Made by a program: the position numbers and the translations under genes | Notes under the pieces: generated by a model | What the model was told of the DNA's origin: nothing | The model's database searches: none | Seen by the model: the letters and a program-made list of their open reading frames with translations, nothing else | Source: an uncultured Clostridia bacterium | GTDB taxonomy: Bacteria; Acidobacteriota; Aminicenantia; JAMOAD01 | Direction: 5' to 3' | Assembly: GCA_964634755.1 (NCBI GenBank) | Contig: CAZWJH010000001.1 | Location: 12,317 to 76,316, forward strand | DNA: 64,000 nt | Part shown: piece after piece, positions 1 to 64,000 of the stretch | Numbering within the stretch: the first letter of the stretch is position 1 | Layout of the letters: each line of letters opens with the position of its first letter

Positions 1-22
1 TTCACCGAGTTTTTTATTCTGA

Positions 23-577
23 TTAGATTTCCATTATCTCTTCTTCTTTCTTCTCTGCAATTGTCTCTAACTCTTTTATGTATTTATCAGTTTCTTTCTG
101 AATATCATCATAAAGTCTCTTTTCATCATCCTCTGTTATCTCTTTATCATCCTTCATCTTCTTAACAACATCTCTGTAATCCCTTCTAATATTTCTTATA
201 CTTGCTTTCCTCTCCTCAAGATATTTTTTAACCTTTTTTACCAGGTCTCTTCTTCTTTCCTCATCAAGAGGAGGAACTTTAAGCCTTATTTGAGTTCCAT
301 CATTAATCGGAGTAATTCCTATATTTGCTGCAATAATTGCCTTCTCAATTTTTGAGAGCATATTTTTTTCCCAGGGCTTAATAAGAATGGAATCAGGAAG
401 AGCAAGATTAAGAGTTGCCACCTGATTAAGTAGCATCATATTTCCATAATACTCCACTTTCACACCATCAACAATTGAAAGTGAAGCTCTTCCTGTTCTT
501 ATCTTTTTTAATTCTGAAGAAAAATTCTCAACCACTTCTCTCATTTCTTTGACCATCTCTTTCTTAAAATCTTCCAT
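23..577 (-). CDS. frr: ribosome recycling factor
   Basis: 184 aa. Typical RRF length, coiled-coil composition and conserved core (LNLALPD..IGITP..DG..IRL). Confidence 0.88.
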   Translation of the reverse strand: MEDFKKEMVKEMREVVENFSSELKKIRTGRASLSIVDGVKVEYYGNMMLLNQVATLNLALPDSILIKPWEKNMLSKIEKAIIAANIGITPINDGTQIRLKVPPLDEERRRDLVKKVKKYLEERKASIRNIRRDYRDVVKKMKDDKEITEDDEKRLYDDIQKETDKYIKELETIAEKKEEEIMEI

Positions 578-649
578 CTTATCCTCCTTTTTTATTAAAT
601 AATAATATTAATTAATACGATTTTCAAGGGAATTTGTCAATAGAAAAGA

Positions 650-1144
650 TTATTCTTTGTTCAAATTCAAAAGCTCATCCGGTATATCAACTACAATTTC
701 CCCTTTTTTAATATCAACACTTTTACAAAACTCCTTCACAAAGGGGATTAAAACTTCTCTTCCCTCATACTTTACCACAAGAATTTCATTTCCAGCTTCA
801 ACTATTCCGATGACACTTCCGATGTAATTCCCATCTTTCATCTTGATTCTTAAACCTACTAATTCGTGGAAAAAGAATTCATCTTCCCCTTTTTCAATTG
901 TTTCTTTTTCCGGTATCTTTATCTCTTTACCCCTTAAAAAAAAGTAAGCATCATTATAAGTATCTATTCCTTTAACTTTAAGAATTACTTTTTTATTGAA
1001 AAATTTAAAATACTCCACCTCCCTTTTTTCAGGAAGGTAAATATGTTTTAGCCCTTTATATCTTAAAATATTAGAAGTAAGGGGAAGCACTCTGACTTCC
1101 CCTTTTACCCCAATTGGTTTTCCTATTTTACCAATTGATATCAA
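650..1144 (-). CDS. rimM: 16S rRNA processing protein RimM
   Basis: 164 aa. Begins with the GxVGKPxGxKGEVRV motif of RimM (PRC barrel). Sits in the rpsP-KH-rimM arrangement. Confidence 0.8.
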   Translation of the reverse strand: MISIGKIGKPIGVKGEVRVLPLTSNILRYKGLKHIYLPEKREVEYFKFFNKKVILKVKGIDTYNDAYFFLRGKEIKIPEKETIEKGEDEFFFHELVGLRIKMKDGNYIGSVIGIVEAGNEILVVKYEGREVLIPFVKEFCKSVDIKKGEIVVDIPDELLNLNKE

Positions 1145-1152
1145 AAAAAGTC

Positions 1153-1392
1153 TTATTTGCCCTTTTCAATTATCTCCAGGGTATATCTTCTTCTCTGTTT
1201 CATCCCAGCTGCACCGAGAATTGTTCTTATGGCCCTGGCAGTTCTTCCCTGTCTTCCGATTACCTTACCAAGGTCATTTGGGTCCACTCTCAATTCAAGA
1301 ATGGTTGTTTGCTCACCATCAAGCTGAGTAACATTAACCTTTTCAGGGTGATCAACTAAAGATTTTGCAATCATTTCTACTAAGTCCTTCAC
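1153..1392 (-). CDS. KH-domain RNA-binding protein (YlqC/UPF0109 family)
   Basis: 79 aa with GxxG KH motif ([16 protein letters not shown]). Conserved position between rpsP and rimM. Confidence 0.75.
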
Positions 1393-1408
1393 GGTAACCT
1401 CCTATAGT

Positions 1409-1657
1409 TTAATTGTTCTTGAATTCTGGTAATTTCTTAAATATAGCCTTCACGGAAGCCGTGGGCTGCGCTCCCTTTGATAACCAGTATTTAGCTTTTT
1501 CTGTATCCACTTTAATCTCACTTGGGTTTTTGAGTGGATTATAATACCCTATATAATCAATAACTTTTGTTTCTCTTGGCTTTCTCTTATCAACAATTAC
1601 AATTCTGTAAAAAGGGCTGTTCTTTCTCCCCATTCTCGTTAATCTGATTGTTACCAT
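1409..1657 (-). CDS. rpsP: 30S ribosomal protein S16
   Basis: 82 aa. N-terminus [21 protein letters not shown] is classic S16. Confidence 0.9.
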
Positions 1658-1743
1658 TCTGTTTTCTCCTCCATCAAAAATTAGTGACTATTTTACCTCT
1701 TTTATCGTCAAATGTCAATCTTTGTTTCACTTAATTCCAAATC

Positions 1744-1772
1744 TTGATTAAAAATTATTAAAATATTATAAT
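1744..1772 (+). promoter_or_regulatory. putative sigma-70 promoter for tRNA-Ser (-35 TTGATT, 17-nt spacer, -10 TATAAT)
   Basis: TTGATT at 1744-1749 and TATAAT at 1767-1772, about 10 nt before the tRNA 5' end. Confidence 0.4.
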
Positions 1773-1782
1773 ACACTTCTTC

Positions 1783-1872
1783 GGAGAGGTGGCTGAGTGG
1801 TTGAAAGCGGCGGTCTTGAAAACCGTTTTCCGGGTAACCGGAACGGGGGTTCGAATCCCTCCCTCTCCGCCA
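1783..1872 (+). tRNA. tRNA-Ser (anticodon TGA) with encoded CCA
   Basis: Cloverleaf folds by eye: acceptor GGAGAGG/CCTCTCC, D-stem GCT/AGC, anticodon loop CTTGAAA, long variable arm, T-loop TTCGAAT, 3' GCCA. Confidence 0.85.
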
Positions 1873-1882
1873 TTCACTCTTA

Positions 1883-4126
1883 TCATAAAAATTTTCTCTT
1901 CAAGATTTCTTCGAGGTATTCTTCACCAACCAAAACCTCTCTCGGTTTACTCCCCTGAGCCTGTCCGACTATCCCTTGCTCCTCCATCATCTCTATATAT
2001 CTTGCAGCTTTGTTATACCCGATTTTCATCTTTCTCTGAAGATATGAAGCGGAAGCTTTTCCCGTGTGTATCACTATTTTAAGTGCCTCTATAAATTCTG
2101 CACCTTCCTCTGCAAAAATATCCTCACCACTTGAAAATCCGCTTTCATATCTTGAAAGTACGGATAAATCAAACTTTGGCTTTGTTTGAGCTCTTAAAAA
2201 TTTCACAACCCTTGCAACCTCAGCCTCAGATACAAAAGATCCATGCACCCTTATAAGCATTGATGAAGCGGGAGGCATAAATAGCATATCTCCTTTTCCT
2301 AAAAGTTTTTCCGCGCCTGCGGTATCTATAATCGTCTGAGAATCATGGCGGGATGGGACAGTAAGAGCAATTCTTGATGGAAGATTATTCTTAATTGTAC
2401 CAGTTATAACATCCGTGGAAGGTCTTTGGGTAGCCAATATCAAATGAATTCCGGCTGCTCTTGCCATCTGCGCAAGCCTTGCCACAGATGTTTCAACATC
2501 TTTAGATGCAACCATCATAAGGTCTGCCAATTCATCTATTACTATGATAATATACGGCATAGGTACAATTTCATCCTCAGGCCAATCATCCAATCTTTTC
2601 ATCTTTCCGGATTTGATTGCCCTTATCTTCTCATTATACATTGCAATATTTCTACTCTGAAAAAGAGCCAGCTTCTTTAATCTGTTTTCCATCTCATATA
2701 TTGCCCATTTTAGAGCCATTGAAGCTTCTTTGGGATCAAGTACCACCTTTGTTTTAAGATGGGGCAATTGCTCATATACACTAAACTCAAGCCTCTTGGG
2801 ATCAACCAAAATAAAATTAACTTCCTCGGGTGTTGCTCTGTAAAGTATGCTCACAATAATGGAGTGAATAGCTACACTCTTACCCATTCCCGTTGCTCCG
2901 GCAATCAAAAGATGTGGCATTCTGTCAAGCGCTGTAACAACCGGCTCTCCCCTTACATTCTTTCCCAAAACAATAGTCAAAAGATTGGAAGAATTCCGGT
3001 ACTCCGAACTTTCTAAAATCTCCCTTAAATAAATTGTTTGTCTGTTATAATTGGGAATCTCTATACCCAAAGTCTCTTTCCCCTTAATCCTACTTATCCT
3101 AACATTCTCAGCTTTCAGGGCAAGGGAAAGATCTTCCGAAAGAGCGATTACTTGCGAAATTTTTATTCCCCTTTCAGGTTTGTACTCAAAGGTGGATATT
3201 ACAGGACCCGGATGATACTCAACTACTTTTCCGTTTATATTAAACTCTCTTAATTTTTCCTCTATTATTCTCTTTTTGTTGGAAAGCTCCGTATCATCAA
3301 CGGATTTTACTCTTTTAGGAGGAGCATCAAGAAGAGAAATAGGAGGAAGCTCAAGGCCCTCCTTCTTTTTCTTTCTTGCAAGATTTCTCGTATCTTCGGG
3401 CATCAAAATTATCTTCTCCCTCTTTTCTGTTCTTTGAGGAACCTTTGCCGGCTCCTTTTTCTCTCTTACAATTCTTTTCCTCTCTCTTCCATAATCTTCC
3501 TTCTCCCTTATTCTCCTCTCTTTATTTATCTCATACTTTAACTTTAATTCCTTAACAAATAATACAAAATTAGAAATCATTCTCCTTACTGAAAAACCAA
3601 AAGAAAGAATTAAGGAAATAATAAAAAGGAAAATAAAGAACAAGGATGATCCCACATGATTCAAAAGATTGTTAGCAATTGAGACCATTCCTTTGCCTAA
3701 AACCCCTCCGCCAAGAATGTAAAAGCCTTTAACCTTAATTTTTTCAAAAAGTATTGAAAAGAGAGATCCCGAAGAAATTTGAAGAAGGACAAACCCCATA
3801 TAATTTATTAATTTTGTAAATTTTCTCTTGAATGTAAAAAAATCGTAAGAAATCAATAAAATAAATAGAATGAAAAAATAAGCACTAAGTCCGAAAATAT
3901 AAAAGAAAAAATCTGCAAAAAAAGCTCCCGCTTTACCCATAAGATTCCTTACAGGCAAATTTGAAGATGTAAAAATACCGGAATCATTGGGATAATATGA
4001 AATAAAGCTTAAAAAAAGAAAAATAAAAACAAAAAATAAAAAAATAGCAATAGATTCCTTAACAACCTCTCTTTTCTTGTCCATTTCAAAATAATTATAG
4101 CAAATAAAAAGAAAAAATGCACACAA
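1883..4126 (-). CDS. ftsK: DNA translocase FtsK (N-terminal membrane domain, C-terminal motor with Walker A GATGMGKS and gamma winged helix)
   Basis: 747-aa ORF. The real start is probably MDKKRE near 4084. TM segments, a long K/E linker, then an FtsK/SpoIIIE ATPase core. Confidence 0.88.
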   Translation of the reverse strand: MCAFFLFICYNYFEMDKKREVVKESIAIFLFFVFIFLFLSFISYYPNDSGIFTSSNLPVRNLMGKAGAFFADFFFYIFGLSAYFFILFILLISYDFFTFKRKFTKLINYMGFVLLQISSGSLFSILFEKIKVKGFYILGGGVLGKGMVSIANNLLNHVGSSLFFIFLFIISLILSFGFSVRRMISNFVLFVKELKLKYEINKERRIREKEDYGRERKRIVREKKEPAKVPQRTEKREKIILMPEDTRNLARKKKKEGLELPPISLLDAPPKRVKSVDDTELSNKKRIIEEKLREFNINGKVVEYHPGPVISTFEYKPERGIKISQVIALSEDLSLALKAENVRISRIKGKETLGIEIPNYNRQTIYLREILESSEYRNSSNLLTIVLGKNVRGEPVVTALDRMPHLLIAGATGMGKSVAIHSIIVSILYRATPEEVNFILVDPKRLEFSVYEQLPHLKTKVVLDPKEASMALKWAIYEMENRLKKLALFQSRNIAMYNEKIRAIKSGKMKRLDDWPEDEIVPMPYIIIVIDELADLMMVASKDVETSVARLAQMARAAGIHLILATQRPSTDVITGTIKNNLPSRIALTVPSRHDSQTIIDTAGAEKLLGKGDMLFMPPASSMLIRVHGSFVSEAEVARVVKFLRAQTKPKFDLSVLSRYESGFSSGEDIFAEEGAEFIEALKIVIHTGKASASYLQRKMKIGYNKAARYIEMMEEQGIVGQAQGSKPREVLVGEEYLEEILKRKFL

Positions 4127-4241
4127 TATGTAGGTTAATCACCAGTAATTGCCTAATTATGTTGTGAATTTTTATTTTACGAAAAGAATCCTCTAAGTTT
4201 GTTTTTAAAATCAGTTGCATTAAACAGCTGCTTTACAAATA

Positions 4242-4250
4242 TGTTATAAT
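4242..4250 (+). promoter_or_regulatory. extended -10 element (TGTTATAAT) upstream of the histidine phosphatase/argS pair
   Basis: TGnTATAAT match 42 nt upstream of the ATG at 4292. No good -35. Confidence 0.3.
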
Positions 4251-4291
4251 ACAATACTAAAATTTTTTAATATTCCTAGTAAAGGTGGTAA

Positions 4292-4900
4292 ATGAATATT
4301 TATATTGTAAGACATGGTTCAACCGAGTGGAATGAAAAGGATCTTGTACAGGGTAATATTGATATTGAGCTTTCTGAAAAGGGCAGAGTTGAAGTTGAAA
4401 AAACAGCGGAATTTTTAAAAAATATTAGGTTCAAAAGGATTTTTTCAAGTGAAATGAAAAGGGCTTTTCACACTGCTGAAATCATTAATAAAAACAAAAA
4501 CCTTGAAATAACAACAGTGAAAGAGTTAAATGAGCTTGATTGCGGTGAGTGGGAAGGACTTACAATGCAGCAAATCAGAGAGGAGAGAGCTGATGAGTAC
4601 TCAACGCTCAGAAAAAATCCTGAGTATAAGATACCGGGAGGGGAATCATTCATGGATGTCGTAAGAAGGTTTAAGGTCGGATGGGAAAAAGTAATGAGGA
4701 TGAGCAGCGGTGAAGATTTCCTTTTTGTAACTCACATAGTAATAACAAGAGCCTTTCTCTTTACAAACATGGGAATACCTTACGAAAGTGTAAGATCTTT
4801 TATTATAAACAATGCTTCCTTTACTCACTTTGAATTTGATAATGGGAGATACTTTTTAAAACTCTGGAATTACAGGCCTTACGAAAATGGAATATATTAA
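4292..4900 (+). CDS. histidine phosphatase family protein (phosphoglycerate mutase-like, CobC/GpmB type)
   Basis: N-terminal RHGxTxWN motif (IVRHGSTEWN) and a later catalytic His region (VTHIVITRAF). Confidence 0.75.
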   Translation: MNIYIVRHGSTEWNEKDLVQGNIDIELSEKGRVEVEKTAEFLKNIRFKRIFSSEMKRAFHTAEIINKNKNLEITTVKELNELDCGEWEGLTMQQIREERADEYSTLRKNPEYKIPGGESFMDVVRRFKVGWEKVMRMSSGEDFLFVTHIVITRAFLFTNMGIPYESVRSFIINNASFTHFEFDNGRYFLKLWNYRPYENGIY

Positions 4901-6788
4901 AAGAAAGATAGAGACAAAAGTCAGTGAATATGTAAAAAAAGAGTTCGGGGAGGGTTATCCCGTAAGATTTTTAAATCCTCCGAAAATTTCAATGGGAGAT
5001 CTTACCCTCTCATCAGCATTTGAGATAGGAAAAAAGCTGAGAAAAAATCCTAGGGAAATAGCAGAAAGATTTAAGTCAGTCCTCGAAAAATTGGAAGAAG
5101 TGGAGAAAATTGAAATAGCAGGTCCCGGATACATAAACTTTTTTTTCAAAAAAGAAAAGTATTTTAAAGATATAGAAAAGGTTTTAAATTACAACAGAGA
5201 AACCGATAAAAAAGAAAAAATAATAGTTGAGCACACAAATATTAATCCTAACAAAGCCGCTCACATAGGACACATAAGAAATGCTGTTTTGGGAGATACA
5301 TTAGTGAGAATGCTCAAAGCAACCGGTAAAAAGGTGGAGGTTCAGAATTATATTGATGATACGGGAGTTCAGGTTGCGGATGTTGTTTACGGTGTTCTTT
5401 ATATTGACAAAAAGAGTATTTATGAGCTTAAAAAAATCGATAAAATTGATTATTATCTCTGGGATCTCTATGTAAAAGTTTATGAAAAAGATGATGAGGA
5501 GAGCAAACAAAAGAGAAGAGAAGTTCATCATAAAATAGAAAAAGGGGTGAATCCTGAAAAAGAGTATGCTGAATTTATCTCAACGGAGGTTTTGAAAAGA
5601 CACCTTCAAACCACAGCCCGCCTCGGGATAGATTATGATGTTTTACCGAGAGAAAGTGATATTATATCCCTTAAATTCTGGGAAAGTGCTTTTGAACTTA
5701 TGAAGGAAAAAGGGGTGATATATTTTCAAACAGAGGGTGATAATAAAGGCTGCTGGGTTATGAAAGTTTTTGAAGACGGAGAGGAGAGGGAAAAGGTAAT
5801 AGTCAAGTCAAACGGAGCAATTACCTATGTCGGGAAAGACATTTCCTATCATCTCTGGAAATTCGGCCTTTTTGAAAAAGATTTTTATTATAAAAAGCTT
5901 GACAACAGGCACTACATCACAACATCCTCAAAAGAGGATGCCGATAAAAATGTATCTTTCGGTAAAGGTGACAGAGTTTATAATGTCATAGATCAAAGAC
6001 AATCCTATCTTCAAAATATAGTAAAAAAAGCTCTTAAAAAAATGAGTTTTGAAAAGCAATCGGAAAACCTTATTCACTTTTCTTATGAAGTTGTCGCTCT
6101 TTCGAAAAAATCCGCAAAGGAAATGGGTTTTGATATTAACACGGACAAATCATTTGTTGAAGTTTCAGGAAGAAGGGGAGTTGGAGTTAAAGCTGATGAT
6201 CTCATTGATGAGCTTGAAAAAAGAGCCTTAAAAGAAGTTAAAGAAAGGCACCCCGAGTTTTTTTCGAAAAAATCCGAATTAATAGCAAAGATGATTTCAT
6301 CATCAGCATTAAGATACTATATGATTAAATACACATTAAACTCAATGATTGTTTTTGATTTTGAAGAAGCCCTTAAATTTGAGGGGGAAACAGGTCCCTA
6401 CCTTCAATACTCAAATGTTAGGATGAAAAGCCTTTTCAGAAAATTCGAAGAGGAGTTCGGGGAAAAGCCCGAAGATGAAATACAGCCTCCTTACTCACTC
6501 AATTCCTTTGAACCAAAAGAGATAGAAGAGCTCTGGGAAGCCATTATAATAGGCTCGCGATTTGATAATGAGCTTGATACAGCCATAAAAAACTTGGAGC
6601 CTTCGAGGCTTGCAAAGTACGGATTTTATCTGTGCCAAAAGCTTAATTTCATATACAATAATTTTCCGGTGATCAAGGAGAAAAACCAGGAGAGAAGAAA
6701 AGTCATACTCTTTACATTGCACTTTTTATACAAACAATTAAATAAAGTTTTGGATATTTTAGGAATAGAAAAACCTGAAGCAATGTAG
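4887..6788 (+). CDS. argS: arginine--tRNA ligase
   Basis: 633 aa. HIGH-type motif (PNKAAHIGHIRNAVLGD) and a class I ArgRS anticodon-binding C-terminus. Overlaps the upstream gene by 14 nt. Confidence 0.88.
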   Translation: MEYIKRKIETKVSEYVKKEFGEGYPVRFLNPPKISMGDLTLSSAFEIGKKLRKNPREIAERFKSVLEKLEEVEKIEIAGPGYINFFFKKEKYFKDIEKVLNYNRETDKKEKIIVEHTNINPNKAAHIGHIRNAVLGDTLVRMLKATGKKVEVQNYIDDTGVQVADVVYGVLYIDKKSIYELKKIDKIDYYLWDLYVKVYEKDDEESKQKRREVHHKIEKGVNPEKEYAEFISTEVLKRHLQTTARLGIDYDVLPRESDIISLKFWESAFELMKEKGVIYFQTEGDNKGCWVMKVFEDGEEREKVIVKSNGAITYVGKDISYHLWKFGLFEKDFYYKKLDNRHYITTSSKEDADKNVSFGKGDRVYNVIDQRQSYLQNIVKKALKKMSFEKQSENLIHFSYEVVALSKKSAKEMGFDINTDKSFVEVSGRRGVGVKADDLIDELEKRALKEVKERHPEFFSKKSELIAKMISSSALRYYMIKYTLNSMIVFDFEEALKFEGETGPYLQYSNVRMKSLFRKFEEEFGEKPEDEIQPPYSLNSFEPKEIEELWEAIIIGSRFDNELDTAIKNLEPSRLAKYGFYLCQKLNFIYNNFPVIKEKNQERRKVILFTLHFLYKQLNKVLDILGIEKPEAM

Positions 6789-6797
6789 GAGGTGTAA

Positions 6798-7724
6798 ATG
6801 ATTGAGGTAAACAATCTAACCCGTAAGTACGGGGAGAAAGTTGCTGTAAACAATATCTCCTTTTCGGTTGAAAAGGGAAAGATCTGGGGATTTCTGGGAC
6901 CCAACGGAGCAGGAAAGACAACCACAATGAGAATTCTAACAGGCTATCTTCCTCCGACAGAGGGAAGTGCAAAAGTTGCCGGATTTGACATTACAAAAGA
7001 GCCATTGAAAGCAAAAAAACACATTGGATATCTTCCGGAAATTCCACCACTTTACAATGAGATGACAGTAAAAGGCTACATAAGCTTTGTGGCTGAGCTA
7101 AAAGGAGTTAGCGGAAAAGAAAAAAAGACAGCAATCGGACAGGCAATAGAGAAAGCAGGACTTTCCGCTGTGGCAGGAAGGCTTATTAAAAATCTTTCAA
7201 AAGGATACAGACAGAGAGTAGGAATTGCTCAGGCAATAGTTAACAATCCTGATATTCTTATTCTTGATGAACCTACAATAGGACTCGATCCTGCTCAGAT
7301 AATAGAAATTCGTGAACTTATAAAATCCCTGAGAGGAGAGCATACTGTAATCCTTTCCACTCACATTCTACCTGAAGTTACTCAGACCTGCGACGGAGTT
7401 GTTATTATTAATGAAGGTCAGCTCAGAGCATCAGGCCCTTTGGAGGAAATTCAAAAAAAGTTCAGTGAAGAAAATGGGATTTACCTTGAAACAGAGCCTG
7501 AAATTTCAGAAGATGAGTTAAAAGGAGTTGACGGAATAAAGGATGTTCTTAAAAGCGGAAATGGTTATAAGCTTTTCTGGGAAGACGAAGAAAAGGGAAC
7601 AAAATCCTTAAATGAATTCATAAGGTCAAAATCTTTAAACATCAAGGAATGGAAAAGACTTTCTTCAACTCTTGAAGACATATATCTTAAAATTGTTGCT
7701 TCAGACAAAGGAGGTGTGAAATGA
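6798..7724 (+). CDS. ABC transporter ATP-binding protein (GldA-like)
   Basis: Walker A GPNGAGKTT, signature LSKGYRQR, Walker B ILILDEP. Confidence 0.88.
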   Translation: MIEVNNLTRKYGEKVAVNNISFSVEKGKIWGFLGPNGAGKTTTMRILTGYLPPTEGSAKVAGFDITKEPLKAKKHIGYLPEIPPLYNEMTVKGYISFVAELKGVSGKEKKTAIGQAIEKAGLSAVAGRLIKNLSKGYRQRVGIAQAIVNNPDILILDEPTIGLDPAQIIEIRELIKSLRGEHTVILSTHILPEVTQTCDGVVIINEGQLRASGPLEEIQKKFSEENGIYLETEPEISEDELKGVDGIKDVLKSGNGYKLFWEDEEKGTKSLNEFIRSKSLNIKEWKRLSSTLEDIYLKIVASDKGGVK

Positions 7725-8488
7725 GAGGACTTTGGGCGATTACAAAAAAAGAGATAAAGACCTATCTTACATCTCCCATTGCTTATGTTCTAATAGCGGT
7801 TTTCCTTCTTATAAGCGGATACTTTTTTTACAATATGATCTGGTGGTTTAATTCTCAGAGCATTGCAATGTCAAGAAATCCATATTATATGAAACAATTG
7901 AATATAAACAGATTTGTCTATGAGCCTCTTTTTCACAATATTTCTGTAATACTTCTTCTTATTTTCCCGCTTCTTACAATGAGGCTTTTCGCCGAAGAGA
8001 AGAGAACGGGCACAGAGGAGCTTTTGTACACAAGCTCTGTTACAAATACCGAAATAGTTGTGGGAAAATTCTTGGGTGCGACTTTTGTTCTCTTTATTAT
8101 GCTTCTTTTAACCGGAGTTTATGCTGTTTTCGGATATCTTTACAGTAGCCCTGAAACCATTCCACTTTTGATGGGATACTTAGGACTTTTTCTTATGGGG
8201 ATTGCATTTATCGGCATCGGATTATTTTTCTCATCAATTACGGAAAGTCAGGTGGTTGCAGCATCATTAAGTTTTGGTATGCTTTTGCTTTTGTGGGTTC
8301 TTTCGTGGAGCGGACAGGCAGCAGGGCCCTCACTTAAACCTATTCTCAACTACCTCTCATTCTTTGAGCATTTTAAGGATATGCCGAGAGGAGTCCTGAA
8401 TCTTACTGACCTTGTCTATTATCTGAGTGTTGCATACTTCTTTTTATTTTTAACACAATCCTACTTGGAATCAAGAAGGTGGAGGTGA
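7721..8488 (+). CDS. ABC-2 family permease (GldF-like)
   Basis: 255-aa polytopic membrane protein, translationally coupled to the ATPase. Confidence 0.72.
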   Translation: MRGLWAITKKEIKTYLTSPIAYVLIAVFLLISGYFFYNMIWWFNSQSIAMSRNPYYMKQLNINRFVYEPLFHNISVILLLIFPLLTMRLFAEEKRTGTEELLYTSSVTNTEIVVGKFLGATFVLFIMLLLTGVYAVFGYLYSSPETIPLLMGYLGLFLMGIAFIGIGLFFSSITESQVVAASLSFGMLLLLWVLSWSGQAAGPSLKPILNYLSFFEHFKDMPRGVLNLTDLVYYLSVAYFFLFLTQSYLESRRWR

Positions 8489-8492
8489 TAAA

Positions 8493-10025
8493 ATGGAAGG
8501 TTTTAAAAAAGTACTCAATTACATAGCAATAATATTAATAGTTGTGGGTATAGCACTTTTTAAAATAATTCCTGACAAATCCTTTATCGGCTGGATTATT
8601 CTTGCCTTAGGTGTAGCGGGTTATATTTTTTACCTTTACCTTAACAGAGACAATCTTAAGGATAGTTTAAAGAGAAAAACACTACTTTACAGCAGCAATC
8701 TCTTTATAATAGTAATACTTGTTCTGGCGATAATAGTGGCATTAAATATTCTTACAATGAAGCTCCAAAAGAGATATGATTTTACCGAAGGTAAGATATA
8801 CTCCCTTTCCCCTCAGACAATAAAGGTTTTGAAAAACCTTAAAAAGGATCTTTCGATAAAGGCCTTTTATTCTGATACGGGAACAAGAGTTGCGGAAGAT
8901 ACTTTGAAACTTTACAGGTTCTATTCCCCGAAAATAAGATATGAGATAATAGATCCCAACAAAAATCCGGGGCTTGCAAGAAGGTATAATATTACCGCTG
9001 AAGGTACAACAGTACTTGAATACGGGGATAAAGAGGAAAAGTTAGAATCTCTTACGGAAGAGGAGCTTACAAATGCAATAATCAAAATCACAAGGGAGAC
9101 AAAAAAGAAAGTATGCTTTTTGCAGGGGCATGGAGAGGCTTCCGTAAAAGATACTGATAAAACCGGTATATCATCTCTGGGTGATTCTCTTAAAAAGGTA
9201 GGATATGAAGTCAGTGATTTGAATATAGCTGAAAAAGGGAAAATTCCCGAATCCTGCGATATTTTGGTCGTTGCGGGACCTCAGAAACCTCTCTTTGATA
9301 ATGAAATCAAGATGATGGATGATTTTATAAAAGAGGGCAAAAGTGTTTTTCTGATGGTTGACCCGGACACTGGTTCCAAGCTTGAGAAAATGATTAAAAA
9401 GTACGGAGTATCCCTTGATAATGATGTTGTAGTGGATTTGGTATCAAGGGTTTTGAGCGGAGATCCTCTCATGCCCATTGTAAACAAATATGAGTACCAT
9501 GAGATAACCAAAAACTTCAAATATGCAGCTCTTTTCCCATATGCAAGATCAGTTACAGCTTTAAAACCTGCTCCAAAGGATGTAAGTGTGACAGAGCTTG
9601 CAAAGACATCTCCAAATGCATGGGGAGAGACAAATATGAAAGAGGAGCTTAAAACAGGAAAATTAACATTTAATCCCGACCAAGACAAACCCGGTCCGGT
9701 TTCACTTATAGCAGTATCAGACATAACGATAAATGAAAAAGATGGAAAGAGTAAAGAGGCAAGGCTTGTTGTTGTGGGGGATTCTGATTTTGCAAAAAAT
9801 TCATTCATAGGAACCTCGGGAAATGAAAATCTAATTATGAATATAATAAATTATCTTTCACAGCAAAAAGATTTAATTTCAATAACACCAAAATCAGCAA
9901 GAACTTCGGCAATCACCCTTACTCCCGCTCAGGGAAGTTTGATTTTTTATGTCAGCATAGTAATATTACCTCTTCTGCTTTTATTCATAGGAATAGCAGT
10001 CTGGATTAGGAGGAGGGCATTATGA
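8493..10025 (+). CDS. GldG-like ABC-type transport accessory protein
   Basis: 510 aa with N- and C-terminal TM anchors and a large extracytoplasmic domain, in the GldA-GldF-GldG order. Confidence 0.65.
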   Translation: MEGFKKVLNYIAIILIVVGIALFKIIPDKSFIGWIILALGVAGYIFYLYLNRDNLKDSLKRKTLLYSSNLFIIVILVLAIIVALNILTMKLQKRYDFTEGKIYSLSPQTIKVLKNLKKDLSIKAFYSDTGTRVAEDTLKLYRFYSPKIRYEIIDPNKNPGLARRYNITAEGTTVLEYGDKEEKLESLTEEELTNAIIKITRETKKKVCFLQGHGEASVKDTDKTGISSLGDSLKKVGYEVSDLNIAEKGKIPESCDILVVAGPQKPLFDNEIKMMDDFIKEGKSVFLMVDPDTGSKLEKMIKKYGVSLDNDVVVDLVSRVLSGDPLMPIVNKYEYHEITKNFKYAALFPYARSVTALKPAPKDVSVTELAKTSPNAWGETNMKEELKTGKLTFNPDQDKPGPVSLIAVSDITINEKDGKSKEARLVVVGDSDFAKNSFIGTSGNENLIMNIINYLSQQKDLISITPKSARTSAITLTPAQGSLIFYVSIVILPLLLLFIGIAVWIRRRAL

Positions 10026-11368
10026 ATGTAAAAAAAATAGTAATTTTATTGGTTATATTGGCAGGACTTATCTTCGGAATTTATCTTGCAAACAAAAAGC
10101 AGGAGAAAACCGAAGAGGCCAAGATTCTTGTAAATTTAAAATCCGATGATATTGTTAAAATAGAGCTTACTGAAGGTAAGAAAAAGATTGTTGTTGAGAA
10201 AAAGGATAAAAGCTGGAAAATCGTATCTCCCATAAAAACAAATGCGGATGAGGTTATTGTCGAAAGAATAGTAAGTGATTTTTCAGAGCTTAAACCTGAA
10301 AAAATAGTTGATAAAAATCCTTCTAACCTGAAAAAGTATGGTCTTGAAAATCCGGAAAGAGCAATATCCTTATACTCAAAAACAGGCGAAAAGTACACAA
10401 TTCTTTTCGGAGACAAAGGCCCCTTAGGAGACGAATATTATGCAAAGCTTAAAAACTCGCCAAAGGTGGTTCTTCTGCCATCAATGAAAAGAGATGATGT
10501 AATGAAAACAGTTTCCGATTTGAGGGATAAACATCTTGTTAAAGTTGAGACAGGAGATGTAAAAGGATTTTCAATAAATAACACAAAGGAAAATAAGATA
10601 CTTGAGTTTAAGAGAGCGGATGAAAGATGGTTTTTCCTGAAACCTAAAAAATGTCTTGCAAATGAATCAAAAACAGATGATATTCTTTTCTCAATTCAAA
10701 ATCTTGAAGCAAAGGATATAGTAAAGGATTCTCCTGCTGAAAAAGATTTAAACGATTATAATCTTAAAAACCCTGAAATTAAAATCATAATAAACCTGAA
10801 AGACAGTAAAAAGGAGCTTTTTGTCTCTAAAAAAGGAAAAGATTATTTTGCCTACTCAAAAAACAGCAATTTCATAGGGAAGATAAACAGCACCTTTGTT
10901 GACGATATATCAAAAGATTTTAAGGACTTAAGAGAGAAAAAGGTGGCTGTCTTCTCAGGTTATGAGATAAACAAGATTGAATTTACAGGATACGGAAAAA
11001 CATATCTTATGGAAAAGGATGGAAACGGGACATGGAGGCTTAAAAAACCTGAAAAATTCATTTTACAGGATGAGAAGGTATCCGATTTTATCTCCGCAAT
11101 TGAGGATATGGAATCAAAGGAAATTATTGATAATCCCGGAAATTTGAGTCAATACGGACTTGATAAGCCCTCTATTAAAGTAAAACTTTATCCGGAGGAT
11201 GGAAAACCTATAGTTTTGCTTTTCGGGAAAGAGAAAGATAATGATATTTTTGTGAAAAATCAGGAATTTTCATACATATTTAAGGTTGGTAAGGATTCAC
11301 TTGACAAATTTCCCAAAAAGAGTATAATAGATTGGAAATTTAAGGAAAGTAAAAAAGAGGAAGATTAA
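10022..11368 (+). CDS. DUF4340-like protein, fourth member of the GldAFG-type cluster
   Basis: 448 aa with an N-terminal TM anchor, K/E-rich. Overlaps the upstream stop (ATGA). Confidence 0.5.
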   Translation: MNVKKIVILLVILAGLIFGIYLANKKQEKTEEAKILVNLKSDDIVKIELTEGKKKIVVEKKDKSWKIVSPIKTNADEVIVERIVSDFSELKPEKIVDKNPSNLKKYGLENPERAISLYSKTGEKYTILFGDKGPLGDEYYAKLKNSPKVVLLPSMKRDDVMKTVSDLRDKHLVKVETGDVKGFSINNTKENKILEFKRADERWFFLKPKKCLANESKTDDILFSIQNLEAKDIVKDSPAEKDLNDYNLKNPEIKIIINLKDSKKELFVSKKGKDYFAYSKNSNFIGKINSTFVDDISKDFKDLREKKVAVFSGYEINKIEFTGYGKTYLMEKDGNGTWRLKKPEKFILQDEKVSDFISAIEDMESKEIIDNPGNLSQYGLDKPSIKVKLYPEDGKPIVLLFGKEKDNDIFVKNQEFSYIFKVGKDSLDKFPKKSIIDWKFKESKKEED

Positions 11369-11405
11369 AAACTTCCCTCCTTTTGCCTCCTTTGTTTTTA
11401 TATCA

Positions 11406-11429
11406 GGGGGAGTTATAAAAGACTCCCCC
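11406..11429. terminator. GC-rich stem-loop between convergent genes (GGGGGAGT-tataaaag-ACTCCCCC)
   Basis: Perfect 8-bp G/C-rich inverted repeat in a 33% GC genome, between the DUF4340 gene (+) and hydF (-). No clean U-tract follows on either strand. Confidence 0.35.
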
Positions 11430-11596
11430 ACCCCTCCCCCTCCAGAAGAGCTAAAAGCTTTTAAGCATTATAACTATCAAGCGTTGTCTTATGTTAAAAG
11501 AGTGCATACATATATAAAAACAATAGATATAATAGAATAACAGAATAAAATTTCAGGAGAAAAATCTATTATAATAAAGAACCTAACACCTGTTTT

Positions 11597-12826
11597 TCAG
11601 GACAGAAGATTGAATGGTTTTATTACTCTGTCCAGAACTCCCTGAAGCTTGGAAATTGCTATCCCGTAATTCGTCATGGGGACATTTCTTCTTACACTCT
11701 CATTGAGTCTTCTCATCATCTCCATCCTGTTTAGCATACATGCTCCACAGTGGATTACAAGGGAAAATTTTTCAAGCTCCTCAGGAAAATCACTTCCGGA
11801 TGCAATCTCTATATTTAATTCTTTACCTGTGTATTGCAAAAGCCATCTCGGAATCTTAACCCTTCCTATATCATCAGCCTGCACATGATGGGAGCATGCC
11901 TCGGCAATAAGCACATTATCCCCGTCTTTAAGCTCATCTATTTTTTTAGCTCCCTTTACAAATTCGGAAAGTTCCCCTTTGTATCTTGAAAAGAGTATTG
12001 AAAATGTCGTAAGTTTAATGCCCTCCGGAACATCGGCGGAAACCTTAAGAATAACCTGCGAATCAGTAATCACCAATGCCGGTTTTTTAACAAGGTTTCT
12101 CAATGTATCTTCAAGCTCTCTCTCTTTTACAACAACAGCTGTCGCATCATTATCCAGAATCTCCCTTATTGTCTGAACCTGAGGTAAAATCAATCTTCCT
12201 TTGGGAGCTGCAAGATCAATGGGAACCACCAAAACTATTATATCTCCTCCCCTTATAAGGTCTCCCACCAAAACCTTCTCCTCTTTCAAATAAGAGGGCG
12301 CAAGCCTTATTATAAGATTTTTAAGCTCATTTATATTTTCACCTGTTTTTGCGGAGACACAGATATGATTTGCTTCTATCTTATCAGCAAATCTTATATC
12401 CCTTTCAAAAGGCTCTTTAATATCAATCTTGTTAAAAACTATTATGTAAGGAATCTTAAGCTCTTTTATTTCAAGAATAATCTTTTCTGTTTTTTCATCA
12501 ATACCATTTTCATCAACAACAATAAGAGCAAGATCGGATTTGAAAAGTACTTTTTTAGTTGCCTTAACTCTCTTTTCGCCCAACTCTCCCGTATCATCAA
12601 TTCCTGCGGTATCATAAAAAGTAACAGGGCCCAAAGGCAAAAGTTCATAATGTTTTGCGACAGGATCTGTTGTTGTTCCGGCAATATCTGACACTATGGC
12701 GATATCCTGCCCCACAATAGCATTAATAAGAGAGGATTTACCAGCATTCCTTTTACCTACAAGCGAAATTATAAGCCTTTCTCCTCTCGGTGCTTTAGCC
12801 ATACTTTCCTCCTTTACAATAAACAA
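11597..12826 (-). CDS. hydF: [FeFe]-hydrogenase maturation GTPase HydF
   Basis: G1 GKRNAGKSSLINA, G3 DTAG, NKID. C-terminal CxHx(n)HCxxC iron-sulfur motif (AEACSHH...IHCGAC). Confidence 0.85.
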   Translation of the reverse strand: MFIVKEESMAKAPRGERLIISLVGKRNAGKSSLINAIVGQDIAIVSDIAGTTTDPVAKHYELLPLGPVTFYDTAGIDDTGELGEKRVKATKKVLFKSDLALIVVDENGIDEKTEKIILEIKELKIPYIIVFNKIDIKEPFERDIRFADKIEANHICVSAKTGENINELKNLIIRLAPSYLKEEKVLVGDLIRGGDIIVLVVPIDLAAPKGRLILPQVQTIREILDNDATAVVVKERELEDTLRNLVKKPALVITDSQVILKVSADVPEGIKLTTFSILFSRYKGELSEFVKGAKKIDELKDGDNVLIAEACSHHVQADDIGRVKIPRWLLQYTGKELNIEIASGSDFPEELEKFSLVIHCGACMLNRMEMMRRLNESVRRNVPMTNYGIAISKLQGVLDRVIKPFNLLS

Positions 12827-12877
12827 GTAGTAAAACTCGAAATAGACATTTCTATAAAAATTATCATTTCCATTTTA

Positions 12878-13876
12878 TCAATTTTTCCCTTTGAAATTTC
12901 CAATGGCTTCAGAGGGGAAAAACCCTGCTGAGGATATAAGTTGTTTTATTTTTTGTACATCTTCAAGTGTAGAGTTATCACTTTCATTTTTCCCCGGGTA
13001 AATATTGTAAAGTTTTCTCACCTTTAAAGGTGTGACAGTTGGCATTATTACATTGGCTCCGACTATAAGCCCCTGAACCCTTGCATCCTTTTCAAGAGAT
13101 GCCATCGCACTTGTGGAAGGTATATTAGAGTAAGGGTTCAAGATTCTTAAAAGAGAAATTGTTCTCAATGATTTTTTAAGATCACCGCAGGAGTAATCAT
13201 AAAGAGGTGTCTTATTGTGAGGGATAAATGGACCAGATGCAATCATATGAAGTCCTAAGAGTGAAAGCTCCAGAATATCACTTGCAAGGATTTCATCTGT
13301 CATTCCGGGAAGACCTATAATCAGACCCGAACCAACCTCATATCCAAGTTTCATCAAAACCTCTATAAGCTTAAGCCTCTCCTTAAGCTCTCTTCCGGGT
13401 CTCATCCTTTTGTAAAGCTCCTGATCAAAGGTTTCAACTTTTAGAAGATATCGGTTAGCTCCGGCATCTTTCCATCTTTTAAGCTCATCATCGCTCCTCT
13501 CTCCCAATGAAAGTGTTATCGCGAGTGAATCATCCCCGTATTTTCCCCTTATCTTTTTTATTACCTTTTCAATAAATTCTCCCGTATAATAGGGGTCATT
13601 TCCAGATTGAAGAACAACAGTTCCCATTTTGCTTTTCTTAACCAATTCCACAGACCCTATTATTTCATCAAAATTTAATCTGTATCTTTTAAGCTCACTG
13701 TTTTGACATCTTAAGCCGCAGTAAAGGCACTTTTCTTTACAAATATTGGAAAATTCAACTATTCCTCTCAAATAAACCTCTTTCCCGAAAAGTTTTTCCC
13801 TTACTCTTTTACCTTCGGCAAAAAGGGATTTATCATACTTTCCTTGTAAAAACTCTTTAATCTCTCTTAATTTCAT
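12878..13876 (-). CDS. hydE: [FeFe]-hydrogenase maturase HydE (radical SAM, biotin synthase-like)
   Basis: CxxxCxxC radical-SAM motif CKEKCLYCGLR, BioB-like TIM barrel length (332 aa). Sits in the hydG/hydF neighbourhood. Confidence 0.85.
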   Translation of the reverse strand: MKLREIKEFLQGKYDKSLFAEGKRVREKLFGKEVYLRGIVEFSNICKEKCLYCGLRCQNSELKRYRLNFDEIIGSVELVKKSKMGTVVLQSGNDPYYTGEFIEKVIKKIRGKYGDDSLAITLSLGERSDDELKRWKDAGANRYLLKVETFDQELYKRMRPGRELKERLKLIEVLMKLGYEVGSGLIIGLPGMTDEILASDILELSLLGLHMIASGPFIPHNKTPLYDYSCGDLKKSLRTISLLRILNPYSNIPSTSAMASLEKDARVQGLIVGANVIMPTVTPLKVRKLYNIYPGKNESDNSTLEDVQKIKQLISSAGFFPSEAIGNFKGKN

Positions 13877-15260
13877 CTTTGGTATACCCCAATTTGTGCA
13901 TTCTTTTCGGATTTAAAAGATTCTTTATTTCATCTTCGGAAAGATAATTCTTTAAAATTTCCTCAACAGGCAAATTCTTCACTTTTGATTCCTTTATTAT
14001 TTTATCAACTGTCTCATATCCCAAAATAGGAACTAAAATAGTAGCTATTGTTTTACTGTTTTTTAAATTTTCTCCGCACTTTTCAGGATTGGCTCTTATT
14101 CCCTCTATGCACTTTTCCCTGAATATTCTTGTTGCATTTATAAGAAGTTTCAGGGATTCTAAAAACACTTTTGATAGAAGGGGATAAAACTGATTAAGCT
14201 CAAGGTTGCCCGATGAGGCAATCATTGTAATAATATTGTCATTTGAAATCACCCTTAGAGCAATCTGAGAAACAGCTTCGGGGATAACAGGATTAACTTT
14301 GCCCGGCATTATCGATGAGCCTGCTTGAACAGGAGGAAGAATTACCTCCCCTATTCCTCCTTTAGGCCCGCTCGAAAGAATTCTGAGATCAGTTGAAATT
14401 TTAAAAAGATTGGAAGCATAAGCTTTTATCATTCCGAAGACTTCAACATAAGCATCAAGGTTTTGAGTGGCATCAACAAGATTCTCAGCTCTTGCTATGT
14501 TTAAGCCGGTTATTTTTCTTAAAGTTTCGGTAACTTTCAGAATATAATCCCTTGCGGCACCAATTCCCGTACCTATCGCAGTTCCTCCCAGATTAACAGT
14601 CTTTATTCTTTCTCTTGATTTAAAAATTCTCCATCTATCCCTTGATATTGCCTCAGCATATGCCCCGAACTCCATACCCAGAGTCATAGGGACAGCATCC
14701 TGAAGCTGTGTTCTTCCTAATTTAACAATATCCTTAAATTCAAACTCCTTTTTTTGAAAAGCCTCCTGAAGGGCAGCTATCTCTGGCTCAAGTTTTCTCA
14801 AAAGTTTTAAGATTGCGACTTTCAAAGCTGTAGGGTAAACATCATTTGTTGATTGATGCATATTAACATGGTGGAGAGGATTAATATATTCATAATCCCC
14901 TTTTTCCCTTCCAGCCTTTTCAAGGGCAATGTTTGCTATGACTTCATTAAAATTCATGTTCGTGGATGTTCCTGCTCCTCCCTGGTAAGGATTCACTATT
15001 ATTTGCTCATGATACTTTCCTTCTATAATTTCATTGCAGGCAAAAATAATAGGTTCCGCAATTTCTCTTTTAAGATAACCCAACTCTTTGTTTGTTATTG
15101 CGGCTGCTAATTTTACCTTTGCAAAAGCCACTATAAACTCTTCAGGAATTTTATCTCCAGAAAAGGGAAAATTCTCGTAAGCTCTAAGAGTATGAATTCC
15201 GTAATATGCGTCATCGGAAAGCTTTTTCTCTCCTAAGGAATCTCCTTCAACTCTCATCAA
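13857..15260 (-). CDS. aspA: aspartate ammonia-lyase (fumarase/aspartase class II family)
   Basis: 467 aa with the GSSxMPxKxN signature (GSSIMPGKVNP) and a typical class II lyase N-terminus. Embedded between hydG and hydE. Confidence 0.85.
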   Translation of the reverse strand: MMRVEGDSLGEKKLSDDAYYGIHTLRAYENFPFSGDKIPEEFIVAFAKVKLAAAITNKELGYLKREIAEPIIFACNEIIEGKYHEQIIVNPYQGGAGTSTNMNFNEVIANIALEKAGREKGDYEYINPLHHVNMHQSTNDVYPTALKVAILKLLRKLEPEIAALQEAFQKKEFEFKDIVKLGRTQLQDAVPMTLGMEFGAYAEAISRDRWRIFKSRERIKTVNLGGTAIGTGIGAARDYILKVTETLRKITGLNIARAENLVDATQNLDAYVEVFGMIKAYASNLFKISTDLRILSSGPKGGIGEVILPPVQAGSSIMPGKVNPVIPEAVSQIALRVISNDNIITMIASSGNLELNQFYPLLSKVFLESLKLLINATRIFREKCIEGIRANPEKCGENLKNSKTIATILVPILGYETVDKIIKESKVKNLPVEEILKNYLSEDEIKNLLNPKRMHKLGYTKDEIKRD

Positions 15261-15513
15261 TATCCTTCCTTAGCTTGCTTAAAAGTTTTTTAATTTTTAA
15301 TCTATCAGGCTTTTCACAGAAAAGCAAATACCTCTCATTTATCCTGTACATTGAGGGAGGCTCAAAACCTGAGGGCTTTTCACCACATACAAAAGAGATT
15401 CTTCTTCCCATTTTCTCGGCAATCCAGAGTCCACCGCATTCATATTCGGCGGAAATCTCTTTAAGATATTTCTCTATTTTATTAAAAGTAGAGATCTCTT
15501 TCGCCATTCTCAA
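15247..15513 (-). CDS. small hypothetical protein (88 aa), translationally coupled between hydG and aspA
   Basis: Overlaps the hydG stop and the aspA start. Contains two short C(G)EKP repeats. No recognisable family. Confidence 0.35.
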   Translation of the reverse strand: MRMAKEISTFNKIEKYLKEISAEYECGGLWIAEKMGRRISFVCGEKPSGFEPPSMYRINERYLLFCEKPDRLKIKKLLSKLRKDIDES

Positions 15514-16969
15514 TTCTTGTCAAATATTCTTTCAGTTTTTTGTATGCTTTTGGCATCTTTTCCTTAACTTCATTGAGTTCTCTCTCTATAAGAGCATTTC
15601 CTATCTTTGCCGTATCCTCTGTTGCAAAATCCAGAAGCCATTCCTTAAAGGTTGTTATTGCATTTAATTTGCAGTATTTTCCTTCTGTTCCCGCTCTGAG
15701 AAGGTCCATTATGCATTTTCCGGTTCTTCCGCATCTGTAACCCGCAGTACAAAAAGATGTTATGTATCCCATTTTTGCAAGATCTCTTATAAGTTCATCG
15801 AGTGTTCTCGGATCCCCGATTAAAAATTGCTGCCTTTCGAGCTCCTGCTCAGTGTATCTGTCACTGTAAGCTCCTATCCCTATCCTTGTGGATGCATCAG
15901 TTTGAGTGATTCCCAATGACATTACCCTGTCTCTTATCTCTTTAGGCTCTCTCGCAGTTAATATCATTCCTGTATAAGGAATCGCAAGTCTCAGCACAAG
16001 AATTATTTTTTCAAAATTCTCATCACTTACCGCATATTTCGTTTTATCTATGTAAGGTGTGTTTGCGGCAGGCTCAAGTCTCGGAAAAGAAACAGTATGA
16101 GGACCTATTCCAAACTTTTTCTCAAGTTCAAGCGCATGATACAAAAGACCCATAACCTCAAATCTCCAATCATAAAGGCCGAAAAGAGCGCCTATTCCAA
16201 CATCATCCACTTCAGCTTCAAGGGCTCTGTGCATACAATAAAGCCTCCATTTGTAATTTCCCTTTAAAGTATTCTGAGGATGAACCATTTTGTATGTTTC
16301 ATGATGATAGGTTTCCTGAAATACCTGATATGTTCCTATACCCACCTCTTTAAGCCTTCTGAGTTCATCAATCTGAAGAGGTGCAGCATTAACATTTGCT
16401 CTCCTTATCTGCCCGTAACCATTTCTTACATTTACTTTCACATCATAGATTGTTCTCAAACTATTTTCAATATAATTAACATCGGTTTTCGGATGCTCTC
16501 CGTAAACAACAATAAGTCTCTTGTGCCCTATCTCCCCGGCAAGCACCTCAGCCTCTCTTCTTATTTCCTCTTCATTTAAAACCCTTCTTTTTATAATTTT
16601 ATTTTCAAGTCTGAATCCGCAGTAAAGACAATTGTTAACACAATAATCTCCCATGTATAAAGGAGCAAAGGTTACTATTCGGTTATCGTAAACCTTTAAT
16701 TTGATTTTAAGAGCAACCTCCTTCATCTCTTCGTAAAGCTCCGGGTCTTTGAGGTTTATAAGCATTGCAGTTTCATCCGGAGAGAGAGTTTCAATTCTCA
16801 AAGCTTTGTCAAAAATCTCTCTTATTCTTACGGGATCCGGGTCTCTGTTCTCCTCTATCTTTCTCCAGATCTCCTCATCATTGATAAAATCATGCTCCCC
16901 GTCCATATACTTTGTAATCTCTTCCTCTTTTATCCTGTTTGCTATCCAGGAATTTAAACTTTCTTTCAT
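15482..16969 (-). CDS. hydG: [FeFe]-hydrogenase maturase HydG (radical SAM tyrosine lyase, ThiH-like)
   Basis: N-terminal CNNCLYCGF radical-SAM motif and the C-terminal auxiliary-cluster motif CTAGYRCGRTGKC. 495 aa. Confidence 0.9.
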   Translation of the reverse strand: MKESLNSWIANRIKEEEITKYMDGEHDFINDEEIWRKIEENRDPDPVRIREIFDKALRIETLSPDETAMLINLKDPELYEEMKEVALKIKLKVYDNRIVTFAPLYMGDYCVNNCLYCGFRLENKIIKRRVLNEEEIRREAEVLAGEIGHKRLIVVYGEHPKTDVNYIENSLRTIYDVKVNVRNGYGQIRRANVNAAPLQIDELRRLKEVGIGTYQVFQETYHHETYKMVHPQNTLKGNYKWRLYCMHRALEAEVDDVGIGALFGLYDWRFEVMGLLYHALELEKKFGIGPHTVSFPRLEPAANTPYIDKTKYAVSDENFEKIILVLRLAIPYTGMILTAREPKEIRDRVMSLGITQTDASTRIGIGAYSDRYTEQELERQQFLIGDPRTLDELIRDLAKMGYITSFCTAGYRCGRTGKCIMDLLRAGTEGKYCKLNAITTFKEWLLDFATEDTAKIGNALIERELNEVKEKMPKAYKKLKEYLTRIENGERDLYF

Positions 16970-16982
16970 TTTAATACCTCCT

Positions 16983-17384
16983 TTAAAAAGCTATTATCTT
17001 TGAGTTGTACAGCAAATTTCTTAATTTTTTTGTTTCTTGATGAAGACGCACGGGTCGTGCGTCTCTACATGCTTTTGGCTTTTGACTGCTCGGCTTTTGT
17101 TGACTTTCGACTTTCAACTTTTGACTTTCGACTTTCGACAACAATGTTTTTACCTCAACTCCCCTGAGCTGTCCGAGTTTACCGGTCAATGCGCCCAATT
17201 CATCTGTAGTACCCTCAAAAATTATGGAAATCACTCTTACGGATTCCTCTTTGAAAGGAATACCCAATCTTCCCTTGATCAAATGGAAATAGGATGAAAG
17301 GATTTGATTGATTTTTTTATAATTTTTGGGATTGTAGACAAATATACCTATTATCCCGAATCTCTTTTTGTTTTCCATTTTCAC
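16983..17384 (-). CDS. TM1266-family putative iron-only hydrogenase system regulator (ACT/NikR-like fold) with a repeat-encoded low-complexity C-terminal tail
   Basis: The first ~82 aa match the small hydrogenase-cluster regulator family (GIIGIFVYN...GRLGIPF...VISIIFEG). The C-terminal ~50 aa (KVESQKLKVESQQ...) is encoded by a heptamer tandem repeat plus a GC hairpin. RBS GGAGGTG upstream. Confidence 0.55.
   Translation of the reverse strand: MKMENKKRFGIIGIFVYNPKNYKKINQILSSYFHLIKGRLGIPFKEESVRVISIIFEGTTDELGALTGKLGQLRGVEVKTLLSKVESQKLKVESQQKPSSQKPKACRDARPVRLHQETKKLRNLLYNSKIIAF
17042..17065. other. GC-rich hairpin (GAAGACGCACG-ggtc-CGTGCGTCTC) about 75 nt upstream of the hydG start
   Basis: 9-10 bp perfect G/C-rich inverted repeat with a 4-nt loop. 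Lies inside the 3' tail of the regulator ORF and upstream of hydG. Confidence 0.5.
17071..17140. repeat. 7-nt tandem repeat array: (GCTTTTG)x2 then (TTCGACT-like)x6
   Basis: Period-7 direct repeats visible by eye at 17099-17140 (gttgact ttcgact ttcaact tttgact ttcgact ttcgaca). Translated as 7-aa periodic KVESQ repeats in the regulator tail. Confidence 0.6.
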
Positions 17385-17432
17385 CTCCTTGGGTCAGGCA
17401 AAAGCCCTTCCCTCAGAAAACTCTTATTTTGA

Positions 17433-17663
17433 TTAAATTTTACTGTATGCTATTTTTAAATTATCAATTTCTTTTAAATCTTTTAAAAGCTCCTCAAAAA
17501 TTTCCTCTTCTCCCTTAAAAACCACACTCAAAATATAGCCATGATTTTCTGTTTGTGGCAAGCCCATTCTTCCCAATATAAATTCAGCATTTTTGTGCAG
17601 TATTTCATTAATCTCAGGAGCCCTTTTGTTTGCATCCATCAAAATAGTAATTGTCCCTATCAT
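17433..17663 (-). CDS. second TM1266-family small regulator paralog (76 aa)
   Basis: Same pattern as the neighbouring gene (ILMD...ILGRMGLP...ILSVVFKGEEE). Immediately downstream of the hydA stop. Confidence 0.55.
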   Translation of the reverse strand: MIGTITILMDANKRAPEINEILHKNAEFILGRMGLPQTENHGYILSVVFKGEEEIFEELLKDLKEIDNLKIAYSKI

Positions 17664-17664
17664 T

Positions 17665-19473
17665 TTAATGATGTTTGTGAGTTAATTCCTTAACACAGGT
17701 TCCCTTTTCAAGATCTCTTTCAAAATAACAAGTATGAAGAAGTCTGTGAGCAATATCTGAGCCGGGGGATTTGAGGAACTTTTCATAAACTTTTTTAATT
17801 GCCGGATTTTCATGAGAGCATCTCATCGGAAGTTCTCTGTCTTCTTTGTAAAGTCCCTCTCCTCTTCTTGCCCTTCTTGCAAGATCACTTCCATAGGGCT
17901 GTCCGCCTCCACCAACACAACCACCGGGGCATGCCATTATTTCAATAAATGCATACTCACTCTTTCCGGTCTCTTCTATCTGTTTTCTCACTTTTGTTAA
18001 AAGCTCTCGTGCGTTTCCGAGCCCGTGGGCAACTGCCACCTTAAGTTTCATTCCTGCAATTTCAAGCTCTGCTTCTTTTATACCCTGCATTCCTCTGACT
18101 GCTTCAATATCAAGGTTCTTAAGATTTTCTCCTGTGAGCAAAAAGTATGCGGATCTTACAGCAGCTTCCATAACACCTCCGGTAGCTCCAAAGATGGTTG
18201 CAGCTCCCGTATATGCTCCCATAAGATCATCCGCCTTTTCCTCAGGAAGGTTCTTAAAATCTATACCTGCTTCCTTTATCATTCTGACAAATTCTCTTGT
18301 GGTTAAAACATAATCAACATCCTGATACCCTGAATCTCTCATCTCAGGTCTTCGAGCCTCAAATTTTTTAGCTGTACAGGGCATAATTGAAACACTGACT
18401 ATTTTTGCAGGGTCAATACTGTACTCTTGAGCAAAATATGTTTTGGTTAATGTTCCGAACATTTGCTGAGGTGATTTGCAGGTTGAAGTATATTTTGCAA
18501 AATCAGGAAAATATGTTTCCATAAATTTAATCCAGCCGGGGGAACAGGAAGTAATGAGAGGAAGAGGTCCCCCTTCTTTTATTCTGCCAACAAGCTCAGT
18601 ACCCTCTTCCATTATCGTAAGATCAGCTGAAAAATTTGTATCAAAAACATAATCAAAACCTAATTTTTTAAGAGCAGCATACATTTTCCCCACGGTAACA
18701 GTTCCGGGTTCCATTCCGAACTCTTCTCCCAATGTAACTCTGATAGCAGGAGCTTCCTGAACAACAACAACTTTTTCAGGATCAAGCAGAGCTTCCCAGA
18801 CTTCATCTATCTCTGACCTTTCCCTTAATGCTCCTGTTGGACAAAATACGGTACATTGACCGCAATTCACACAAACACTGTTTCCAAGACCTTCTTTAAA
18901 AAATGTATTTACATTAACTTCAAATCCCCTGTCAGCAAAAGTGATTGCATGAACAGTCTGAACTTCATTACATACGGTTACACATCTTCCGCAGGCTATA
19001 CATTTGTTTGGGTCTCTTATAATAGCAATGCTTGTTTCATCAAGAGGTTTATATTCAAGGATTTGATCCAAAGTTTTTGTGTCAACTCCCATATTGTTAG
19101 CAAGCTCCTGAAGTTCACATTTTCCGTTAGCAACACAGCTCGGACAGGAAACATCATGGTTGGATAATATCATCTCTATAACAGTCTTTCTCATCTGTCT
19201 CAATCTAACTGAATTAGTCGTCACCTTCATTCCTTCACTTACAGGTGTACAGCAGGATCTTTTCGGTACTGGAGAGCCTTCGACTTCCACAACACAAACC
19301 CCACATGCTCCGGTGGGCTTTAAATCAGGATGATAGCAAAGAGTCGGAATTGTTGCTCCGACCTTTTTTGCTGCTTCAAGGATAGTCGTTCCTGCCGGAA
19401 CTTCAACTTCTTTACCATCAATGTATAATTTTACTTTATCAGGCATATAAGACCTCCTTATTATTTTTTTCAT
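17665..19473 (-). CDS. hydA: [FeFe]-hydrogenase catalytic subunit HydA (multidomain: 2Fe-2S, His-ligated 4Fe-4S, 2x 4Fe-4S ferredoxin, H-domain)
   Basis: L2 MPCTAKKFE and L3 EIMACPGGCVGGGGQP are canonical. L1 is TSCSPGW, non-canonical. N-terminal plant-type 2Fe-2S cysteines, HxxxCxxCxxxxxC, then CIACGRC and CVNCGQC. The real start is likely ATG at 19446 (MPDKVKLYIDG), overlapping the hydB stop. Confidence 0.9.
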   Translation of the reverse strand: MKKIIRRSYMPDKVKLYIDGKEVEVPAGTTILEAAKKVGATIPTLCYHPDLKPTGACGVCVVEVEGSPVPKRSCCTPVSEGMKVTTNSVRLRQMRKTVIEMILSNHDVSCPSCVANGKCELQELANNMGVDTKTLDQILEYKPLDETSIAIIRDPNKCIACGRCVTVCNEVQTVHAITFADRGFEVNVNTFFKEGLGNSVCVNCGQCTVFCPTGALRERSEIDEVWEALLDPEKVVVVQEAPAIRVTLGEEFGMEPGTVTVGKMYAALKKLGFDYVFDTNFSADLTIMEEGTELVGRIKEGGPLPLITSCSPGWIKFMETYFPDFAKYTSTCKSPQQMFGTLTKTYFAQEYSIDPAKIVSVSIMPCTAKKFEARRPEMRDSGYQDVDYVLTTREFVRMIKEAGIDFKNLPEEKADDLMGAYTGAATIFGATGGVMEAAVRSAYFLLTGENLKNLDIEAVRGMQGIKEAELEIAGMKLKVAVAHGLGNARELLTKVRKQIEETGKSEYAFIEIMACPGGCVGGGGQPYGSDLARRARRGEGLYKEDRELPMRCSHENPAIKKVYEKFLKSPGSDIAHRLLHTCYFERDLEKGTCVKELTHKHH

Positions 19474-21058
19474 TAATTTTTTTCAAGAATTCTTCCTTAA
19501 AATTATCTATTGCGCTTGCGACAGGCATAATTACCGACTGCCCCAAAGGACAGAGAGAAAGATTTCTCATTGTCTCGGCAATATGCTTCATCTTTTTAAG
19601 ATCTTCTTCCTTACCTTCACCGGTTTTAATTCTATAGATAATCTCCAAAAGCTGTCTTGTTCCTATCCTACATGGAGAACACTGCCCACAGGATTCATGG
19701 GCAAAAAACTTCAAAATAGAAAAAAGCATTTCAACAATTGAGGCATCCTCATTCATAACCAAAATTGCTCCTGAGCCCAAAACAGCCATCTGTTCTTTCA
19801 AATTTTCAAAATCCATTTTAACATCCAAGAGTTTATCCGATAAAAACACCCCTGCAGCTCCTCCTACAAGGGCAGCTTTGAATTTTTTTCCATTTTTAAC
19901 TCCTCCCCCGTAAGCATTTATAATTTCTCTGAGTGGAGTTCCCATTTCAACTTCTATAAGTCCCGGATATTCAACATCTCCTAATACAGTAAAAACTTTT
20001 GTTCCGGGAGATTTTTCAGTACCCAATGCTCTGTACCATTCCGCTCCTTTCAAAATAATCACCGGAACATTTGCCAAAGTTTCAACATTATTAACAACTG
20101 TAGGGTTTTGCCATAATCCATGAGTTACAGGATAGGGAGGTTTTATTCGCGGTTGTCCTCTCTTTCCTTCCAATGATTCTATGAGAGCTGTTTCCTCACC
20201 GCATACATAAGCACCGGCACCTTTTTTAACTTCTATATCAAAATTTAAACCAGTTTCAAGGATATTTTTTCCCAAAAGACTAAATTTTTTAGCATCCTCA
20301 ATAGCTCTATTAATTCTATCTATTGAAAGCTGATACTCACCTCTTATGTAGATATATCCCTTTTTAGCACCAACAGCATAGCCTGCTATTATCATTGCTT
20401 CAAGAAGCTTGTGAGGATCTCCTTCTAAAATTAATCTATCTTTATATGTTCCCGGTTCTCCTTCATCAGCATTGCAAATAACAAACTTTTCATCACCTTT
20501 TGCTTTTCTGGTAAATTCCCATTTAAGTCCTGTAGGAAATCCTGCTCCACCTCTTCCTCTTAAACCTGATTTCTTTATTTCCTCTATTACCTGTTCTGGA
20601 CTAATTTTTTCTTCTAAAATTTTTTCAAGAGCCGCATATCCGCCTCTGGCAATTACTTCTTCTATATCAAAAGTATTTACAATACAGCATTTATCCAGAA
20701 CAACTCTCGGCTGCTCTCTCGTAAGCCCTATATTCTCATAATCAACTACATTTTTTCTACCCTCTCCATCAATACTGTTTTCAACACTCTCACAAACCTT
20801 TCCTTTTAAAATATGCTGCTCAACGATATTCTTTGTATCTTTGGGAGTAACATTATAGTAATAAACTCTGTCCGGATAAACAATTAAAACAACACCTCTT
20901 CCTGAAATCCCTACAGGTCCGGTCTCAAGAACTTTAACCTCCTCTTCCACTCCATGCTTAAAGAGCTCTTTATTCAATCTTCTTTTTACTTCAAGCGCAC
21001 CATTTTGAATTGCCTCTTCATCCATAGGAATTAATATATGCATTCTTTGAAAACTCAT
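19439..21058 (-). CDS. hydB: hydrogenase flavoprotein subunit HydB (NuoF-like, FMN/NAD-binding) with an N-terminal Cys-less thioredoxin-like domain
   Basis: [21 protein letters not shown] motif and a 4Fe-4[13 protein letters not shown]. No C-terminal ferredoxin domains. The N-terminal Trx-like domain lacks the usual Cys. Confidence 0.85.
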   Translation of the reverse strand: MSFQRMHILIPMDEEAIQNGALEVKRRLNKELFKHGVEEEVKVLETGPVGISGRGVVLIVYPDRVYYYNVTPKDTKNIVEQHILKGKVCESVENSIDGEGRKNVVDYENIGLTREQPRVVLDKCCIVNTFDIEEVIARGGYAALEKILEEKISPEQVIEEIKKSGLRGRGGAGFPTGLKWEFTRKAKGDEKFVICNADEGEPGTYKDRLILEGDPHKLLEAMIIAGYAVGAKKGYIYIRGEYQLSIDRINRAIEDAKKFSLLGKNILETGLNFDIEVKKGAGAYVCGEETALIESLEGKRGQPRIKPPYPVTHGLWQNPTVVNNVETLANVPVIILKGAEWYRALGTEKSPGTKVFTVLGDVEYPGLIEVEMGTPLREIINAYGGGVKNGKKFKAALVGGAAGVFLSDKLLDVKMDFENLKEQMAVLGSGAILVMNEDASIVEMLFSILKFFAHESCGQCSPCRIGTRQLLEIIYRIKTGEGKEEDLKKMKHIAETMRNLSLCPLGQSVIMPVASAIDNFKEEFLKKINEKNNKEVLYA

Positions 21059-21519
21059 TTTTCCCTCCTCTTTTCCTCAATAATCGATTTTAATCTTTCG
21101 GGGGTAAGATTTCCATAAACTTTATTGTTTATCATAATCGCGGGAGCAACGCCGCAAACACCTAAGCATGAGCTCATTTCAAGAGTGAACAAACCATCTT
21201 TAGTAGTTTCCCCGAATTTAATCCCTAATATTTTCATAAGTTCCTTTGAAATAGTAGTGGAGCCCATAAGATGACAGGGAGGGGATTGACAAACTCTTAT
21301 GACATATTTTCCCCTTGGTTTAAAAGCATACATTGAATAAAATGTTGCAACTCCATGAACAGTGCTCAAAGGAAGTCCCAAATATTCTGAAACAGCTTTC
21401 AAATCTTCCTTTGAAAGATAATGTTCCTCTTTCGAATCCTGAAGTTCATGGAGAATTGCAAGCAAATTTTCACTCTTTTTCTCGTATTTTTCCAATATTT
21501 CTTTCATTTTACACCTCAC
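21055..21519 (-). CDS. hydC: hydrogenase subunit HydC (NuoE-like thioredoxin-fold 2Fe-2S)
   Basis: CQSPPCHL...CLGVCGVAP NuoE-type 2Fe-2S motif. Overlaps the hydB start and the upstream fusion-gene stop. Confidence 0.85.
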
Positions 21520-24500
21520 AGCATCTCTTCAAGGGATTTATGTTTTTTTTCAGCCTTTTTCTTTAATAAAGACTTACCTCTATCACAGTGAAGACATCTT
21601 CTTGCCTCTTCTATAGCATCTTCAAGACTCATTCCCTTGTTAACTTCAAGAGCCATTGATCTAATTCTTTCCTTTACATCAGAATACTCAGGCTTTTTTC
21701 TTGAGATTGTCTTAAGATACGCTTCCTCATCATAATCAGGAACATATTCGCCTCTCTCATCCTCAAAAAGTTTACCTTCATATCCGAAATATTTATCAAT
21801 CGCAATGGCAGCTTTTCTACCTTGAGCAACAGACTCAATCACTGTGGAAGGATAAATCGCATCTCCTCCAGCAAAAACACCTTCTTTCGAAGTCATCATT
21901 GTTTCCGGGTCTACCTTAAGATGCCCGTTTGAATAAAGTTCAAGCCCTGCATGAAGTTTGCTCATAGTAAGTTTTTGACCAATACAGGGAATCACAAGAT
22001 CAGCTTTAACTGTAAACTCAGTTCCCTCAACAGGAACAGGTCTTCTTCTCCCGCTATCATCAAATTCACCCAATTCTGTTCTTATAAATTTAACAGCTTT
22101 TACTTTTCCGTTTTCATCTTTTATTATTTCAAGAGGATTTGTTAGAAACTCAAATTCAATTCCCTCTTCTTCACTCTCTACTATTTCTTCCTGTAAAGCT
22201 GGCATTTCAGCTTTTGTTCTTCTATAAACAATTTTCACATTCTTAGCCCCAAGTCTTAAAGCTGTTCTGGCAGCATCTGTGGCGGTTGAACCTCCGCCGA
22301 CGACAATCACATTTTCACCAACTTCAACATCTTCTCCCAAATTTATCTTTCTCAGAAAATCTATACCACTTATAACTCCTTCGACATCTTCTCCCTTGAT
22401 ATTCATTCTTCTCGAAGTATGAGCCCCTGTTGCAATGAAGACAGCATCAAAGCCTTCTTTTTTAAGTTTGTCCAAGGATTCAACTCTCGTATTGAGCCTA
22501 ATTTCAACACCAGCTTTTTCTATTATTTCTATCTCTTTTAGCGTCACTTTTTTGGGTAATCTGTACTCCGGTATTCCAACTGTCATCATCCCACCCGGTA
22601 TTGGCAGAGCTTCAAAAACAACGGGTTTGTATCCCATTCTTGTAAGATAAAAGCCACATGCAAGGCCAGCAGGACCGGCACCTACAATCGCAATCTTTTC
22701 TTTTTTGGGATTCTCCGGAGGAGCAAATTTAGGCGGCTCACTTAAAGCCCAGTCTGCAAAAAGTCTTTTAACCTCTCTTATTGCCACAGGCTCATCAAAT
22801 TTACCTCTTTCACACCTTTTTTCACAAAAGGCGGGGCAAACTCTAGCGCAAACCGAAGGAAAAGGATTATTCTTCATATGGGTGTAGTATGCAAGCTCGA
22901 GTTTGCCCTCTGCCATATAGGAGATATATCTTGCTGCGTCCACATTAGCCGGACAATTGTTTTCACAAGGAGCATAAAACAGTGAAGCACAAACTCCCGC
23001 TTCACACTCCTTATCAACAATATGCTTTATATATTCATCTCTGAAATATTTTAAAGTCGATAAAACAGGATTTGGAGCTGATTGCCCTAATCCGCAAAGG
23101 GAGGTAGCTTTTATTGTTTCACCCAAATCCTGAAGTCTGTCAAGGTCCTCCAATTTACCCTCTCCCTTTGTTATTCTGTCAAGAATTTCATACATCTGTC
23201 TTAAACCTACTCTACAGGGAGAACACTGTCCGCAGGATTCTTCTATTGAAAATTCAAGAAAGAATTTTGCCATATTAACCATACAGGTATCCTCGTCCAG
23301 AACAATAAGCCCTCCTGATCCCATAATTGATCCCAGTGCTTTTAATGATTCATAATCAATTGGAGAATTCAAAAATTGTTTGGGAATACATCCACCAGAG
23401 GGCCCTCCTGTTTGAACAGCTTTAAATTTCTTACCATTAGGTATTCCTCCTCCGATATCATAAACAAGTTCTCCGAGAGTTATTCCCATAGGAACTTCCA
23501 CAAGCCCGGTGTTTCTGACATTTCCCGAGAGAGCGAAAACTTTTGTTCCTTTACTCTTCTCGGTTCCAATCGAAGCAAACCATGAAGCACCGTTCAAAAT
23601 TATGTGTCTTATATTAGCAAGAGTCTCAACATTATTAATTAAAGTGGGTTTACCCCATAATCCCTTTTGTGCGGGATAAGGAGGCTTGGGTCTCGGCTGC
23701 CCTCTTTCTCCTTCAATAGAAGCAATAAGAGCTGTTTCCTCTCCGCAAACAAAAGCTCCTGCTCCCATTCTAAGCTCTATATCAAAAGAGAAATCTGTCT
23801 CAAAAATATTTTTTCCTAAAAGGCCTAATTCTTTAGCCTGTTTAATAGCTATTTCAAGTCTCTTTATTGCAAGGGGATACTCAGCTCTAACATAAATATA
23901 GCCCATATTTGCGCCAATTGCATACCCTGCAATTGCCATACCTTCCAAAACAGCATGGGGGTCTCCTTCTAATACAGCTCTATCCATAAAAGCACCGGGG
24001 TCTCCCTCATCAGCATTACAAACAACATATTTTTGATCGCCTTTTGAAGCTCTCGTAAACTTCCATTTTAATCCTGTAGGAAACCCTGCTCCTCCTCTTC
24101 CTCTGAGACCAGAATTTATCATCTCTTCGATAACATCTTCAGGCTTCATCTCTGTTAAAACCTTCCCCAAAGCTTCGTATCCTCTTTGGGCAATATACTC
24201 ATTTATATTTTCAGGATCAATCTTACCGCAGTTGGAAAGAACTATTTTTTTCTGTTTCTCAAAAAATGGAATCTGTTTTTTCTCTTCAACTATCTTTCTT
24301 GCTTCCGGGGTTTCCCAGAGAAGCCTTTTTACGGGTCTTCCCTTTAGAAAGTGTTCCTCCACCAATTCCTCTATGTCTTCTTCTTTAAGCTTTATATAAA
24401 AGGAACCATCTGGATAAACAACCATAACAGGCCCCAATTCGCAAGGTCCCATACACCCTGTTTCCACAACATTTATTTCATCGGAGAGCCCTTTTTCCTC

Positions 24501-24593
24501 TATTACTTTAATCAATTTATCTTTTATTTCATGGCTATGAGAGGAGATACAGGCTCCCCCTCCGCATACTAAAACATCAAGTCTTTTTGCCAT
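21516..24593 (-). CDS. NuoF-like flavoprotein fused to a glutamate synthase small-subunit (GltD/NfnB-like) NADPH oxidoreductase domain
   Basis: 1025 aa. N-terminal Trx-like 2Fe-2S domain with its Cys retained (CGGGAC...ETGCMGPC), NuoF FMN motif [25 protein letters not shown], then GltD-type 2x 4Fe-4S ([14 protein letters not shown]; [13 protein letters not shown]) and a Rossmann [18 protein letters not shown] domain. Confidence 0.8.
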
Positions 24594-24962
24594 TTAGCCC
24601 TCCTCTTTAACTTCTAAAATGTACTCTGAAACCGGATTCCCATTAACAATGTGCTCAGCTATTATCTTTCTTGCAACATTATCACTAACATCACCATAAA
24701 CAATTGTGGGTTTACCTTTTTCATAAACAGTGATAACCGGTTCATGAGAGGAAAGTCCTCTTTCTCCGCTTTGAGTTATTAATATATCTCTGAGTTCTCT
24801 TTTTTCTATTTCATTCAAAAGTGCCTTTAAAGTCTCCCTTGCTCCCGAAGCAATTCCGCTTGTTCCCATACTTACAACTATCTTTACTCTTGCTCTCCCT
24901 TCTCTTAAATTCATATCCTTTGAATATTTTTCCCTAATCTTTTTTAAATCAGATAATTTCAT
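24594..24962 (-). CDS. thioredoxin-like ferredoxin-fold protein lacking the cluster-ligating cysteines
   Basis: 122 aa. Matches the Trx-like 2Fe-2S Fd domain layout, but all four ligand positions are Ser (SMGTSGIASG ... GLSSHEP). Confidence 0.5.
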   Translation of the reverse strand: MKLSDLKKIREKYSKDMNLREGRARVKIVVSMGTSGIASGARETLKALLNEIEKRELRDILITQSGERGLSSHEPVITVYEKGKPTIVYGDVSDNVARKIIAEHIVNGNPVSEYILEVKEEG

Positions 24963-24972
24963 TTTAACCTCC

Positions 24973-25473
24973 TTAATTTTCTTCTGCTTTTTTAAAATCT
25001 TTTATTATATTTATAGCTTTTTGAGGACTTAATCTTCCGAATACTTCCTCATCAATCACCATAACAGGAGCAAGACCACAGGCGCCAAAACATCTTGCCG
25101 TTGAAACAGTATAAAATTTGTCCTCTGTAGTTCCACCAACCTCAACGCCTAACTCTTTGCAAAGAGCATCCAAAATAACCTTTGAACCCTTAACATGACA
25201 GGCAGTACCAGTGCAAACATTAATAACATGTTTTCCTATTGGCTCTGTTCTGAAAAAATTATAAAAAGTTACAACTCCGTAGATCTCGGAAAGAGGTACA
25301 TTAAGATGCATTGAAACGAATTTTTGAACTTCAGCTGGCAAATAACCGAAAATACTCTGAGCTTTATGAAGAACCTGAATAAGAGGACCGGGGGTATTCC
25401 GATGCTCATCAATAAACTTTTTCAATGCCCGATACTCTTCATTATCGGGGATATGAAACCTTGCGCTATCCAT
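24973..25473 (-). CDS. second NuoE-like 2Fe-2S subunit
   Basis: CTGTACHVKG...ARCFGACGLAPV NuoE-family motif. 166 aa. Confidence 0.8.
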   Translation of the reverse strand: MDSARFHIPDNEEYRALKKFIDEHRNTPGPLIQVLHKAQSIFGYLPAEVQKFVSMHLNVPLSEIYGVVTFYNFFRTEPIGKHVINVCTGTACHVKGSKVILDALCKELGVEVGGTTEDKFYTVSTARCFGACGLAPVMVIDEEVFGRLSPQKAINIIKDFKKAEEN

Positions 25474-25482
25474 AAAAACCTC

Positions 25483-25824
25483 CTATAAATCCGATTTTTC
25501 TATTAACAAATTATAAATTTTTCCCGAAAGCTCAAAAGCTCCTTCATTAGATCGTAATAAAAAGATTCCTTCTCCCTTTGCTTTCTTAATCACCTCACTA
25601 TCAGGCATCCCGCCATTTGCAATTATAATTGCTGAAATTTTTTTCAATTGTGCAACAGCAATTATATTCATATGCCTTTGAACAGTTATCCATAGATTAC
25701 CTTCTTCAGCATGAGCCATAACATTTGACAAAAGATCAGAAGTGTAGCCCCCCGTTATTTCCCTATCCTCTCCTTCTGCCAAAACATTAAGATTAAAAGC
25801 ATTTATAAGGTTTTTTACTTTCAT
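25483..25824 (-). CDS. DRTGG-domain protein (first gene of the hydrogenase operon)
   Basis: Small protein with a DRTGG-like core (EGEDREITGGYTSDLLSNVM). Such proteins commonly lead [FeFe] hydrogenase operons. The start was reassigned to ATG at 25824 (GGAGAAACA RBS). The track ORF extends to 25893. Confidence 0.55.
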   Translation of the reverse strand: MKVKNLINAFNLNVLAEGEDREITGGYTSDLLSNVMAHAEEGNLWITVQRHMNIIAVAQLKKISAIIIANGGMPDSEVIKKAKGEGIFLLRSNEGAFELSGKIYNLLIEKSDL

Positions 25825-25855
25825 TGTTTCTCCATTTGTTAAAATCTTAACAAAA

Positions 25856-25884
25856 AGGTATATTAATATAATATATTTTTTACA
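25856..25884 (-). promoter_or_regulatory. putative sigma-70 promoter of the hydrogenase supercluster (-35 TTGACA, ~17 nt spacer, -10 TATATT)
   Basis: On the minus strand: TTGACA (25884-25879), then TATATT about 17 nt later. About 30 nt upstream of the reassigned DRTGG start. Confidence 0.35.
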
Positions 25885-26056
25885 AAGTGTCAAGTCTTTT
25901 TTGTTAATTATTTCACGATAACGAAGATTTGGTTTTAACCCTTCTTTTTACCTCTTACCCACTTTATTTATGTACTTTTTTCTATAATGATTTATTAATT
26001 TTTTCCTCTCTTTTTCTAAAAATTTATCTTTTTTGTACTTTGGTCTAAATTTCTCT

Positions 26057-26536
26057 CTATGTTTCATCATAAATTCCCCTTTCTCTTTTCATCTCCTTTA
26101 ATTGATCAAATCTCATCTGATATCTCATTTTAAATGGGAAAAGGGTTGCTACAACTAATACAGAAATAATAACCAAAAGGACTGCTCTAAAATATGAAGC
26201 TCCAAAGAAAAAAACCAAAAAGCCAATAGTGCCTATTGATTCCCCTATGCTCATTAGGATAACATCCATTTTATACCATAAATCAAAAGCTTCCGATTCA
26301 GTTTTATATACAATTTTAGCTGGAAAATATATGAATCTTTTTAAAGCAATTATAAGAAGAATAAGGAAAGCAGATGCATAAAAAGAGTATCTCTCAATTT
26401 CAGTCTGTTTATCTAAAAAAGCTTTACTAAAATGCAGAAATTTATCAATAAAAAACATTATAGGGATATAAGCCAATACAGATACTATAAAGATAAAACC
26501 TATAACTTGAAGGTTTTTTAGCTTTTTTTCATCCAT
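26057..26536 (-). CDS. hypothetical membrane protein (4 predicted TM helices)
   Basis: 159 aa, hydrophobic stretches, coupled to the era stop (overlap at 26536). Confidence 0.4.
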   Translation of the reverse strand: MDEKKLKNLQVIGFIFIVSVLAYIPIMFFIDKFLHFSKAFLDKQTEIERYSFYASAFLILLIIALKRFIYFPAKIVYKTESEAFDLWYKMDVILMSIGESIGTIGFLVFFFGASYFRAVLLVIISVLVVATLFPFKMRYQMRFDQLKEMKRERGIYDET

Positions 26537-27429
26537 CAGTCCTCTCCCATCTGTTTATTTAAAAGAGAAATCACACCGGGGGAATCTCTCCATTTTTCTT
26601 TAACCCTCACAATTAATTCAAGATAAATTTTTGTACCTGTTAAAAACTCCAGCTCCTTTCTCGCACTTTTTCCAATGCGGGAAATCATAGAGCCATTTTT
26701 ACCTATCAAAATAGCTTTTTGTGAATCCTTTTCAACATAAATCTCAGCATGAATATACAGTACCCCATTATCCCTTTTCTCTATTTTATCAACAAGAACA
26801 GCCACAGAATACGGAATTTCATCTTTGGTCATATTTAAAATTTTTTCTCTGATTATTTCTGCGATTAAAAATTTCCTTCTAACCACAGTAACACTATCTC
26901 CTGGATATAAGAGCTCCCCTTCCGGCAGATACTCAAATATTTTTTCATTCAAAACATCAAAATTAAGCCTTGTTAAGGCAGAAATAGGGATAATTTCATC
27001 AAATACATTCATATCTTTGAATTTCTCTATTATCGGAAGAGCCTTTGATTTTTTCACTAAATCTATTTTATTGATTAAAAGGAATTTAGGTTGTTTGTAT
27101 TTTTTTAATAATTCAAGGGAAAATTCATCCCCTTTACCCCATTTTTTTGTAATATCTATTAAAAATAATATTAAATCGCACTCTTCAAGGGCAGAGTAAA
27201 CCTCTTCCATCATTTTTTTGTTAAGAGTATGAAGAGGCTTGTGAATACCCGGATTATCCAAAAATATAATCTGCCCTTTCTCCTCCGTATAAATCCCCAC
27301 TATTTTATTTCTTGTTGTTTGAGGTTTATCTGAAACAATTGAAACCTTACTTCCTAAAAAAGAATTTAATAAAGTTGATTTCCCAACATTTGGTCTCCCA
27401 ACAAGAGACACAAAACCTGATTTCATCAT
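26536..27429 (-). CDS. era: GTPase Era
   Basis: G1 GRPNVGKST, DxxG DNPG, NKID, and a C-terminal KH domain (KAILIGKNGSMISRIG). Confidence 0.9.
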   Translation of the reverse strand: MMKSGFVSLVGRPNVGKSTLLNSFLGSKVSIVSDKPQTTRNKIVGIYTEEKGQIIFLDNPGIHKPLHTLNKKMMEEVYSALEECDLILFLIDITKKWGKGDEFSLELLKKYKQPKFLLINKIDLVKKSKALPIIEKFKDMNVFDEIIPISALTRLNFDVLNEKIFEYLPEGELLYPGDSVTVVRRKFLIAEIIREKILNMTKDEIPYSVAVLVDKIEKRDNGVLYIHAEIYVEKDSQKAILIGKNGSMISRIGKSARKELEFLTGTKIYLELIVRVKEKWRDSPGVISLLNKQMGED

Positions 27430-27554
27430 ATCTCCTTAATATAAAAATAATACAATAATGTTTTATTATAACTCTTTTTTTTAATATTTTAAAAGGGATA
27501 CCTCCTCTTCTCAAGACAAAAGCTTTTAAAAAAATTGTCAGTGATTAGTCCCTT

Positions 27555-29009
27555 TTAGCTCACTGCCTCTATTGCTTTCTTAAATGCTTCTTCCAAAAGT
27601 TCCATAGGAGGCTCTTTTATATAGCCTTTTTCCATAAGGAGTGAATGCTCCTCTCTTGCTATTCTAATGTCCTCAAGTGTTTTATCATAGACTTCCTGCC
27701 AGCTCATCTCCTTTCTTGCAACACCATCCTTGATAGCTTGCATTGCAACATCAGCTGCCTCTTCCGCAAAAACTTCTGTTTCATCCATAGTTGGCATAAT
27801 ATAATCAGGATGGATTCCCTTTTTCTGAGCAAATTTAGCCATTGAATGAGCAGCTGCTATTGCCATATTATCAGTAATCTTCCTTGCCCTTACAAGAAGA
27901 GCTCCTTTTAAAATTCCCGGAAATCCGAGAGAATTATTAACCTGATTTGGGAAATCTCCTCTTCCTGTGGCAACTATATATGCACCTGCTTCTTTTGCAG
28001 CATAGGGATAAATTTCAGGAACAGGGTTTGCACAAGCAAAAACTATTGATTTATCCGCCATCTTTTTTATCCATTCGGGTTTTACTGTATCCGGTCCAGG
28101 TTTACTTACAGCAATCAAAACATCTGCTCCTTCAAAAGCTTTTTCAATGTCTTCAATCCTGTCCGGATTTGTCGCTTTGCAAAGCTCCCATTTTCTGTAA
28201 AATTCAGGTCTTGATTTTATATCCTCCCTACCTGTATGAAGAGCACCTTTACTATCAAATATAATCATTTTTTTGGGATCACCACCTGCAGCAATTATAA
28301 GTCTCGCAATTGTAGTATTAGCAGCTCCCGCTCCTAAAAAGACCATTTTCACTTCACTTATATCTTTTTCAACTATCTTCAGTGCATTTATTAAACCGGC
28401 AAGTGTAACAGAGCCTGTCCCCTGAGCATCATCGTGCCAAACAGGAATATCCGCTTCCTCCCTTAAAGTATCCAAAACTTTGTAGCAGTTCGGTTGAGAA
28501 ATGTCTTCAAGATTTACCGCTCCCACACTCGGTTCAAGCATTTTAACAAAATCTATAATTTTATCAGGATCATGCTCTCCTTTTTCATTATAGCTGTTCA
28601 CGCAAAGAGCAATTGCATCTATTCCTCCCAAATACTTCATTAAGAATGCTTTTCCTTCCATAACACCCAAGCCTCCCGAAGGAGTAACATCACCATCTCC
28701 TAACACCCTTGTAGAATCCGAAACCACTGCTACAAGATTTCCTCTGTTGGATAATTCAAAGGAACATTCATGTTTATCCCTAATTGAAGTTGAAACCTTT
28801 GAAACACCAGGCGTGTACCAAACATTAAACCAATTAAAGCCGTAAATGCCAGCTTTCGGAACTGTCATAATTTTTCCAGAGTAAAATTTGTGAGCCAAGA
28901 AAGCAAGCTCTTTTAAAAAAATTGTCTTTGCCTTGGCAATTTGCTCCTCTGAAAAATCAGATGGAAAAATTTCATTAAGATTTGATAATGATAAATCCGG
29001 TTTTTTCAT
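27555..29009 (-). CDS. NAD(P)-dependent malic enzyme
   Basis: Malic-enzyme N-domain (YTPGV) and a Rossmann GAGAANTTIARL. Start reassigned to ATG 29009 (MKKPDLS) with RBS AGGAGGT. The track ORF is extended spuriously to 29303. Confidence 0.85.
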   Translation of the reverse strand: MKKPDLSLSNLNEIFPSDFSEEQIAKAKTIFLKELAFLAHKFYSGKIMTVPKAGIYGFNWFNVWYTPGVSKVSTSIRDKHECSFELSNRGNLVAVVSDSTRVLGDGDVTPSGGLGVMEGKAFLMKYLGGIDAIALCVNSYNEKGEHDPDKIIDFVKMLEPSVGAVNLEDISQPNCYKVLDTLREEADIPVWHDDAQGTGSVTLAGLINALKIVEKDISEVKMVFLGAGAANTTIARLIIAAGGDPKKMIIFDSKGALHTGREDIKSRPEFYRKWELCKATNPDRIEDIEKAFEGADVLIAVSKPGPDTVKPEWIKKMADKSIVFACANPVPEIYPYAAKEAGAYIVATGRGDFPNQVNNSLGFPGILKGALLVRARKITDNMAIAAAHSMAKFAQKKGIHPDYIMPTMDETEVFAEEAADVAMQAIKDGVARKEMSWQEVYDKTLEDIRIAREEHSLLMEKGYIKEPPMELLEEAFKKAIEAVS

Positions 29010-29104
29010 AATAACCTCCTTATTAATCCGGTAAAAATACAAAATTAATTTTATACCTTTTTGCCAATTTGTCAAGTATATGACAAATTTATTTTTTTTC
29101 GAAA

Positions 29105-29956
29105 TTAGCGTGTTTCCACGAGATAAATTGCTAAGAAAACAAGTATAATACCAATAAAAAAACTTAAAGAAATTGTTTCTCCAAGAAAAAAATAGGCAAT
29201 AATAACACTGAAAAAAATCTGAAAAGAGGTTATTATTGAAGCAGTTGTAGCACCAACAAATTTTAGCCCGTTTAAAAAAAACAAATAGGGTACAACAGTA
29301 CAAATGGCTGCAAGATAAAAAGACAGTGAAACACTAATTAAAGAAAACTTAAACCCTTCAAAAAGAGCAAACGGTAAAATAAAAACAAATGTGTAAAAAT
29401 AAATGGGGAAAAGATATTTTCTAAAACTTTTCCCGGAAGAGATATCCTTTGAAAGTATTACAAAAAAAGCCCAAGACACAGGAGAAATCAACATTATTAA
29501 AATTCCCTTGTTTGCCGAAAGAGAGTTAACAGAAAGATTTGAAACCACTCCCAAACCAATAAAAGATAAAATAACACCAAATACTTTTTTTAAATTCATC
29601 GCTTCTTTTAAAATAATAAAGGACAAAATAGCCACAAAAATCACCAAAAGATTTGAAATAACAGCAGCAGTATTTGAACTCGTGTACTTTTGTCCGAAAT
29701 ATTGAAAAAGGAACCCCCCTGTATTTGTCAGGCCGAGAAAAATCATTTTTTTATCTTTTAAAATTTTGAAACTTATTTCTTTATAAAGAAAGGGAATAAC
29801 AATCAATATGGAAATAAACAATCTAAACCCCAAAAAACCAATTGGAGCTAATCCTCTGTTTAATCCAAGTTTTATAACAGGGAAAGAACTCCCCCACATT
29901 AAAGCTGATAATAAAAGTAAAAGATAAGCTTTAATTTTGTTATTCATTAAATTCAA
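29105..29956 (-). CDS. EamA/DMT family transporter
   Basis: 283 aa, 10 TM helices, duplicated EamA pattern. Confidence 0.75.
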   Translation of the reverse strand: MNLMNNKIKAYLLLLLSALMWGSSFPVIKLGLNRGLAPIGFLGFRLFISILIVIPFLYKEISFKILKDKKMIFLGLTNTGGFLFQYFGQKYTSSNTAAVISNLLVIFVAILSFIILKEAMNLKKVFGVILSFIGLGVVSNLSVNSLSANKGILIMLISPVSWAFFVILSKDISSGKSFRKYLFPIYFYTFVFILPFALFEGFKFSLISVSLSFYLAAICTVVPYLFFLNGLKFVGATTASIITSFQIFFSVIIAYFFLGETISLSFFIGIILVFLAIYLVETR

Positions 29957-30942
29957 GGGAGAGGAATTTTTCTTATAATACTTGAAATTATTGATTCACT
30001 ATCTATATTATCAGCTTCAGCACTATAACTTAAAATAATTCTGTGCCTGAGAATATCATGAACCACTTCTTTTATATCTTCTGGAATTACAAAGCCTCTT
30101 TCCTCAAGAAAAGCATTTGCCTTTGAAGCAAATAAAAGATAAATGGAAGCCCTTGGGGAGGCTCCATATTCAATGTATGATTTTATTTCACTAATTCCAT
30201 ATTTCTCAGGTTCTCTCGTTGCTCTGACTATATCAACAAGATATTCTCTTAATCTTGAATCAATGTAAATTTCATCTATTAAATTTCTATACTCTTCTAT
30301 TTTTTTTGAGTCAACCAATTTTGTAAGAGGGGGCAAAGAAGTTTCAGTAAATCTCTTAACTATTGCAATCTCTTCATTCCTTAAAGGATATTTTACTTTA
30401 ATCTTCATCATAAATCTGTCAAGTTCCGCTTCAGGGAGGGGATAAGTTCCTTCATACTCAATCGGATTTTGAGTTGCCATTACCATAAAAGGGAAAGGGA
30501 GCTGAAAAGTATACTCATCAAGTGTAATCTGTTTTTCTTCCATTGCTTCAAGAAGAGCACTCTGAACTTTAGCAGGAGCTCTGTTTATTTCATCAGCCAA
30601 TAAAAGGTTTGTAAATATTGGTCCTTTCTTGGGAGAAAAGGTTGCATCTTTCGGATTAAAAACGATTGTTCCGATAAGGTCAGATGGTAGTAAATCAGGA
30701 GTAAATTGAATTCTCTTAAACTTTAAATCAAAAACTTTGCCCACTGTTTTTATCATTAATGTCTTAGCTAAACCAGGTACTCCTTCTACAAGAATATGTC
30801 CCCCTGAAAGAAGAGCTATTAAAATTCTCCTTATAAAATAATCCTGTCCGATAATAATTTTTTTAATTTCCGAAACTATAGAATCAATTTCTCCACTCTT
30901 CTCTTTTACTTTCTTATCTATTTCCTCAAAGGGCAATTCCAT
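29953..30942 (-). CDS. MoxR-family AAA+ ATPase
   Basis: GHILVEGVPGLAKT Walker A, LLADEINRA Walker B, about 330 aa, typical of MoxR/AAA_3. Confidence 0.85.
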   Translation of the reverse strand: MELPFEEIDKKVKEKSGEIDSIVSEIKKIIIGQDYFIRRILIALLSGGHILVEGVPGLAKTLMIKTVGKVFDLKFKRIQFTPDLLPSDLIGTIVFNPKDATFSPKKGPIFTNLLLADEINRAPAKVQSALLEAMEEKQITLDEYTFQLPFPFMVMATQNPIEYEGTYPLPEAELDRFMMKIKVKYPLRNEEIAIVKRFTETSLPPLTKLVDSKKIEEYRNLIDEIYIDSRLREYLVDIVRATREPEKYGISEIKSYIEYGASPRASIYLLFASKANAFLEERGFVIPEDIKEVVHDILRHRIILSYSAEADNIDSESIISSIIRKIPLP

Positions 30943-30954
30943 TTTTAACTCTCC

Positions 30955-31692
30955 TTAAATTTGAATTATATTTTTTAAATATTTTTTTCTAAAATCCTCA
31001 CCGTCAATTCTCACAAGTTTGGCCATTTCAAAAATCCTTGATCTTAATCTATAGCCAATCCTGCTTTCCAGAGTCTCTTCATTTAATTCTTCAGCATCCT
31101 CATAAAAATCTTTTTCATCAACATAATTTGATGTAAAAATAGTTATTCTTTTCTCATTATACCTTTTATTTATAATTTTTGAAATAATATCCTCAGTATA
31201 ACTGCTTATTCTATGAGCACCAAGATCATCCAAAACAAGAAGCTCTATTTGAGAGGCTTCTACAAGAATTCTATTCCCTTTTTCATTATCCGTGCCAATT
31301 GTCGCCTGTATAATGGCTATCAAATCCCTAACATCATAAAACCTCGCCCTGATGCCTTTTTTTTCAATCAGGTTTTTTATAATAGCGACACTAAGATGAG
31401 TTTTTCCCACTCCAGAAGGCCCTTGAAAGAAAAGCCCTCCTGTTACAGCAGGATAATCTTCAACGAACTTTTTTGCCATAATAAGAGCTTCTTTCTGAGA
31501 ATCATTAATAGGATTATAATTACTAAATTCACAGCTTAAGTATCTTTCCGGAATCCCGGACAACTTCATATTTATCTTTTTTATCTGAGATTCAACACAC
31601 GAACACCTTCTGGCAAAAGAATTGCCATTTTCATCTACCTCTATTATAAAACCCGTCCCTCCGCAAATAGGACAATTAGGATTGCCTATCAA
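30955..31692 (-). CDS. DnaC/DnaI-like AAA+ helicase-loader homolog with an N-terminal zinc ribbon
   Basis: CPICGGTG...CSC zinc ribbon, then Walker A GPSGVGKTHL and Walker B LLVLDDLG. About 245 aa, IstB/DnaC-like. Confidence 0.6.
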   Translation of the reverse strand: MIGNPNCPICGGTGFIIEVDENGNSFARRCSCVESQIKKINMKLSGIPERYLSCEFSNYNPINDSQKEALIMAKKFVEDYPAVTGGLFFQGPSGVGKTHLSVAIIKNLIEKKGIRARFYDVRDLIAIIQATIGTDNEKGNRILVEASQIELLVLDDLGAHRISSYTEDIISKIINKRYNEKRITIFTSNYVDEKDFYEDAEELNEETLESRIGYRLRSRIFEMAKLVRIDGEDFRKKYLKNIIQI

Positions 31693-32531
31693 TTTAAATC
31701 CCTCCCAACTATTTTCTTTTTAAAATGCTCCCTGATTTTTTCCATTGCCCTTTTTTCAAGCTGTCTAACTCTTTCTCTCGAAATTGATAAAATCTTACCC
31801 ACTTCTCCTAAAGAACGAGCACCAGAACCATCAAAACCATATCTTAGCATCAAAACATCTCTTTCCTTATCTTTCAATGTTTTAATCACTTCTTTAATCT
31901 CATTTAGCAAAATTCTTGTGATTATTGAATCACCTGTAATCGTATCCTCTTTTTCCTTAACAGTATCTCCTACAACAAGAGAGCCATCTGCATTGATTTT
32001 TGTACTAAGAGACACTTGTCCATTTAGCAAATTTTGTATTTTTAAAAGAGTCTTTTTACTAATTTTCATTTTTTCCAAAAGTTCTTCTTCTGTTAATTGC
32101 CTTTTATTTTTTTCAAGTGACTCTTTTTGCAATTCTGTCATTTTTATCATTAATCTTACCATTTTAGGAGGAAGTTTGAAAACCTTTGTCTCATTTGCAA
32201 GAGCATTAATTACCGCCTGCTTTATCCACCATACCGCATAGGAAATAAATTTTATATCTCTTTTTGTATCGAATCTCTTTGCAGCTTCTATTAACCCTAA
32301 AATACCTTCATGTAAGAGATCTTCAACGGGTATTCCATGCCTCTTAAACTTATTTATAATATTAAGAACAAATCTTAAATTTGCTAAAACAAGTTTTTCA
32401 AGAGCTGAGTTATCTCCCTCTTTTTGAAATTTTTCAATCAATCTATGCTCTTCCTCTTTTGTAAGAGGTTCTGTTTTTTCTGCTAATATAGTCAGTAGAT
32501 TGTTAACATGAAAATAATCGTTATTTGCCAA
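31689..32531 (-). CDS. RNA polymerase sigma factor, sigma-70 family (group 2/3-like, 280 aa)
   Basis: Region 2 (YAVWWIKQAV), region 3 and a region 4 HTH (LGEVGKILSISRERVRQLEKRAMEKI). Confidence 0.75.
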   Translation of the reverse strand: MANNDYFHVNNLLTILAEKTEPLTKEEEHRLIEKFQKEGDNSALEKLVLANLRFVLNIINKFKRHGIPVEDLLHEGILGLIEAAKRFDTKRDIKFISYAVWWIKQAVINALANETKVFKLPPKMVRLMIKMTELQKESLEKNKRQLTEEELLEKMKISKKTLLKIQNLLNGQVSLSTKINADGSLVVGDTVKEKEDTITGDSIITRILLNEIKEVIKTLKDKERDVLMLRYGFDGSGARSLGEVGKILSISRERVRQLEKRAMEKIREHFKKKIVGRDLN

Positions 32532-32943
32532 AACTATCTTCCTTTTTAATTATTTTTGCAGAAACAGATCTTACTATCGCATCTTTCTTTTTGTTAAACT
32601 CTTCCTCTTTCCCGGAGAAAAACTCATTTTTAATATATTCTAATAACAAATTTACTTCTTCTTGAACTTTCTCCATCTTCTCTCTCATGTTTAATATAAT
32701 TTCAATCCCTGCTAAATTAACTCCCATTTCACGCGAAAGATTTAAAATCAACTCAAGTTTTTTCAAATCCTCTTCAGTATAGATTCTTGTGTTGCCTTCG
32801 GTTCTCGAAGGCTTCAATAGCCCTTCTCTTTCATAAAGTCTTAATGTTTGCGGATGAATGTTATACATAGCCGAAACAGCTGAAATCATATAAAACTTTT
32901 TCTCCTTTTCACTGTTTTTTTTATTTTTTCTTCCTCCTCTCAC
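32521..32943 (-). CDS. hspR: MerR-family heat-shock repressor HspR
   Basis: MerR HTH (MYNIHPQTLRLYEREGLLKP) and GVNLAGIEII, characteristic of HspR. Immediately downstream of dnaJ. The real start is probably the internal Met (MISAVS). Confidence 0.7.
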   Translation of the reverse strand: MRGGRKNKKNSEKEKKFYMISAVSAMYNIHPQTLRLYEREGLLKPSRTEGNTRIYTEEDLKKLELILNLSREMGVNLAGIEIILNMREKMEKVQEEVNLLLEYIKNEFFSGKEEEFNKKKDAIVRSVSAKIIKKEDSFGK

Positions 32944-32952
32944 TTTTCCCTC

Positions 32953-34056
32953 CTATAAATAAAGCTCCTTCCGAGGATCATATTTTGTTAAATCATCAAT
33001 TTCCCTTAAAAGCTCTCGTACTCTTAAGTTCTTAGTAGGAGGCGGAACAATCTCCACTGTTACATATTGATCACCTCGAATCTTAGTAACTGAATTATAA
33101 ACACCTTTTCCTTTAAGTCTGAACTTTTGCCCGGATTTTGTCCCGGGGGGAATTTTCATTATCGCAGTTCCATCAACAGTAGGAACTTTTATTTTTGCCC
33201 CTAAAGAAGCTTCTGTTATGGTAATCGGTACTGTAATATAAATATTATCTCCCTCTCTTTTAAACAATCTGTGAGGAAGAACATTTATCGTTATATAAAG
33301 GTCTCCCGGCTTTCCACCTCTAATTCCAGTATTTCCCTTTCCCGCTAATCTTAACCTTGCTCCATTCTTTACTCCGGCAGGAATCTTTACCCTTATTCTT
33401 TCTGTAATATCAACTCTTCCTTCCCCTCCACATACTTTACAAACAGGTCCAGGTAAATATCCTGTACCACCACAAGTTGGGCATGTTGATGAAAACTTTA
33501 GATGGAACTTTTGCTTATAAATTTTTCCGCTTCCATTACATGTTGGACAAACAGTTCTACCTGAAGATTCATAGCCAGTTCCCCCGCAATTTGGACATTT
33601 CTTTTTCCTTTGAATAAGAATTTCAGTATTTAATCCCTTTATTGAATCTTCAAAACTTATGTTTATATTATAGTAAAGATCCTCTCCTCTCTGAGATGTA
33701 CTCTTTCTGCTCTTGGAGCTTCTTATATTAAAGATAGTCTCAAAGATATCAGCGAAACTGGTATCTCCGAATCCTCCGAAATCAAAACCTTCAAAACCAC
33801 CCCAATCTCCCCGAGTATTTTGATATGGATCCTGAAAATCCCCCACAACCCCAAATCTATCATATTGCTCTCTCTTTTTGGGATCAGAAAGGACCTCATA
33901 TGCTTCTTGAATTTCCTTAAACTTTTTTTCTGCTTCGCTATCTCCTGGATTAAGATCAGGATGATACTTTCGAGCTAATTTTCTATACGCTTTTTTTATT
34001 TCATTTTGTGTTGCATTTTTCGATACCCCCAAGATTTTATAATAATCCTTCCTCAT
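32953..34056 (-). CDS. dnaJ: chaperone DnaJ
   Basis: J-domain HPD ([10 protein letters not shown]), G/F-rich linker, four CxxCxGxG zinc-finger repeats. Confidence 0.92.
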
Positions 34057-34073
34057 CTTAAACCTCCTGCTAT

Positions 34074-34102
34074 ATTATAGAATGTTAGTGAGAAAATGTC
34101 AA
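34074..34102 (-). promoter_or_regulatory. consensus sigma-70 promoter for dnaJ-hspR (-35 TTGACA, 17 nt, -10 TATAAT)
   Basis: Reverse complement of 34097-34102 is TTGACA and of 34074-34079 is TATAAT, with an exact 17-nt spacer. RBS AGGAGG follows. Confidence 0.5.
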
Positions 34103-34136
34103 GTATTTTATAATAACACACTCATATTTTAAGAGG

Positions 34137-35447
34137 TTATGCACGGAAGACTTTCTCGGAATTTTTATAAACTCCTCTGGTATCCACTATTATTTTTGCT
34201 CTTTTATGAATTTCTTCATAATTAATATTTGAATGATCTGTAATTACCATGATAAGATCATACTCTTCAATTTTTTCGGGGCTATATTTTATGGAAGATT
34301 TTTCAAAATGAGGATAATGTCTAAGTCCCTTTAAAAAAGGTACATAGGGGTCATAATAATCAACTTGAGCTCCTCTGCTTTCAAGTATTTCCATAATTTT
34401 TAGAGCCGGACTTTCTCTTGTATCATCCACATCTTTCTTATAAGCAACACCCAAAATTAAAATTTTTGCTTTATTTAGTGTTTTTGAAAATTTATTTAAA
34501 ACTTCCATTACCTTTTCAACTACATAATAAGGTTGATATGTATTAACCTCACCTGCGAGCTCAATAAACCTTGTGGTATAATCATACTCTTTTGCCTTAT
34601 AGGTAAGATAAAATGGGTCAATAGGAATACAGTGGCCACCAAGTCCTGGCCCCGGATAAAATGGAGTAAAACCAAATGGTTTGCTTTTGGCTGCTTCTAT
34701 TACCTCCCAGATATTTATCCCCATTCTATCAAAAACTATTTTCAATTCATTGACAAGTGCTATATTAACAGCCCTATATGTATTTTCCAGAATCTTTGAG
34801 GCTTCTGCTACACGGGTAGAAGAGACCGGAACAGTTTTGACAATTACTTTAGAATAAAGAGCATTTATAACCTCTAGAGAATTTTCGGAAATGCCGCTAA
34901 CCACCTTTGGAATTGTCTTTGTGGTAAATTTCTTACTTCCCGGATCCTCTCTTTCCGGAGAATATCCAAGATAAAAATCAACACTTTCTTTTAGTCCGCT
35001 TTTTTCTAAAATTTTCAAAAGTATTTCATCGGTTGTTCCAGGATAAGTGGTGCTTTCAAGAACAATCACATGCCCCTTTCTTAAATTTTCCTTTATTGTT
35101 TCTGCTGTTTGAATAACATATTTAAGATCCGGTGTTTTATGCTTATCTAAAGGAGTAGGGACACAAATCAGGATAAAATCAACTTCTTTTAACTCGGTAA
35201 AATCAATTGTGACATCAAACTGTTTTTTCTCTACGACAAACTTCTTGATAAAATCCGACTCAATATGTTTAATGTAAGACGCCCCCTTTTTCAGCATAGA
35301 AACTTTCTTCTCATCAACATCAAAACCTTTAACTTTAAACCCTTCATTCAAAAACTCTCTTGCCAAAGGGAGTCCAACATAACCAAGTCCGATAATACCC
35401 ACAATAATTTCTTTACTTTCAATCTTTTTTAAAATTTCTCCCTTCAT
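34137..35447 (-). CDS. UDP-glucose/GDP-mannose dehydrogenase family (nucleotide-sugar dehydrogenase)
   Basis: N-terminal GxGYVG Rossmann (IIGLGYVGLPLA), catalytic Cys region (GLGGHCIPID), 436 aa. Confidence 0.85.
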   Translation of the reverse strand: MKGEILKKIESKEIIVGIIGLGYVGLPLAREFLNEGFKVKGFDVDEKKVSMLKKGASYIKHIESDFIKKFVVEKKQFDVTIDFTELKEVDFILICVPTPLDKHKTPDLKYVIQTAETIKENLRKGHVIVLESTTYPGTTDEILLKILEKSGLKESVDFYLGYSPEREDPGSKKFTTKTIPKVVSGISENSLEVINALYSKVIVKTVPVSSTRVAEASKILENTYRAVNIALVNELKIVFDRMGINIWEVIEAAKSKPFGFTPFYPGPGLGGHCIPIDPFYLTYKAKEYDYTTRFIELAGEVNTYQPYYVVEKVMEVLNKFSKTLNKAKILILGVAYKKDVDDTRESPALKIMEILESRGAQVDYYDPYVPFLKGLRHYPHFEKSSIKYSPEKIEEYDLIMVITDHSNINYEEIHKRAKIIVDTRGVYKNSEKVFRA

Positions 35448-35470
35448 AAAACCTCACAAAAAAACTTAAA

Positions 35471-37036
35471 TTATCTTGCAAACTCAACAACTCTTTTTTC
35501 CCTAACAACTGTAACCTTAATTTGCCCAGGATATTCAAGCTCGTCCTCTATCCTCTTGGCTATCTTTCTGGCTAAAACGATAGCTTCCTCATCATAAACT
35601 TTGTCAGCATTCACAATAATTCTTACTTCTCTACCTGCCTGAAGAGCATAAGCTTTAATTACCCCGTCAAAATTCGAAGCAATATTTTCAAGCTTTTCAA
35701 GTCTCTTTAAGTAAACTTCAAGAATCTCCCTTCTTACTCCCGGCCTTGCAGCTGAAAGTGTATCAGCCGCCTGAACAAGCATTGCTTCAATCGAAGGAAA
35801 ATTCATATCCTGATGATGGGATGCTATTGCCTGAATCACCTCTTCACTCTCCCCATACTTTCTTGCAAGCTTAACTCCTAACTCCAAGTGCGTACCTTCA
35901 ACCTCCCTATCAATAGCCTTTCCAATGTCGTGCAAAAGTCCAGCTCGTGTAGCAACTTCAACATTAGCCCCAATCTCAGCAGCCATTCTGCCAGCATAGG
36001 CAGCGACTTCTTTTGAATGCTCAAGAACATTCTGTCCATAAGAAGTTCTATATCTAAGCTTTCCAATTAACTTAATAAGTTCGGGATGCACATTTTTCAA
36101 ACCAAATTCCATAACAACCGATTCACCTTCTTCATAAAGGGATTTTTCAAATTTTTTCTTAGTATCATTTATAACATCCTCAATTCTCGCAGGATTAATT
36201 CTTCCATCTTCAACAAGTCTCTGTAAAGCTCTTTTTGCAATTTCCCTTCTAATTGGATCAGCGGAAGAAACAATAACAGCTTCCGGTGTATCATCAATAA
36301 TAAGGTTTGTCCCTGTAAGCATTTCCAAAGTTCTTATATTTCTTCCTTCTCTTCCGATTATCCTTCCTTTCATATCATCCGAAGGTAAATCCACAACAGC
36401 AACAGTTGACTCAATTACATACTCAGCAGCATTGCTCTGAATAGCCGTAGCCATAATCTCTCTTGCAAGCATATCCTTTCTTCTGAGATAATCCTCTTCA
36501 ACTTTTTTAAGCAATCTTGCAACCTCTTCCTGACTTTCCTCTTCAACTTTTTTCAAAATTAATTCTTTCGCCTCCTCAGGAGACATCTTTGCTATTTTGT
36601 GAAGCTCCTGAATCTGCTGATCAATAATCTCTTTTTGTTTTTTCTTCAGCTCTTCAATTTCTCTCTCTCTATTTTTGAGATAATTTTCTTTTTTATAAAG
36701 TTCTTTTTCTCTGTTTTCTAATGTTGATGCTCTTCTTTCAAGATTATCCTCTTTTTGGAGAAGTCTTCTTTCAAAATTATTCAATCTGTTCTGTCTTTCA
36801 TTATAACTTCTCTCAAGGTCCGTTTTTAAAGTAAGATACTCTTCCTTTGCGGAAAGTTCTGCTTCTCGCCTGATTTTCTGGGCATCTTCTTCAGCTTTCT
36901 TCAAAATCTCTTCAGCTTTCTTTTTGCTTTCCTCAACATCTTTTAATTTTCCTTTTTTTATCTTTGTAAGAATAATAAAATAAGAAAAAACTGCTCCTAT
37001 GATAATTCCTATTACTACTCCGATAACTAAATTCAT
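35471..37036 (-). CDS. rny: ribonuclease Y
   Basis: N-terminal TM, long coiled coil, KH domain (GRIIGREGRNIR), HD domain (HSKEVA...GLLHDIGK). Confidence 0.9.
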   Translation of the reverse strand: MNLVIGVVIGIIIGAVFSYFIILTKIKKGKLKDVEESKKKAEEILKKAEEDAQKIRREAELSAKEEYLTLKTDLERSYNERQNRLNNFERRLLQKEDNLERRASTLENREKELYKKENYLKNREREIEELKKKQKEIIDQQIQELHKIAKMSPEEAKELILKKVEEESQEEVARLLKKVEEDYLRRKDMLAREIMATAIQSNAAEYVIESTVAVVDLPSDDMKGRIIGREGRNIRTLEMLTGTNLIIDDTPEAVIVSSADPIRREIAKRALQRLVEDGRINPARIEDVINDTKKKFEKSLYEEGESVVMEFGLKNVHPELIKLIGKLRYRTSYGQNVLEHSKEVAAYAGRMAAEIGANVEVATRAGLLHDIGKAIDREVEGTHLELGVKLARKYGESEEVIQAIASHHQDMNFPSIEAMLVQAADTLSAARPGVRREILEVYLKRLEKLENIASNFDGVIKAYALQAGREVRIIVNADKVYDEEAIVLARKIAKRIEDELEYPGQIKVTVVREKRVVEFAR

Positions 37037-37097
37037 TTTTTCCTCCTTTTTCCGGTGGAGGTGGAACTAAGATTAGCCTGTTAGTTTAGCCCTCATT

Positions 37098-37373
37098 CTA
37101 TTCAATATAAGATATCTTTCTTTCAACATCTTTAATTGCCATCTTATATTTTGCCAACTCTTTTTTGAGTTGGAGATTTTCATCCGCTATATTTAAAAGG
37201 GCTATCAAAGCCACCTTTATAGAATTGGCATTAGATATAAACTTCCCCACTTCCACCATTTTTTGTTCTACAAAATTTGCAAGCTCTCGTATATAATCTT
37301 CACTAATATCATCACTAATGTTTACTTTTAAAAGGTTGCCATAAATCTCCATTTCAACGATTCTTTCGCTCAT
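37098..37373 (-). CDS. zapA: cell division protein ZapA-like
   Basis: 91-aa small protein downstream of pheT with a ZapA-like pattern (VEIYGNLLKV...). Position conserved in many Firmicutes/Thermotogae. Confidence 0.55.
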   Translation of the reverse strand: MSERIVEMEIYGNLLKVNISDDISEDYIRELANFVEQKMVEVGKFISNANSIKVALIALLNIADENLQLKKELAKYKMAIKDVERKISYIE

Positions 37374-37558
37374 AAGTCTTTTTCTATTTCTTCAATCTTT
37401 GCCAAAAGTTTTGTAAGCTTTTCTTCTATCAACTGCTTGGTACTCTCCAATTCAGCTTTTTCAGTTTTTAACCTTTCATTTTCCTCTTTTAATTTCATAT
37501 AATTGTTTATTAATTTTTCTATTTTTGATTCAAGTCTATAGATACTATCCTCTTCCAT
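37370..37558 (-). CDS. small coiled-coil protein (62 aa)
   Basis: Heptad-rich K/E sequence, overlaps the zapA start. Function unknown (ZapB-like?). Confidence 0.3.
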   Translation of the reverse strand: MEEDSIYRLESKIEKLINNYMKLKEENERLKTEKAELESTKQLIEEKLTKLLAKIEEIEKDL

Positions 37559-37568
37559 TCATACCTCC

Positions 37569-39596
37569 TTATCTTAATTTTATCTTAAATTTATTCTCAA
37601 GTCCAAGCTTTATTTGAGATAATAAATTTTCAGCATCTTCAGAAACAAGTGTTTTATCCGAATTTCTAAAAACAAATCTCATTGTCACAGATCTTTTTCC
37701 CTCTTCAACTCCTCTACCTTTATAAATATCCACAGGATAAAAATCCTCCAAAAAGCCTAAATTTAAACTATTAATATAATTCTCTATTTCCGCGTATGTC
37801 ACCTCATTGGGAATTAACAGAGAAAGATCAAACCAAATAGCAGGAAATTTTGAAATCTCAGAGTATCCTCTTTTTTCAAAATTTTCCATAAAAACATAGG
37901 GATAAAGTTCAGCATAGAAAATCCTTTTTTCTATATCATAAAATTTTTTCAGACTCTCATTAATTTCTCCGATAGTGCCCACTTTCTTGTCTTTAAAAAA
38001 GATATCAAAACTTATCCCACTTATAAAACTTCTTCTCTCAGAAGGTTTAAAAGATGCCTTTTCTCTCCAGTTCTCAAAAATATCCTCAATCACCCCTTTC
38101 AACTCAAAAAAGTCATATCTATCTTTGTTTTTTAAATTCCATCTAACTTCACCTTCACCTGCTATTAAAATTCCTATATTCTCCTCCTCTTTATAATCAT
38201 TACCATCGAGAAAATAAATTTTTCCCCATTCGTAAATTTTAACACCTCTTTGCTCTCTGTTAAGATTGTAAGCTGTATTTTTTAAAAGGGAAGGTAATAG
38301 AGATGTTCTTAAATATTCAAAATTCAGGGAGAGGGGATTTTTAAGCTTTAAAGCTTTCCTCTCATAAACAGAAAAATCTGATTCCTCCTTTGAAAGAAAG
38401 CTATAATTAACAACCTCATTAAATCCATAAGAAGTTAAAATACTTTCAACCTCTTTTTTCTTTTTTATACCGGAATCATTAAAAACACCTGTTTCAAGAA
38501 GGGGAAGGCGTTCTTTAATCTTATTATAGCCAAAAAGAATTGCAATCTCCTCTATAACATCTATCTCCCTTTCAATATCTCTCCTTATGGAAGGAATTTC
38601 AACCATAATTTCATTATCATTTTCAGATATAATTTTCATACCAATATTATTTATTATTTTTCTTATCTCACTCTCTTTAAGCTCTGTACCAAGGACATTA
38701 TTTACCCGTTCAAATCGAACCTTAATTCTTTTTTTCTCTACATTTTTAACTTTCTCATCTTTAATACCGGAGACAATTTTTGCTCCCATGGAATAAAAAA
38801 GAGAAGCTGCATATTGGGCTGCTAATATTATGGCCTCTATATCCGCACCTCTTTCAAATCTATAACTGGAGTCCGTAGATACTTTTAGTCTTCTTGAAGT
38901 ATATCTCACATATTTAGGGATAAAATAAGCACTCTCAATAAAAACATTGCGGGTTTTTTCATTAATACCGGTATCCTCTCCGCCTATAACACCAGCAATG
39001 GCGACAACTCTTTCCGTATCCGCTATCACTATATCATCTTCAGAAAGTTCCCTTTCAACCTCATCAAGACATAAAATTTTCTCTCCCTTTTTCCCTTTTC
39101 TGACAATTATTTTTTTATTTTTTAACAAATCAAGATCAAAAGTATGAATAGGATGACCTGTAACCATCATTACATAATTTGAAATATCAACAGCATTGTT
39201 AATGGGTCTCAATCCTAAAAGCTCAAGTCTCCTTTTAAGCCAATTGGGAGATTCTCTTATTTCCACATCCTTAACAACTATTCCACTATATCTTAAGCAT
39301 CTTTCATCCTCTATTTTAATATTAACATAATCATCTATATTCTCATCAACTGTTTTATACTCAATTTTAATCTCCGGCGTTTTAATCCCATAATAAGCGG
39401 CTAACTGATAGGCAACACCCAAATGTCCTAAGAGATCCGGCCTGTTTGGGGTAACTTCAATATCAAAGATAACATCATCTTCATACCCTTCTATATTTTC
39501 CACAGGCATCATCAAATTATTAAAAACATCCTCAAGCTCTTTAATGTTTTCTTTAAGATCAATCAATTCTTTCAAAATACTTAAGCTTACCTTCAT
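37569..39596 (-). CDS. pheT: phenylalanine--tRNA ligase beta subunit
   Basis: 675 aa with B3/4 and B5 domains, adjacent to pheS with overlapping stop/start. Confidence 0.88.
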   Translation of the reverse strand: MKVSLSILKELIDLKENIKELEDVFNNLMMPVENIEGYEDDVIFDIEVTPNRPDLLGHLGVAYQLAAYYGIKTPEIKIEYKTVDENIDDYVNIKIEDERCLRYSGIVVKDVEIRESPNWLKRRLELLGLRPINNAVDISNYVMMVTGHPIHTFDLDLLKNKKIIVRKGKKGEKILCLDEVERELSEDDIVIADTERVVAIAGVIGGEDTGINEKTRNVFIESAYFIPKYVRYTSRRLKVSTDSSYRFERGADIEAIILAAQYAASLFYSMGAKIVSGIKDEKVKNVEKKRIKVRFERVNNVLGTELKESEIRKIINNIGMKIISENDNEIMVEIPSIRRDIEREIDVIEEIAILFGYNKIKERLPLLETGVFNDSGIKKKKEVESILTSYGFNEVVNYSFLSKEESDFSVYERKALKLKNPLSLNFEYLRTSLLPSLLKNTAYNLNREQRGVKIYEWGKIYFLDGNDYKEEENIGILIAGEGEVRWNLKNKDRYDFFELKGVIEDIFENWREKASFKPSERRSFISGISFDIFFKDKKVGTIGEINESLKKFYDIEKRIFYAELYPYVFMENFEKRGYSEISKFPAIWFDLSLLIPNEVTYAEIENYINSLNLGFLEDFYPVDIYKGRGVEEGKRSVTMRFVFRNSDKTLVSEDAENLLSQIKLGLENKFKIKLR

Positions 39597-40615
39597 TAAA
39601 ATTGCCTCAAAAATCTAAGATCATTATCATAAAAGTATCTTAAGCTCTTTACTCTGTATTTAACCATAGCAATTCTGTCTATTCCCAGCCCGAATGCAAA
39701 ACCAGTGTATTTTTCTGAATCAATTTCGACCTCAGAGAATACAGCAGGATCAACCATTCCACATCCTAAAATTTCAAGCCACTCTCCTTTTAGAAGAACA
39801 TCCACCTCCGCACTTGGCTCAGTAAAAGGGAAAAAGGAAGGTCTGAATCTTACCTTTATATCCTCCCCAAAAAGAGCCTTTAAAAAGGTGATTAAAGTTC
39901 CTTTCAAATCCGCAAAAGAGATTCCCTCTCCGACAACCAAACCCTCCAATTGATGAAAAACGGGAGAGTGGGTATCATCGGGTTCATCTTTTCTAAAAAC
40001 CTTTCCCGGAACTATTATCTTTAGCGGCGGTTTTTCCTTAAGCATTGTTCTTATTTGAACCGGTGAAGTATGGGTTCTTAGAAGATATCTATCCTTTTCC
40101 TTTTCATAATCAAGATAAAAGGTATCATGCTCATCCCTTGCAGGATGCTCTTCCGGAATATTCAAAGCAGTGAAATTAAAGTAATCAGTCTCAACTTCAG
40201 GCCCGGTTTCAATATGATACCCCATCTTCAGAAAGATATCTATAACATCATCCATCACCTGCCGAAGAAGATGCTTTTTCCCTCTTTCTATTCTAAAACC
40301 GGGATAGGTATAATCTTCACTATCTGCTTTTACCTTTTTATACTTTATCTCTTTCTCTTTTTCTGAAAGAGATTTCTCTATAAAGGTTTTTAAAGAGTTT
40401 ATAGATTGACCTAACCTACCTCTCTCCTTCGGCTCCGCCTTTCCTAACTCTTTGAAAAGGTCTTTTATTTTTCCCCTTTTCCTTCCGATGAACTCCCCTT
40501 TTAAATTCAAAAGGGATGGCTCATCCTTTATCTCCTTTAATTTATCTATAAACTCTTTTTTAAGCTTTTCAATAACATCATCAAGCATTTGCCGAAGCTT
40601 TAACCTTTTCAACAA
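39596..40615 (-). CDS. pheS: phenylalanine--tRNA ligase alpha subunit
   Basis: Class II motifs ([16 protein letters not shown]; GCGMVDP). Confidence 0.9.
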
Positions 40616-40937
40616 TGCTCTTGAAAGCCTCAGGATCCCTCACTGCAAGCTCTGACAGCACCTTCCTATTTAAGTTTATATTTGCTTTGTTTAACCCATC
40701 CATAAACCTTGAATAAGAAAGACCGTAATTTCTTACAGCAGCATTTATCCTTATTATCCAGAGCTTTCTAAAATCTCTCTTTCTCTGCTTTCTTCCGGCA
40801 TAAGAATAAACGAGAGATTTTTCCACCTGCTCTTTGGCAGTTCTGTAAAGATTCTTTTTAGCTCCGAAATAACCTTTTGCAAGCTTTAATATTTTTTTTC
40901 TTCTTCTTGCCTTCTTTGGTCCTCTTTTAACTCTCAT
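40581..40937 (-). CDS. rplT: 50S ribosomal protein L20
   Basis: [23 protein letters not shown] is canonical L20. Confidence 0.9.
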
Positions 40938-40968
40938 TCTAATTCCTCCTGTTCATAACTTGACTTGA

Positions 40969-41169
40969 TTAGAAACTGTAGGGAAGCATAGCTTTAATAG
41001 TCTTAACTTCACCTTTGAAAACAAGGTCACCTTTTCTCAGGTTTCTTTTTCTCTTTCTCGTCTTCTTTGTCAATATGTGGCTTTTATAAGCCTTGCTCCT
41101 TCTCACTTTTCCCGAACCGGTAACCTTAAATCTTTTATTGGCACCTCTATGAGTTTTCAATTTAGGCAT
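40969..41169 (-). CDS. rpmI: 50S ribosomal protein L35
   Basis: [22 protein letters not shown] is canonical L35. Confidence 0.88.
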
Positions 41170-41181
41170 TTTTTCACCTCC

Positions 41182-41697
41182 TCACTGTTTTTTTGGCATT
41201 AAACTGACAAAAACCGTCGCCCTTTCGGCCTTAGGATTCTTGTCAGGTTCCGCAATCTCTGCTGTATCCTCTACAACTCTGTTTATTATTCTATGGGCAA
41301 GTTCAGGTTTTGCTCTCTCTCTTCCTCTTAAAAACACAATAACTTTCACCTTATTTCCTTCCTCTAAAAACTTTTTAATATGCTTAAGTTTAACCTGATA
41401 ATCATGATCTCCAATTTTCGGCCTGAACTTAACAACCTTAACCTGAATTTGCTTTTGCTTTTTTTTAGCTTCATGCTCCTTTTTTCTTAATTCATATAAA
41501 TATTTACCGAAATCCAAAACCCTACAAACAGGAGGTTTGGAATTCGGGGCAACTTCAACCAAATCTAAACTCGCCTCTTCAGCAATTTTAAGGGCTTCCT
41601 TTAAGGGAACAACCCCCACTTTTTTACCATTCTGATCAATTAAAAGCACCTCCTGTGCTCTTATCTCTTCATTGATTCTAACCTGCTTCGGATTAAT
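41182..41697 (-). CDS. infC: translation initiation factor IF-3, with a non-canonical ATT start
   Basis: The track ORF starts at GTG 41649. The conserved IF3 N-terminus INPKQVRINEEIRAQEVLLIDQNG lies upstream in frame, beginning at ATT 41697. It is preceded by a TGA and a GGAGGTGA RBS. ATT overlaps the thrS stop (ATTAA). Confidence 0.75.
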   Translation of the reverse strand: MNPKQVRINEEIRAQEVLLIDQNGKKVGVVPLKEALKIAEEASLDLVEVAPNSKPPVCRVLDFGKYLYELRKKEHEAKKKQKQIQVKVVKFRPKIGDHDYQVKLKHIKKFLEEGNKVKVIVFLRGRERAKPELAHRIINRVVEDTAEIAEPDKNPKAERATVFVSLMPKKQ

Positions 41698-43627
41698 TAA
41701 TCACCTCCTTCTCTATATTATAATCCAATGATTTTAAATTCGTTTTCCTCTGTATTATATCACGAAGTTTGTCAATTGACATCTCCCCGTGATCTCCAAT
41801 CCCCTGAATTCTTAAGGAAATTGTATTATTCTTCTCCTCCCTTTCTCCCACAATAAGCAAATAAGGGATTTTTTCCATTTCAGCTGCTCTTATTTTATAT
41901 CCCAACTTTTCATTCCTATCATCAACTCTAACTCTTATCCCGGTTTCTTTTAATTTGTTTCCAACCTTGTTTGCATAATCAAGATATTTTTCGGAAACCG
42001 GAATCACAATTGCCTGAACAGGGGAAAGCCAGAGAGGAAATTTACCCGCATAATGCTCTATTAAAACACCAAAAAATCTTTCAAATGAACCCATCAAAGC
42101 TCTGTGAATCATTATGGGTTGTTTTTTCTCTCCATTTTGATCAACATAGCTTATATTAAATCTTTCGGGCAAATTAAAATCCACCTGAATTGTAGAGCAC
42201 TGCCATGATCTTCCTAAAACATCCTTTATTTTTATATCAATTTTAGGGCCATAAAAAACACCCTCTCCCGGATCTATCTCATATGAAATACCCTTTTTTT
42301 CGAGAGCATATTTAAGAGCATTTTCAGCTCTTTCCCAGTTTTCAAGAGAGCCAACATATTTATCAGGTCTTGTGGAAAGATAAACATCATAGTTTTCAAA
42401 ACCAAAGGTTTTAAGAATTTTAAAATTCAAATCCAGTATATTAACAATCTCTTCCTGCAATTGTTCCGGCAAAGCAAAGATATGAGCATCATCCTGAGTA
42501 AAACCTCTAACCCTCAAAAGACCATGTAGCACACCGGATCTTTCATATCTATAAACAGTTCCAAGCTCAGCCCAGCGAATGGGAAACTCCCTGTAACTTC
42601 TCATTCTTGATTTGTAAATTGCTATGTGAAAGGGGCAATTCATAGGTTTAAGCTGATACTTCATATTATCAAATTCCATTGAAGGGAACATATTCTCTTT
42701 GTAAAAAGAGAGGTGTCCGCTTGTCTCCCATAGATCTATTTTAGCCACATGGGGGGTATTCAAAAGCTCATACCCTGCCTTATAATGCTCTTCCACCCAA
42801 TAATCCTCTATTTTTCTCCTTATAAAGGCACCTTTGGGCATCCATAAAACAAGCCCCGGTCCAATTTGCTCGGAGATCATAAAAAGCTCAAGCTCTTTCC
42901 CAAGCTTTCTATGATCTCTCTTTTTTGCCTCTTCTAAGAAATTCAAATGTTCCTCAAGCTCTTCCTCTTCAAAAAAAGCCGTCCCATAGATTCTCTGCAT
43001 CTGTAAATTACCCTCTTCCCCCTTCCAATAAGCCGCCGATGAATAAAGTATTTTAAAGTTTTTAATATAACCGGTATAAGGAAGATGGGGACCTCTGCAA
43101 AAATCTATAAAATCCCCCTGCTTGTAAAGAGAAGCTATGGGACCGCTCTTTTCTTCTATAAGTTCAACTTTAAGCTCCTGCCCCCTCTTCTTAAAAAGCT
43201 TTATAGCCTCTTCCTTTGGCATTTCTATCCTTTCTATTGGAAAATTTTTCTTTCTCAATTTTTTCATCCTCTTTTCAATTTCAACAAGATCCTCGGGAGT
43301 AAAAGGTTCTTTTTTGTAAAAATCATAGTAAAAACCATTCTCTATTGCAGGACCAACTCCGACCTGAACATCGGGAAATAGCTTGGTAACAGCCTGTGCC
43401 ATAAGATGAGCAGTGCTATGTCTTAAAATTTCAAGAGCTCTTTTATCCTTTTTATCCACAAGTGTGAGCTCTACTTCCTTTTCAATATTAAACCTCAAAT
43501 CTTTAAGCTCTCCACCAATCTCAACCGCAACATAGTCCTTCGGCTCATACCCATTATCTTTTAAAAATTTTAAAAAAGAGCCCCCTTTTTCTACTGAATA
43601 CTCTTTTCCATTAACTTTTATCTTCAC
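41693..43627 (-). CDS. thrS: threonine--tRNA ligase
   Basis: 644 aa with TGS/N-terminal domains, class II motifs (FRVRGFTQDDAHIF) and an anticodon-binding C-terminus. Confidence 0.9.
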   Translation of the reverse strand: MKIKVNGKEYSVEKGGSFLKFLKDNGYEPKDYVAVEIGGELKDLRFNIEKEVELTLVDKKDKRALEILRHSTAHLMAQAVTKLFPDVQVGVGPAIENGFYYDFYKKEPFTPEDLVEIEKRMKKLRKKNFPIERIEMPKEEAIKLFKKRGQELKVELIEEKSGPIASLYKQGDFIDFCRGPHLPYTGYIKNFKILYSSAAYWKGEEGNLQMQRIYGTAFFEEEELEEHLNFLEEAKKRDHRKLGKELELFMISEQIGPGLVLWMPKGAFIRRKIEDYWVEEHYKAGYELLNTPHVAKIDLWETSGHLSFYKENMFPSMEFDNMKYQLKPMNCPFHIAIYKSRMRSYREFPIRWAELGTVYRYERSGVLHGLLRVRGFTQDDAHIFALPEQLQEEIVNILDLNFKILKTFGFENYDVYLSTRPDKYVGSLENWERAENALKYALEKKGISYEIDPGEGVFYGPKIDIKIKDVLGRSWQCSTIQVDFNLPERFNISYVDQNGEKKQPIMIHRALMGSFERFFGVLIEHYAGKFPLWLSPVQAIVIPVSEKYLDYANKVGNKLKETGIRVRVDDRNEKLGYKIRAAEMEKIPYLLIVGEREEKNNTISLRIQGIGDHGEMSIDKLRDIIQRKTNLKSLDYNIEKEVIN

Positions 43628-43672
43628 TTTTTCTTCTCTACTTTTCTATTTTTCTTTATAATAAAAAAAAAT

Positions 43673-43746
43673 TAGGCACGGGCGGACTTGAACCGCCGAC
43701 CTCTACCGTGTCAAGGTAGCGCTCTATCCAACTGAGCTACGCGCCT
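43673..43746 (-). tRNA. tRNA-Val (anticodon GAC), no encoded CCA
   Basis: Reverse complement folds as acceptor AGGCGCG/CGTGCCT, D-arm GCTCAGTTGGATAGAGC, anticodon loop TTGACAC, T-arm GGCGGTTCAAGTCCGCC. Confidence 0.8.
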
Positions 43747-43771
43747 AAAAATTAAATTTAGTTTAAATAAA

Positions 43772-44050
43772 TTATTTATTAACAGCTTCTTTTAAAGCCT
43801 TGCCGGGAACAAACTTAGGTGATTTTTTCGCCTTAATTGTAATCTCTTTCCCGGTTTTGGGATTTCTTCCCTTCCTTGCTTTTCTTTCAACTACCTTAAA
43901 TGTCCCAAACCCTACGAGTATTACCTTATCTCCTTTTTTGAGAGCATCTTTAACTGCATCAATAAAAGCATTTACTGCTTTTGCAGCCTGAGTTTTGGTA
44001 AGTCCTGCATCCTTAGTAATTTTAGCAACCAAATCTGTCTTGTTCATCAT
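43772..44050 (-). CDS. hup: DNA-binding protein HU
   Basis: [11 protein letters not shown]...GFGTFKV...RNPKTGKEI is the canonical HU/IHF fold. Confidence 0.88.
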
Positions 44051-44114
44051 TACCTCCTTAAAATTAATAGACTAATAATAAATAAAAAATCCTTATTTGT
44101 CAACCGTTTCCAGC

Positions 44115-44933
44115 CTATTTTTTTATTTTTTCTTTTATTTTATTGACTCTTGGGTCATCGGGATATCTTTTCACAAATTCTTTCAGCAATTCTTTCTCTC
44201 TTTTTTTATCTCCGTCTCTTCCTGCATAATAGCTCGCATCAAGATAGGCATCCCTTGCTTCCTTTGAATCCGGATATTTTTTAGCTATTTCAAGCATACA
44301 ATCGGCAGCTCTGTTAAATTTTTTCCATTTGTAATAAGCATAAGCTTTTCTCATAATTGCCTTTATAACTTCATCTTTCTTTTTCCCCTTTTCCGCCTTA
44401 TTTTCCATAATATTAAGAATATCAATCGCCCTTTTAAAATCAGCCTTTGCTATGTATTTTGTTGAAATATTGAAAATCAAATCAAGATCATCGGGGTTTT
44501 TCTCATATTTTTTCAACATATAATTCAGGGTACCTATCCCTTTTTTAAAGTCTTCTATGGTTCTGATTAGCTGTGCAATATCCATATAGCCTAAAATCCT
44601 GTCAATTTCCTTTCCGTTTTTATCAAATACAATCATAGTAGGATAACCGTAAACCCTAAAAGTGCTCTCCGCCTCTCTATCCTTTTCCGGATTCACTGAA
44701 ATGAGAATATATCCCTCCTTTTCAAAATAGGAAAGCATCTTAGAATCCTTTAATGTTGTGCTCAAAAGATGTCTGCAATGGGGACACCAATCTGTGTGAA
44801 ACACAAAGAATGCCCCTTTGTGAGATTCTTTTGCTTCCTTTAATGCCTGCTTCCAATCGGTTCTAAACTGTAAAGAAAAAACAAAACTACCACTTAAGAT
44901 TAAAAAGAAAATAACAAGCAGTCTCTTTTTCAT
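44115..44933 (-). CDS. secreted thioredoxin-fold (WCPHC) protein with a C-terminal TPR domain
   Basis: Signal peptide, CPHC redox motif, TlpA/DsbE-like N-domain, TPR-like helical repeats. Confidence 0.6.
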   Translation of the reverse strand: MKKRLLVIFFLILSGSFVFSLQFRTDWKQALKEAKESHKGAFFVFHTDWCPHCRHLLSTTLKDSKMLSYFEKEGYILISVNPEKDREAESTFRVYGYPTMIVFDKNGKEIDRILGYMDIAQLIRTIEDFKKGIGTLNYMLKKYEKNPDDLDLIFNISTKYIAKADFKRAIDILNIMENKAEKGKKKDEVIKAIMRKAYAYYKWKKFNRAADCMLEIAKKYPDSKEARDAYLDASYYAGRDGDKKREKELLKEFVKRYPDDPRVNKIKEKIKK

Positions 44934-45015
44934 ATAAAGCTCCTTATTAGAGATTTAAAGTCAAAAAATATACAATATAAGGAGCTTATAAGTCAATTTT
45001 TTTGAAAAAATGAAT

Positions 45016-45600
45016 TTATTTATTTAATAATTCTTTCGCAACCTCGGTTGATTTTTCAAGGACCTCCTCGTGAATACTGTTTCCGTGGGAATCCATTGTA
45101 ACAACCAGAGGAAAATCCTCCACCTCAATTACCCAGAAAGCCTCGGGAGTTCCGAACTCTTCAAGTTTAAGAACATCAACAACTCTCTTAACAGTATTTG
45201 CTATTAAAGTTCCTGCTCCTCCAACAGCATGAAAATAGACAGCTCCGCATCTTTTAAATCCATCAAGGGTCTTTTTGCCCATTCCACCTTTTCCAATAAC
45301 ACCTCTTACATTGTATTCACAGATAACATCAGCCTGATAAGGCTCTTCCCTGATTGATGTTGTAGGACCTGCCGAAACAAAGCTCCAGCTTCCGTCTTCA
45401 TTTTTTCTAACAACAGGACCGCAGTGATATATAACGGATTCTTTCAAATAATCTCTGAGAAAATCAGGTTTTTCCTCCACCATCAATTTGTGAGCCTGAT
45501 CCCTTGCAGTTACAATTATACCTGAGAGTAAAACCTCATCCCCAACCTTTAATTTTCTTATATCTTCCTCTGAAATAGGTGTCTTTAATTTAATCGTCAT
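45016..45600 (-). CDS. class I fumarate hydratase / tartrate dehydratase beta subunit
   Basis: 194 aa, Fe-S hydro-lyase beta (swivelling beta/beta/alpha) family. Paired with the alpha subunit with overlapping stop/start. Confidence 0.78.
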   Translation of the reverse strand: MTIKLKTPISEEDIRKLKVGDEVLLSGIIVTARDQAHKLMVEEKPDFLRDYLKESVIYHCGPVVRKNEDGSWSFVSAGPTTSIREEPYQADVICEYNVRGVIGKGGMGKKTLDGFKRCGAVYFHAVGGAGTLIANTVKRVVDVLKLEEFGTPEAFWVIEVEDFPLVVTMDSHGNSIHEEVLEKSTEVAKELLNK

Positions 45601-46459
45601 AACTCACCTCACCATTTTTAATTGTCAGGGCTTTTCTTCTGAAAGCCCAGCAATTATAAGAAATTGCAACAAAAAATGTGGCAGGATGCCTGTGCTGATA
45701 ATCTATAAAAACATCCAAAACAGTCGTCTTTCCTCCGAACCCCATGGGCCCTATGCAAAGTTTGTTCAAATCAGCATAGAGAGCTTTTTCAAGCTCGGCT
45801 ATCTCTTTTTCAGGATGTCTTTCCCCGATTTTTCTGAAAAACTGCTCCTTTGAAAGAATATAAGAGGTAACTCTGTCTCCACCTATTCCAACTCCTAAGG
45901 TTCCGGGAGAGCATCCTTTACCCTGTGCCTTTAAAACAGCATCAATTATCACTTTTCTTATACCTTTGAGATCCCTTCCGGCTCCAAGTGAAGAATCGGG
46001 AAGTTTGTATTGGGTACCGACATTTTCACTTCCGCCACCTTTTAGCAAAAGCCTTACTCTTACCTCATCCTTATCCCATTGGTGAAAGTGAATGTAAGGA
46101 TGATTAATCCCAACATTTGTTCCTGAGTTTTTACCTGTAATTGGATTTACAGCATTTGGTCTCAGATACTGCTTTTTCGTAGCTTCAACAGCTGCTTCTT
46201 CAATAGCTTTTCTGTACTTTTCTTCGGTGTCTCCAACAGGAAAATCAATGTAGAAAATCAAAGAACCTGTGTCCTGACAGATAGGTGTGCTCTGCTTCCT
46301 TGCAAGTTCAACATTTTTAAGAATTGTTTTAAAAACAGCTCTTGCAGGCGTGCCTTCACCTTCCCGATCATGGGCCTCCTTCAAAGCCTTTTCAACATCA
46401 GGAGGAAGGTCTGTAGCCGCTCTTCGCAAAAGCTCAAGAATAGCATTTTTTAATTCCAT
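45590..46459 (-). CDS. class I fumarate hydratase / tartrate dehydratase alpha subunit (4Fe-4S hydro-lyase)
   Basis: 289 aa, conserved Cys (CQDTG; CIGPMGFGG) of the Fe-S hydro-lyase alpha family. Confidence 0.78.
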   Translation of the reverse strand: MELKNAILELLRRAATDLPPDVEKALKEAHDREGEGTPARAVFKTILKNVELARKQSTPICQDTGSLIFYIDFPVGDTEEKYRKAIEEAAVEATKKQYLRPNAVNPITGKNSGTNVGINHPYIHFHQWDKDEVRVRLLLKGGGSENVGTQYKLPDSSLGAGRDLKGIRKVIIDAVLKAQGKGCSPGTLGVGIGGDRVTSYILSKEQFFRKIGERHPEKEIAELEKALYADLNKLCIGPMGFGGKTTVLDVFIDYQHRHPATFFVAISYNCWAFRRKALTIKNGEVSYDD

Positions 46460-46615
46460 AATTCCCTCTCCTTTTATTATTATAGTTTATAATCATCCAT
46501 TGCTTTAAATTATACTCCTAAAATGGAAAATATACAATAAATTTTTATCGCCATTAGAAAAAACACAAAATATGAAATATAATAGATAAATAGACAAATA
46601 ATAAAAAAGGAGAAG

Positions 46616-47767
46616 ATGATGAGAGAAAAATTATCAAAAGAAGAGCTCTTAAACCTTATAAAAAAGGTTTTTCCAAATTATGATACCTCTGATAAACTTG
46701 CTTTTTTAATTGATATCCCAAGAAAAAACAGTGATGATAATGATAAGTGGAAAGAGAGAAGGGAAATAGCAGCTGAGTGGGTGAAAACTTTGTCCGATAA
46801 CCTGAAAGAACTTAAGTTGAAAGCTGTTGATTTAATAGGTTATCGTGCAGTTTCCGCAAACAATGCTGACCTTCCTTCCGAAGGGTTTTTGCTTTCTTTG
46901 GAAAATTTGCCGGAAAATTCTGATGAGCTTTCAGGATATAAAAAGCTTTTCTTTGAAAAAATATTTGAAGATTACAAAATTTTTATTGCAATGACACAGT
47001 ATTCAGCCACAGCCCCACTAAAAAACAATGCTAAAAAGTATCTTTTCAGAGCGGCAACAATGCCCGGATTTTCATCTGAAATGATCCCGGCTCTTAGAAT
47101 AGATTATGAAAAGGTTGCTCGAAAAGTTAGATTTGTAAAAGAAAAATTGGACAGGGCCAATTTTGCGGAAGTTCTTTTTATAATTAAAGGAAAAGAGGAG
47201 ATAAGAGCAAATTTTGATCTTAGATTCAGAAAAGTTCATGAAAGCTCAGGCAGATTCCCTGAGAAAGGAACAGCCGGAAATCTTCCGAGCGGGGAGGCAT
47301 ACATTGTCCCTTATGAAGGAGAGTTTGATGAGAAAAGTCAAACCGAGGGAGTAATTCCCGTTCAAATAGAAGGGGATATTGTTTATTACAGGGTTTCAGA
47401 AAACAGAGCTTTTGAAGTTTTCGGAGAGGGTAAAAATGTTGAAATTGAAAGAGAGCATCTTAAAAGAGAGCCAGCCTACGGAAATATTGCGGAATTGGGT
47501 TTCGGAGTTTTATATGATTTCGGGCTTAAACCAATAGGAGAGATTCTTCTTGATGAAAAATTGGGATTTCACATTGCCTTTGGAAGAAGTGATCATTTCG
47601 GTGGGCAGGTTGGTCCCGAGGATTTTTCATCTCCTGAAGAGGTCATTCATCTTGATAGAATTTACATAAAAGAGCTTCAACCTGATGTACTCGTAAAAAA
47701 ATTAACTCTAAAATATGAAAACTCAGAAGAAGTTCTTATAAAAGACAATAAAATAATAACAGAATAA
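46616..47767 (+). CDS. hypothetical protein, possibly an M29 (aminopeptidase T-like) metallopeptidase
   Basis: 383 aa. The C-terminal GFHIAFGRSDHFGG resembles the HIAxG motif of M29 aminopeptidases. Weak recall-based call. Confidence 0.3.
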   Translation: MMREKLSKEELLNLIKKVFPNYDTSDKLAFLIDIPRKNSDDNDKWKERREIAAEWVKTLSDNLKELKLKAVDLIGYRAVSANNADLPSEGFLLSLENLPENSDELSGYKKLFFEKIFEDYKIFIAMTQYSATAPLKNNAKKYLFRAATMPGFSSEMIPALRIDYEKVARKVRFVKEKLDRANFAEVLFIIKGKEEIRANFDLRFRKVHESSGRFPEKGTAGNLPSGEAYIVPYEGEFDEKSQTEGVIPVQIEGDIVYYRVSENRAFEVFGEGKNVEIEREHLKREPAYGNIAELGFGVLYDFGLKPIGEILLDEKLGFHIAFGRSDHFGGQVGPEDFSSPEEVIHLDRIYIKELQPDVLVKKLTLKYENSEEVLIKDNKIITE

Positions 47768-47773
47768 AAGACA

Positions 47774-48379
47774 ATGGGAGAAAACAAACTTCCCGAAGAG
47801 TTTAAAAGGGTTCTTAAAGATAGTGATAGAAAAGATGGTTATATCGTTGATGCGGAAAAGCTTAAAAAAGTGATTTCAGAAAAAGGCGAGTATGAATATC
47901 TTGGAATGATTTTATCTTTTGCTTTTAATTCCGGAGAAAAGATAGAAAAACTCAGTGAAAATAATAAAAAACAAACAATTGATTTGATGTTCTGGCTATT
48001 AAATAATATGATTCTTGATTATTCAAATACAAATGAAATATTTTCAACTCTCAAACTCTTTGTGAAATTAGGATTAGCCCTTGAGCAAATAGAAAACAAT
48101 CTCATAATGCTCTCATTTGATTCATTAAAAATTAAGAACGAAATTTCAGAAAGTGATATTCGTGAAAAGATAGATGAGCTAAGCGATATAGTTAAATTAA
48201 AGAAAAACTACGGATGTCTCTGCAATCAGCCATTTCTTTACGGGGATCCGGAAGAGGAAATAAAAAGAGGACTTTTAAAAATTGTTGATAAAAAGATCAC
48301 GGAAAACAAAAAAGAATACACTGCCATAAAAGAGACAATCCTAAATGCTCCCTCTGTGGAACAAAGCTTAAACATATAA
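47774..48379 (+). CDS. hypothetical protein (201 aa)
   Basis: K/E/N-rich, no recognisable motif. Same strand and close spacing to the previous gene. Confidence 0.3.
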   Translation: MGENKLPEEFKRVLKDSDRKDGYIVDAEKLKKVISEKGEYEYLGMILSFAFNSGEKIEKLSENNKKQTIDLMFWLLNNMILDYSNTNEIFSTLKLFVKLGLALEQIENNLIMLSFDSLKIKNEISESDIREKIDELSDIVKLKKNYGCLCNQPFLYGDPEEEIKRGLLKIVDKKITENKKEYTAIKETILNAPSVEQSLNI

Positions 48380-48489
48380 GAATAATAGAAGATAGAATAA
48401 TTACGAGATGGGAGAAGATAAATTAATATGGAATTACACATGTTGAATGAAATTTTAAAAAGATATAATATTCTATTTTCAGGAGGAAT

Positions 48490-50568
48490 TTGATGAAAAG
48501 GATAGGTTCAATAATATTAGCTCTTCTTTTTACAGCAAGTGGAATGCTCTTTTCGGGAGATTTTCCGTGGAATTTTGAAGAATTGCTCTTTTTAACTCTA
48601 TTTTCTCACTATGAGTCAATAGGGGGAGAAAGAGCAGGTAATTTTTTGCTTGATTTTGAAGGTATAAATCTCACATCTCCCATAGACGGTTCACCCTTTT
48701 TGATTCCATCCCTTCATCTTTTTTCAGACTTAAAATCCGACACTTTCTTTTCACCGGAATTTCACATTTCAGAAAATAAAAGTGTAAGAGAAATAGGATT
48801 TTACAGAGACGGCCTATTACTTAAAAGCGGAGAAACAACTGATATAAGAAATTCACTCTTTTATTCAAATAATATATCCGAAAAAATTTTTTTTAATGTG
48901 AGTATTTTTAATTTAGGAAATAGCCATTATCACTATGATAATGTATTTCATGGCCCTGCCGCAGAATTTTTCATGAAGTACAGGGGAGAAAATTCAGTAC
49001 TTAATTTTTATTCATTTTTCTCAAAAACAAATGATTCCTCCCTTGAGTTTGATGAACTTGAGCCACCTAAAAAAGTAAAATTCAAAGATGATGCTTTTGC
49101 TTCCTATACAAAACTCTTTACAGGTTTTTCTTATACTTATGAAAATAGCAGTCTTAAATTTAGCTCAAAATTATCATATGGATTGAAGAATCAGGATGGA
49201 GAAAAAAATGGAATTGCTCTATTTGACAGTAACACTAATAGCTGGAGCGGAAATTTTCCCTTTGCCATTTCCTCCTCTTTTTTAACCATTAACAACTCCA
49301 TCTCCTTAAAGCTATCAAATGAAGATAATTTTAAGATATTTCCCTCTTTGAATTTTGAATACCTTTCCGGAAAAACAAAGAGGGAAACCTCGGGTGAGGG
49401 AATAATTTATGATAATAGTATTAAAATTTCAGGATATGGATATGAGCTTAACTCAAGTTTGATGAGAATTTCACCAAGTTTTCGCTTTTTAAAAGGCCTT
49501 GGGGAGGATTCCATAAACCTTACACTTAACATAGGCTATGAACTTTTATGGTACTCGGGAGGAACCCCAGGTAAATCAATCTTCTTGAACTCTCCCAGAA
49601 TACTTTCAAAAATAGATTTTCAATCTGAAAAGATAAAAGGTATGATAGGGGTTTCTTATTATTCCACACCAATTACCCTTGCAAAACTCCTTCCTTTAAG
49701 CAATAATTTTTTCAATTATAAAATCTCATTTTTTGAAAACGGCATCTGGAATGAGATTGAAATATCACCCGCTTTAAAATATCATTATGACAACAGCTCC
49801 TCTTATAACAGGACAAAAAAAGCCTTCTTTTCCCTTTCTTATGGAGATAAAAACTCAAAAATAACTTTCAATTCAGTACTTTCGAAAACTTCCGATTTTT
49901 GGGATAGAATGGATAATTCTTCATCATATATAAAAGAAGGAAACATCTTTATAAAAGATAAAAACGGAGAGATAATAAATATTGGAACTCCCTCAAAAGA
50001 AAAGGATAATATCCTGTTTTCTCCCGAAAGAACCTTTTTAGGACTAAACCTGTGTTTACTGCTAAATTCCGAAAGTTTAAAATTTATTGCCGGGGTAACA
50101 TACATGAAAACAACCGGCACATATGATAATCAGTATATATCAATACTTGGAGAGTACGGCTCCGATTCAATCATTTTTTTATCTCCGAACATTCAGAACA
50201 AACTAATAGACAATTTTGACCTCAGCTTTGGTAATGGAATTAAACTTTACTCAAAGATTAAATACCTTCTTTCCGAAAATCTAAATGCAGAGCTCTTTTT
50301 TGTCCACCTCCCTCCTGTAAATTATTTCACATATACAAACGGAGTATCTCCTATAAGCTTTGTGCCAGATTCAAGAGAAAAGAGCACTTCTTACAATAAT
50401 CTGTCCATAGGTTTTAATTATTCACCAAGTAAAATAAAAGTTTACCTTTATGTAAAAAATATCTTAAACTCAACTGCTCCTCTGTTATTCCCTGTGAATG
50501 ACAGCTCAGAATTTTTAAAAACAACATCAGGTCTGGGGCTTTTTGTTGGACTTGTTTACAATCTTTAA
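48490..50568 (+). CDS. large secreted S/N/Y/F-rich protein (putative outer-envelope beta-rich protein)
   Basis: 692 aa, signal peptide (MMKRIGSIILALLFTASGMLFSG), alternating polar/aromatic beta-strand-like composition, no Cys. Confidence 0.4.
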   Translation: MMKRIGSIILALLFTASGMLFSGDFPWNFEELLFLTLFSHYESIGGERAGNFLLDFEGINLTSPIDGSPFLIPSLHLFSDLKSDTFFSPEFHISENKSVREIGFYRDGLLLKSGETTDIRNSLFYSNNISEKIFFNVSIFNLGNSHYHYDNVFHGPAAEFFMKYRGENSVLNFYSFFSKTNDSSLEFDELEPPKKVKFKDDAFASYTKLFTGFSYTYENSSLKFSSKLSYGLKNQDGEKNGIALFDSNTNSWSGNFPFAISSSFLTINNSISLKLSNEDNFKIFPSLNFEYLSGKTKRETSGEGIIYDNSIKISGYGYELNSSLMRISPSFRFLKGLGEDSINLTLNIGYELLWYSGGTPGKSIFLNSPRILSKIDFQSEKIKGMIGVSYYSTPITLAKLLPLSNNFFNYKISFFENGIWNEIEISPALKYHYDNSSSYNRTKKAFFSLSYGDKNSKITFNSVLSKTSDFWDRMDNSSSYIKEGNIFIKDKNGEIINIGTPSKEKDNILFSPERTFLGLNLCLLLNSESLKFIAGVTYMKTTGTYDNQYISILGEYGSDSIIFLSPNIQNKLIDNFDLSFGNGIKLYSKIKYLLSENLNAELFFVHLPPVNYFTYTNGVSPISFVPDSREKSTSYNNLSIGFNYSPSKIKVYLYVKNILNSTAPLLFPVNDSSEFLKTTSGLGLFVGLVYNL

Positions 50569-50600
50569 TTAATATCCTTATAACTCCTATAAGAATCCTA

Positions 50601-50629
50601 TTGACAAAAAGCCTTTTGTATGGTTAAAT
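50601..50629 (+). promoter_or_regulatory. putative sigma-70 promoter for tRNA-Met (-35 TTGACA, 17 nt, -10 TTAAAT)
   Basis: TTGACA 50601-50606, TTAAAT 50624-50629, tRNA 5' end about 10 nt downstream. Confidence 0.4.
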
Positions 50630-50638
50630 AGGGCATAT

Positions 50639-50713
50639 TGCGAGGTGGGGCAGTGGTAGCCCATTGGGCTCATAACCCAAAGGTCGGAGGTTCAAATCCT
50701 CCCCTCGCTACCA
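50639..50713 (+). tRNA. tRNA-Met (CAT), initiator-like (1:72 mismatch, three G-C pairs in anticodon stem), CCA encoded
   Basis: D-arm GGGCAGTGGTAGCCC, anticodon stem TTGGG/CCCAA with loop CTCATAA, T-arm GGAGGTTCAAATCCTCC, 3' CGCTACCA. U1-U72 unpaired. Confidence 0.8.
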
Positions 50714-50780
50714 CTTTTTCAAATCAAAACAATTTCAAAATCAAATTTGAACATTTTTTCTCCAAATGATATAAATTAAT

Positions 50781-52007
50781 ATGACATTAAGAGAAGAGCT
50801 TCTTAAAATCTTAAAATCCGTGGAAGAGCCGGATTTTACCTTTGTGGAAAAGGACTTTCCACCTGTTTTCACAAGGGCTGAAGGTATCAAAGTTTATGAT
50901 TCGGAAGGTAATGAATATCTTGATTTTTCATCATTTTTCGGGGTGAGTTTTACAGGGCACTCTCAGTCCTTTGTAAAGGGAGAAGCTGAAAAAGGATTCT
51001 ATCATGGTCTGGGAGACCTCATACCATCTGAAGAAAAAATCCTTCTAATGAAAAAACTTTCGGGAATCATAGGAGAAGGATATAAAGGGATTCTTTCCCA
51101 GAATGGCTCCGATGCAGTTGAAGCCTGCCTTCGCTCTGCTTTTCTTTACAAAGAGAGCAGAAAAATTATAGCCTTTGAAGGAGCATATCACGGAACATCA
51201 CTGGGAGTACTTTCCGCGACATACTCAAATAAATTCAGAAAAAGATTTGAAAAGCTTTTGCCCTTTGAAACAAAATTTTTTCAGTATTCTGTAAATTCCA
51301 TTTCAGAAATAAGAAATTTTCTAAAGAACAATGAAGTTTCTGCAATTATAATAGAGCCTGTTCAGGGAAGGGCCGGTATTAGAATAGCTGAAAAAGAGTT
51401 TTTACTCTCTTTGAAAAAATTATCAGAAGAATTTGATTTGCCTCTGATTTTTGATGAAGTATTCACAGGATTTGGGAAAACCGGAGAATATTTTGCAAAG
51501 GATTATTTCGGAATAAAACCCGATCTTATCGCCTTTGGAAAAGCTTTAAGCGGAGCTTTCCCTCTTTCAGGATGTTTCGGAAAAGAGAGAATAATGAATC
51601 TATGGGGAGAAAGCAAGGGAGAAGCTTCCTTTACCTTTACTTTTTCCGGAAGCCCATTTTTTTCAAGAGTTGCTTTAAGAAACCTTGAATTTCTGGAAAA
51701 ATTAAATTTTAGAAAAAAAGTCAGAGAAATTGAAAATTTGATGAAAAAAGGATTATCCGAATTAAAAAACAAATATAAAAATAAAATAAAGGAAGTAAGA
51801 GGAATAGGAGCAATCTGGGGAATTGAACTTTATCATCCTATAGATTCATTTATTGTATTTAAAAAACTTCTTAATGAAGAGAGGATTATCACTCTTCCTT
51901 CAGGAGAGAAAGGAGAAACCATAGAAGTTTTACCTCCTGTAATTGTAAAAGAAATAGAGATTAATAAATTCATTAACTCTCTGGAGAAAGTCCTTGAAAC
52001 TCTTTGA
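50781..52007 (+). CDS. class III pyridoxal-phosphate aminotransferase
   Basis: 408 aa. DEVFTGFGKTG motif and the PLP-lysine region (AFGKALSGAFP). Typical AT-III length. Confidence 0.8.
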   Translation: MTLREELLKILKSVEEPDFTFVEKDFPPVFTRAEGIKVYDSEGNEYLDFSSFFGVSFTGHSQSFVKGEAEKGFYHGLGDLIPSEEKILLMKKLSGIIGEGYKGILSQNGSDAVEACLRSAFLYKESRKIIAFEGAYHGTSLGVLSATYSNKFRKRFEKLLPFETKFFQYSVNSISEIRNFLKNNEVSAIIIEPVQGRAGIRIAEKEFLLSLKKLSEEFDLPLIFDEVFTGFGKTGEYFAKDYFGIKPDLIAFGKALSGAFPLSGCFGKERIMNLWGESKGEASFTFTFSGSPFFSRVALRNLEFLEKLNFRKKVREIENLMKKGLSELKNKYKNKIKEVRGIGAIWGIELYHPIDSFIVFKKLLNEERIITLPSGEKGETIEVLPPVIVKEIEINKFINSLEKVLETL

Positions 52008-52926
52008 TGAAATAAAAAATTATACTGAATATGGAAAAACCTTTAATGAGGAACTTGCCATTGAAATTGCAAATTTTCAATTAAAAAACAATACTTTTTA
52101 CAAAAATTATGCGGAAAAAGTTGGAATAAATAAAATAAAAAGGATTGAGGATATACCATTTCTTCCGGTGGAATTTTTTAAAAATCAGAAAATTTTTTCT
52201 CTAGAAAAACCGGATGGTTTTTTTATGTCAAGCGGCACAGGAGGAGAAAGAAGTAAAGTCTTTTACAATAAAAAAACTCTTGAGCTTTATGAAATTTCCG
52301 CTCTTAAAAGCTTCCCTTTCAAGGATAAAAAGATATACTCTCTTATTCCTCCCTTTTCAATAGCAAAAAATTCATCACTATCTTTTATGCTTGATATTTT
52401 TTCAAGGAATTTAAATTTAGAGTATTTGAACAAAAAAAGTTTTGAAATGGATGAAAAAATATTTTTCAGGATTTTAAAGGCAGAAACAGAAGAGAATAGT
52501 GTTCTCTTTTTAACATCCCTTCAGCTTTTTAAATTATCCTCTTTAAAAAAAGGAATAATTACCAAAAAGTTTACAATTATAGAAACCGGTGGATACAAAG
52601 CTACAAAAAAGATTTACAGAAGAAATGAGCTTTACAAATTTGCTAAAAAAGTCTTTATAAACTCTGATTTTTTCTCTGAATACGGAATGGCAGAGCTTTT
52701 CTCACAGTTTTATACTGTTTCAAAAAACAGAGATTACACATTTTCACATTATAATTTTGTTTTCACAAAAAACGGGAAAGGCTTATTAAAAGTTTTTGAT
52801 TTTGCAAATATGGGAACAGTATCAGCTCTGTATATTCCGGATTTTATTGTAAAGAGGGGGAATGAGTTTGATGTAAAAGGAAGACTTATATCTGAAATAA
52901 GAGGTTGCGGCTATGTCTTCAAATAA
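51994..52926 (+). CDS. LuxE-like acyl-protein synthetase (adenylate-forming)
   Basis: 310 aa. IEDIPFLPVEFFK...FFMSSGTGGERSKV matches the LuxE pattern IDDIPVFPTSVFK...FTSSGTNGLKSQV. IIETGGYK matches the LuxE IITGGGWK. Overlaps the aminotransferase stop. Confidence 0.6.
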   Translation: MKLFDEIKNYTEYGKTFNEELAIEIANFQLKNNTFYKNYAEKVGINKIKRIEDIPFLPVEFFKNQKIFSLEKPDGFFMSSGTGGERSKVFYNKKTLELYEISALKSFPFKDKKIYSLIPPFSIAKNSSLSFMLDIFSRNLNLEYLNKKSFEMDEKIFFRILKAETEENSVLFLTSLQLFKLSSLKKGIITKKFTIIETGGYKATKKIYRRNELYKFAKKVFINSDFFSEYGMAELFSQFYTVSKNRDYTFSHYNFVFTKNGKGLLKVFDFANMGTVSALYIPDFIVKRGNEFDVKGRLISEIRGCGYVFK

Positions 52927-53929
52927 AAAAGAGAAGATAATTAAAGCTCTTAAATTATTTAAGCAAAAGTATGAAAAGGGAGAAATTGTTTCATCAAAAA
53001 AATACCAGAAAAGATTAGTTTTAGAGAGTATAGAGCATTTTATCAAGGAGACGGAAAAGTATGAGGCAAAAGAACTTGTCTCTCCTTATAAAAAAATTTT
53101 CATTATTCTTCCTGCAAATGTCCCGACAGAGTTTTTTGAATTTATTCCCATTCTTCTCTCATACAATGCTTTCTTTTTTTTCAAATTACCGAAAAGAAAC
53201 AGGGTTTTTATAAAAAGCTTTTTTGAAATATTGAATTTTAATAATATAAAAGCAGAATATCTCTCTCACAAAAAAACTTTAAAAGAGGCAAAAAATTTTG
53301 ATTTTATTATAGGTTCAGGAAGCAGTGGTCTTGAAGATTCTTTAAAGGATTTAAGAAAACCTTACAGATTTTTCGGCCCTAAATTTTCTTTTGCAATTAT
53401 GAAAAATTTTTCGGAAAAAGATCTGAAATCAGTATTGAAAGATTTTCTCTCCTTTGATACTGAAGGGTGCCTTTCCGCAAGATTTTTATTTACAAAATTC
53501 GATCTTGATTTAAAGCTGATAAAAAAAATAATAAGAAACATAAGAAAAGAGCTCTATCCTCAAAAAGATTTTGACCCTTATCTTTTCGATTATTATAATG
53601 CTATAAACCTTTATTATTCTAAAGATAGTCTTATCCTAAAAAGAGAAGCAATTTTCAAAGTTAATGAATTTCCAAAATACTTTCCTCCAAGGACTCTTTT
53701 TGTCAAAAGATACGAGAAAGAGATTGAAATTATTGATTTTCTAATAGGGGCAAAAAATTCCGTTCAGGCAATTTTAAATAAGGATGGTTCGAAATCAGAT
53801 TTTTTCATTAAAAACACCTCAGTATCTCTTTTTCTTCCGTTCAGAAGAGCTCAATTCCCTCCTTTCGGATGGTTCTTTGAAAGAGAGTTGAAACTAGAGG
53901 ATTTTTTCCAATTTAAACATTACCCATAA
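52913..53929 (+). CDS. LuxC-like acyl-CoA/acyl-protein reductase (aldehyde-forming)
   Basis: 338 aa. Candidate catalytic Cys in SFDTEGCLSARF resembling the ALDH-type nucleophile of LuxC. Overlaps the LuxE-like stop. Weaker call. Confidence 0.4.
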   Translation: MSSNKKEKIIKALKLFKQKYEKGEIVSSKKYQKRLVLESIEHFIKETEKYEAKELVSPYKKIFIILPANVPTEFFEFIPILLSYNAFFFFKLPKRNRVFIKSFFEILNFNNIKAEYLSHKKTLKEAKNFDFIIGSGSSGLEDSLKDLRKPYRFFGPKFSFAIMKNFSEKDLKSVLKDFLSFDTEGCLSARFLFTKFDLDLKLIKKIIRNIRKELYPQKDFDPYLFDYYNAINLYYSKDSLILKREAIFKVNEFPKYFPPRTLFVKRYEKEIEIIDFLIGAKNSVQAILNKDGSKSDFFIKNTSVSLFLPFRRAQFPPFGWFFERELKLEDFFQFKHYP

Positions 53930-54777
53930 AGCTTTATAAATTCGTCGATCTCTTCCTGAACTTCATACATCTTTCTTTCGGCCTCACTTCCTCCTATTGA
54001 CAGTATTTCCAACTCCTCTTCAATATTTTCCTTTCTTGGGGTATAAAGGCTGTACCCCTTTTCAGAAGCAAGTTTATCGTAAAGGCTAATTATTGCAGGT
54101 AACTTCGTTTCATCTTTAACAACCTTCGGATTGTGGTGATACAGAATTCCATATGTAATAGTTTTACTCATTTTCCATGCTTTTGCAAGAAGATAGCCCA
54201 CTTCAAGGTGTGTGTATCCGAAAATATCCCTTTCATTCTCAATCGATGTGTTTTTTAAAGCATTGGTTTTTTCTATAACCTTTAGATATTTTTCCTGAAA
54301 CTCCTTTATGAGTAATGCCTTCCCTATATCATGTAAAAGGCCCGCTATATAACCTTCTTCTGGATCACAAATATTATAATCATTTGAGAAAAGTCTCGAT
54401 GCAAAAGCAACAAAAATGGAATGTCTCCACTGGTTAAGCTGAAGTTTGGAATCTTTAATTTTATTCAAAAGATTTTTCGTAAAATATGTCATCAAAATCG
54501 TCCGGAGATTGGAATAGCCCAAAAATGTTATCGCATGAGTAAGAGTTGAGATCTCTTGAACAGCTCCATAATAAGCAGAATTTGCTGTCTTTAATATAAA
54601 AAAAGTTAAAGATTCGTCAAGCAAAATTCTTTCTTTGATATCTTTAATATTTGAATTTGAACTTCTTAAAAGCCCCATTGTCTCAAGTAAAATTTTTGTG
54701 TTTGAAGGAAGCTCTTCCTTTATATCTATTTCTTTGACAACCTTATCAAGAGAAAATTTTTTATATGGTTTTTTCAT
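53920..54777 (-). CDS. HDOD-domain signalling protein
   Basis: 285 aa with an HD-like motif (AGLLHDIGKALL) in the HDOD arrangement. Confidence 0.7.
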   Translation of the reverse strand: MKKPYKKFSLDKVVKEIDIKEELPSNTKILLETMGLLRSSNSNIKDIKERILLDESLTFFILKTANSAYYGAVQEISTLTHAITFLGYSNLRTILMTYFTKNLLNKIKDSKLQLNQWRHSIFVAFASRLFSNDYNICDPEEGYIAGLLHDIGKALLIKEFQEKYLKVIEKTNALKNTSIENERDIFGYTHLEVGYLLAKAWKMSKTITYGILYHHNPKVVKDETKLPAIISLYDKLASEKGYSLYTPRKENIEEELEILSIGGSEAERKMYEVQEEIDEFIKLYG

Positions 54778-54788
54778 TTTTTAATATA

Positions 54789-55883
54789 TCAAATACCAAA
54801 GCCTGTTCCGAGTGCTCTTGCCATTTTTACAATATCACTCTCAGGATTTACTCGTCTTGGATTTCTCGCCGCTTCCGCAAGAGAAACACTTACTATATCA
54901 TTTCCCCTACTCGCCACCATTTGACCAAATTTACCCTCATGAATTAATCTTACAGCATGATAACCAAATCTTGTTGCGAGCAACCTGTCAAAAGGAGAAG
55001 GGGAACCTCCTCTCTGCAAATGCCCTAAAACAGTTACTCTTGTTTCCATCCCTGTCTTTTCCTCAATTTCATCACCTACCTTATTTCCAATTCCACCTAA
55101 TCTTATCGGCATTGTGGGATCATCAACAATTTTCTTTACGACAACATCCCCACCTTTTGGTTTTGCACCCTCACTGACAACCACAAGACTGAATCTTTTC
55201 CCCTTTTTAACCCTCCTTTCTATTGTTTCAGCAACTTTATCAATATCATATGGGATTTCAGGTATAAGTATAACATCACCTCCCCCAGCAATCCCTGCAT
55301 GAAGCGCAATCCAACCGGCATCTCTTCCCATAACTTCTATAACCATCACTCTATGGTGAGACTCGGCTGTTGAATGGAGTTTATCAATTGAAAAAGTAGC
55401 AACCTGAAGAGCAGAGTCAAAACCAAAAGTTACATCTGTCCCTCCAAGATCATTGTCAATCGTCTTGGGAACCCCCACCATCGGGACCCCGTATCTTTCA
55501 TAAAATTCAAGTGCAATACTTTGAGTGCCATCTCCCCCTATTGAAACAATAACATCAATATCATTGTATTCTATTGTTTTAATAACCTGCTCACTAACAT
55601 CAATAAACTCTGATTTCCCATTTTTCTCTACTTTGTACTTAAACGGATTATCCCTGTTTGAAGTACCTAAAATAGTACCTCCTCTCGGAAGTATTCCTGA
55701 AACATCCTTTTCTCTGAGAGGAAAAACATTCTTTTTTATCAAACCTGCAAACCCATCTCTTATTCCCACAACCTCATAACCGTACTCATTTATAGCAGTT
55801 TTTACCACTGCTCTTATAACAGCATTAAGACCGGGACAATCACCGCCAGCAGTTAAAACCCCTATTTTTCTTACTTTTGCCAT
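54789..55883 (-). CDS. pfk: 6-phosphofructokinase (possibly PPi-dependent type)
   Basis: GVLTAGGDCPGLNAVIRAV, GGDGT and PKTIDNDL motifs. Lys in the PKTIDND motif (E. coli PfkA has Gly there) is a PPi-PFK hallmark, while the GGDGT Gly is ATP-type. Confidence 0.85.
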   Translation of the reverse strand: MAKVRKIGVLTAGGDCPGLNAVIRAVVKTAINEYGYEVVGIRDGFAGLIKKNVFPLREKDVSGILPRGGTILGTSNRDNPFKYKVEKNGKSEFIDVSEQVIKTIEYNDIDVIVSIGGDGTQSIALEFYERYGVPMVGVPKTIDNDLGGTDVTFGFDSALQVATFSIDKLHSTAESHHRVMVIEVMGRDAGWIALHAGIAGGGDVILIPEIPYDIDKVAETIERRVKKGKRFSLVVVSEGAKPKGGDVVVKKIVDDPTMPIRLGGIGNKVGDEIEEKTGMETRVTVLGHLQRGGSPSPFDRLLATRFGYHAVRLIHEGKFGQMVASRGNDIVSVSLAEAARNPRRVNPESDIVKMARALGTGFGI

Positions 55884-56287
55884 ACTTACTATCCCTCCTG
55901 TTTATTTTTAAGCTTTTCTGTTCCTTTCCGCCTATTAATAATATTTTTCATTATGTTACACCCATAAGCATTATTCTTTATTCTAAAAAAAGCCATCATA
56001 TTTTTATAAAGACACATTCCCTTCTCCATACAGTAAACTTATAATAATACTAACTTATCTCTAAAAAGAGAAAATGTCAATAGCACTAATTATTTACAAA
56101 TTTCAGAATATAATCTGAATATTGAAAAAAAAATAATGGTACCTTATCTTCTCAAAAGGAGAGTTATTTTAGATGAATAAGGATGAAACATCTCCTTTTC
56201 GGTTAGATTATTTTTGATGAATGAGGTTATATTGACTTTTTTTTTTAACTCTTTTATCATTTTTTCTAAAAAAATAAAATAAAGGAT

Positions 56288-57922
56288 GTGTCAATGACTG
56301 AATTAAAAGAAAACATTCAAAAAACTCTTCGTGATTCTGTGATCATGAGATGGTTTGCATTATTATTAGTAAGTGCTTTGATGTTTGCAACTTATTGGTT
56401 TCAGGACTTTTTTTCAGGTTTGAAACCTTTGATGGAAAGTCAGCTGGGTATTTCCTCAACCCAATTCGGGACTTTAATCAGTCTGACAACCATTGCAAAT
56501 GTGTTTGGAATGATAATAGTCGGAGGAATAATTCTTGACAAGTGGGGAATCAGGCTTTCCATGCTTATTTTCGGTAGTGTTGCAACACTCGGAGGAGCAA
56601 TCGTTGCAGTGGGAGCAAGTGGTGTAATTACAACAGAACCTTCCAAAAGGTTACTAATAATGATAATCGGAAGAATTCTTTTCGGGATAGGGCTTGAGAT
56701 CACAGCCGTAATTATAACTAAAACAATTGTAAAGTGGTTTAAAGGATATGAGCTTGCACTTGCTATGGCAATTAATATCGGTTTTGGCAGGCTGGGGTCA
56801 GCTCTGGGAACATCTTTATCTCCAGAGATTGCACACAATAATGTACCTACAGCTGTTACTTTCGCAGCAACTTTAATAGGGATAGGATTTGTTCTTTTTA
56901 TAGTCTATATGTTTTTTGATATAAAATTGGATAAGCAATTAAATGAGACCACATCAGATGATGAAAAATTCAAATTTTCCGATCTTAAAAAGCTTGTTAC
57001 CGACAAATCTTTCATAATTATTTCTCTTCTTTGTGTTGCTTTTTATTCAGCAGTTTTTCCTTTTATGCAGTATGCACCTGATCTTCTTGTGAATAAATTC
57101 GGTTTTTCTTATGATTTGCCTGCAAATGCTTCACAAATAGTAATATTCGGAAGTGCAACACTTGGTAATACTTTAATATATGTGATTTTGTTTTTATTTG
57201 GGATTTTATTCCCTGTTCTTCCTTCACGACTTAAATCAAAATCTTCAAAAATAATCTCATTAATTATCTTAAGTGCTCTTTTTGTATTCTTTATATATTT
57301 CATCAAGGATACTTTATCTATTTGGCTAAAAAATGGACCTAAGGTTGCAAGTTTAATACCGATGGCAACCATTATGTTCTCACCCATTTTCGGAAATTTT
57401 GTTGATAAAAAGGGTAAAGCCGCTTCACTAATGATACTTGGATCACTTCTTCTCATTTTCGCACATTTGTCTCTATCTATTTTTAATAATGTTTTTCTCG
57501 GATATTTCGGGCTTATAAGCCTTGGAATAGCTTTTTCATTGGTTCCAGCTGCTATGTGGCCATCAGTAGCAAAAATAGTTCCTGAGTACAGAATAGGGAC
57601 TGCTTATGCAACCATGTTTACTGTTCAAAACTGGGGATTACTGGCCTTTTTTGCCGGTATAGGTAAAGTCCTTGATCTTGTTAATCCTAATGTTATAGCA
57701 AAAATAAGGGCATTAAGGCAAAGTTTGGCAGCACAGGGATTAAATGAAGTCCAAATATCCGAAAAAATTCAAGAGTTAAGGAAAGCTGGTCAACTCCCGG
57801 TTTATAATTATACAATTCCGATATTAATTCTTGTTGTTCTCGGAATTATCTCAATATTCCTCGCATTTATGCTAAAAAAAGCGGACAAAGAACAAGGATA
57901 CGGACTCGAATTACCTTCTTAA
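56288..57922 (+). CDS. MFS transporter
   Basis: 544 aa, about 12-14 TM helices with a central loop, GRILFGIG-type MFS motif. Confidence 0.75.
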   Translation: MSMTELKENIQKTLRDSVIMRWFALLLVSALMFATYWFQDFFSGLKPLMESQLGISSTQFGTLISLTTIANVFGMIIVGGIILDKWGIRLSMLIFGSVATLGGAIVAVGASGVITTEPSKRLLIMIIGRILFGIGLEITAVIITKTIVKWFKGYELALAMAINIGFGRLGSALGTSLSPEIAHNNVPTAVTFAATLIGIGFVLFIVYMFFDIKLDKQLNETTSDDEKFKFSDLKKLVTDKSFIIISLLCVAFYSAVFPFMQYAPDLLVNKFGFSYDLPANASQIVIFGSATLGNTLIYVILFLFGILFPVLPSRLKSKSSKIISLIILSALFVFFIYFIKDTLSIWLKNGPKVASLIPMATIMFSPIFGNFVDKKGKAASLMILGSLLLIFAHLSLSIFNNVFLGYFGLISLGIAFSLVPAAMWPSVAKIVPEYRIGTAYATMFTVQNWGLLAFFAGIGKVLDLVNPNVIAKIRALRQSLAAQGLNEVQISEKIQELRKAGQLPVYNYTIPILILVVLGIISIFLAFMLKKADKEQGYGLELPS

Positions 57923-58011
57923 AATAAAAACTTATGTATTTTCCTTTACAAATATAATTTATTGAGTTTTTTAAATATTTTCTATTTCACACAAAAAAAA
58001 GTGAAGGTTAA

Positions 58012-58040
58012 TTGACAACAAATTTCAGTTCATATATAAT
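58012..58040 (+). promoter_or_regulatory. consensus sigma-70 promoter for feoAB (-35 TTGACA, 17 nt, -10 TATAAT)
   Basis: TTGACA 58012-58017, TATAAT 58035-58040, exact 17-nt spacer. RBS GAGGT and ATG at 58056. Confidence 0.5.
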
Positions 58041-58055
58041 CTTACGAGGTAAAAA

Positions 58056-58286
58056 ATGACATTAATAAATGCTAAACCAAATAAAATTTACATAATAATA
58101 GGTTTTAACGGAGGGCCGAATTTAATTCAAAGGCTTTATTCCATGGGGCTTTATCCTGGCGCAAGAGTTCAAATTGTTAGTGTAGCTCCGCTAAGAGGAC
58201 CTCTTATGATAAGAAACATTGATAATGGCATCCAAATAGCTTTGGGACGTGGTATTGTAAGCAAAATAGTCGTCTCAGAGGCCTAA
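58056..58286 (+). CDS. feoA: ferrous iron transport protein FeoA
   Basis: 76 aa SH3-like FeoA pattern (IRNIDNGIQIALGRG). Confidence 0.8.
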   Translation: MTLINAKPNKIYIIIGFNGGPNLIQRLYSMGLYPGARVQIVSVAPLRGPLMIRNIDNGIQIALGRGIVSKIVVSEA

Positions 58287-58288
58287 AA

Positions 58289-60196
58289 ATGAAAAGGGTT
58301 GCTCTTATTGGCCAGCCTAATTGCGGAAAATCGGCTCTTTTTAATGCAATAGCAGGCTATAAGGCAAATTCATCTCACTTCCCCGGAACTACAGTTGAAA
58401 TATTAACAAGTGATGTCATTTATAAAAACGAAACATTTGAATTAGTAGACCTTCCCGGTTCATACTCTCTTTCTCCCTTTGATAAAGCAGAAGAAGTTAA
58501 CACTTTATTTATTCTAAAGGAAAATTTTGACCTCATAATAAATGTAATAGATGCATCTATCCTCAACAGATCACTTGAGCTTACTATAGAAATACTTGAC
58601 ATAGGAAAACCAACAATTGTAGTACTTAACATGATGGATGAGGCGAAAAAAAAGGGAATAAAAATAGACATTGAGAAACTATCATCTATCCTTGGAGTTC
58701 CGGTAATCCCAACAATTGCACTCTATGGCGAGGGGGTTGACAATCTTTTAAATAATGTAATAGAGCTTTTAAAAAACCCCAAAAAAAATAAACCTATTAC
58801 ACTTAATTCTACTATTGAAGCAATTGCAAATAAATTGTCCTCATACTTTAAAGATAGAGAAGAAAAAAGATTTATAGCATTTAAAGGGATAGAATGGCCT
58901 GAGTTAAAAAACTATATTAAAATTCCAAAGGAATTCTTTGTTGAAATAGAAAAAATCAATGAGGAAATAGAAAAAATTTATGGCAGGGATATTAAAGAAT
59001 TTATTTTTTCAGAAAGGCACCATCTATCAATGAAGATAGCAGAAGAAGTGGTAAAGGTAAGTCATATAATAGAAAAAACAATGGAAGAAAAAATAGATAA
59101 AATATTATATCACCCATTTTGGGGATATATTATTTTCCTCCTCTCTTTTATTTTAGTCCTGCTTCTTATTTTCAAAATAGGAGGTCTTCTTGAGGAAATT
59201 TTCGTTTATCCCTTTGATATTTTATCCGCAAAATTCCAATCAATAAAGGCAGCAAAAATACTTAAACCTCTTATCAATGGAACACTGGAAGGGACAATGG
59301 GAGCCATAGGAGTAATTGTTCCTTTTATGGTCCCCGTTATTTTCTTTATATCTTTGTTTGAGGAAACCGGTTTTCTTGCAAGATCAGCTTTTCTTTTCGA
59401 CAGTTTCATGCATAAAATAGGCTTACACGGCAAATCAATCCCCCCCTTAATAATGGGATTTGGTTGTAATGTACCCGCAATTTCAGCCACAAGAATCATT
59501 GAAAGTGAAAGGGATAGAATAATAACAGCGCTTTTAATTCCCTTTATTCCATGCTCTGCAAGAACAATTATCATTTCCGCTCTTGTGAGTAAGTTCTTGG
59601 GGGTATGGTGGGCACTTTTTATTTATTTAATTTCCATTGTAATAGCAATACTAATAAGTCTAATAGCTTCAAAATTAATAAAGTATCCGGCGCCTGGTTT
59701 AATAATGGAAATCCCCGGTTTTAAAATTCCAAGCATGAGAAATGTACTAATAAAGACATGGCTTCAATTAAAACCTTTTCTATTTTATGCTGTTCCGATC
59801 TTGATTTTGGGGAGCATATTCATAGAATATTTTAAACTATATGGAGCAGAAGGTATAATAAATGGAATTTTAAGACCTATAACCTATGTTCTAAATCTTC
59901 CGCCTCAGACAGGATTTACTCTTATTTTCGGTTTTTTAAGAAAAGAGTTGGCTCTTTTAATGCTGGGGCAATCTCTCGGAGTTAAAATAACAGAGATCAC
60001 ATCTGTTCTCACACCTTTACAAATTCTTTCATTTACAATTTTTACTACTCTTTATGTCCCCTGTTTAGCCACTTTATTAATAATTAAAAAAGAGTTTAAT
60101 GGCAAAATTGCGACAATCTCTCTAATCTTAAATGTAGGCGTAGCTCTCTTAGTTACCACTATAATAATTCAAATATTAAAAATCATAGGAATCTGA
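58289..60196 (+). CDS. feoB: ferrous iron transport protein FeoB
   Basis: N-terminal G-domain GQPNCGKSALFNA, DLPG, NMMD, followed by a polytopic membrane domain with the Gate motif. Confidence 0.9.
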   Translation: MKRVALIGQPNCGKSALFNAIAGYKANSSHFPGTTVEILTSDVIYKNETFELVDLPGSYSLSPFDKAEEVNTLFILKENFDLIINVIDASILNRSLELTIEILDIGKPTIVVLNMMDEAKKKGIKIDIEKLSSILGVPVIPTIALYGEGVDNLLNNVIELLKNPKKNKPITLNSTIEAIANKLSSYFKDREEKRFIAFKGIEWPELKNYIKIPKEFFVEIEKINEEIEKIYGRDIKEFIFSERHHLSMKIAEEVVKVSHIIEKTMEEKIDKILYHPFWGYIIFLLSFILVLLLIFKIGGLLEEIFVYPFDILSAKFQSIKAAKILKPLINGTLEGTMGAIGVIVPFMVPVIFFISLFEETGFLARSAFLFDSFMHKIGLHGKSIPPLIMGFGCNVPAISATRIIESERDRIITALLIPFIPCSARTIIISALVSKFLGVWWALFIYLISIVIAILISLIASKLIKYPAPGLIMEIPGFKIPSMRNVLIKTWLQLKPFLFYAVPILILGSIFIEYFKLYGAEGIINGILRPITYVLNLPPQTGFTLIFGFLRKELALLMLGQSLGVKITEITSVLTPLQILSFTIFTTLYVPCLATLLIIKKEFNGKIATISLILNVGVALLVTTIIIQILKIIGI

Positions 60197-60669
60197 TGAG
60201 AGAATGGTATCTGATAATTACAAAACCACAAAAAGAATTTTTTGTTGAAAAAGCGCTGAAAGAAAATTTAAAGGATATTGAAGTTTACTGTCCTAAAAGA
60301 TTAAAAAAAGGGAAATTAAAATCTTTTTTTCCAAGCTATCTTTTTGTAAAATTTGATAAGGAAAAATACTTTCATACAATTAAATATACAATGGGCGTTA
60401 AAAGTATCTTTATGGTAGACGGAGAGCCCCTCAAAGTCCCTGAAAAAATAATAAAAAAGATAAAAGAGAATGAAGAGAATGGTATAGTAAAAATAAGAAG
60501 AAAGAGCGGACCATTGAAAAAAGGAGATAGAGTCAGGATTGAAGAGGGAGCATTGGAAGGTATTGAAGGTATTTTTCATTCTGAACTAAAAGATTCAGAA
60601 AGAATAAGAATTTTAGTTTCCTCTATCTTAGTAATCACACAAAAAGAAAAAATCTCAAAAATAGGATAA
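60196..60669 (+). CDS. NusG-family paralog (NGN + KOW) translationally coupled to feoB
   Basis: 157 aa. WYLIITKPQKEF...FFPSYLFVKF (NGN) and KKGDRVRIEEGALEGIEGIF (KOW). The start ATG overlaps the feoB TGA (ATGA). Confidence 0.6.
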   Translation: MREWYLIITKPQKEFFVEKALKENLKDIEVYCPKRLKKGKLKSFFPSYLFVKFDKEKYFHTIKYTMGVKSIFMVDGEPLKVPEKIIKKIKENEENGIVKIRRKSGPLKKGDRVRIEEGALEGIEGIFHSELKDSERIRILVSSILVITQKEKISKIG

Positions 60670-60686
60670 ATTCTTAATTAATTTAT

Positions 60687-62066
60687 TTATTTAAAAAGAT
60701 AATTAATTCCTAATTGATTTATTTTGTATCTAAGAACTCTCTCACTTATTCCCAAAAGTCTTGCTGCCTTTGTCTTAACACCCCCAGATTTCTCAAGGGC
60801 TTTTAAAATAAGTTTTTTTTCTATTCTTTCTACAACAAGAGGTAAAGACTCATCAAGAGCATCCAAACTTCCAAAATCATCGCTCTCATTAACAGCAAGA
60901 AATGAAGCAATATCTTTTTTTTCTATAACACCAGTATCATTCAAAACAACTCCTCTTTCTATAATATTTTCAAGTTCCCTTATATTCCCCGGGAAATTAT
61001 ACCTGTTTAATAATTTTATAACATCTCTGCTCACACCTTTGATGTTTTTATTTTCTCTTTCATTAAACTTTTTTATAAAATAATCGATCAAATATGGAAT
61101 TTCCTCTTTTCTCTCCCTTAAAGGTGGTACTTCAATTTTTATCACATTAAGTCTATAATAAAAATCATCTCTGAACTTTTTTTCTTTTACTAATTTTTCA
61201 AGATTTTTATTTGTTGCAGCAATAATTCGTACATCTGTTTCTATAGGGGTTGAGGAACCAAGTCTTGTAACCTTTTTATCCTGAATAACTCTTAAAAGTT
61301 TTGCCTGGGTAACCAGAGGAATTTCAGCTATTTCATCTAAAAACAGCGTCCCACCATTTGCAGCTTCGAATTTACCTTTTATTCTCCTGTCTGCTCCTGT
61401 GTAAGCTCCTCTTTCAGCACCAAAAAGCTCTGATTCTATCAATGTCTCTGGAATAGCAGAAATATTGACTTTAATAAACGGTTGGTTCGTTCTGTCTGAA
61501 GAATAATGAATTATTTCCGCAATCTTTTCCTTTCCTGTACCAGTTTCTCCTATTATAAGAACATTCGCATTACTTTTTGCAACTTTAACTGCCATTTTAA
61601 CTATGTTTTCCATTAAAGGTGATTTATAAACAAAATTATCTACATTAAAACTCCCCTCTCCCACTTTCTCTCTCAATTCCTTTAATTCCCTCTTTATTTC
61701 CATAAACTCAATTGCTTTTTTTATTCTAACTATAAGTTCATCCTTTTTTATAGGTTTTTGCAGAAAATCAAAGGCACCTGCCTTCATCGCCTGCACAGCC
61801 AATTCAACATCACCATACGCAGTTACAAGAATTATCTGAATAAAAGGGTGGTTCTTCTTAACTACTTTTAATATTTCTATCCCATTTGTTTCTTTTAGTC
61901 TATAATCCACTATTAAAACATCAAAAAAATCTGATTCTAAAGAGTTAAAAAGTTCTTCCGAGGTTGAAAATGTTTTAACATTAAAACCAGAAAGGATTAA
62001 AATATCTTTTAGAAGCTCCCTTTGAAGTTTTTCATCTTCAATAATTCCAATTTTAATATTTTTCAT
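60687..62066 (-). CDS. sigma-54-dependent response regulator (NtrC family: REC + AAA+ + Fis-type HTH)
   Basis: REC D (VLIVDYRL), Walker A GETGTGKE, GAFTGA-like GAERGAYTGA, ESELFG, C-terminal HTH. Start reassigned to MKNIKIGIIEDEK with a GAGGAAGGTG RBS. Confidence 0.85.
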   Translation of the reverse strand: MKNIKIGIIEDEKLQRELLKDILILSGFNVKTFSTSEELFNSLESDFFDVLIVDYRLKETNGIEILKVVKKNHPFIQIILVTAYGDVELAVQAMKAGAFDFLQKPIKKDELIVRIKKAIEFMEIKRELKELREKVGEGSFNVDNFVYKSPLMENIVKMAVKVAKSNANVLIIGETGTGKEKIAEIIHYSSDRTNQPFIKVNISAIPETLIESELFGAERGAYTGADRRIKGKFEAANGGTLFLDEIAEIPLVTQAKLLRVIQDKKVTRLGSSTPIETDVRIIAATNKNLEKLVKEKKFRDDFYYRLNVIKIEVPPLRERKEEIPYLIDYFIKKFNERENKNIKGVSRDVIKLLNRYNFPGNIRELENIIERGVVLNDTGVIEKKDIASFLAVNESDDFGSLDALDESLPLVVERIEKKLILKALEKSGGVKTKAARLLGISERVLRYKINQLGINYLFK

Positions 62067-62083
62067 CCTTTCACCTTCCTCTT

Positions 62084-63346
62084 TCATACTTTCAAAATAA
62101 TTATATCCCCTAACTCGTAGGAGGAATGTTTCATTTTCCACCTGTGAAATTCCACTATTTTCTTCACAAGAAAAACCGTATCTTCTATCTCTTTAGTTCT
62201 AATCTTCTCCAATTTTTCATCATTGTCCATGTAAATAACTTTAGAAAACTTATTTTTACCACTCCCTTTAAAGATAATTTCCCTTTTATCAGAATCAATT
62301 ACAATAGAAACAAAACCATCTTTACCTACACCTTCACAAAATCCCTTTATTAAATAGTAAAAAAGAATTGATAATAATTCTTGATCACCTCCGACAACAA
62401 GATTTTCTCCATTTTCCTTTAAGCTTAAATTAATCTGATATTCTCTCTCCAAATTATTTAAAAGAGAGAAAATTAAGGTATTTAAATCAACACTTTCGTT
62501 GGCCTGAGAAATATTATTATCCTCATCTCCTGCTTCTTTCTTTATTAGCATTTCAAAGCTTCGGGTAAATCTCTTTATTCTCTCAATTTCTTCCCCGCCC
62601 CTCTTGATAAGTTCCATAACTTTTTCATTTTCTTTTTCCACACCCAATTTCTCAAAAATAAGATAAAGGGTATTCAAAGGATTTCTCAATTCATGAGAAA
62701 GAGCCATTGAAAGAACAGAAAGTGTTCTGAAAATCTTTTTCTCCCTTCTTTCTTTTTCTATAATTTTCTCTCTATCCACTACAGACGCATTATACTCCAT
62801 TATTTTAATATAGTATAAAAATAAAAAAACAGCAATTAAAATATTGAAAATAATTAGAATTCTGATGTGCATTATTTTCAGCATTGCTGAATACTCTTGT
62901 ATAAATCCTACAGTAAAAAGGACTTCTTTTCCCTCTACAACTCCATTGACATTTAATTCATACACTCTACCAACCGGCGTTTTTAAAACCCTTACTGACA
63001 AGTTTTTTTGAGGAGAAAATCCAAAAATAGGTAAAAACCCTTCATACTTAGATTCCCAACTCCATAAATTCTCTCTGTTCACCCTAAATGCATAATATAT
63101 TACATCCTTGGAAATATAAAGCTTTTTAACTATACTATTCTTCAAAAGGGATAATTCTTTAAAACTTTTTTGCTTTGAAAGCTCCATTTTAAAAAAAGAG
63201 CCCAAAAATTTTAATTTTTCAAAATAACCTTTCTCAAGATTACTTTTTAAAAAACTCTGATTTATGATAAATAAAAGAACCGAAGCAATAATAAAAATAG
63301 TAAGGGGGAATATATAAAAATACAGCAAAAGTTTCCTATTTCCCAT
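62084..63346 (-). CDS. sensor histidine kinase
   Basis: Two TM segments around a periplasmic domain, H-box LSHELRNPLN, C-terminal HATPase-like region. Confidence 0.75.
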   Translation of the reverse strand: MGNRKLLLYFYIFPLTIFIIASVLLFIINQSFLKSNLEKGYFEKLKFLGSFFKMELSKQKSFKELSLLKNSIVKKLYISKDVIYYAFRVNRENLWSWESKYEGFLPIFGFSPQKNLSVRVLKTPVGRVYELNVNGVVEGKEVLFTVGFIQEYSAMLKIMHIRILIIFNILIAVFLFLYYIKIMEYNASVVDREKIIEKERREKKIFRTLSVLSMALSHELRNPLNTLYLIFEKLGVEKENEKVMELIKRGGEEIERIKRFTRSFEMLIKKEAGDEDNNISQANESVDLNTLIFSLLNNLEREYQINLSLKENGENLVVGGDQELLSILFYYLIKGFCEGVGKDGFVSIVIDSDKREIIFKGSGKNKFSKVIYMDNDEKLEKIRTKEIEDTVFLVKKIVEFHRWKMKHSSYELGDIIILKV

Positions 63347-63353
63347 TATTTTT

Positions 63354-63734
63354 CTATTTAACCCTCCATAAAGGAAATCCCTGTTTTGTTCTTAACTCAA
63401 CAGAATAGTCGGCTGTAGAGATTTTTCTAACTACTATCCAATTTTCTTTAGAAAGAGAACCTATAACATGGATTTTTAAATTAGGTTTGACTTTTTCAAA
63501 AAATTCCTCTTTCAAAAACCATCTTGGAGAAATCTCAAGGATAAAAATTTTATTTCCGACTTCTGATTTCGCTGTTATCAAAACAAAATCCTTTTCTCCG
63601 TACATAGAGATATTTGACAAAGCAAGAACAATAAGCTTTGTTTTTACTTCTTTTACAGGATTGTACAAAGTAGCATTAATGTTATTAAATAAAAGATAAA
63701 AAATAAAAAATAAAAAAACAGCTACTTTTTTCAT
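63354..63734 (-). CDS. small secreted hypothetical protein upstream of the two-component system
   Basis: 126 aa with signal peptide (MKKVAVFLFFIFYLLF). Confidence 0.3.
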   Translation of the reverse strand: MKKVAVFLFFIFYLLFNNINATLYNPVKEVKTKLIVLALSNISMYGEKDFVLITAKSEVGNKIFILEISPRWFLKEEFFEKVKPNLKIHVIGSLSKENWIVVRKISTADYSVELRTKQGFPLWRVK

Positions 63735-63950
63735 AGAAACTAATATTAAATTTTCATACCAGGTTAAAAGTTAAGGATTTAAGGAAAAACATCCTCTTTT
63801 TCCTAAAAATAAAACGACATATTTGTCGATATTTGGTTTCTTTTTGTCGAAACAAAATTTTTCAAAAGTTCAATTTAGTTCTAATAATAACTCTTCCTAA
63901 CTGGCACATTTATTGAACAACATTTTTACTATTTAAATAGTGGAGAGAAG

Positions 63951-64000
63951 GATGAAAAAAATCGCCTTAATAAGTATGTTATTGTTTTCTTTTTCTTTGT
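63951..64000 (+). CDS. 5' fragment of a signal-peptide-bearing protein (truncated by window end)
   Basis: GGAGAGAAGG RBS followed by ATG at 63951, encoding MKKIALISMLLFSFSL. Confidence 0.3.

Follow-up and report, generated by a model that had tools for sequence, protein, structure and literature searches.

A fourteen-gene hydrogenase cluster and its boundaries

Within the 64,000-nt stretch of DNA analyzed here (the window), fourteen co-directional ORFs occupy positions 11597-25893; they and the features described below lie on the minus strand. The preliminary description, made from the sequence alone, had named these genes in order, and when every call (14/14) was matched with Pfam and NCBIfam profiles, identities, order and positions were all borne out; homology searches, which could have contradicted the structural and maturase calls, upheld them. 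The full fourteen-gene order was also found on two independent assemblies (L001 and L002); L003 carries a truncated version, and the N-terminus of HydB has a near-identical counterpart on L089. Since independent assemblies show the same gene order, an assembly artefact is ruled out, and the locus is a real fourteen-gene [FeFe]-hydrogenase operon with its own maturation genes, a layout that is uncommon but known.

Read from 5′ to 3′, the ORF-based gaps are 9, 10, 0, -4, -4, -35, 1, 48, 13, -32, -14, -20 and 51 nt, in agreement with the earlier statement that most junctions overlap or span less than 50 nt. A promoter-like site, TTGACA-17 nt-TATATT (25865..25893, 11 of 12 consensus positions), was the best minus-strand match in the promoter scan and lies ~40 nt ahead of the point where the first gene probably begins, within the extra 5′ sequence of its ORF. 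At the other end, a terminator-like hairpin followed by a T-run (11358..11377) lies between hydF and a convergent plus-strand gene, and none of the intergenic gaps inside the cluster contains a terminator-like site; both boundary calls are consensus matches of a kind that occurs at near-chance density. We infer from the sequence that the fourteen genes may be co-transcribed as one operon-like unit that covers ~14.4 kb of the chromosome of a deeply branching, uncultured anaerobe; the tight junctions and flanking signals are compatible with the one or few transcripts proposed before. Co-direction alone is not distinctive here, as the run of minus-strand genes extends to ~46.4 kb.

Regulators and maturation genes

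The first gene (25483..25824, with the ORF reaching 25893) encodes a 113-aa DRTGG-domain protein with a putative regulatory or accessory role, although the domain match is weak (29.4 bits vs 25.2). Its start is most likely the ATG at 25824 behind a GGAGA ribosome-binding site; gene callers also gave 113 aa on L001 and L002, and many related Bfu-type operons are preceded by a DRTGG gene. Two further putative regulators are TM1266-like. The first (17433..17663, 76 aa) matches PF21699 (45.7 vs 27) and scores 53.5 bits with TIGR03959, under the cutoff of 60.8. The second (16983..17384) exceeds that cutoff (100.5 vs 60.8), matches PDB 2nzc (E=5e-13), and carries a C-terminal extension of ~45 aa, which begins at a 7-nt tandem repeat (GACTTTC x5.4, 17102-17139); its relatives are 89-101 aa long.

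All three maturases of the H-cluster are present. The radical-SAM maturase HydG (15482..16969, TIGR03955 464 vs 312) has its CX3CX2C motif at Cys110, 114 and 117 and the C-terminal motif variant FCTAGYRCGRTG...C. HydE, likewise a radical-SAM maturase (12878..13876, TIGR03956 297 vs 255), is of the short form without the second cluster site and retains Cys46, 50 and 53. The GTPase scaffold HydF (11597..12826, TIGR03918 575 vs 326, with the Pfam domains HydF_dimer and HydF_tetramer) has the CxH...HCxxC motif at Cys311, His313, His359, Cys360 and Cys363; the ATG at 12802, preceded by the ribosome-binding site AGGAGG, is its probable start.

Between hydG and hydE lie a small ORF (15247..15513, 86-88 aa) and an AspA-like class II lyase (13857..15260). 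The small ORF matches no family in Pfam or NCBIfam, and is conserved: its product is 47% identical to that of the same-position ORF in L088 and 68-76% identical to those of three further clusters. The lyase, similar to aspartate ammonia-lyase, matches NF008909 (645 vs 510) and reaches 558 bits with TIGR00839, under the cutoff of 681. AspA has been assigned the role of ammonium donor for the dithiomethylamine bridge, and its linkage to hyd genes has already been published (PMC11736057); the lyase encoded here probably plays the same role. Together these genes encode a complete assembly line for the H-cluster, made up of HydG, HydE and HydF, an AspA-like lyase that would provide the bridgehead nitrogen, and a small protein specific to the lineage.

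Linkage of enzyme and maturases, and origin of the locus

The preliminary description had regarded the locus as an unusually compact island, setting it against a dispersed arrangement in T. maritima. In that organism, TM1266, hydG, aspA and hydE are contiguous, with only hydF and hydABC elsewhere. Of 41 non-redundant HydA loci, eight carry at least one maturase or associated gene (TM1266-like, aspA) close by, and only one (L008) has all three maturases within the locus extent; L079 also has all three, with HydE cut by the locus end. The layout is therefore a minority one, yet not unique: comparable layouts are found in Armatimonadota (L008), Caldisericota (L079), Thermanaeromonas toyohensis (L093) and Zhaonella formicivorans (L094), and an operon of Shewanella oneidensis joins structural and maturation genes (PMC7460606).

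A self-contained mobile island, recently gained by lateral transfer, had also been suggested. Enzyme, regulators and maturases are all supplied by the cluster itself, the mobility of Bfu clusters has been reported (PMC11406978), and in L087 and L088 (B* 79-83% identical; see below) the same core has different neighbourhoods and 3′ ends. The diaphorase proteins, moreover, share 62-78% identity with their counterparts in Spirochaetes MAGs (L004), while the ThrRS encoded in the flanks reaches at most ~63% identity to any named lineage. Against this, GC3 of the cluster did not differ significantly from that of the flanks (0.297 vs 0.276, p=0.16) and the codon-bias distance to the flanks was not raised (p=0.14); the slightly higher total GC (0.365 vs 0.338) is an excess absent at third positions. 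In GC3 and codon usage the cluster thus resembles its surroundings, which are housekeeping genes (Era, malic enzyme, ThrRS, PheT, RNase Y, ArgRS and FtsK), and nothing points to a recent transfer. Neither an integrase nor a transposase lies next to it, and the closest tRNA gene is ~10 kb off. Within the clade, B* identities (97, 93, 88, 86, 83 and 79%) roughly track the ThrRS tiers (97, 87, 77 and 71%), as expected under vertical descent. We regard a recent gain as very improbable. An early spread of the diaphorase block between phyla is nevertheless likely.

Two unlike diaphorase modules beside one HydA

The more interesting, unusual part of the locus is the structural block rather than the linkage of enzyme and maturases. 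Two NuoE/NuoF sets of unlike kind stand beside a single HydA, in the order NuoE′-D-B*-HydC-HydB-HydA. Both the difference in kind between the two sets and their sharing of one HydA are absent from the preliminary description.

The gene at 17665..19473, with a likely start at 19446, encodes an M3-type [FeFe]-hydrogenase catalytic subunit, HydA (NF040763 859 vs 765; Fe_hyd_lg_C 337 bits). It carries all three H-cluster motifs (TSCSPGW, MPCTAK and EIMACPGGCVGG) and the motif of the His-ligated cluster A4 (H106-C110-C113-C119). Among solved structures it is closest to two HydA1 chains, 8a6t_A (electron-bifurcating hydrogenase subunit HydA1) and 7q4v_A, attributed to T. kivui and A. woodii.

HydC (21055..21519, likely starting at the ATG at 21507) is a NuoE-like [2Fe-2S] protein (PF01257, 175 bits; NF005722, 152.8 vs a cutoff of 141) with Cys77, 82, 118 and 122 in place. 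HydB, or B2 (19439..21058, 539 aa), identified by Pfam and NCBIfam profiles, cysteine mapping and alignment, is a minimal NuoF-type protein that retains the FMN, NADH and [4Fe-4S] motifs. All four cysteines of its N-terminal thioredoxin-like domain are replaced in the alignment to 7t2r_B, and it possesses neither the CxxxxC pair nor the C-terminal ferredoxin (cluster) domain. At the diagnostic sites by which bifurcating and non-bifurcating classes were assigned (PMC7311640), HydB has TYK, Y and GGAAG, all of them published non-bifurcating signatures. HydB-HydC would accordingly be of the minimal, ferredoxin-independent, NADH-only type, like the enzymes of Syntrophomonas wolfei and Syntrophus aciditrophicus.

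The other module is of a different kind. Its NuoE/HoxE-like [2Fe-2S] subunit, C′ (24973..25473, PF01257, 167 bits), has Cys87, 92, 128 and 132 in place and is just 36-37% identical to HydC. The D subunit (24594..24962, 122 aa) is a free-standing, thioredoxin-like domain (HndB/HydD-like) with no cysteine and no Pfam match; its homologue is the domain at the N-terminus of BfuB-type chains (9n5u_B and 8oh5_B, to which it aligns), and its gene is kept beside B1 in most related loci. B*, or B1 (21516..24593, 1025 aa), is a NuoF-GltD fusion according to its Pfam and NCBIfam domains and cysteine map. The N-terminal half comprises a [2Fe-2S] domain, NuoF (FMN, SLBB, [4Fe-4S]) and CxxxxC, and retains the four [2Fe-2S] cysteines, the NuoF [4Fe-4S] cysteines and the CxxxxC pair; residues 4-587 align to the bifurcating HydB 7t2r_B. 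At the three diagnostic sites B* has AFM, F and GGPSG, all published bifurcating signatures (criteria of PMC7311640).

Where canonical bifurcating NuoF/HydB proteins have a [4Fe-4S] ferredoxin domain that reduces ferredoxin, B* has a StnC-like FAD/NADPH (GltD) module. This C-terminal half contains two [4Fe-4S] clusters (DPD_II/Fer4_20), the FAD/NADPH domain and a terminal RCLHC tail. Over their whole length, residues 541-1004 align to the NADPH-binding GltD insert found in StnC (8oh5_C) and to that in 9bov_A, and residues 541-943 to that of NfnA in Nfn-Bfu (9n5u_A). The YRR motif is kept, and the module shares the circular permutation of StnC, being permuted relative to NfnB. Motif similarity to NfnB and StnC suggests that the module would use NADPH.

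Recurrence of the six-gene block

The arrangement C′-D-B1-C-B2-A with a single catalytic subunit was also found in L087 and L088 (window clade), L049 (Clostridia), L030 (Verrucomicrobiota), L071 and L079 (Caldisericota), and L004/5, L090 and L092 (Spirochaetes, Chrysiogenales and a metagenome contig). These loci differ in their catalytic subunit, some having HydA and others the formate dehydrogenase FdhA. In L063 (Bipolaricaulota), both B genes are present with no catalytic subunit downstream within the locus extent; Bipolaricaulota probably share the pairing of a bifurcating B1 and a non-bifurcating B2 with one catalytic subunit. By their diagnostic sites, the 11 B2 sequences all class as non-bifurcating and the 82 B* and long-B sequences all as bifurcating; these numbers describe a set of loci baited with B1-like sequences, and not how often the block occurs or how exclusively B2 goes with it. 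In a simple neighbour-joining tree, built without support values, B2 forms one clade, as do the B1 proteins of the block except that of L030. We found no description in the literature of two diaphorases with one catalytic subunit.

A possible dual-mode hydrogenase

As the best explanation, to which we give about an even chance, the locus would encode a dual-mode hydrogenase, NADH- and NADPH-linked, in which one HydA serves two unlike diaphorase modules; we infer the composition of the complex and its substrates from gene content and motifs. Together with the putative DRTGG and TM1266-like regulators, the operon would provide a multimeric [FeFe]-hydrogenase whose HydA dimers, electrically linked through the His-ligated cluster, bear one or both modules. 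HydA protomers of solved HydABC enzymes are wired through A4, as published, and the A4 motif is present in this HydA. H2 formation or uptake would be coupled directly to NADH via HydBC, and to NADH plus NADPH via B*, in which an FAD/NADPH module is wired to a bifurcating-type NuoF core through two [4Fe-4S] clusters and NADP(H) would stand in for the ferredoxin of canonical bifurcating enzymes. A docking site for ferredoxin may still exist on B* or HydA. The two modules could compete for HydA, alternate, or belong to separate enzymes.

The last of these, with a probability of perhaps one in three at best, would place two enzymes in one operon: a three-subunit, NADH-dependent, non-bifurcating HydABC that vents NADH, and an independent B*-NuoE′-D flavoprotein that balances the nucleotide pools as an NADH:NADP+ transhydrogenase (possibly ferredoxin-linked) or an NAD(P)H diaphorase. 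C′-D-B* sets occur with their own HydA (L006, L017, L093 and L094), with a mini NuoG-like subunit (~230-270 aa, the only partner in many B* loci), or as an orphan set without an adjacent catalytic subunit (L091), so that B* may work independently of this HydA. Furthermore, the HydA of L007, the nearest to that of the window (72%, H-cluster domain), comes after the short B, suggesting a pairing of HydA with HydBC, and L007 and L017 hold adjacent but complete operons. However, the five diaphorase genes and their order are constant across phyla while the catalytic subunit swaps between HydA and FdhA, a pattern more readily accounted for if all five work with that subunit. The B-C core of Bfu enzymes of known structure takes up or gives off its third electron stream via an A subunit (PMC9304861), and this cluster has no second A.

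A doubly bifurcating, still ferredoxin-dependent B*, with ferredoxin docked on the [4Fe-4S] clusters of the GltD module and an FAD like the bifurcating FAD of NfnB, is unlikely in our view. A possible second (FAD) bifurcation centre has been proposed for this architecture in Hydrogenedentota (PMC11406978), a study of archaeal hydrogenases assumes a low-potential acceptor, suggested to be ferredoxin, at the glutamate synthase domain of a HydB of this kind (PMC11216029), and the module scores about equally against NfnB (351 bits) and StnC (332 bits). Its circular permutation, however, is that of StnC and NfnA and not the topology of NfnB, and the FAD of StnC is reported not to bifurcate. At the cluster-ligand position, NfnB has Glu, whereas B* has an invariant Lys (Lys609), like StnC (K170).

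Gene content and boundaries of the hydrogenase cluster

ORF calling of the window gave 14 consecutive minus-strand ORFs, from 11597 to 25893, without interruption. The gene assignments of the preliminary description were all borne out by Pfam and NCBIfam searches. In the direction of transcription, the cluster encodes a DRTGG protein, a NuoE/HoxE-like [2Fe-2S] protein (C'), a thioredoxin-like protein of 122 aa without Cys (D), a NuoF-GltD fusion of 1025 aa (B*), a second NuoE (HydC), a NuoF of 539 aa (HydB), the catalytic subunit HydA, two TM1266-like proteins, HydG (15482-16969, minus strand), a small ORF of 86-88 aa (15247-15513, minus strand) with no Pfam or NCBIfam family, an AspA-like lyase, HydE and, as the last gene, HydF. 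A map of Cys residues and motifs found the cofactor motifs intact across the cluster proteins, with the C-terminal motif of HydG in a variant form.

The ORF-based gaps along the cluster are 9, 10, 0, -4, -4, -35, 1, 48, 13, -32, -14, -20 and 51 nt. Since the run of minus-strand genes goes on to about 46 kb, co-directionality is in itself unremarkable. The top sigma-70-like match on the minus strand, TTGACA-17-TATATT at 25893-25865 (a consensus match only), falls within the 5' extension of the first ORF. A GGAGA ribosome-binding site and an ATG at 25824 come after it, so that the DRTGG gene is most likely 113 aa long, the length likewise given by the gene callers for sister contigs. At the other end, a hairpin with a T-run (11377-11358, again a consensus match only) stands between hydF and a convergent gene. 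Internal promoter and terminator scans gave matches at chance density, none of them within any intergenic gap of the cluster, and an Rfam scan of the window returned three tRNAs only, with no riboswitch or leader near the cluster. The full 14-gene order is repeated on contigs L001 and L002 and, as an incomplete copy, on L003, and contig L089 has a near-identical match to the HydB N-terminus. Because independent assemblies show the same order, the arrangement is no chimera. Next to the cluster, a plus-strand ORF of 448 aa (10022-11368) has no NCBIfam match and adjoins a GldG-like ABC component.

HydA is a group A catalytic subunit

Group A [FeFe]-hydrogenases were recognized by the motifs P1 (TSCxPxW), P2 (MPCxxK) and P3 (ExMxCxxGCxxG) together with a curated family score. 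The window HydA carries TSCSPGW, MPCTAK and EIMACPGGCVGG, and it scored 859 bits (cutoff 765) with NF040763, a model titled "NADH-dependent [FeFe] hydrogenase, group A6", and 539 (cutoff 406) with TIGR02512. The Ser in P1 was considered as a lost Cys and rejected. The Ser form occurs in 39 of 44 related HydA proteins and in the solved HydA1 chain 7q4v_A, which we take to be that of A. woodii, so it is not unusual. The motif of the His-ligated A4 cluster, through which the two protomers of solved HydABC are wired over about 9 Å, is also present.

With HydABC and HndABCD of T. maritima, A. woodii, T. kivui and D. fructosovorans, the window set shares an M3-type HydA, NuoE and NuoF partners and the A4 motif; the C-D-B gene order is that of Hnd, and the DRTGG accessory gene is found in many Firmicutes operons as well. 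Unlike canonical HydABC, however, the window has two B and two C subunits per A, and none of its subunits combines complete B1-B5 clusters with a C-terminal 2x[4Fe-4S] ferredoxin domain.

HydB and HydC form a non-bifurcating-type module

In the scheme of Losey et al. (2020; PMC7311640; T. maritima numbering), bifurcating HydB has A/E at 232, M at 234, F at 367 and GGPSG at 427-431, while non-bifurcating HydB has T/S at 232, K/S/A at 234, Y at 367, no GGPSG and fewer Fe-S domains. The window HydB reads TYK, Y and GGAAG, placing it with the non-bifurcating type and outside the bifurcating one. All four Cys of its N-terminal [2Fe-2S] site are gone, as is the CxxxxC pair, and the 539-aa chain stops straight after the NuoF [4Fe-4S] site without a C-terminal ferredoxin domain, leaving this site as its sole Cys cluster set. 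HydB thus lacks the full B1-B5 set that defines the Bfu family. The same type was assigned to 11 of 11 homologues of this short NuoF (B2 hereafter). A metagenome scan with the Cys-less N-terminal domain found matches from the same organism only.

The HydC-HydB-HydA trio has the same subunit types as Hyd1ABC of S. wolfei and HydAB of S. aciditrophicus (PMC5626996, PMC7311640), and its HydB shows all three non-bifurcating signatures (T.K, Y, no GGPSG) without extra Fe-S domains. By analogy with S. wolfei, HydBC would couple NADH directly to H2 without ferredoxin. The window differs from these two systems in that its HydB keeps a Cys-less N-terminal thioredoxin-like domain and that another diaphorase set, of bifurcating type, stands ahead of the trio in the same operon. 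The NuoF cores of B* and HydB are about 53-55% identical, and NuoE' and HydC about 36-37%; judging from these sequences, the two NuoE/NuoF sets are old paralogues.

B* joins a bifurcating-type core to a GltD module

The core of B* reads AFM, F and GGPSG, the bifurcating pattern of Losey et al., as did all 82 of 82 B* and long-B sequences. The Bfu family (BfuABC; PMC9304861) is defined by a BfuB with all of the clusters B1-B5, among them the N-terminal [2Fe-2S] and those of a 2x[4Fe-4S] ferredoxin domain at the C-terminus. In B*, the N-terminal Cys residues, B1, the CxxxxC pair and the NuoF cluster are retained; it falls outside this definition at its C-terminus, where a DPD_II and FAD region replaces the ferredoxin domain. 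This region is a GltD-type module with two [4Fe-4S] sites, an FAD and a GGGxxA...YRR site of NADPH type. Residues 541-1004 of B* align end to end with the NADPH-binding insert of StnC (8oh5_C) and with that of 9bov_A, and residues 541-943 with the NfnA insert (9n5u_A) of Stn/Nfn-Bfu transhydrogenases, at 332-409 bits.

The module is circularly permuted relative to NfnB/GltD, as in the StnC insert: the RCLxC segment that opens NfnB is found at the C-terminus of B*, as an invariant RCLHC motif within residues of about 965-1004 (21516-21720, minus strand). Lys609, invariant in 13 B* sequences, aligns to K170 of StnC and to the Glu of NfnB. A bifurcating FAD of NfnB type is recognized by a Glu ligand on the FAD-proximal [4Fe-4S] and a non-permuted GltD topology, so B*, with Lys609 and a permuted module, does not belong to this type, and the corresponding FAD of StnC has been shown to be a non-bifurcating NADPH port. 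Lys609, the permuted topology and the behaviour of the StnC FAD speak against a rival explanation, held to be unlikely, in which B* is ferredoxin-dependent and doubly bifurcating.

Both the permutation and the Lys in place of the NfnB Glu are shared with the Stn/Nfn-Bfu enzymes (PMC7483475, PMC10482914, PMC12018979, PMC11829005), to which the module is homologous over its full length for StnC and 9bov_A and over most of it for NfnA, and the B core is of bifurcating Bfu type. In Stn/NfnABC, however, the module belongs to a NuoG-like A subunit, and the ferredoxin domain of BfuB is still there. In the window, by contrast, the module is fused to B in place of that domain, with a true hydrogenase as the partner A, so that the window set is not a Stn/Nfn-Bfu enzyme. 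The fusion architecture itself has been seen computationally before, in "sub-type I" BfuB of Hydrogenedentota (PMC11406978) and in archaeal hybrid hydrogenases with a glutamate synthase-domain HydB (PMC11216029); both studies are purely computational and do not settle what the fusion does. B* matches these proteins in its N-terminal [2Fe-2S], NuoF, two-[4Fe-4S] DPD_II and FAD/NAD(P) regions, and in both cases D and a NuoE-like C lie upstream. The gene order differs: those clusters, including sub-type I BfuABDC, run C-D-B*-A, while the window inserts a complete non-bifurcating-type C-B pair (HydC and HydB) between B* and HydA, with one A only.

B*-type proteins also occur in other settings. In many loci (e.g. 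L019, L039, L043, L046, L048, L050) the sole partner is a NuoG-like protein of about 230-270 aa; one of them, from the Asgard MAG Promethearchaeota archaeon Loki_b31 (L048, 9430-13758), encodes a B*-type NuoF-GltD fusion together with NuoE and a short NuoG-like protein. Locus L091 (6581-11036) has PHP, NuoE', HATPase, D and B* and then an ABC transporter; this orphan B* set lacks a catalytic subunit and has a HydS-like sensory hydrogenase upstream. Two cultured Bacillota, Thermanaeromonas toyohensis (L093) and Zhaonella formicivorans (L094), carry C'-D-B*-HydA beside a HydS-like sensory hydrogenase, HATPase, DRTGG, PHP and the hyd maturases, followed in L093 by a sigma-54 activator with a hydrogenase-like sensor domain. 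Both species are tractable hosts for tests of B*.

A six-gene block with two diaphorase modules recurs across phyla

The window order NuoE'(C')-D-B*-HydC-HydB-HydA thus provides two NuoE/NuoF sets for one catalytic subunit. The window proteins served as BLAST references for the annotation of 80 genome loci and several metagenome loci, and direct look-ups of gene context were added. The sample was baited with B1 (the counterpart of B* in related loci), and the occurrence of B2 refers to such B1-baited loci. The block C'-D-B1-C-B2 with a single catalytic subunit was found in the window clade (L087, L088), a Spirochaetes MAG (L004/5), a Chrysiogenales MAG (L090), a metagenome contig (L092), Clostridia (L049), Verrucomicrobiota (L030) and Caldisericota (L071, L079). 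Bipolaricaulota L063 has B1-C-B2, with no catalytic subunit seen downstream within the sequence examined.

The window clade, L030, L071 and L079 have HydA as catalytic subunit, whereas L004/5, L049, L090 and L092 have a molybdopterin formate dehydrogenase of 900 aa. The C-terminus of B1 varies, being a GltD module in the window clade, L004, L030, L090 and L092, a classical ferredoxin domain in L049 and L063, and neither in Caldisericota. In a neighbor-joining tree of NuoF cores, every B2 fell into one clade and the B1 proteins of the six-gene block into another, except for that of L030. Related states include two complete operons side by side (L007, L017), plain C'-D-B*-HydA in Anoxybacter (L006), L093 and L094, B* with a mini NuoG-like partner, and the orphan C'-D-B* of L091. 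What stands out is that a chassis with two diaphorase modules is conserved among hydrogenases and formate dehydrogenases, and that in the window it includes an NADPH-port fusion. The two-diaphorase layout was not found in the Bfu, Losey, Hydrogenedentota, Stn and archaeal hydrogenase papers, whose silence is no proof of novelty.

How the two modules might work together can be outlined. Most economically, HydA dimers would carry HydBC, B*C'D or both. HydBC would pass electrons from NADH directly to H2, independently of ferredoxin, and B*C'D would provide a bifurcating-type core whose low-potential branch ends at the FAD/NADP(H) site. Physiological NADPH is more reducing than NADH and, given this difference, could take the role of ferredoxin in confurcation. 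A more speculative reading, which we hold to be rather unlikely, is that all six structural genes make up a single heteromeric hydrogenase, independent of ferredoxin, which would confurcate NADH and NADPH and have a direct NADH bypass, its chassis being reused with formate dehydrogenase in other phyla. The HydA dimer would then bear the non-bifurcating NADH module on one side and the bifurcating-type, NADP(H)-ended module on the other. Two further readings compete with that of HydA dimers carrying one or both modules. In the first, held to be less likely, the genes encode a hydrogenase and, as an enzyme of its own, a transhydrogenase-like B*C'D; the B* sets with a NuoG-like partner or none speak for it, and against it speaks that the five diaphorase genes keep together in one order while the catalytic subunit is exchanged between phyla. 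The second assumes alternating complexes.

If one enzyme did confurcate NADH and NADPH, this would add a new mode of coupling to the Bfu superfamily. The thermodynamic limits of fermentation and syntrophy are set by hydrogenases and formate dehydrogenases that bifurcate, and the sequence features that decide on bifurcation and partner choice are still debated. The block combines diaphorases of both types, bifurcating and non-bifurcating, with one catalytic subunit and has, in the window clade, an NADPH port in place of the ferredoxin domain. If the modules cooperate, NADH and NADPH could be vented as H2 or formate without ferredoxin, redox-balance models of many uncultured anaerobes would change, and the block would be a natural experiment on the mechanism of Bfu bifurcation.

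The maturation block

Downstream of HydA follow the two TM1266-like genes, hydG, the small ORF, aspA, hydE and hydF. This parallels T. maritima TM1266-TM1269, which has the order TM1266, hydG, aspA, hydE, with hydF added. The TM1266 family was assigned by a curated score and a position beside the hyd maturases. The second TM1266-like protein scored 100.5 with TIGR03959 (cutoff 60.8) and matches PDB 2nzc; the first passed Pfam PF21699 (45.7; cutoff 27) and stayed below the TIGR03959 cutoff (53.5 vs 60.8). In the second gene, a 7-nt tandem repeat (GACTTTC x5.4; 17102-17139) lies exactly where the conserved core ends, and past it the frame continues for about 45 low-complexity residues missing from relatives (89-101 aa). 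A change in the copy number of this repeat would shift the reading frame.

HydG was evaluated by the TIGR03955 equivalog score, the radical-SAM motif CX3CX2C and the C-terminal motif CX2CX22C. It scored 464 (cutoff 312) and has CX3CX2C. Its C-terminal motif (residues 405-433) reads FCTAGYRCGRTG...C against the canonical FCTACYRxGRTG...C, with the middle Cys displaced by 3 residues (C407-X5-C413...C433) and the first and last Cys at canonical spacing. The variant is common to the window-clade locus L088 (17516-19003) and Caldisericota L079 (16395-17870); Armatimonadota L008 and locus L085 have the canonical form. HydE (TIGR03956, 297; cutoff 255; CX3CX2C) and HydF (TIGR03918, 575; cutoff 326; GTPase domain, CxH...HCxxC) are members of their families. 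The AspA-like lyase scored 645 (cutoff 510) with the subfamily model NF008909 and 558, below the cutoff of 681, with the equivalog TIGR00839. A position of aspA beside hyd maturases has been published, with evidence that AspA can supply ammonium for the dithiomethylamine bridge (PMC11736057).

The 88-aa ORF extends into both neighbours, the end of hydG and the start of aspA. L088 has a homologue at this junction (47% identity, motif SFVCG..PSGFE.P), as do three closer clusters, and the product might be an accessory factor in H-cluster maturation that has so far escaped recognition. An AlphaFold2 model from 4 sequences (mean pLDDT 49.6) was too poor for use. The location of aspA next to hydF and hydE agrees with published observations (PMC11736057), and structural and maturase genes share one locus in Shewanella oneidensis (PMC7460606). 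Compared with these sets, the window has two TM1266 paralogues, the extra 88-aa ORF between hydG and aspA, an attached hydF, and maturases directly downstream of a multimeric hydrogenase. Such a self-contained operon, with enzyme, regulators and all maturases, would be a handy cassette for heterologous expression.

Spread of the cluster and its host

The preliminary description had regarded the locus as an unusually compact, possibly mobile supercluster. "Supercluster" proved a fair label; uniqueness was contradicted by comparable loci elsewhere, and mobility is not demonstrable. Neither GC3 nor codon usage, which had been proposed as a check on transfer, gave a signal: GC3 is 0.297 in the cluster and 0.276 in the flanks (p=0.16), and the Karlin codon-bias distance between them shows no increase (p=0.14). 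In total GC the cluster is slightly above the flanks (0.365 vs 0.338), a small excess that fits the amino-acid content of Fe-S flavoproteins. The cluster is flanked by housekeeping genes (Era, malic enzyme, DnaJ, RNase Y, PheT, ThrRS, ArgRS, FtsK). In relatives with 83% and 79% identical fusion proteins (L087 and L088), the core from DRTGG to HydG is kept, while the flanks and 3' ends differ: L088 has no hydF, and L087 ends after hydG.

Structural and maturase genes also lie together in Armatimonadota L008, Caldisericota L079, Thermanaeromonas toyohensis and Zhaonella formicivorans. In the B1-baited sample, a maturase or associated gene was nearby in 8 of 41 HydA loci; among these, L008 alone has all three maturases within the sequence examined, with L079 to be added, its HydE being cut by the locus end. 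Given these flanks, composition and precedents, the cluster is the complete end of a known spectrum, without sign of recent acquisition. About 5 kb upstream, between sigma-factor and MoxR ATPase genes, a minus-strand gene (30955-31692) encodes a 245-aa product whose homologue on L001 matches IstB_IS21 and has a weak match to DnaA AAA domains as well; no transposase partner was seen. A plus-strand ORF of 692 aa (48490-50568) has no Pfam match at E<=1e-8.

A scan of a genome collection with the B* alignment gave no close relative among the matches listed (best 58%). The ThrRS (41693-43627, minus strand) is at most about 63% identical to that of any named lineage, its best matches being relatives in Aminicenantes, Thermodesulfobacteriota and Nitrospirota. 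Because ThrRS is so distant from named lineages, the host belongs to a deeply branching uncultured lineage of about 34% GC, and among MAGs the ThrRS identities fall into tiers of 97, 87, 77 and 71%.

Follow-up and report, generated by a model that had tools for sequence, protein, structure and literature searches.

Palindromic repeats that are read in frame are exemplified by the Rickettsia palindromic elements (RPE), in which a 100-150-nt palindromic repeat adds tens of residues to a conserved protein. At the intercistronic junctions of E. coli, REP/BIME stem-loops, such as those of malE-malF, make the mRNA upstream of them more stable or modulate translation close to stop codons, and the ATCTTTC repeats of the Haemophilus hmw promoter constitute a heptanucleotide contingency locus. 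GTAG-tagged REPs (repetitive extragenic palindromes) combine a 6-13-bp stem with a 2-3-nt loop; they are found downstream of ORFs, occasionally within genes, and sometimes donate a TAG stop codon (Di Nocera et al., 2013; PMC3733652), and in-frame palindromic insertions in protein genes (RPE, other REPs and MITEs) are cited in the same work. Subclasses of their TnpA-REP (RAYT) transposases exist in the Bacteroidetes, with a patchy distribution that is compatible with horizontal transfer (Quentin et al., 2018; PMC6006769).

The TM1266 family (PF21699/TIGR03959; PDB 2NZC), defined by an ACT-like domain of ~75 residues, is described as a 'putative iron-only hydrogenase system regulator', and its regulatory role is only putative. 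Profile and PDB comparisons reveal no recognized DNA-binding domain in TM1266 proteins, and a search on 'TM1266' in the literature library consulted returned no functional study.

The TM1266 paralogs between hydA and hydG

The window, that is, the whole 64-kb stretch of DNA analyzed here, carries on its minus strand the gene order hydC-hydB-hydA-TM1266-TM1266-hydG-ORF88-aspA-like-hydE-hydF, as assigned by profile searches of its ORFs (Table 1), the first two genes being hydC-like and hydB-like. Profile matches bear out the original prediction that hydA and hydG are separated by two TM1266-family genes, and both small genes share with the family not only its profile but also the canonical [FeFe]-hydrogenase/maturase neighborhood (hydA...hydG/hydE) by which membership is recognized. 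Paralog 1 starts 1 nt past the hydA stop codon in an otherwise tightly packed operon, in which the insert described below opens the only sizeable gap. The 88-aa ORF past hydG is conserved, and is followed by an aspartate-ammonia-lyase-like gene.

Table 1. Positions in the window of the features of the hydA-hydG interval
Feature	Position	Strand	Evidence or remark
hydA	17665-19473	-	NADH-dependent [FeFe] hydrogenase
TM1266-like paralog 1, 76 aa, divergent family member	17433-17663	-	PF21699 45.7 bits
TM1266-like paralog 2, 131 aa, whole ORF	16983-17378	-	PF21699 95.1 bits, TIGR03959 100.6 bits
Paralog 2 conserved domain, codons 1-82	17133-17378	-	DNA homology with orthologs stops at its end
Tail-coding stretch (predicted read-through), codons 83-131 plus TAA at 16983-16985	16983-17132	-	Coincides with the ~151-nt insert
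Imperfect heptamer array	17102-17139	.	TRF; GACTTTC on + strand, GTCGAAA on coding strand
Degenerate ...AAAG / GCTTTTG short direct repeats linking array to palindrome	17069-17101	.	
29-nt footprint of GTAG-headed palindrome, perfect stem 17044-17064	17040-17068	.	Outer CTAC arm decayed
3' block of spacer common to relative L003	16970-17030	-	~78% identity; includes hydG Shine-Dalgarno
hydG	15482-16969	-	TIGR03955 464 bits; start aligns at residue 1 with orthologs

The two paralogs stand at different distances from the family. Paralog 1 reaches 53.5 bits on TIGR03959, below the NCBIfam equivalog cutoff of 60.8, and every related locus retains it at a length of 76 aa. Paralog 2 lies well above the curated cutoffs of both profiles (GA 27 bits for PF21699 and 60.8 bits for TIGR03959), but exceeds every close relative in length by 45 aa. 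Its start is the ATG at 17378, placed behind an AGGAGG site, which yields the 131-aa form found in public data (P0001); an alternative GTG start (133 aa) falls within that AGGAGG site, and the exact 133-aa protein has no record in public data. Both the family profile and PDB 2NZC (86 aa; E=5e-13, aligned over residues 6-82 of paralog 2) end at about residue 80-82, and residues 83-131 therefore constitute an extra tail of 49 aa, in agreement with the extension of about 50 aa first proposed. In the AlphaFold2 model, residues 1-84 form a confident beta-alpha-beta-beta-alpha-beta fold (block-mean pLDDT 78-95 for residues 1-80), and confidence is low from residue 85 onward (pLDDT <50 for residues 85-131). 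On this model the tail, rich in Lys, Gln and Ser, is probably disordered.

A lineage-specific insertion at the regulator-hydG junction

The tail has no counterpart among the relatives of the protein. The close orthologs P0002-P0006 (87, 84, 78, 74 and 74% identity) are all 86 aa long and end in ...LLSKEVLK or ...LLSRIKGE, and in 80 further genomes the TM1266 C-termini extend 2-5 aa past the domain, with sporadic longer tails that are unrelated to this one and reach at most about 24 aa. No homolog of the 49-aa tail was found among the homologs retrieved. The 131-aa protein itself is present in six contigs, and its 90% protein cluster consists of a single member sequence in public data. Predicted peptides of the tail include LKVESQQKPSSQK, DARPVR and NLLYNSK.

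The codon usage of the tail resembles that of non-coding DNA. With a log-odds score trained on 37 long genes of the window, the conserved domain scores +0.17 and the tail -0.17, a value lower than that of 99.7% of genuine in-frame 47-codon windows and inside the off-frame distribution. About 3% of composition-matched shuffles remain open across 49 codons, and the other two frames of the insert hold just 1-4 stops. The openness of the frame is hence mildly unexpected, and selection on it may have taken place, in a locus that was flagged precisely because it is open. The suggestion that this DNA merely 'happens to be open in frame' thus agrees with the absence of the tail from every ortholog, its non-coding-like codons and its predicted disorder.

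Comparison of the junction at the DNA level shows that a lineage-specific insert split an ancestral overlap between the regulator stop and the hydG start. In 11 related loci of the Aminicenantes clade, the TGA of the regulator overlaps the ATG of hydG (ATGA, -4 nt) and the hydG Shine-Dalgarno AAGGAGGT lies within the last codons of the regulator. In the window, DNA homology with the orthologs ends at TCG AAA G (codons 81-82) and restarts at GAGGTATTAAAATG, delimiting an insert of ~151 nt (about 16981-17131) with AAAG on both flanks. The hydG ATG (16969) lies 13 nt downstream of the stop codon of the extended ORF, behind a Shine-Dalgarno AGGAGG at 16977-16982. The insert is 100% identical in the window, L001 and L002, which are independent assemblies from different archives, and a blastn-short search with a 171-nt query against the window and all loci recovered no other copy of it, its sole hits being this locus in L001 and L002.

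The nearest relative (L003/L013, a Candidatus Aminicenantes MAG) shows 86-92% DNA identity in the flanking genes and presents a different arrangement at the same junction. Its regulator stops after 86 codons and is followed by a 96-nt spacer before hydG, of which only the last ~60 nt are common to the window. This spacer lacks the hairpin and palindrome, and carries a different, perfect heptamer, (ATGAAAA)x3.3. In other phyla, TM1266-hydG spacers of 160-390 nt are seen.

The palindrome and the heptamer array beyond this locus

The insert is made up of recognizable repeats. The hairpin initially reported as 10 bp at 17042-17065 is present, its arms (17044-17052 and 17056-17064) forming 9 perfect base pairs around a 3-nt loop (ACC on the coding strand); as RNA it would comprise 10 pairs, one of them G-U, at about -15 kcal/mol. 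The hairpin sequence is unique in the window (0 expected), and on the coding strand this copy reads catGTAG-AGACGCACG-ACC-CGTGCGTCT. Its exact 21-nt core recurs in seven JGI metagenome stretches (L093-L099), none of which (0/7) is a hyd locus, and the core with GTAG/CTAC flanks is found in six other contexts of 36-52% GC. The palindrome consequently belongs to a dispersed family, with the 29-nt consensus (T)GTAGAGACGCACG-ACC-CGTGCGTCTCTAC(A), of which the window holds a slightly decayed copy that retains the GTAG head and has lost the CTAC arm. Two of the carrier stretches (L093 and L099) belong to a Bacteroidales MAG, and a neighbor protein of L095/L097 clusters with a Verrucomicrobiota MAG. 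A protein encoded in L096 has a C-terminus that we take to resemble a type IX secretion sorting domain, and in L094 the palindrome follows a gene with what is presumably an rpoD-like C-terminus.

In most of its features this palindrome resembles a GTAG-tagged REP element. It has the same GTAG head, a GC-rich stem in the 6-13-bp range and a 3-nt loop. Its copies are mostly intergenic, just past genes or between co-directional genes (L094, L095, L096 and L098, the last between two genes), as are those of GTAG-tagged REPs, which favor sites past ORFs between co-directional or convergent genes, and the window copy sits at a would-be intergenic junction. Head-to-tail clusters with a 46-48-nt period, including point-mutated tandem variants, are likewise present in L093, L094 and L099, and the occasional location in an ORF and the use of TAG as a stop codon are also shared, the latter in L096, where the TAG of the GTAG head is the stop codon of the gene. 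In L094, the palindrome is followed by T8.

In several other respects the palindrome departs from that model. GTAG pairs with CTAC in its consensus, whereas it is unpaired in REPs. Most REP families are confined to a species or genus, but this 29-mer is common to Aminicenantes-like, Bacteroidales and Verrucomicrobiota-like contigs; near-identity across at least three phyla at an apparently low copy number is unusual for REP. Unlike REPs, which occur in many copies, a single copy was found in this organism (about 76 kb, made up of the 64-kb window and about 12 kb flanking it, with up to 8 errors allowed), and no Y1 transposase (PF01797-type) was detected among the 59 window ORFs. Neither the 'repetitive' nor the 'RAYT-associated' character of REPs is thereby demonstrated here, and both observations, like the near-identity across phyla, count against the reading that we favor below. 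Further searches define the reach of the family: the palindrome was not found elsewhere in the 1.97 Mb of sequence examined, the flanks of the other carrier loci hold no further copies, IMG/VR returned 0 viral contigs and PLSDB no plasmid match better than 82% identity. The literature offered no link either: the papers in which both half-sites turn up are unrelated ones on primers or shRNA, and the supplements of PMC3733652 do not contain them.

Arrays of period 7 occur just twice in the window, and one of them is the heptamer array (TRF: 5.4 copies, 87% matches, score 62). It had been described as (TTCGACT)x6; the array is real, yet six copies is generous, with only three exact TTCGACT units and at most two perfect units in a row. 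The array is really a 19/21-nt unit repeated twice, which would encode KVESQKL/KVESQQK, and a 14-mer drawn from it has 4 matches against 0.68 expected. The first unit corresponds to the gene's own conserved Ser-Lys codons, and the array starts where homology with the orthologs stops. From there to the palindrome run degenerate ...AAAG units, among them the GCTTTTG repeats, which are present as proposed but at three sites (17071, 17078 and 17093) rather than two. From the sequence, the heptamers would fit an origin by slippage in place, starting from the native 3' end of the gene, and the independent (ATGAAAA)n of L003 at the same site would fit a slippage-prone junction.

A second heptamer array adjoins the same palindrome in L096, where (CACTTTC)x4.7 directly abuts it; on the same strand, the window unit is GACTTTC. 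Alignment of the window and L096 flanks scores 31, against a mean of 15.3 and a maximum of 27 in 500 shuffles, but the alignment is restricted to the arrays and similar scores arise by chance when kilobases are scanned. Homology of the two flanks beyond the heptamers was accordingly rejected. The L096 heptamers hint that the palindrome and the array may belong together as a single unit, instead of the array having arisen by slippage in situ. In phage contigs, the GTCGAAA heptamer forms hypervariable arrays. A special phage enrichment of (GTCGAAA)n was considered and dropped, since its 64 contigs are unremarkable next to 97 and 16 for control heptamers of the same composition; long perfect phage arrays (hits 21 nt apart) were seen for GTCGAAA only, not for the control heptamers.

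Origin of the insert and its possible consequences

We consider it probable, with appreciable room for doubt, that the junction records a young, largely accidental insertion of repeat DNA, which disrupted an ancestral overlap of two genes and is now read through. Ancestrally in this Aminicenantes-like lineage, the second TM1266 gene would have ended ...LLSKEVLK-TGA, its stop codon overlapping the start of hydG (ATGA) and its last codons containing the ribosome-binding site of hydG. On the branch leading to this genome and L003, extra DNA would then have accrued at the regulator/hydG junction. In this genome it amounts to about 151 nt and comprises a degenerate 7-nt microsatellite that started from the TCNAAAG end of the gene itself, a slightly decayed GTAG-headed REP-like palindrome of the kind also found in other phyla, and an older 3' spacer block common to L003. 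The insert contains no in-frame stop, and regulator ribosomes would continue for another 49 codons, across the hairpin, to a TAA abutting the hydG Shine-Dalgarno. The tail, which we infer to be translated from its open frame, would be tolerated at the C-terminus as a disordered Lys/Gln/Ser-rich appendage. It is probably a by-product rather than a conserved functional extension. Read-through may keep hydG translationally coupled by termination-reinitiation and the -15 kcal/mol hairpin unfolded, and whatever the hairpin does to mRNA stability or polarity would then be secondary; independent initiation at the strong ribosome-binding site of hydG itself would also be possible.

This reading has parallels in the systems described above. 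As in RPE, the inserted DNA would be read in frame and the shorter homologs of relatives expose the insertion, with the differences that here the added residues arise by C-terminal read-through, via a lost stop/start overlap, rather than by internal insertion, and that the insert has no known other copies. As with the intercistronic REP/BIME elements of E. coli, the stem-loop lies between co-transcribed genes of presumably different expression needs, and by that analogy a role in mRNA stability or polarity, setting hydA and the regulator apart from the maturase genes, is plausible; unlike those elements, the hairpin is here inside a predicted translated frame, where ribosomes should melt it.

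An unlikely alternative, albeit one that accommodates several features of the locus, is that the insert is a cis-regulatory module for hydG, as first envisaged, in which the heptamers would bind a protein (perhaps the TM1266 paralogs themselves), the hairpin would act as an attenuator, terminator or processing site, the open frame would be incidental, and the whole would set maturase expression relative to that of hydA. The hairpin is strong, L003 has independently acquired a perfect heptamer array at the same junction, the long TM1266-hydG spacers of other phyla would be compatible with regulation at this position, and the repeats lie 75-170 nt upstream of hydG in the only sizeable gap of the operon. 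The claim that they all fall within 120 nt of the hydG ATG does not hold: only the hairpin does so entirely (75-95 nt upstream), with the GCTTTTG repeats at 102-130 nt and the heptamers at 133-170 nt. Against such a module, conservation of heptamers and hairpin fails already in the 87%-identical relative, where the heptamer unit is a different one, and the 11 clade loci lack both; a dedicated operator or attenuator for hydG is for this reason unlikely. Moreover, the hairpin is a generic palindrome that recurs in unrelated contexts, and TM1266 proteins have no recognized DNA-binding domain. A promoter scan detected no sigma-70 promoter in the insert, and a terminator scan no intrinsic terminator, the stem being followed by UCAUCAAGAAAC on the coding strand, with no U-tract. 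Rfam 15 gave only chance-level hits (E >= 0.78) and tRNAs for the region and the whole window, and no match at four of the palindrome-bearing loci among L094-L099. A Bacteroidetes-type promoter (TTTG-N19-TAnnTTT) in the 3' block was also dropped, the motif occurring 2 times in the window against 2.1 expected. A regulatory role of the insert is hence possible but unsupported.

It is rather improbable that palindrome and array form a composite mobile element, in which the palindrome and an iteron-like (NACTTTC)n array would move jointly by means of a HUH/Y1-type enzyme and would have landed at the 3' end of the gene. The juxtaposition in L096, with the heptamers on the same strand as in the window and an alignment score above the shuffle maximum, speaks for it, as do the AAAG flanks of the insert and the 11-nt arrays found about 60 nt from the palindrome clusters of L093 and L099. 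The array nevertheless flanks the palindrome on one side in the window and on the other in L096, the palindromes of L094, L095 and L098 have no array, chance alone yields alignment scores of this order across kilobases, no further copy of the 171-nt insert was found in any sequence examined, and the first heptamer coincides with the gene's own Ser-Lys codons.

We regard as distinctly improbable the proposal that the tail is a genuine, slippage-prone protein extension, in which gain or loss of heptamers would toggle between a long-tailed and a short regulator by phase variation. The array has in common with contingency loci a 7-nt tandem repeat near a gene start, in which a change of one unit shifts the frame. 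In simulation, removal of one unit gives a protein of 85 aa, of near-ancestral length, that ends at a TGA inside the array; addition of one unit gives 106 aa, ending exactly at the TAG of the palindrome; and changes of three units in either direction keep the frame and use the present stop. The hypervariable phage arrays of the same heptamer and the rarity among shuffles of so long an open frame could be adduced in its favor. Yet this array, in contrast to contingency loci, is short and imperfect, and slippage should be rare where no more than two perfect units follow each other. No length polymorphism separates the window, L001 and L002, the comparison of orthologs, which are 86 aa long and lack tail and heptamer alike, yielded no copy-number variants, and no alleles of 85 or 106 aa occur among the homologs. 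The single-member protein cluster, the non-coding codon usage and the lack of a homolog of the tail point the same way.

A more elaborate scheme, to which we give as little credence as to simple phase variation, joins these proposals: the GTAG palindrome and (NACTTTC)n would be halves of a low-copy composite element spread across Aminicenantes-like, Bacteroidota and Verrucomicrobiota-like genomes, and heptamer number would set the frame, leading to an early stop (85 aa), to a stop at the palindrome TAG with the hairpin folded, or, in the present allele, to read-through to the hydG ribosome-binding site. If true, slippage would act as a switch on the translational coupling of a hydrogenase regulator to the H-cluster maturase operon. 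Finally, although the same perfect palindrome appears in many unrelated assemblies, an assembly or library artifact, such as a hairpin adaptor or a chimeric join, is very hard to credit given an identical locus in independent assemblies from different archives, copies in sensible intergenic sites, mutated tandem variants, a T8 run after the rpoD-like gene and the donation of a stop codon; to our knowledge, the palindrome matches no adaptor.

The finding, an insertion of repeat DNA with probable read-through, is real but mostly ordinary, being comparable to the insertions of REP and Rickettsia palindromic elements in genes. For annotation, it implies that the public 131-aa 'regulator' (cluster P0001) is an 82-residue conserved domain plus the read-through of inserted DNA, and that its tail is not to be read as a trait of the family or as a regulatory domain. 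The locus provides a clean, datable case in which repeat DNA breaks a tight ATGA overlap in a hydrogenase-maturation operon and the upstream frame runs on, and the natural series formed by the ancestral overlap, the L003 spacer and this insert bears on the dependence of hydG on translational coupling. The low-copy 29-nt palindrome shared across phyla is the more surprising by-product of the analysis and, if confirmed genome-wide, would be unusual for REP elements.

The TM1266-hydG junction across genomes

In the closest relative of the window (L003, a Candidatus Aminicenantes MAG), the junction between the TM1266-family regulator gene and hydG carries a perfect heptamer array that is independent of the one seen in the window. 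The presence of an independent heptamer array at the same place suggests that this junction is prone to slippage. In the Aminicenantes clade the TM1266 gene typically overlaps hydG, whereas in a set of genomes from Syntrophomonadaceae and relatives the two genes are separated by spacers of 160–390 nt (L017, L025, L027, L029, L037, L050-L054, L059, L061, L079, and L088), which could harbor leader or regulatory elements.

Viral heptamer arrays and GTAG palindromes

Perfect (GTCGAAA)n arrays, built from the coding-strand unit of the window array and spanning from 3 to at least 12 units, are present in 64 IMG/VR viral contigs (L100-L163). Their copy number changes even where the contig flanks are identical (e.g., 3/4/5 and 9/10/12 units), and these arrays are hence hypervariable. 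No long arrays with 21-nt spacing were detected for two control heptamers. A 200–295-aa ORF precedes most viral arrays, its stop codon lying 1–30 nt before the first repeat unit, and in most cases a GC hairpin lies 3' of the array. Eight of 10 ORFs preceding the arrays matched PF16677 (P22 gp3-like small terminase), four of them above the gathering score, and the viral arrays may represent terminase-binding or pac-related repeats.

The GTAG palindrome, a 29-nt REP-like hairpin of the window insert, also occurs in metagenomic contigs as two to three head-to-tail copies with a 46–48-nt period. Two contigs of a Bacteroidales MAG (L093 and L099) have in common a repeat of at least about 250 nt, inside which an 11-nt array (TCTTTGGTCTA x3.5) is found some 60 nt from the palindrome cluster.

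Gene neighborhood of the hyd locus

The gene encoding the NuoF/GltD-like fusion adjoins the hydABC genes, upstream of a second NuoE-like gene. Farther along the window, a Pfam search with five ORFs returned no match at E < 1e-5. The DUF4340 gene and hydF are convergent, and the hairpin that separates them probably terminates transcription in both directions.

Features and their coordinates (window positions unless a contig is named)
Feature	Coordinates	Strand	Description
Heptamer array	L003:4281-4303		(ATGAAAA)x3.3
Viral (GTCGAAA)n arrays (examples)	L103:860-911, L124:402-481, L138:6478-6536
GTAG palindrome clusters	L093:1-330, L099:3900-4260, L094:200-300
Hairpin	11406-11445		GGGGGAGT-N8-ACTCCCCC, then C-rich tract CCCCCACCCCTCCCCCTCC
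Aspartate ammonia-lyase-like gene	13857-15260	-	NF008909, 645 bits
88-aa ORF	15247-15513	-	Overlaps hydG 3' end and start of aspartase-like gene
1025-aa fusion	21516-24593	-	NuoF-like (Complex1_51K, NADH_4Fe-4S) and GltD-like pyridine-nucleotide-disulphide oxidoreductase domains
Five ORFs, adjacent or nearly so	46616-50568, 51994-53929	+	383/201/692/310/338 aa

Within the maturation cluster, the 88-aa ORF yielded no Pfam or NCBIfam match, and a gene of 86–88 aa is called at its position in all related loci (L003-L009); its product may constitute a conserved, uncharacterized small protein of the hydrogenase-maturation cluster. The aspartate ammonia-lyase-like gene, which sits between hydG and hydE and is kept in related loci, may have a connection with the chemistry of H-cluster maturation.

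Follow-up and report, generated by a model that had tools for sequence, protein, structure and literature searches.

The window analysed here, a stretch of DNA of 64,000 nucleotides, carries on its minus strand a co-directional cluster of [FeFe]-hydrogenase genes (Table 1). Read along that strand, the order is a NuoE-like gene, a NuoF-GltD fusion, HydC, HydB, HydA, two TM1266-like genes, HydG, an aspartate-ammonia-lyase-family gene, HydE and HydF. The catalytic subunit, HydA, is thus flanked on one side by NuoE- and NuoF-type partners and on the other by the three maturases for the 2Fe subsite, HydE, HydF and HydG, which lie 0.7-6 kb downstream of hydA. The lyase-family gene sits amid the maturase genes, and ammonia-lyases are reportedly tied, in the title of one paper, to the synthesis of the adt ligand. 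The true start of HydA is likely to be Met10, at 19446, where gene callers place it, giving a protein of 593 aa; we nevertheless number residues from the ATG of the longer open reading frame at 19473, so that Ser311 in this text is Ser302 in database numbering.

Table 1. Genes of the hydrogenase cluster and motifs of HydA, with positions in the window.
Feature	Position	Strand	Remarks
HydF, H-cluster maturation GTPase	11597..12826	-	TIGR03918, 575 bits, cut-off 326
HydE, H-cluster radical-SAM maturase	12878..13876	-	TIGR03956, 297 bits, cut-off 255
Aspartate-ammonia-lyase-family gene	13857..15260	-	NF008909, 645 bits
HydG, H-cluster radical-SAM maturase	15482..16969	-	TIGR03955, 464 bits, cut-off 312
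TM1266-family putative [FeFe]-hydrogenase system regulator	16983..17384	-	TIGR03959, 100.5 bits, cut-off 60.8
Small TM1266-like gene, 76 aa	17433..17663	-	directly 3' of hydA; PF21699; predicted on the JGI and Logan contigs, which are identical
HydA, M3-type [FeFe]-hydrogenase catalytic subunit	17665..19473	-	602-aa ORF; Pfam, NCBIfam and PDB matches
L3 motif EIMACPGGCVGGGGQP	17896..17943	-	Cys515, Cys519 = CpI Cys499, Cys503 (bridging ligand); Met513 conserved
L2 motif MPCTAKKFE	18358..18384	-	Cys366 = CpI Cys355 ligand; Met364, Lys369 conserved
L1 motif TSCSPGW	18532..18552	-	residues 308-314
Ser311 codon TCC	18541..18543	-	L1 ligand position of the [4Fe-4S]H cubane; = CpI Cys300, T. kivui Cys299, A. 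woodii Ser301
Cys310 codon TGT	18544..18546	-	= CpI Cys299, proton-relay cysteine adjoining the adt bridge; conserved
HydB-like NuoF-family flavoprotein, 539 aa	19439..21058	-	
HydC-like NuoE-family [2Fe-2S] protein, 154 aa	21055..21519	-	
Second NuoF-type protein fused to a GltD-like NAD(P)H/FAD oxidoreductase, 1025 aa	21516..24593	-	N-terminal [2Fe-2S] cysteines and GGPSG kept
Second NuoE-like [2Fe-2S] protein, 166 aa	24973..25473	-	

Partner subunits and operon layout

The arrangement of partner genes around this form of HydA is widely shared. Among 80 orthologous loci from species-representative GTDB genomes, a HydB-like gene precedes hydA in 74 and a HydC-like gene in 69, and a NuoF homologue occupies the position of the NuoF-GltD fusion in 67. 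HydB proteins of the bifurcating type (Bfu family) have been defined by an N-terminal [2Fe-2S] cluster, C-terminal [4Fe-4S] clusters (B2-B5) and a GGPSG motif (Losey 2020; Schut 2022). The HydB of the window has an N-terminal thioredoxin-like domain that lacks the cluster cysteines, ends directly after its NADH_4Fe-4S domain with no C-terminal ferredoxin domain, and reads GGAAG where the bifurcating protein has GGPSG. By these published criteria, as applied to its predicted domains, it is of the non-bifurcating type, and it resembles the short HydB of non-bifurcating systems, which likewise lacks the extra clusters and GGPSG. Unlike those systems, however, the operon in the window also encodes the GGPSG-containing NuoF-GltD fusion. 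As this fusion has both the N-terminal cysteines and GGPSG, bifurcation by a larger complex is conceivable.

The two-module layout, with its second NuoE/NuoF-GltD pair, is a more unusual feature of this locus than the Ser that is discussed below.

Family and catalytic residues of HydA

The Pfam domains of HydA are a [2Fe-2S] Fer2_4 domain, a NuoG-type His-ligated 4Fe-4S domain, two ferredoxin-type 4Fe-4S domains, the H-domain Fe_hyd_lg_C (PF02906, E 1e-100) and a C-terminal, small-subunit-like Fe_hyd_SSU domain. The protein scores 538.6 bits against TIGR02512, 'FeFe_hydrog_A' (cut-off 406), and 859.3 bits against NCBIfam NF040763, 'NADH-dependent [FeFe] hydrogenase, group A6' (cut-off 765). 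Its best matches among PDB chains are 8a6t_A from Thermoanaerobacter kivui (E 9e-187) and 7q4v_A from Acetobacterium woodii (E 7e-185, over residues 15-584), followed by CpI of Clostridium pasteurianum, with H-domain identities of 54%, 53% and 48% respectively.

Alignment with CpI accounts for nearly every residue expected at an active site of this kind. The proton pathway is kept as C310, E290, S330, E293 and R297 (CpI C299, E279, S319, E282 and R286), the residues of the 2Fe site as M364, M513 and K369 (CpI M353, M497 and K358), and the cubane ligands C366, C515 and C519 all match CpI. The L2 (MPCxxKxxE) and L3 (ExMxCxxGCxxG) patterns are found as MPCTAKKFE, with Cys366, and EIMACPGGCVGG, with Cys515 and Cys519, so that three Cys ligands of the cubane remain. 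The exception is L1, where the textbook TSCCPxW is replaced by TSCSPGW.

The L1 motif and its register

An earlier, sequence-only reading of this DNA had drawn attention to L1, giving it as TSCSPGW with the Ser encoded by TCC, and had described L2 and L3 as intact. We re-read the reverse complement of 18532..18552 and obtained ACT TCC TGT TCC CCC GGC TGG, the same motif and the same codon, and both of the other motifs are likewise present in the sequence as described. The reading had also assigned the first Cys of TSCCPxW to the proton relay and the second to the cubane. This agrees with the alignment to CpI C299 and C300, and with the description of HydA1 from Chlamydomonas reinhardtii (CrHydA1), in which C115 is the cubane ligand and cysteine 114 the adjoining residue (Kertess 2017, PMC5855289).

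The position of the Ser was the same in two types of alignment. In HMMER alignments against PDB chains, L1 is free of gaps and Ser311 falls on Cys299 of T. kivui (TSCC299PSW), Ser301 of A. woodii (TSCS301PGW) and Cys300 of CpI. A MAFFT alignment of 114 H-domains places it in the same column as CpI Cys300, and the neighbouring relay column, that of Cys310, holds Cys in 114/114 of the aligned sequences. A shifted register that would supply L1 with two cysteines was considered and rejected, as both programs align L1 without gaps and leave the Ser on CpI Cys300; the comparison with orthologues and CpI that the sequence-only reading had proposed therefore restores no second Cys. A Ser at the position of CpI Cys300, next to a retained relay Cys, is what defines the natural Ser-ligand subclass of HydA, of which A. 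woodii HydA1 is the type, and the HydA of the window has both features.

Conservation of the Ser

The Ser is not peculiar to this gene. Among the 120 closest database homologues (67-100% identity), TSCSPGW is found in 119, and the sole exception is a partial homologue, P0066 (75% identity), with TSCCPGW. In the species-representative genomes, Ser occupies this position in 80/80 orthologous loci, which span Ca. Aminicenantes (the nearest, at 93%), Hydrothermota/WOR-3, Spirochaetota, Clostridia and Cloacimonadota; Ala, Gly and Thr do not occur there. Each of the four TCN codons is used (TCT 33, TCA 25, TCC 13 and TCG 9), a pattern of synonymous drift under amino-acid conservation, and the Ser is under purifying selection. 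At the level of DNA, a JGI metagenome assembly and the Logan assembly of SRR7051284 carry hydA without a single difference (0/1782 mismatches), the TCC codon included, although these two assemblies perhaps stem from one sample or from related ones and so speak for reproducibility across assemblers only.

Beyond this clade, Ser-type HydA is a substantial minority of the family. Taking the 150 closest representatives of 50%-identity clusters, we counted 24 sequences with xSCSP and approximately 100 with xSCCP, or approximately 19% Ser, which compares with the figure of approximately 20% of HydA sequences that is quoted, from Winkler 2013, in a passage of Kertess 2017 (PMC5855289). The motif TSCSPGW itself was remarked on in the hydrogenases of Melainabacteria (Di Rienzi et al. 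2013). That paper was the only relevant one returned by a full-text literature search for 'TSCSP', a search that reaches text and not the figures in which such motifs are mostly presented. Thus, the literature already records the Ser variant, how frequent it is and that it is compatible with an active enzyme, and the variant is a natural and conserved one. Furthermore, because some 19-20% of the family, including the active HydA1 of A. woodii, depart from TSCCPxW, this motif is a consensus and not a true criterion for membership of the group A HydA proteins.

In a neighbour-joining tree, the HydA of the window lies inside one tight clade in which all members have Ser, and the other Ser forms are singletons scattered among Cys-type sequences. 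Parsimony gives approximately 15 changes between Cys and Ser on this rough tree of 50%-identity representatives, a figure that is indicative only, as the deep nodes are weak. This distribution suggests that the codon may have toggled repeatedly between Cys and Ser by single-base changes, whether neutral or adaptive.

Comparison with characterized enzymes

The most informative comparison is with HydA1 of A. woodii (PDB 7Q4V, 7Q4W and 8A5E), in which L1 (ITSCSPGWIKF) is identical to that of the window and Ser301 stands at the cubane-ligand position. The two proteins share the M3 architecture and NuoF/NuoE-type partners. They differ in that the A. woodii HydB is a bifurcating one, whose additional Fe-S clusters lie in domains that the HydB of the window does not have, and in that the operon of the window has the added second NuoE/NuoF-GltD pair; in the rough neighbour-joining tree, moreover, the two HydA proteins fall in different sub-branches. 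The A. woodii HydABC complex is active, with a bifurcation activity of 4.1 U/mg and the infrared signature of a canonical H-cluster, and its structure has been solved at 3.4 A (Katsyv 2023, PMC10021017).

The best-scoring solved structure is that of HydA from the T. kivui HydABC complex (PDB 8A6T and 8BEW), which shares both architecture and catalytic residues with the HydA of the window and differs in having the canonical TSCCPSW, with Cys299 as ligand. CpI, the prototype of the group A M3 enzymes, has the same domain order, and its H-cluster and proton-pathway residues align with those of the window; however, CpI is monomeric and ferredoxin-dependent, and has Cys300 where the window has Ser311. 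In the C115S variant of CrHydA1, Ser likewise replaces the ligand Cys that comes second in TSCCP. Most of the [4Fe-4S] cluster of this variant is lost, no [2Fe] subsite is taken up, and there is no measurable activity (Kertess 2017, PMC5855289), but the variant is engineered, whereas the natural Ser-type enzymes are conserved.

Ligation of the cubane

We consider it probable, at roughly 0.8 for the reading as a whole, that the HydA open reading frame specifies the catalytic subunit of a group A [FeFe]-hydrogenase that is multimeric and NAD(P)H-linked, and that its cubane would be held by three Cys (Cys366, Cys515 and the bridging Cys519) together with Ser311 in an ordinary, active H-cluster. 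The assignment to this family draws on the sequence, and the state of the cluster on analogy with A. woodii HydA1. In the most likely mechanism, O-gamma of Ser311 would bind the fourth iron of the cubane and Cys310 would relay protons to the adt bridge in the normal way. An ordinary H-cluster would be assembled, H2 would be turned over normally, and electrons would be exchanged with the adjacent NuoF/NuoE-type subunits. By the same analogy, we infer that the activity and normal H-cluster of the A. woodii enzyme carry over to the HydA of the window, and that the contact made by Ser311 is a true Ser-O-Fe bond. The sequence-only reading had offered three explanations for the Ser, namely ligation through oxygen, a non-catalytic or sensory HydA, and a single-base sequencing error; only the first of these is supported, by homology to Ser301 of A. 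woodii HydA1. That residue was modelled as a cubane ligand in the 3.4 A cryo-EM map, which is too coarse to prove a Ser-O-Fe bond (Katsyv 2023, PMC10021017), and our literature searches for EPR, Mossbauer or EXAFS evidence of O-ligation found none.

The alternative that survives best, although we judge it quite unlikely, is that Ser311 is not the fourth ligand, either because Cys310 shifts to the cubane or because water or hydroxide ligates the iron while Ser311 only hydrogen-bonds. There is precedent for both in the work on CrHydA1, where it was suggested that Cys114 may stand in as ligand in C115A and that solvent may complete the coordination in Ala variants (Kertess 2017, PMC5855289). The A. 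woodii map cannot tell these cases apart from ligation by Ser, yet the authors of that structure modelled Ser301 as a ligand, and the occurrence of Ser in all 80 loci, with no Ala, Gly or Thr, argues for a requirement for the hydroxyl group itself. Mutation of the relay Cys (CpI C299, CrHydA1 C169) severely impairs activity. A shift of Cys310 to the cubane would cost the enzyme this relay, and the A. woodii complex is nevertheless active with a normal infrared signature.

Much less probable still is the reading of this HydA as a paralogue that is non-catalytic, sensory or decaying, the missing ligand Cys being a sign of lost activity, as in the group C/D HydS or Narf-like proteins. Sensory enzymes such as TmHydS and TamHydS lose several of the catalytic residues; marks of this type are a lost relay Cys, altered Met around the 2Fe site and a PAS or signalling domain. 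The HydA of the window keeps its relay Cys and the two Met, as well as E290, E293, R297, S330 and K369, and the Pfam search of HydA revealed no PAS or signalling domain. Although a cluster ligand has been replaced, and although the C115S variant of CrHydA1 is inactive, the remaining evidence points the other way: the score lies above the curated group A6 cut-off, the gene stands in a hydCBA-type operon with hydG, hydE and hydF close by, conservation across phyla indicates purifying selection, and A. woodii HydA1 is active with the same motif. The proposal of a sensory HydA is accordingly not supported, given the intact catalytic residues and a HydABC-type operon beside maturase genes.

Finally, TCC is one base from TGC and P0066, a partial homologue of the same clade, reads TSCCPGW, but the chance that a sequencing or assembly error has concealed a canonical TSCCPGW is negligible, and Ser311 is genuine, because Ser is found in 119/120 homologues and 80/80 species genomes with four TCN codons, the gene containing TCC is identical in the JGI and Logan assemblies, and A. 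woodii HydA1, an enzyme that has been purified and structurally solved, has this motif too; the suggestion of a change from TGC to TCC is thereby refuted.

Implications and tolerance of the Ser

A large, curated clade of [FeFe]-hydrogenases, multimeric and NAD(P)H-linked, has TSCSPGW as its normal signature. Annotation pipelines should not treat an apparently defective L1 motif of this kind as erroneous, or as the mark of a pseudogene or sensory paralogue. The question that remains is not specific to the window: how do natural enzymes thrive with a Ser where the engineered change from Cys to Ser abolishes the activity of CrHydA1? Since CrHydA1 C115S is inactive while the natural Ser-type enzyme of A. 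woodii is active, tolerance of the Ser depends on the scaffold. The HydA of the window, or any member of its clade, is a possible test bed for reciprocal swaps between Ser and Cys.

We looked for residues that vary together with the Ser/Cys state by computing mutual information for all other columns of the H-domain (18 thinned Ser-type and 86 Cys-type sequences). None was diagnostic, the maximum being 0.25 bits compared with 0.665 for the site itself, and the top columns were variable positions. The only local tendency was towards Gly at the x of PxW, in 25/28 Ser-type and 34/86 Cys-type sequences, in raw counts that ignore phylogeny. CrHydA1, which reads TSCCPGW, has this Gly as well, so that Gly in PxW is insufficient for tolerance of the Ser.

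It is also conceivable, although rather doubtful, that the choice between Cys and Ser is adaptive rather than neutral and acts as a switch for redox tuning, with features of the scaffold making a serinate viable where CrHydA1 fails. Ligation through the oxygen of Ser would then shift the potential of [4Fe-4S]H, and the catalytic bias, to fit electrons at the level of NAD(P)H. Two observations are in keeping with such tuning: the approximately 15 changes of state on the rough tree are each a single TGY/TCY transversion, and the clade in which Ser has become fixed (80/80) nearly always has NuoF/NuoE modules coupled to it.

Cys-type sequences close to the Ser-type clade

The hydA product carries a serine at the cubane-ligand position of its L1 motif (TSCSPGW, here termed Ser-type, as opposed to the canonical Cys-type TSCCPxW). 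Among its 120 closest homologues, only one sequence has Cys at this position (TSCCPGW), namely P0066, a partial Ca. Aminicenantes protein with 75% identity. Either this Cys is a natural reversion inside the Ser clade, or the P0066 record is in error. Separately, one of the related loci (L006; Ca. Aminicenantes MAG DAONEM010000018.1) encodes, at approximately position 16839, a second HydA paralogue with a canonical TSCCPGW motif, and this lies about 7 kb downstream of the same genome's Ser-type hydA. Thus, Ser-type and Cys-type enzymes share one genome neighbourhood.

The top match of the representative search was P0121, a protein of 4122 aa with seven matched stretches, in which MPCTVKKTE / EIMMCEGGCMNG motifs are repeated; a pattern search of the 4122-aa sequence did not find a TSCxP-type L1. 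P0121 looks like a giant polyprotein with multiple H-domains, or else like a fusion created by mis-calling.

Organization of the hydrogenase operon

Two NuoE/NuoF modules are found within the hydrogenase operon (19439..25473, minus strand), one containing a short HydB with its HydC partner and the other, upstream, a NuoF-GltD fusion with its own NuoE-like gene (see table). A longer NuoF is present upstream of hydC in 67 of the 80 related loci. Across these loci, fusion to GltD, giving a protein of about 1030 aa, is limited to the closest relatives and some Spirochaetota and Clostridia MAGs, and Cloacimonadota loci have a NuoF of about 620 aa in place of the fused protein. The two-module operon could represent a dual NADH/NADPH or a bifurcating multi-module hydrogenase.

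In its longest form, the hydA ORF shares 35 nt (19439..19473) with the end of hydB. Gene callers start hydA at Met10 (19446), which reduces the overlap to 8 nt, so that a residue's number in databases equals its number in the present ORF-based scheme minus 9.

hydA and hydG are separated by a tandem pair of TM1266-like ('iron-only hydrogenase system regulator') genes; the first one, at 76 aa, falls under the ORF cut-off of 80 aa. An aspartate-ammonia-lyase-family gene occupies the same hydG/hydE position in 8 of the 80 related loci; synthesis of the dithiomethylamine ligand has reportedly been tied to ammonia-lyases, going by the title of one published study (PMC11736057).

Genes flanking hydA (window coordinates)
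Feature	Position	Strand	Length (aa)	Remarks
Aspartate-ammonia-lyase-family gene	13857..15260	-		between hydG and hydE
Second TM1266-like gene	16983..17384	-		
First TM1266-like gene	17433..17663	-	76	start 2 nt past hydA stop codon
HydB, short, non-bifurcating type		-	539	without N-terminal cluster Cys or C-terminal Fer4 domains; GGAAG
HydC, partner of 539-aa HydB		-	154	
NuoF-GltD fusion, upstream module		-	1025	N-terminal [2Fe-2S] Cys; GGPSG; GltD-like NAD(P)H oxidoreductase part
NuoE-like gene	24973..25473	-	166	paired with NuoF-GltD fusion

Follow-up and report, generated by a model that had tools for sequence, protein, structure and literature searches.

Gene content of the hydrogenase locus

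The window (the whole stretch of DNA analysed, 64,000 nt), from an uncultured Aminicenantes bacterium, contains a locus encoding one multi-subunit [FeFe] hydrogenase system: the catalytic subunit HydA, its maturases and a pair of dissimilar diaphorase modules of the NuoE/NuoF type. Module 1 is composed of NuoE1, a Cys-less Trx-like protein and a 1025-aa HydB-GltD fusion; module 2 is composed of HydC2 and HydB2. The gene content of a tetrameric HydABCD/Hnd-type operon (NuoE, small Trx-like protein, NuoF and HydA together) is present.

Translation of the window ORFs confirmed the minus-strand genes for NuoE1, the Trx-like protein and the fusion at the positions given in an earlier, sequence-only reading of this DNA. 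The order on the minus strand is NuoE1, Trx-like, fusion, HydC2, HydB2, HydA and then accessory and maturase genes (Table 1), tightly packed across the cassette with gaps of 0–10 nt or overlaps of 4–8 nt. The fusion had been said to overlap hydC; this is true for a GTG start at 21519 only; with the ATG at 21507, the start chosen by gene callers, the two genes lie 8 nt apart. The genes hydC, hydB and hydA do follow directly 3′ of the fusion, as claimed, but this hydB does not encode a standard bifurcating HydB: its N-terminus is Cys-less and the C-terminal clusters are missing.

Table 1. Features of the hydrogenase locus (window positions)
Feature	Coordinates	Strand	Evidence and remarks
Promoter candidate	25865..25893	-	TTGACA-17-TATATT, 11/12 sigma-70-like, best match; just 5′ of the first gene of the unit
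DRTGG-domain protein, 113 aa	25483..25824	-	ATG at 25824; Pfam DRTGG 7.6e-7
NuoE1 (NuoE/HydC/BfuC-type [2Fe-2S] subunit), 166 aa, partner of the fusion	24973..25473	-	Pfam 2Fe-2S_thioredx 2.4e-49
Trx-like small subunit, HydD/HndB-like, 122 aa, 0 Cys	24594..24962	-	NF041612, weak match
HydB-GltD fusion, 1025 aa	21516..24593	-	Pfam/NCBIfam domains, alignments, AF2 model
Fusion aa 1-100, Trx-like [2Fe-2S] domain, C10/C15/C47/C51	24294..24593	-	Domain and motif conservation
Fusion aa 120-528, NuoF core, FMN/NAD(H) site and [4Fe-4S] C454/C457/C460/C500	23010..24236	-	
Fusion aa 529-1025, GltD-type module (Fe-S Cys, FAD Rossmann fold, NADPH Rossmann fold)	21516..23009	-	
HydC2, second NuoE-type [2Fe-2S] subunit, partner of HydB2	21055..21507	-	2Fe-2S_thioredx 7.8e-52
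HydB2, second NuoF, 539 aa, non-bifurcating NADH type	19439..21058	-	Domain searches, residue typing, tree
HydA, [FeFe] hydrogenase catalytic subunit	17665..19446	-	Pfam Fe_hyd_lg_C 1e-100
Accessory genes	11597..17663	-	Two TM1266-family regulators, HydG, 88-aa ORF, aspartate ammonia-lyase-like gene, HydE, HydF

HydA has a NuoG-like N-terminus, an H-cluster domain with its motifs and a small-subunit domain, and scored 859 bits (cut-off 765) with the NCBIfam model FeFe_hydrog_A6, ‘NADH-dependent [FeFe] hydrogenase’. The Trx-like subunit shares homology with the Trx-like domain at the N-terminus of HydB; it had no Pfam match and the 2Fe-2S ferredoxin model NF041612 matched at only 3e-8. Its Cys count is zero in all cassettes of the window type versus three in Firmicute, Caldatribacterium and canonical HydD, so it should be unable to hold a cluster.

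The total number of promoter-like matches in the region equals the shuffled expectation; the candidate in Table 1 is favoured by position and quality alone. The DRTGG gene was called with the same 113 aa on identical contigs and is kept 5′ of the cassette in most loci. Its product is likely a regulatory accessory rather than a redox subunit.

The fusion protein and its C-terminal junction

Domain searches agreed with the sequence-only reading that a NuoF-type flavoprotein is joined here to a GltD/NfnB-type module. Pfam identified 2Fe-2S_thioredx (aa 4–80, 1e-6), Complex1_51K (160–329, 2e-48) and SLBB (352–401) in the N-terminal half, followed by NADH_4Fe-4S (441–524, 1e-34), Fer4_20 (530–618, 5e-23) and Pyr_redox_2 (633–925, 6e-34). 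NCBIfam assigned aa 126–525 to nuoF_fam (512 bits) and aa 494–1004 to the GltD-like models PRK12771/PRK12814 (472/431 bits), which supports the claimed GltD-like nature of the C-terminal half. The motifs quoted earlier are in place (CGQCSPC at 454–460, four Cys at the N-terminus and the Cys motifs in the Fe-S part of the GltD module). When 36 diverse fusions were aligned, all cluster Cys proved invariant, including C454/C457/C460/C500, as did the NADPH-type Rossmann motif Y790-R791-R792; the ten invariant Cys of the GltD module are 530, 535, 543, 547, 582, 586, 590, 594, 1000 and 1003. By the YRR motif rule alone, the GltD module would prefer NADPH over NADH. In the AF2 model of the fusion (pLDDT 84, pTM 0.71) both halves are folded.

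The N-terminal half matches BfuB of the A. woodii, T. kivui and T. maritima HydABC enzymes, of A. mobile NiFe-HydABCSL and of NfnABC. Against the BfuB chains of bifurcating enzymes with solved structures, the NuoF core is 57–61% identical over the aligned chain; against A. mobile HydB the figure is 70% over the modelled core. The GltD half is 39–46% identical to the GltD domain of NfnA/StnC, C-terminal CxxC included, and 42–45% identical to NfnL/NfnB.

The point where the two halves meet is well defined. The fusion of locus L016 and the canonical HydB of locus L028 are ∼90% identical up to the motif DKKCRAxVC, after which one continues into the GltD module and the other into a ferredoxin-like domain; canonical HydB alignments to the fusion end at the same junction. 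In Bfu enzymes the ferredoxin-like domain (B3/B4) is the low-potential exit and the ferredoxin site (PMC12018979). In the fusion the B3/B4 position is filled by the Fer4_20/GltD module, and the ferredoxin motif CxxCxxCxxxC was found in none of 117 fusions, nor in HydB2. No subunit of the locus keeps a canonical ferredoxin-like domain; the operon has no ferredoxin gene, and no gene for an NfnA/NfnS-type partner was found in it or within ∼10 kb. Judged by sequence, the fusion is a bifurcating-type HydB/BfuB whose C-terminal ferredoxin-docking 2x[4Fe-4S] domain has been swapped at this junction for a GltD-type module.

Two parts of the sequence-only reading do not fit this structure. It had coupled H2 to ferredoxin; with the B3/B4 domain absent from both NuoF paralogues, the ferredoxin leg has no sequence support. 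It had also placed NfnB-like bifurcation beside that of the Bfu type. [quoted passage not shown]

Two types of NuoE/NuoF pair and their distribution

Bifurcating and non-bifurcating beta subunits were distinguished by the criteria of Losey et al. 2020 (PMC7311640). Bifurcating-type residues (A/E..M, F and GGPSG; the first two correspond to F182, A202 and M204 of A. mobile) are found in SLBB and close to the NADH/FMN site. In non-bifurcating subunits the NADH site has T/S and K/S/A, the FMN site has Y, GGPSG is missing and Fe-S domains are fewer (PMC7311640). The window fusion carries the bifurcating-type signatures and GGPSGG. The F, the GGPSG and the 4-Cys N-terminus were found in 28 of 28 fusions and A..M in 27 of them (the L017 fusion has K for M); the [2Fe-2S] ligands C10/C15/C47/C51 are present in every fusion typed, at positions where HydB2 has PAPS. 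HydB2 of the window has PGTYKDR, GAGAYVCGEE and GGAAG; its FMN site and [4Fe-4S] are intact, its N-terminal Trx-like domain is Cys-less and its C-terminal cluster domain is absent, so that cluster ligands are missing at both ends. All 19 HydB2 orthologues share T..K, Y, GG[AS][AS]G and the Cys-less N-terminus. In the tree HydB2 proteins form a separate clade, and the fusions are nested within hydrogenase-type bifurcating HydB. The type of NuoE co-varies with that of NuoF: the gene 5′ of a fusion or of a canonical bifurcating HydB encodes the NuoE1 type in 62 of 65 cases, and that 5′ of a non-bifurcating NuoF the HydC2 type in 20 of 21.

The sequence-only reading had left open whether the fusion is widespread or restricted; it is widespread, being found in many phyla. 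Among the 120 database clusters closest to the fusion (57–97% identity), 117 were full length (≥950 aa), which makes at least 117 full-length clusters, and 30 species-level genomes carry the fusion. The identical protein was found on five independent metagenome contigs; together with the full-length clusters this rules out an assembly artefact as the origin of the fusion.

Linkage to a catalytic subunit is conserved. In all 26 loci that continue past the cassette, the fusion is followed by [FeFe] HydA or an FdhA-type molybdoenzyme, and none lacks a catalytic subunit. The 30 species-level loci comprise 11 with HydC2-HydB2-HydA, nine with HydC2-HydB2-FdhA, six running straight into HydA and four at a contig end. 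The proposed hydrogenase module thus holds as to its linkage but is not confined to hydrogenases, since in other genomes an FdhA-type formate dehydrogenase replaces HydA behind the same five-gene cassette. In Firmicutes the fusion takes the HydB slot of a tetrameric HydABCD/Hnd-type operon; the cultured Zhaonella formicivorans and Thermanaeromonas toyohensis have a Thermoanaerobacter-type operon with no HydB other than the fusion. In a Syntrophorhabdales locus TrxL-HydC2-HydB2-HydA stands beside NuoE1-fusion-HydA, an arrangement showing that the modules are separable.

Possible electron routes and related enzymes

The reading we tentatively put forward, from sequence comparison, is of a HydABC/Bfu variant in which NADP(H) takes the place of ferredoxin in a hydrogenase with two diaphorase modules. 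The FMN/[4Fe-4S]/[2Fe-2S] site of module 1 would still work as in Bfu enzymes, and the electron branch that leads through B3/B4 to ferredoxin would instead run to FAD and NADP(H) by way of the GltD clusters. The net reaction would be ferredoxin-free and interconverting, 2 H2 + NAD+ + NADP+ <-> NADH + NADPH. As the standard potentials of NAD and NADP are equal, any ‘bifurcation’ depends on in vivo pool ratios; the driving offset would be the ∼100 mV between the NADP and NAD pools in vivo, and when H2 is produced, NADPH would help to drive the oxidation of NADH. Module 2 would be an uncoupled NADH route to the same HydA, for very low H2; it could be part of a mixed oligomer or make up an alternative isoenzyme. 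With a non-bifurcating NADH module on the same HydA, the coupling could be short-circuited.

The FAD/NADP(H) and FMN/NAD(H) sites might instead be independent ports on one Fe-S wire, handling NADPH and NADH separately, perhaps also as an NADH/NADPH transhydrogenase, with no energetic coupling. Equal standard potentials and the non-bifurcating HydB2 in the same operon would suit such a dual-nucleotide hydrogenase, as would the use of GltD-like proteins as plain NADPH ports in other enzymes: StnC has a non-bifurcating FAD (PMC10482914), and the NADP-dependent formate dehydrogenase of M. thermoacetica has an NADP-binding beta subunit (PMC5736913). We consider it unlikely: fusions that are only 57–60% identical keep, almost without exception, both the bifurcating-type residues and the N-terminal [2Fe-2S], whereas HydB2, presumed uncoupled, has lost them, and an uncoupled fusion would be expected to drift likewise. 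Still less probable is that the cassette encodes two separate co-transcribed enzymes, a non-bifurcating NADH hydrogenase HydA-HydB2-HydC2 and a free NuoE1-TrxL-fusion NADH:NADP+ oxidoreductase never touching HydA. The gene order (HydB2 and HydC2 adjoin HydA) and the separable modules of Syntrophorhabdales are compatible with this, but in Syntrophorhabdales the fusion comes with a HydA of its own, six species (two cultured Firmicutes and Vallitalea included) have no NuoF other than the fusion beside HydA, and every locus running past the cassette has a catalytic subunit.

The model of the sequence-only reading, in which H2 is linked with NADH, NADPH and ferredoxin, would put the docking site for ferredoxin at the GltD-type clusters, where it is in NfnSL, or elsewhere, with the GltD FAD perhaps a second bifurcating flavin. 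Since the GltD-type clusters of NfnSL are a ferredoxin site, ferredoxin may still take part in the window enzyme; the similarity of the GltD half to NfnL/NfnB, whose clusters reduce ferredoxin, and the bifurcating-type signature of the NuoF core point the same way, and the authors of the archaeal hybrid hydrogenase guessed ferredoxin binding at the HydB GltA domain (PMC11216029). Yet the B3/B4 domain and an NfnA/NfnS-type partner or ferredoxin gene are all missing from the operon, and the GltD half is nearer Bfu-type NfnA, with the homologous StnC FAD non-bifurcating; we regard this model as quite improbable. With the NADP(H)-for-ferredoxin reading retained, a broader proposal is conceivable but doubtful: a ferredoxin-independent bifurcating/confurcating module, widespread in uncultured fermenters and syntrophs, that would split electrons from H2 (HydA) or formate (FdhA) between NAD+ and NADP+, with the tethered FAD/NADP(H) domain as low-potential partner and a second, uncoupled NADH diaphorase on the same catalytic subunit. 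The fused design itself occurs in many anaerobes and may allow an exchange of H2 or formate against NADH and NADPH that needs no ferredoxin.

Among known systems, the HydABC/Bfu family (T. maritima, A. woodii, T. kivui; A. mobile NiFe-HydABCSL) likewise combines HydA with a NuoF-like HydB and a NuoE-like HydC. Of the Bfu B-subunit features the fusion keeps the NuoF-like domain with FMN and [4Fe-4S], the bifurcating-type residues and the N-terminal [2Fe-2S]; the C and A subunits have their counterparts in NuoE1 and in a NuoG-like HydA with catalytic domain, encoded together. The window differs in the GltD module that occupies the place of B3/B4, the second non-bifurcating NuoEF pair and the Cys-less Trx-like subunit. 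StnABC/NfnABC transhydrogenases (S. ovata, C. saccharolyticus, T. sibiricus) share the BfuBC core and a GltD-type NADPH/FAD domain, but there GltD is inserted in the NuoG-like A subunit as mid-potential input, BfuB keeps its ferredoxin domain and an H-cluster is lacking. In the window it is the B subunit that carries GltD, with a full hydrogenase as A subunit (FdhA elsewhere), unlike the genuine Stn-type loci found for comparison (L045, L049–L056). Compared with NfnAB/NfnSL, the GltD-like half is present, and no FNR/PyrK-like small subunit (FAD and [2Fe-2S]) is encoded in the operon or within ∼10 kb.

HydB2 has all the beta-subunit sequence features of a non-bifurcating NADH-dependent [FeFe] hydrogenase, without extra clusters, but is encoded in one operon with a bifurcating-type module, and the two apparently share a single HydA. 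In HydDB [FeFe] group A2 (‘glutamate synthase-linked’) HydA is also genetically linked to a GltD-type protein; the rule for that group is a GltD neighbour ‘but not NuoF’, and the fusion, holding a complete NuoF domain as well, falls outside it and would be binned A3. A NuoF-like HydB bearing a glutamate-synthase-type (GltA) domain was modelled in the group F hybrid [FeFe]/[NiFe] hydrogenase (Greening et al. 2024, PMC11216029), an archaeal complex of other composition known from a model; that work does not describe the bacterial cassette and its two NuoEF pairs. In ANME-1 HdrA-NfnB fusions the ferredoxin domain of a different bifurcating flavoprotein similarly houses an NfnB/GltD-like module, which was proposed to bring NADPH into bifurcation, although the host protein HdrA is unrelated and the organisms are archaeal (PMC9012536). 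In gene content the locus is like the tetrameric HydABCD/Hnd operon, to which it adds the second NuoEF pair and a Trx-like protein without Cys.

Domain architecture and the junction between the two halves

The 1025-aa ORF was taken in the sequence-only reading for a NuoF-type flavoprotein joined to a GltD-type oxidoreductase, and searches against Pfam and NCBIfam bore this out. The N-terminal half contains a Trx-like [2Fe-2S] N-terminus, the Complex1_51K FMN domain, an SLBB domain and the NuoF [4Fe-4S] domain; the C-terminal half (aa 529–1025) starts with Fer4_20 and continues with a GltD-type pyridine-nucleotide-disulfide oxidoreductase fold. AF2 folds both halves with confidence (pLDDT 84, pTM 0.71). 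In a PDB fold search the N-terminal half of the model matches BfuB from bifurcating enzymes of solved structure, and the C-terminal half matches NfnL/NfnB and the NfnA/StnC GltD domain; no single chain spanning the two halves was found (best query-normalised TM-score 0.46).

The point of transition is seen in a pair of related loci. The fusion of locus L016 and the canonical 624-aa HydB of locus L028 are ∼90% identical as far as ...DKKCRAxVC; past this motif L016 continues into Fer4_20, FAD and NADPH domains, whereas L028 continues into a ferredoxin-like domain with two CxxCxxCxxxC motifs. When solved HydB chains are aligned to the window fusion, the match ends at the junction; for NfnA, NfnB and GltD it begins there. 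Judged from these alignments, the GltD module substitutes for the ferredoxin-like domain at an identical junction. The ferredoxin-like domain of BfuB belongs to the definition of the Bfu family (the bifurcating BfuABC enzymes such as HydABC).

Conservation was read from an alignment of 36 diverse fusions. Invariant or nearly so are the four N-terminal cysteines and those of the NuoF cluster, ten cysteines of the GltD half (530, 535, 543, 547, 582, 586, 590, 594, 1000 and 1003), the Rossmann glycines, and Y790-R791-R792, with which the second beta-strand of the NAD(P) fold ends. In Rossmann folds generally, NADPH binding goes with basic residues at this place and not with an acidic one; the motif thus indicates NADPH as the likely ligand of the NAD(P) site.

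Cysteines 1000 and 1003 form the CxxC of an invariant ...EEARRCLHC, ∼20 aa ahead of the stop codon, which resembles the EAxRCLxC motif opening the N-termini of NfnB/GltD and aligns with the end of the StnC/NfnA GltD domain. Together with C530 and C535 this CxxC brings the conserved cysteines to 10, above the need of two [4Fe-4S] clusters.

Gene row, distribution and genomic context

Features in the window and, where a locus is named, in related loci
Feature	Position	Strand	Remark
DRTGG protein	25824–25483	−	first gene of row
NuoE1	25473–24973	−	second gene
Trx-like protein (TrxL)	24962–24594	−	third gene; 122 aa, Cys-less
Fusion ORF	24593–21516	−	fourth gene; 1025 aa
HydC2 (second NuoE)	21507–21055	−	fifth gene
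HydB2 (second NuoF)	21058–19439	−	sixth gene
HydA	19446–17665	−	seventh gene; above NCBIfam cut-off 'NADH-dependent [FeFe] hydrogenase, group A6'
EEARRCLHC of fusion	21585–21596		aa 1000–1003
DRTGG gene extension	25825–25893		TTG start at 25893 in mechanical ORF list
Aspartate ammonia-lyase/fumarase-family gene	13857–15260	−	between hydG and hydE
Malic-enzyme gene	27555–29303	−	
Double-diaphorase cassette	L044:8430–16014		Anaerolineaceae MAG
Short FdhA-type ORFs	L014:15143–17008; L066:15201–17003; L044:13990–16014		
Second NuoF, mixed signature	L021, L024, L025: ∼13400–15200		Caldatribacterium

The minus-strand gene row is tightly packed, with intergenic gaps of 0–10 nt or overlaps of 4–8 nt, and a terminator scan found no convincing terminator within it. 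Promoter-like matches in the region are in total at chance level; only the top site, TTGACA-17-TATATT immediately 5′ of the DRTGG gene, is noteworthy. The mechanical ORF list starts the DRTGG gene at the TTG that opens the best −35-like hexamer (TTGACA); translation most likely begins instead at the ATG at 25824, which gives the 113-aa protein predicted on identical contigs.

Directly 3′ of the row lie two TM1266-family regulators, HydG, an aspartate ammonia-lyase-like gene, HydE and HydF. The aspartate ammonia-lyase/fumarase-family gene (645 bits to PRK12273) has an equal position in four related Aminicenantes loci (L004, L005, L015 and L039). Three genes 5′ of the hydrogenase unit, with Era and a 159-aa membrane protein in between, is a malic-enzyme gene, whose top NCBIfam match, 'NADP-dependent malic enzyme', is far under the cut-off; it could be a local source of NADPH, or its position could be coincidental.

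The L1 H-cluster motif of HydA is TSCSPGW instead of TSCCPxW. A defect specific to the fusion system is ruled out, as the same motif occurs in 30 of 38 HydA of multimeric hydrogenase loci, canonical HydABC included; TSCSPGW is a family trait.

An identical fusion protein is present on five independent metagenome contigs, and the nearest genome, a Candidatus Aminicenantes MAG, has a fusion 97% identical. The best 120 database clusters are 57–97% identical to the window fusion, and 117 of them are full length (at least 950 aa); cultured Firmicutes are among them (Anoxybacter fermentans, Zhaonella formicivorans and Thermanaeromonas toyohensis). A scan with one genome per species found the fusion in Aminicenantes, Spirochaetes/Treponemataceae, Clostridia, Thermodesulfobacteriota/Syntrophaceae, Syntrophorhabdales, Caldisericota, Caldatribacterium and Vallitalea. 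To the question whether the fusion is widespread or restricted, the answer is that the architecture is real and widespread, with at least 117 full-length clusters, and with carrier genomes in many phyla. The same clusters and the five identical contigs rule out an assembly or frameshift artefact. The only loci with broken frames are L027 and L075, where the fusion is split into several overlapping frames; since the neighbour genes are broken too, these are probably sequencing or assembly errors rather than pseudogenes.

A comparison of the window proteins with every ORF from 80 related loci shows that the order DRTGG-NuoE1-TrxL-fusion-HydC2-HydB2-X is repeated in different phyla, with X being either a full HydA or an FdhA-type protein of ∼900 aa (NuoG-like N-terminus and molybdopterin domains). 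Among 30 species-level fusion loci, HydC2-HydB2-HydA follows in 11 and HydC2-HydB2-FdhA in 9, the fusion leads straight into HydA in 6, and the contig ends after HydB2 or HydC2 in the other 4. The linkage to hydrogenase genes, which would have failed had orthologs always been unlinked, holds: HydA or FdhA adjoins the cassette, and no locus lacking a catalytic subunit was found among the 30, four of them ending at a contig edge. A free-standing transhydrogenase as the main reading is ruled out, given that HydA or FdhA adjoins in all fusion loci whose contig continues.

The HydA and FdhA versions occur within single lineages (Aminicenantes, Spirochaetes) on cassettes ∼70% identical; the diaphorase cassette is therefore modular. 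A classical Thermoanaerobacter-type operon is present in Z. formicivorans and T. toyohensis, with the fusion in the place of HydB (sensor hydrogenase, DRTGG, NuoE, HATPase, Trx-like, fusion, HydA). A Syntrophorhabdales MAG has TrxL-HydC2-HydB2-HydA beside NuoE1-fusion-HydA; as each has its own complete HydA, the two modules can work separately.

Locus L044 contains a double-diaphorase cassette with a canonical bifurcating HydB, in the order NuoE, TrxL, HydB (596 aa, ferredoxin-type 4Fe-4S domain), NuoE, non-bifurcating NuoF (551 aa) and FdhA-like protein; the pairing of bifurcating and non-bifurcating NuoEF on one catalytic subunit is thus broader than the GltD fusion. Three FdhA-type ORFs (see table) stop at 600–675 aa inside the molybdopterin domain, and orthologues in L011, L017 and L074 reach ∼910 aa; a candidate in-frame UGA selenocysteine codon would be consistent with this.

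Two kinds of NuoF and NuoE

Sequence criteria separating bifurcating from non-bifurcating beta subunits were given by Losey et al. 2020 (PMC7311640); Schut et al. 2022 give the same discriminating residues. We applied the criteria of Losey et al. to 93 NuoF-like ORFs.

Signatures of NuoF-like proteins by group
Group	N-terminus	NADH site	FMN site	SLBB	C-terminus
28 fusions	4 Cys, all	PGAFMDR, 27/28 (L017: K for M)	GAGAF, all	GGPSGG, all	GltD module, no ferredoxin-type motif
19 HydB2	Cys-less, all	PGT[YF]KDR, all	GAGAY, all	GG[AS][AS]G, all	no extra domain
Canonical HydB/StnB, 600–630 aa	4 Cys or GGCC	mostly PGAFMDR	mostly GAGAF	mostly GGPSGG	two CxxCxxCxxxC motifs, 38/42

In an NJ tree, built without support values, HydB2 forms a separate clade and the fusions nest among hydrogenase-type bifurcating HydB. 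The NuoE types co-vary with the NuoF types: the NuoE1 type precedes fusions and canonical bifurcating B subunits in 62 of 65 cases, the HydC2 type precedes non-bifurcating NuoF in 20 of 21. TrxL is Cys-less in every window-type cassette and has three cysteines in Firmicutes, Caldatribacterium and canonical HydD.

The second NuoF of three Caldatribacterium loci has a mixed signature, with T..K and Y of the non-bifurcating type but GGPSGG of the bifurcating type; its N-terminus is Cys-less and it lacks a ferredoxin domain. Between NuoE1 and the three-Cys TrxL, where Firmicutes carry the HATPase gene, there is room in these loci for a gene of ∼180 aa.

Proposed mechanism, alternatives and relation to known systems

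To our knowledge, free ferredoxin is the low-potential partner in all characterised Bfu-type enzymes (HydABC, NiFe-HydABCSL, Stn/NfnABC and Wor-Bfu). Structural models of Bfu enzymes place the bifurcation site at a [4Fe-4S]-FMN-[2Fe-2S](BfuC) 'flavobicluster', from which the low-potential branch passes through the BfuC cluster and on to the cluster pair in the BfuB ferredoxin-like domain, the ferredoxin docking site (PMC12018979). The fusion retains the bifurcation-type core, with the ferredoxin exit exchanged for a tethered GltD module carrying Fe-S clusters, FAD and the NADPH site. The most economical reading of the sequences is that NADP(H) replaces ferredoxin as the partner on this branch, the reaction being 2 H2 + NAD+ + NADP+ <-> NADH + NADPH + 2 H+, with no ferredoxin. 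HydB2 and HydC2, which resemble NADH modules of Syntrophomonas and Syntrophus characterised as ferredoxin-independent, would supply the same HydA with an uncoupled NADH route, both modules acting either in one hetero-oligomer or as two isoenzymes.

With the in vivo potentials in Schut et al. (NADH ∼−280 mV, NADPH ∼−380 mV), our own arithmetic gives H2 sustained to roughly 10^-3 bar if NADH and NADPH are oxidised jointly (mean −330 mV) and to a few Pa only with NADH alone. The levels from joint oxidation fit the fermentative and syntrophic carrier lineages and the alternative pairing with formate dehydrogenase.

The NADH and NADPH ports could instead be independent in an uncoupled enzyme; against this counts that fusions no more than 57–60% identical keep the bifurcating-type signature almost without exception, since HydB2 has lost that signature. 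The sequence-only reading had proposed an enzyme coupling H2 with NADH, NADPH and ferredoxin, in which ferredoxin would dock on the GltD clusters as in NfnSL. Its NuoF and GltD parts stand, but the ferredoxin leg is weakened: ferredoxin-like domain, NfnS-type partner and ferredoxin gene are all missing from the operon, and the GltD half scores better against Bfu-type NfnA than against NfnB. Sequence does not decide whether the GltD FAD is a second bifurcating flavin of the NfnL type, although the domain is closest to the Bfu-type NfnA/StnC family, and StnC, whose homologous GltD domain carries an FAD shown to be non-bifurcating (PMC10482914), speaks against both this and the ferredoxin-coupled enzyme. 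Mere co-transcription of two unrelated enzymes agrees poorly with the absence of any NuoF but the fusion beside HydA in six loci.

The fusion is a natural exchange of the BfuB ferredoxin-like domain for an NADPH flavoprotein, with the remaining bifurcation signature conserved. If NADP(H) truly replaces ferredoxin, H2 and formate metabolism would have a coupling logic of a new kind, which matters for low-H2 fermenters and syntrophs (Aminicenantes, Atribacterota, Caldisericota, Spirochaetes, Syntrophaceae and others), and anaerobes without Nfn and Stn would have a possible way of linking their NADH and NADPH pools. The exchange would also serve as nature's own domain swap for studying the Bfu mechanism, with the near-isogenic L016/L028 pair permitting direct comparison. 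The system is testable because cultured carriers exist (Zhaonella formicivorans, Thermanaeromonas toyohensis, Vallitalea and Anoxybacter).

The fusion system would work like the HydABC/Bfu hydrogenases, from which it descends. It differs from Bfu in lacking one defining BfuB feature, the ferredoxin-like domain with clusters B3 and B4, and its cassette adds a second, non-Bfu diaphorase pair. It is not Stn/NfnABC, which has GltD on the A subunit, nor NfnAB, as the cassette has no small subunit, and it falls outside HydDB group A2, which requires GltD without NuoF. The HydDB rule puts any NuoF-containing neighbour into A3, so that fusion-type neighbours are implicitly lumped there, and the census defining the Bfu family required a ferredoxin-type 4Fe-4S InterPro domain and so probably excluded the fusion; for both reasons the variant has probably been overlooked or lumped with ordinary bifurcating hydrogenases. 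No description of a bacterial NuoF-GltD fusion or of a cassette with two NuoEF pairs was found in the open full-text literature that was searched. The nearest case is HydB with a glutamate-synthase (GltA) domain in archaeal hybrid hydrogenases, modelled only (PMC11216029), and an analogous fusion is HdrA-NfnB of ANME-1 (PMC9012536).
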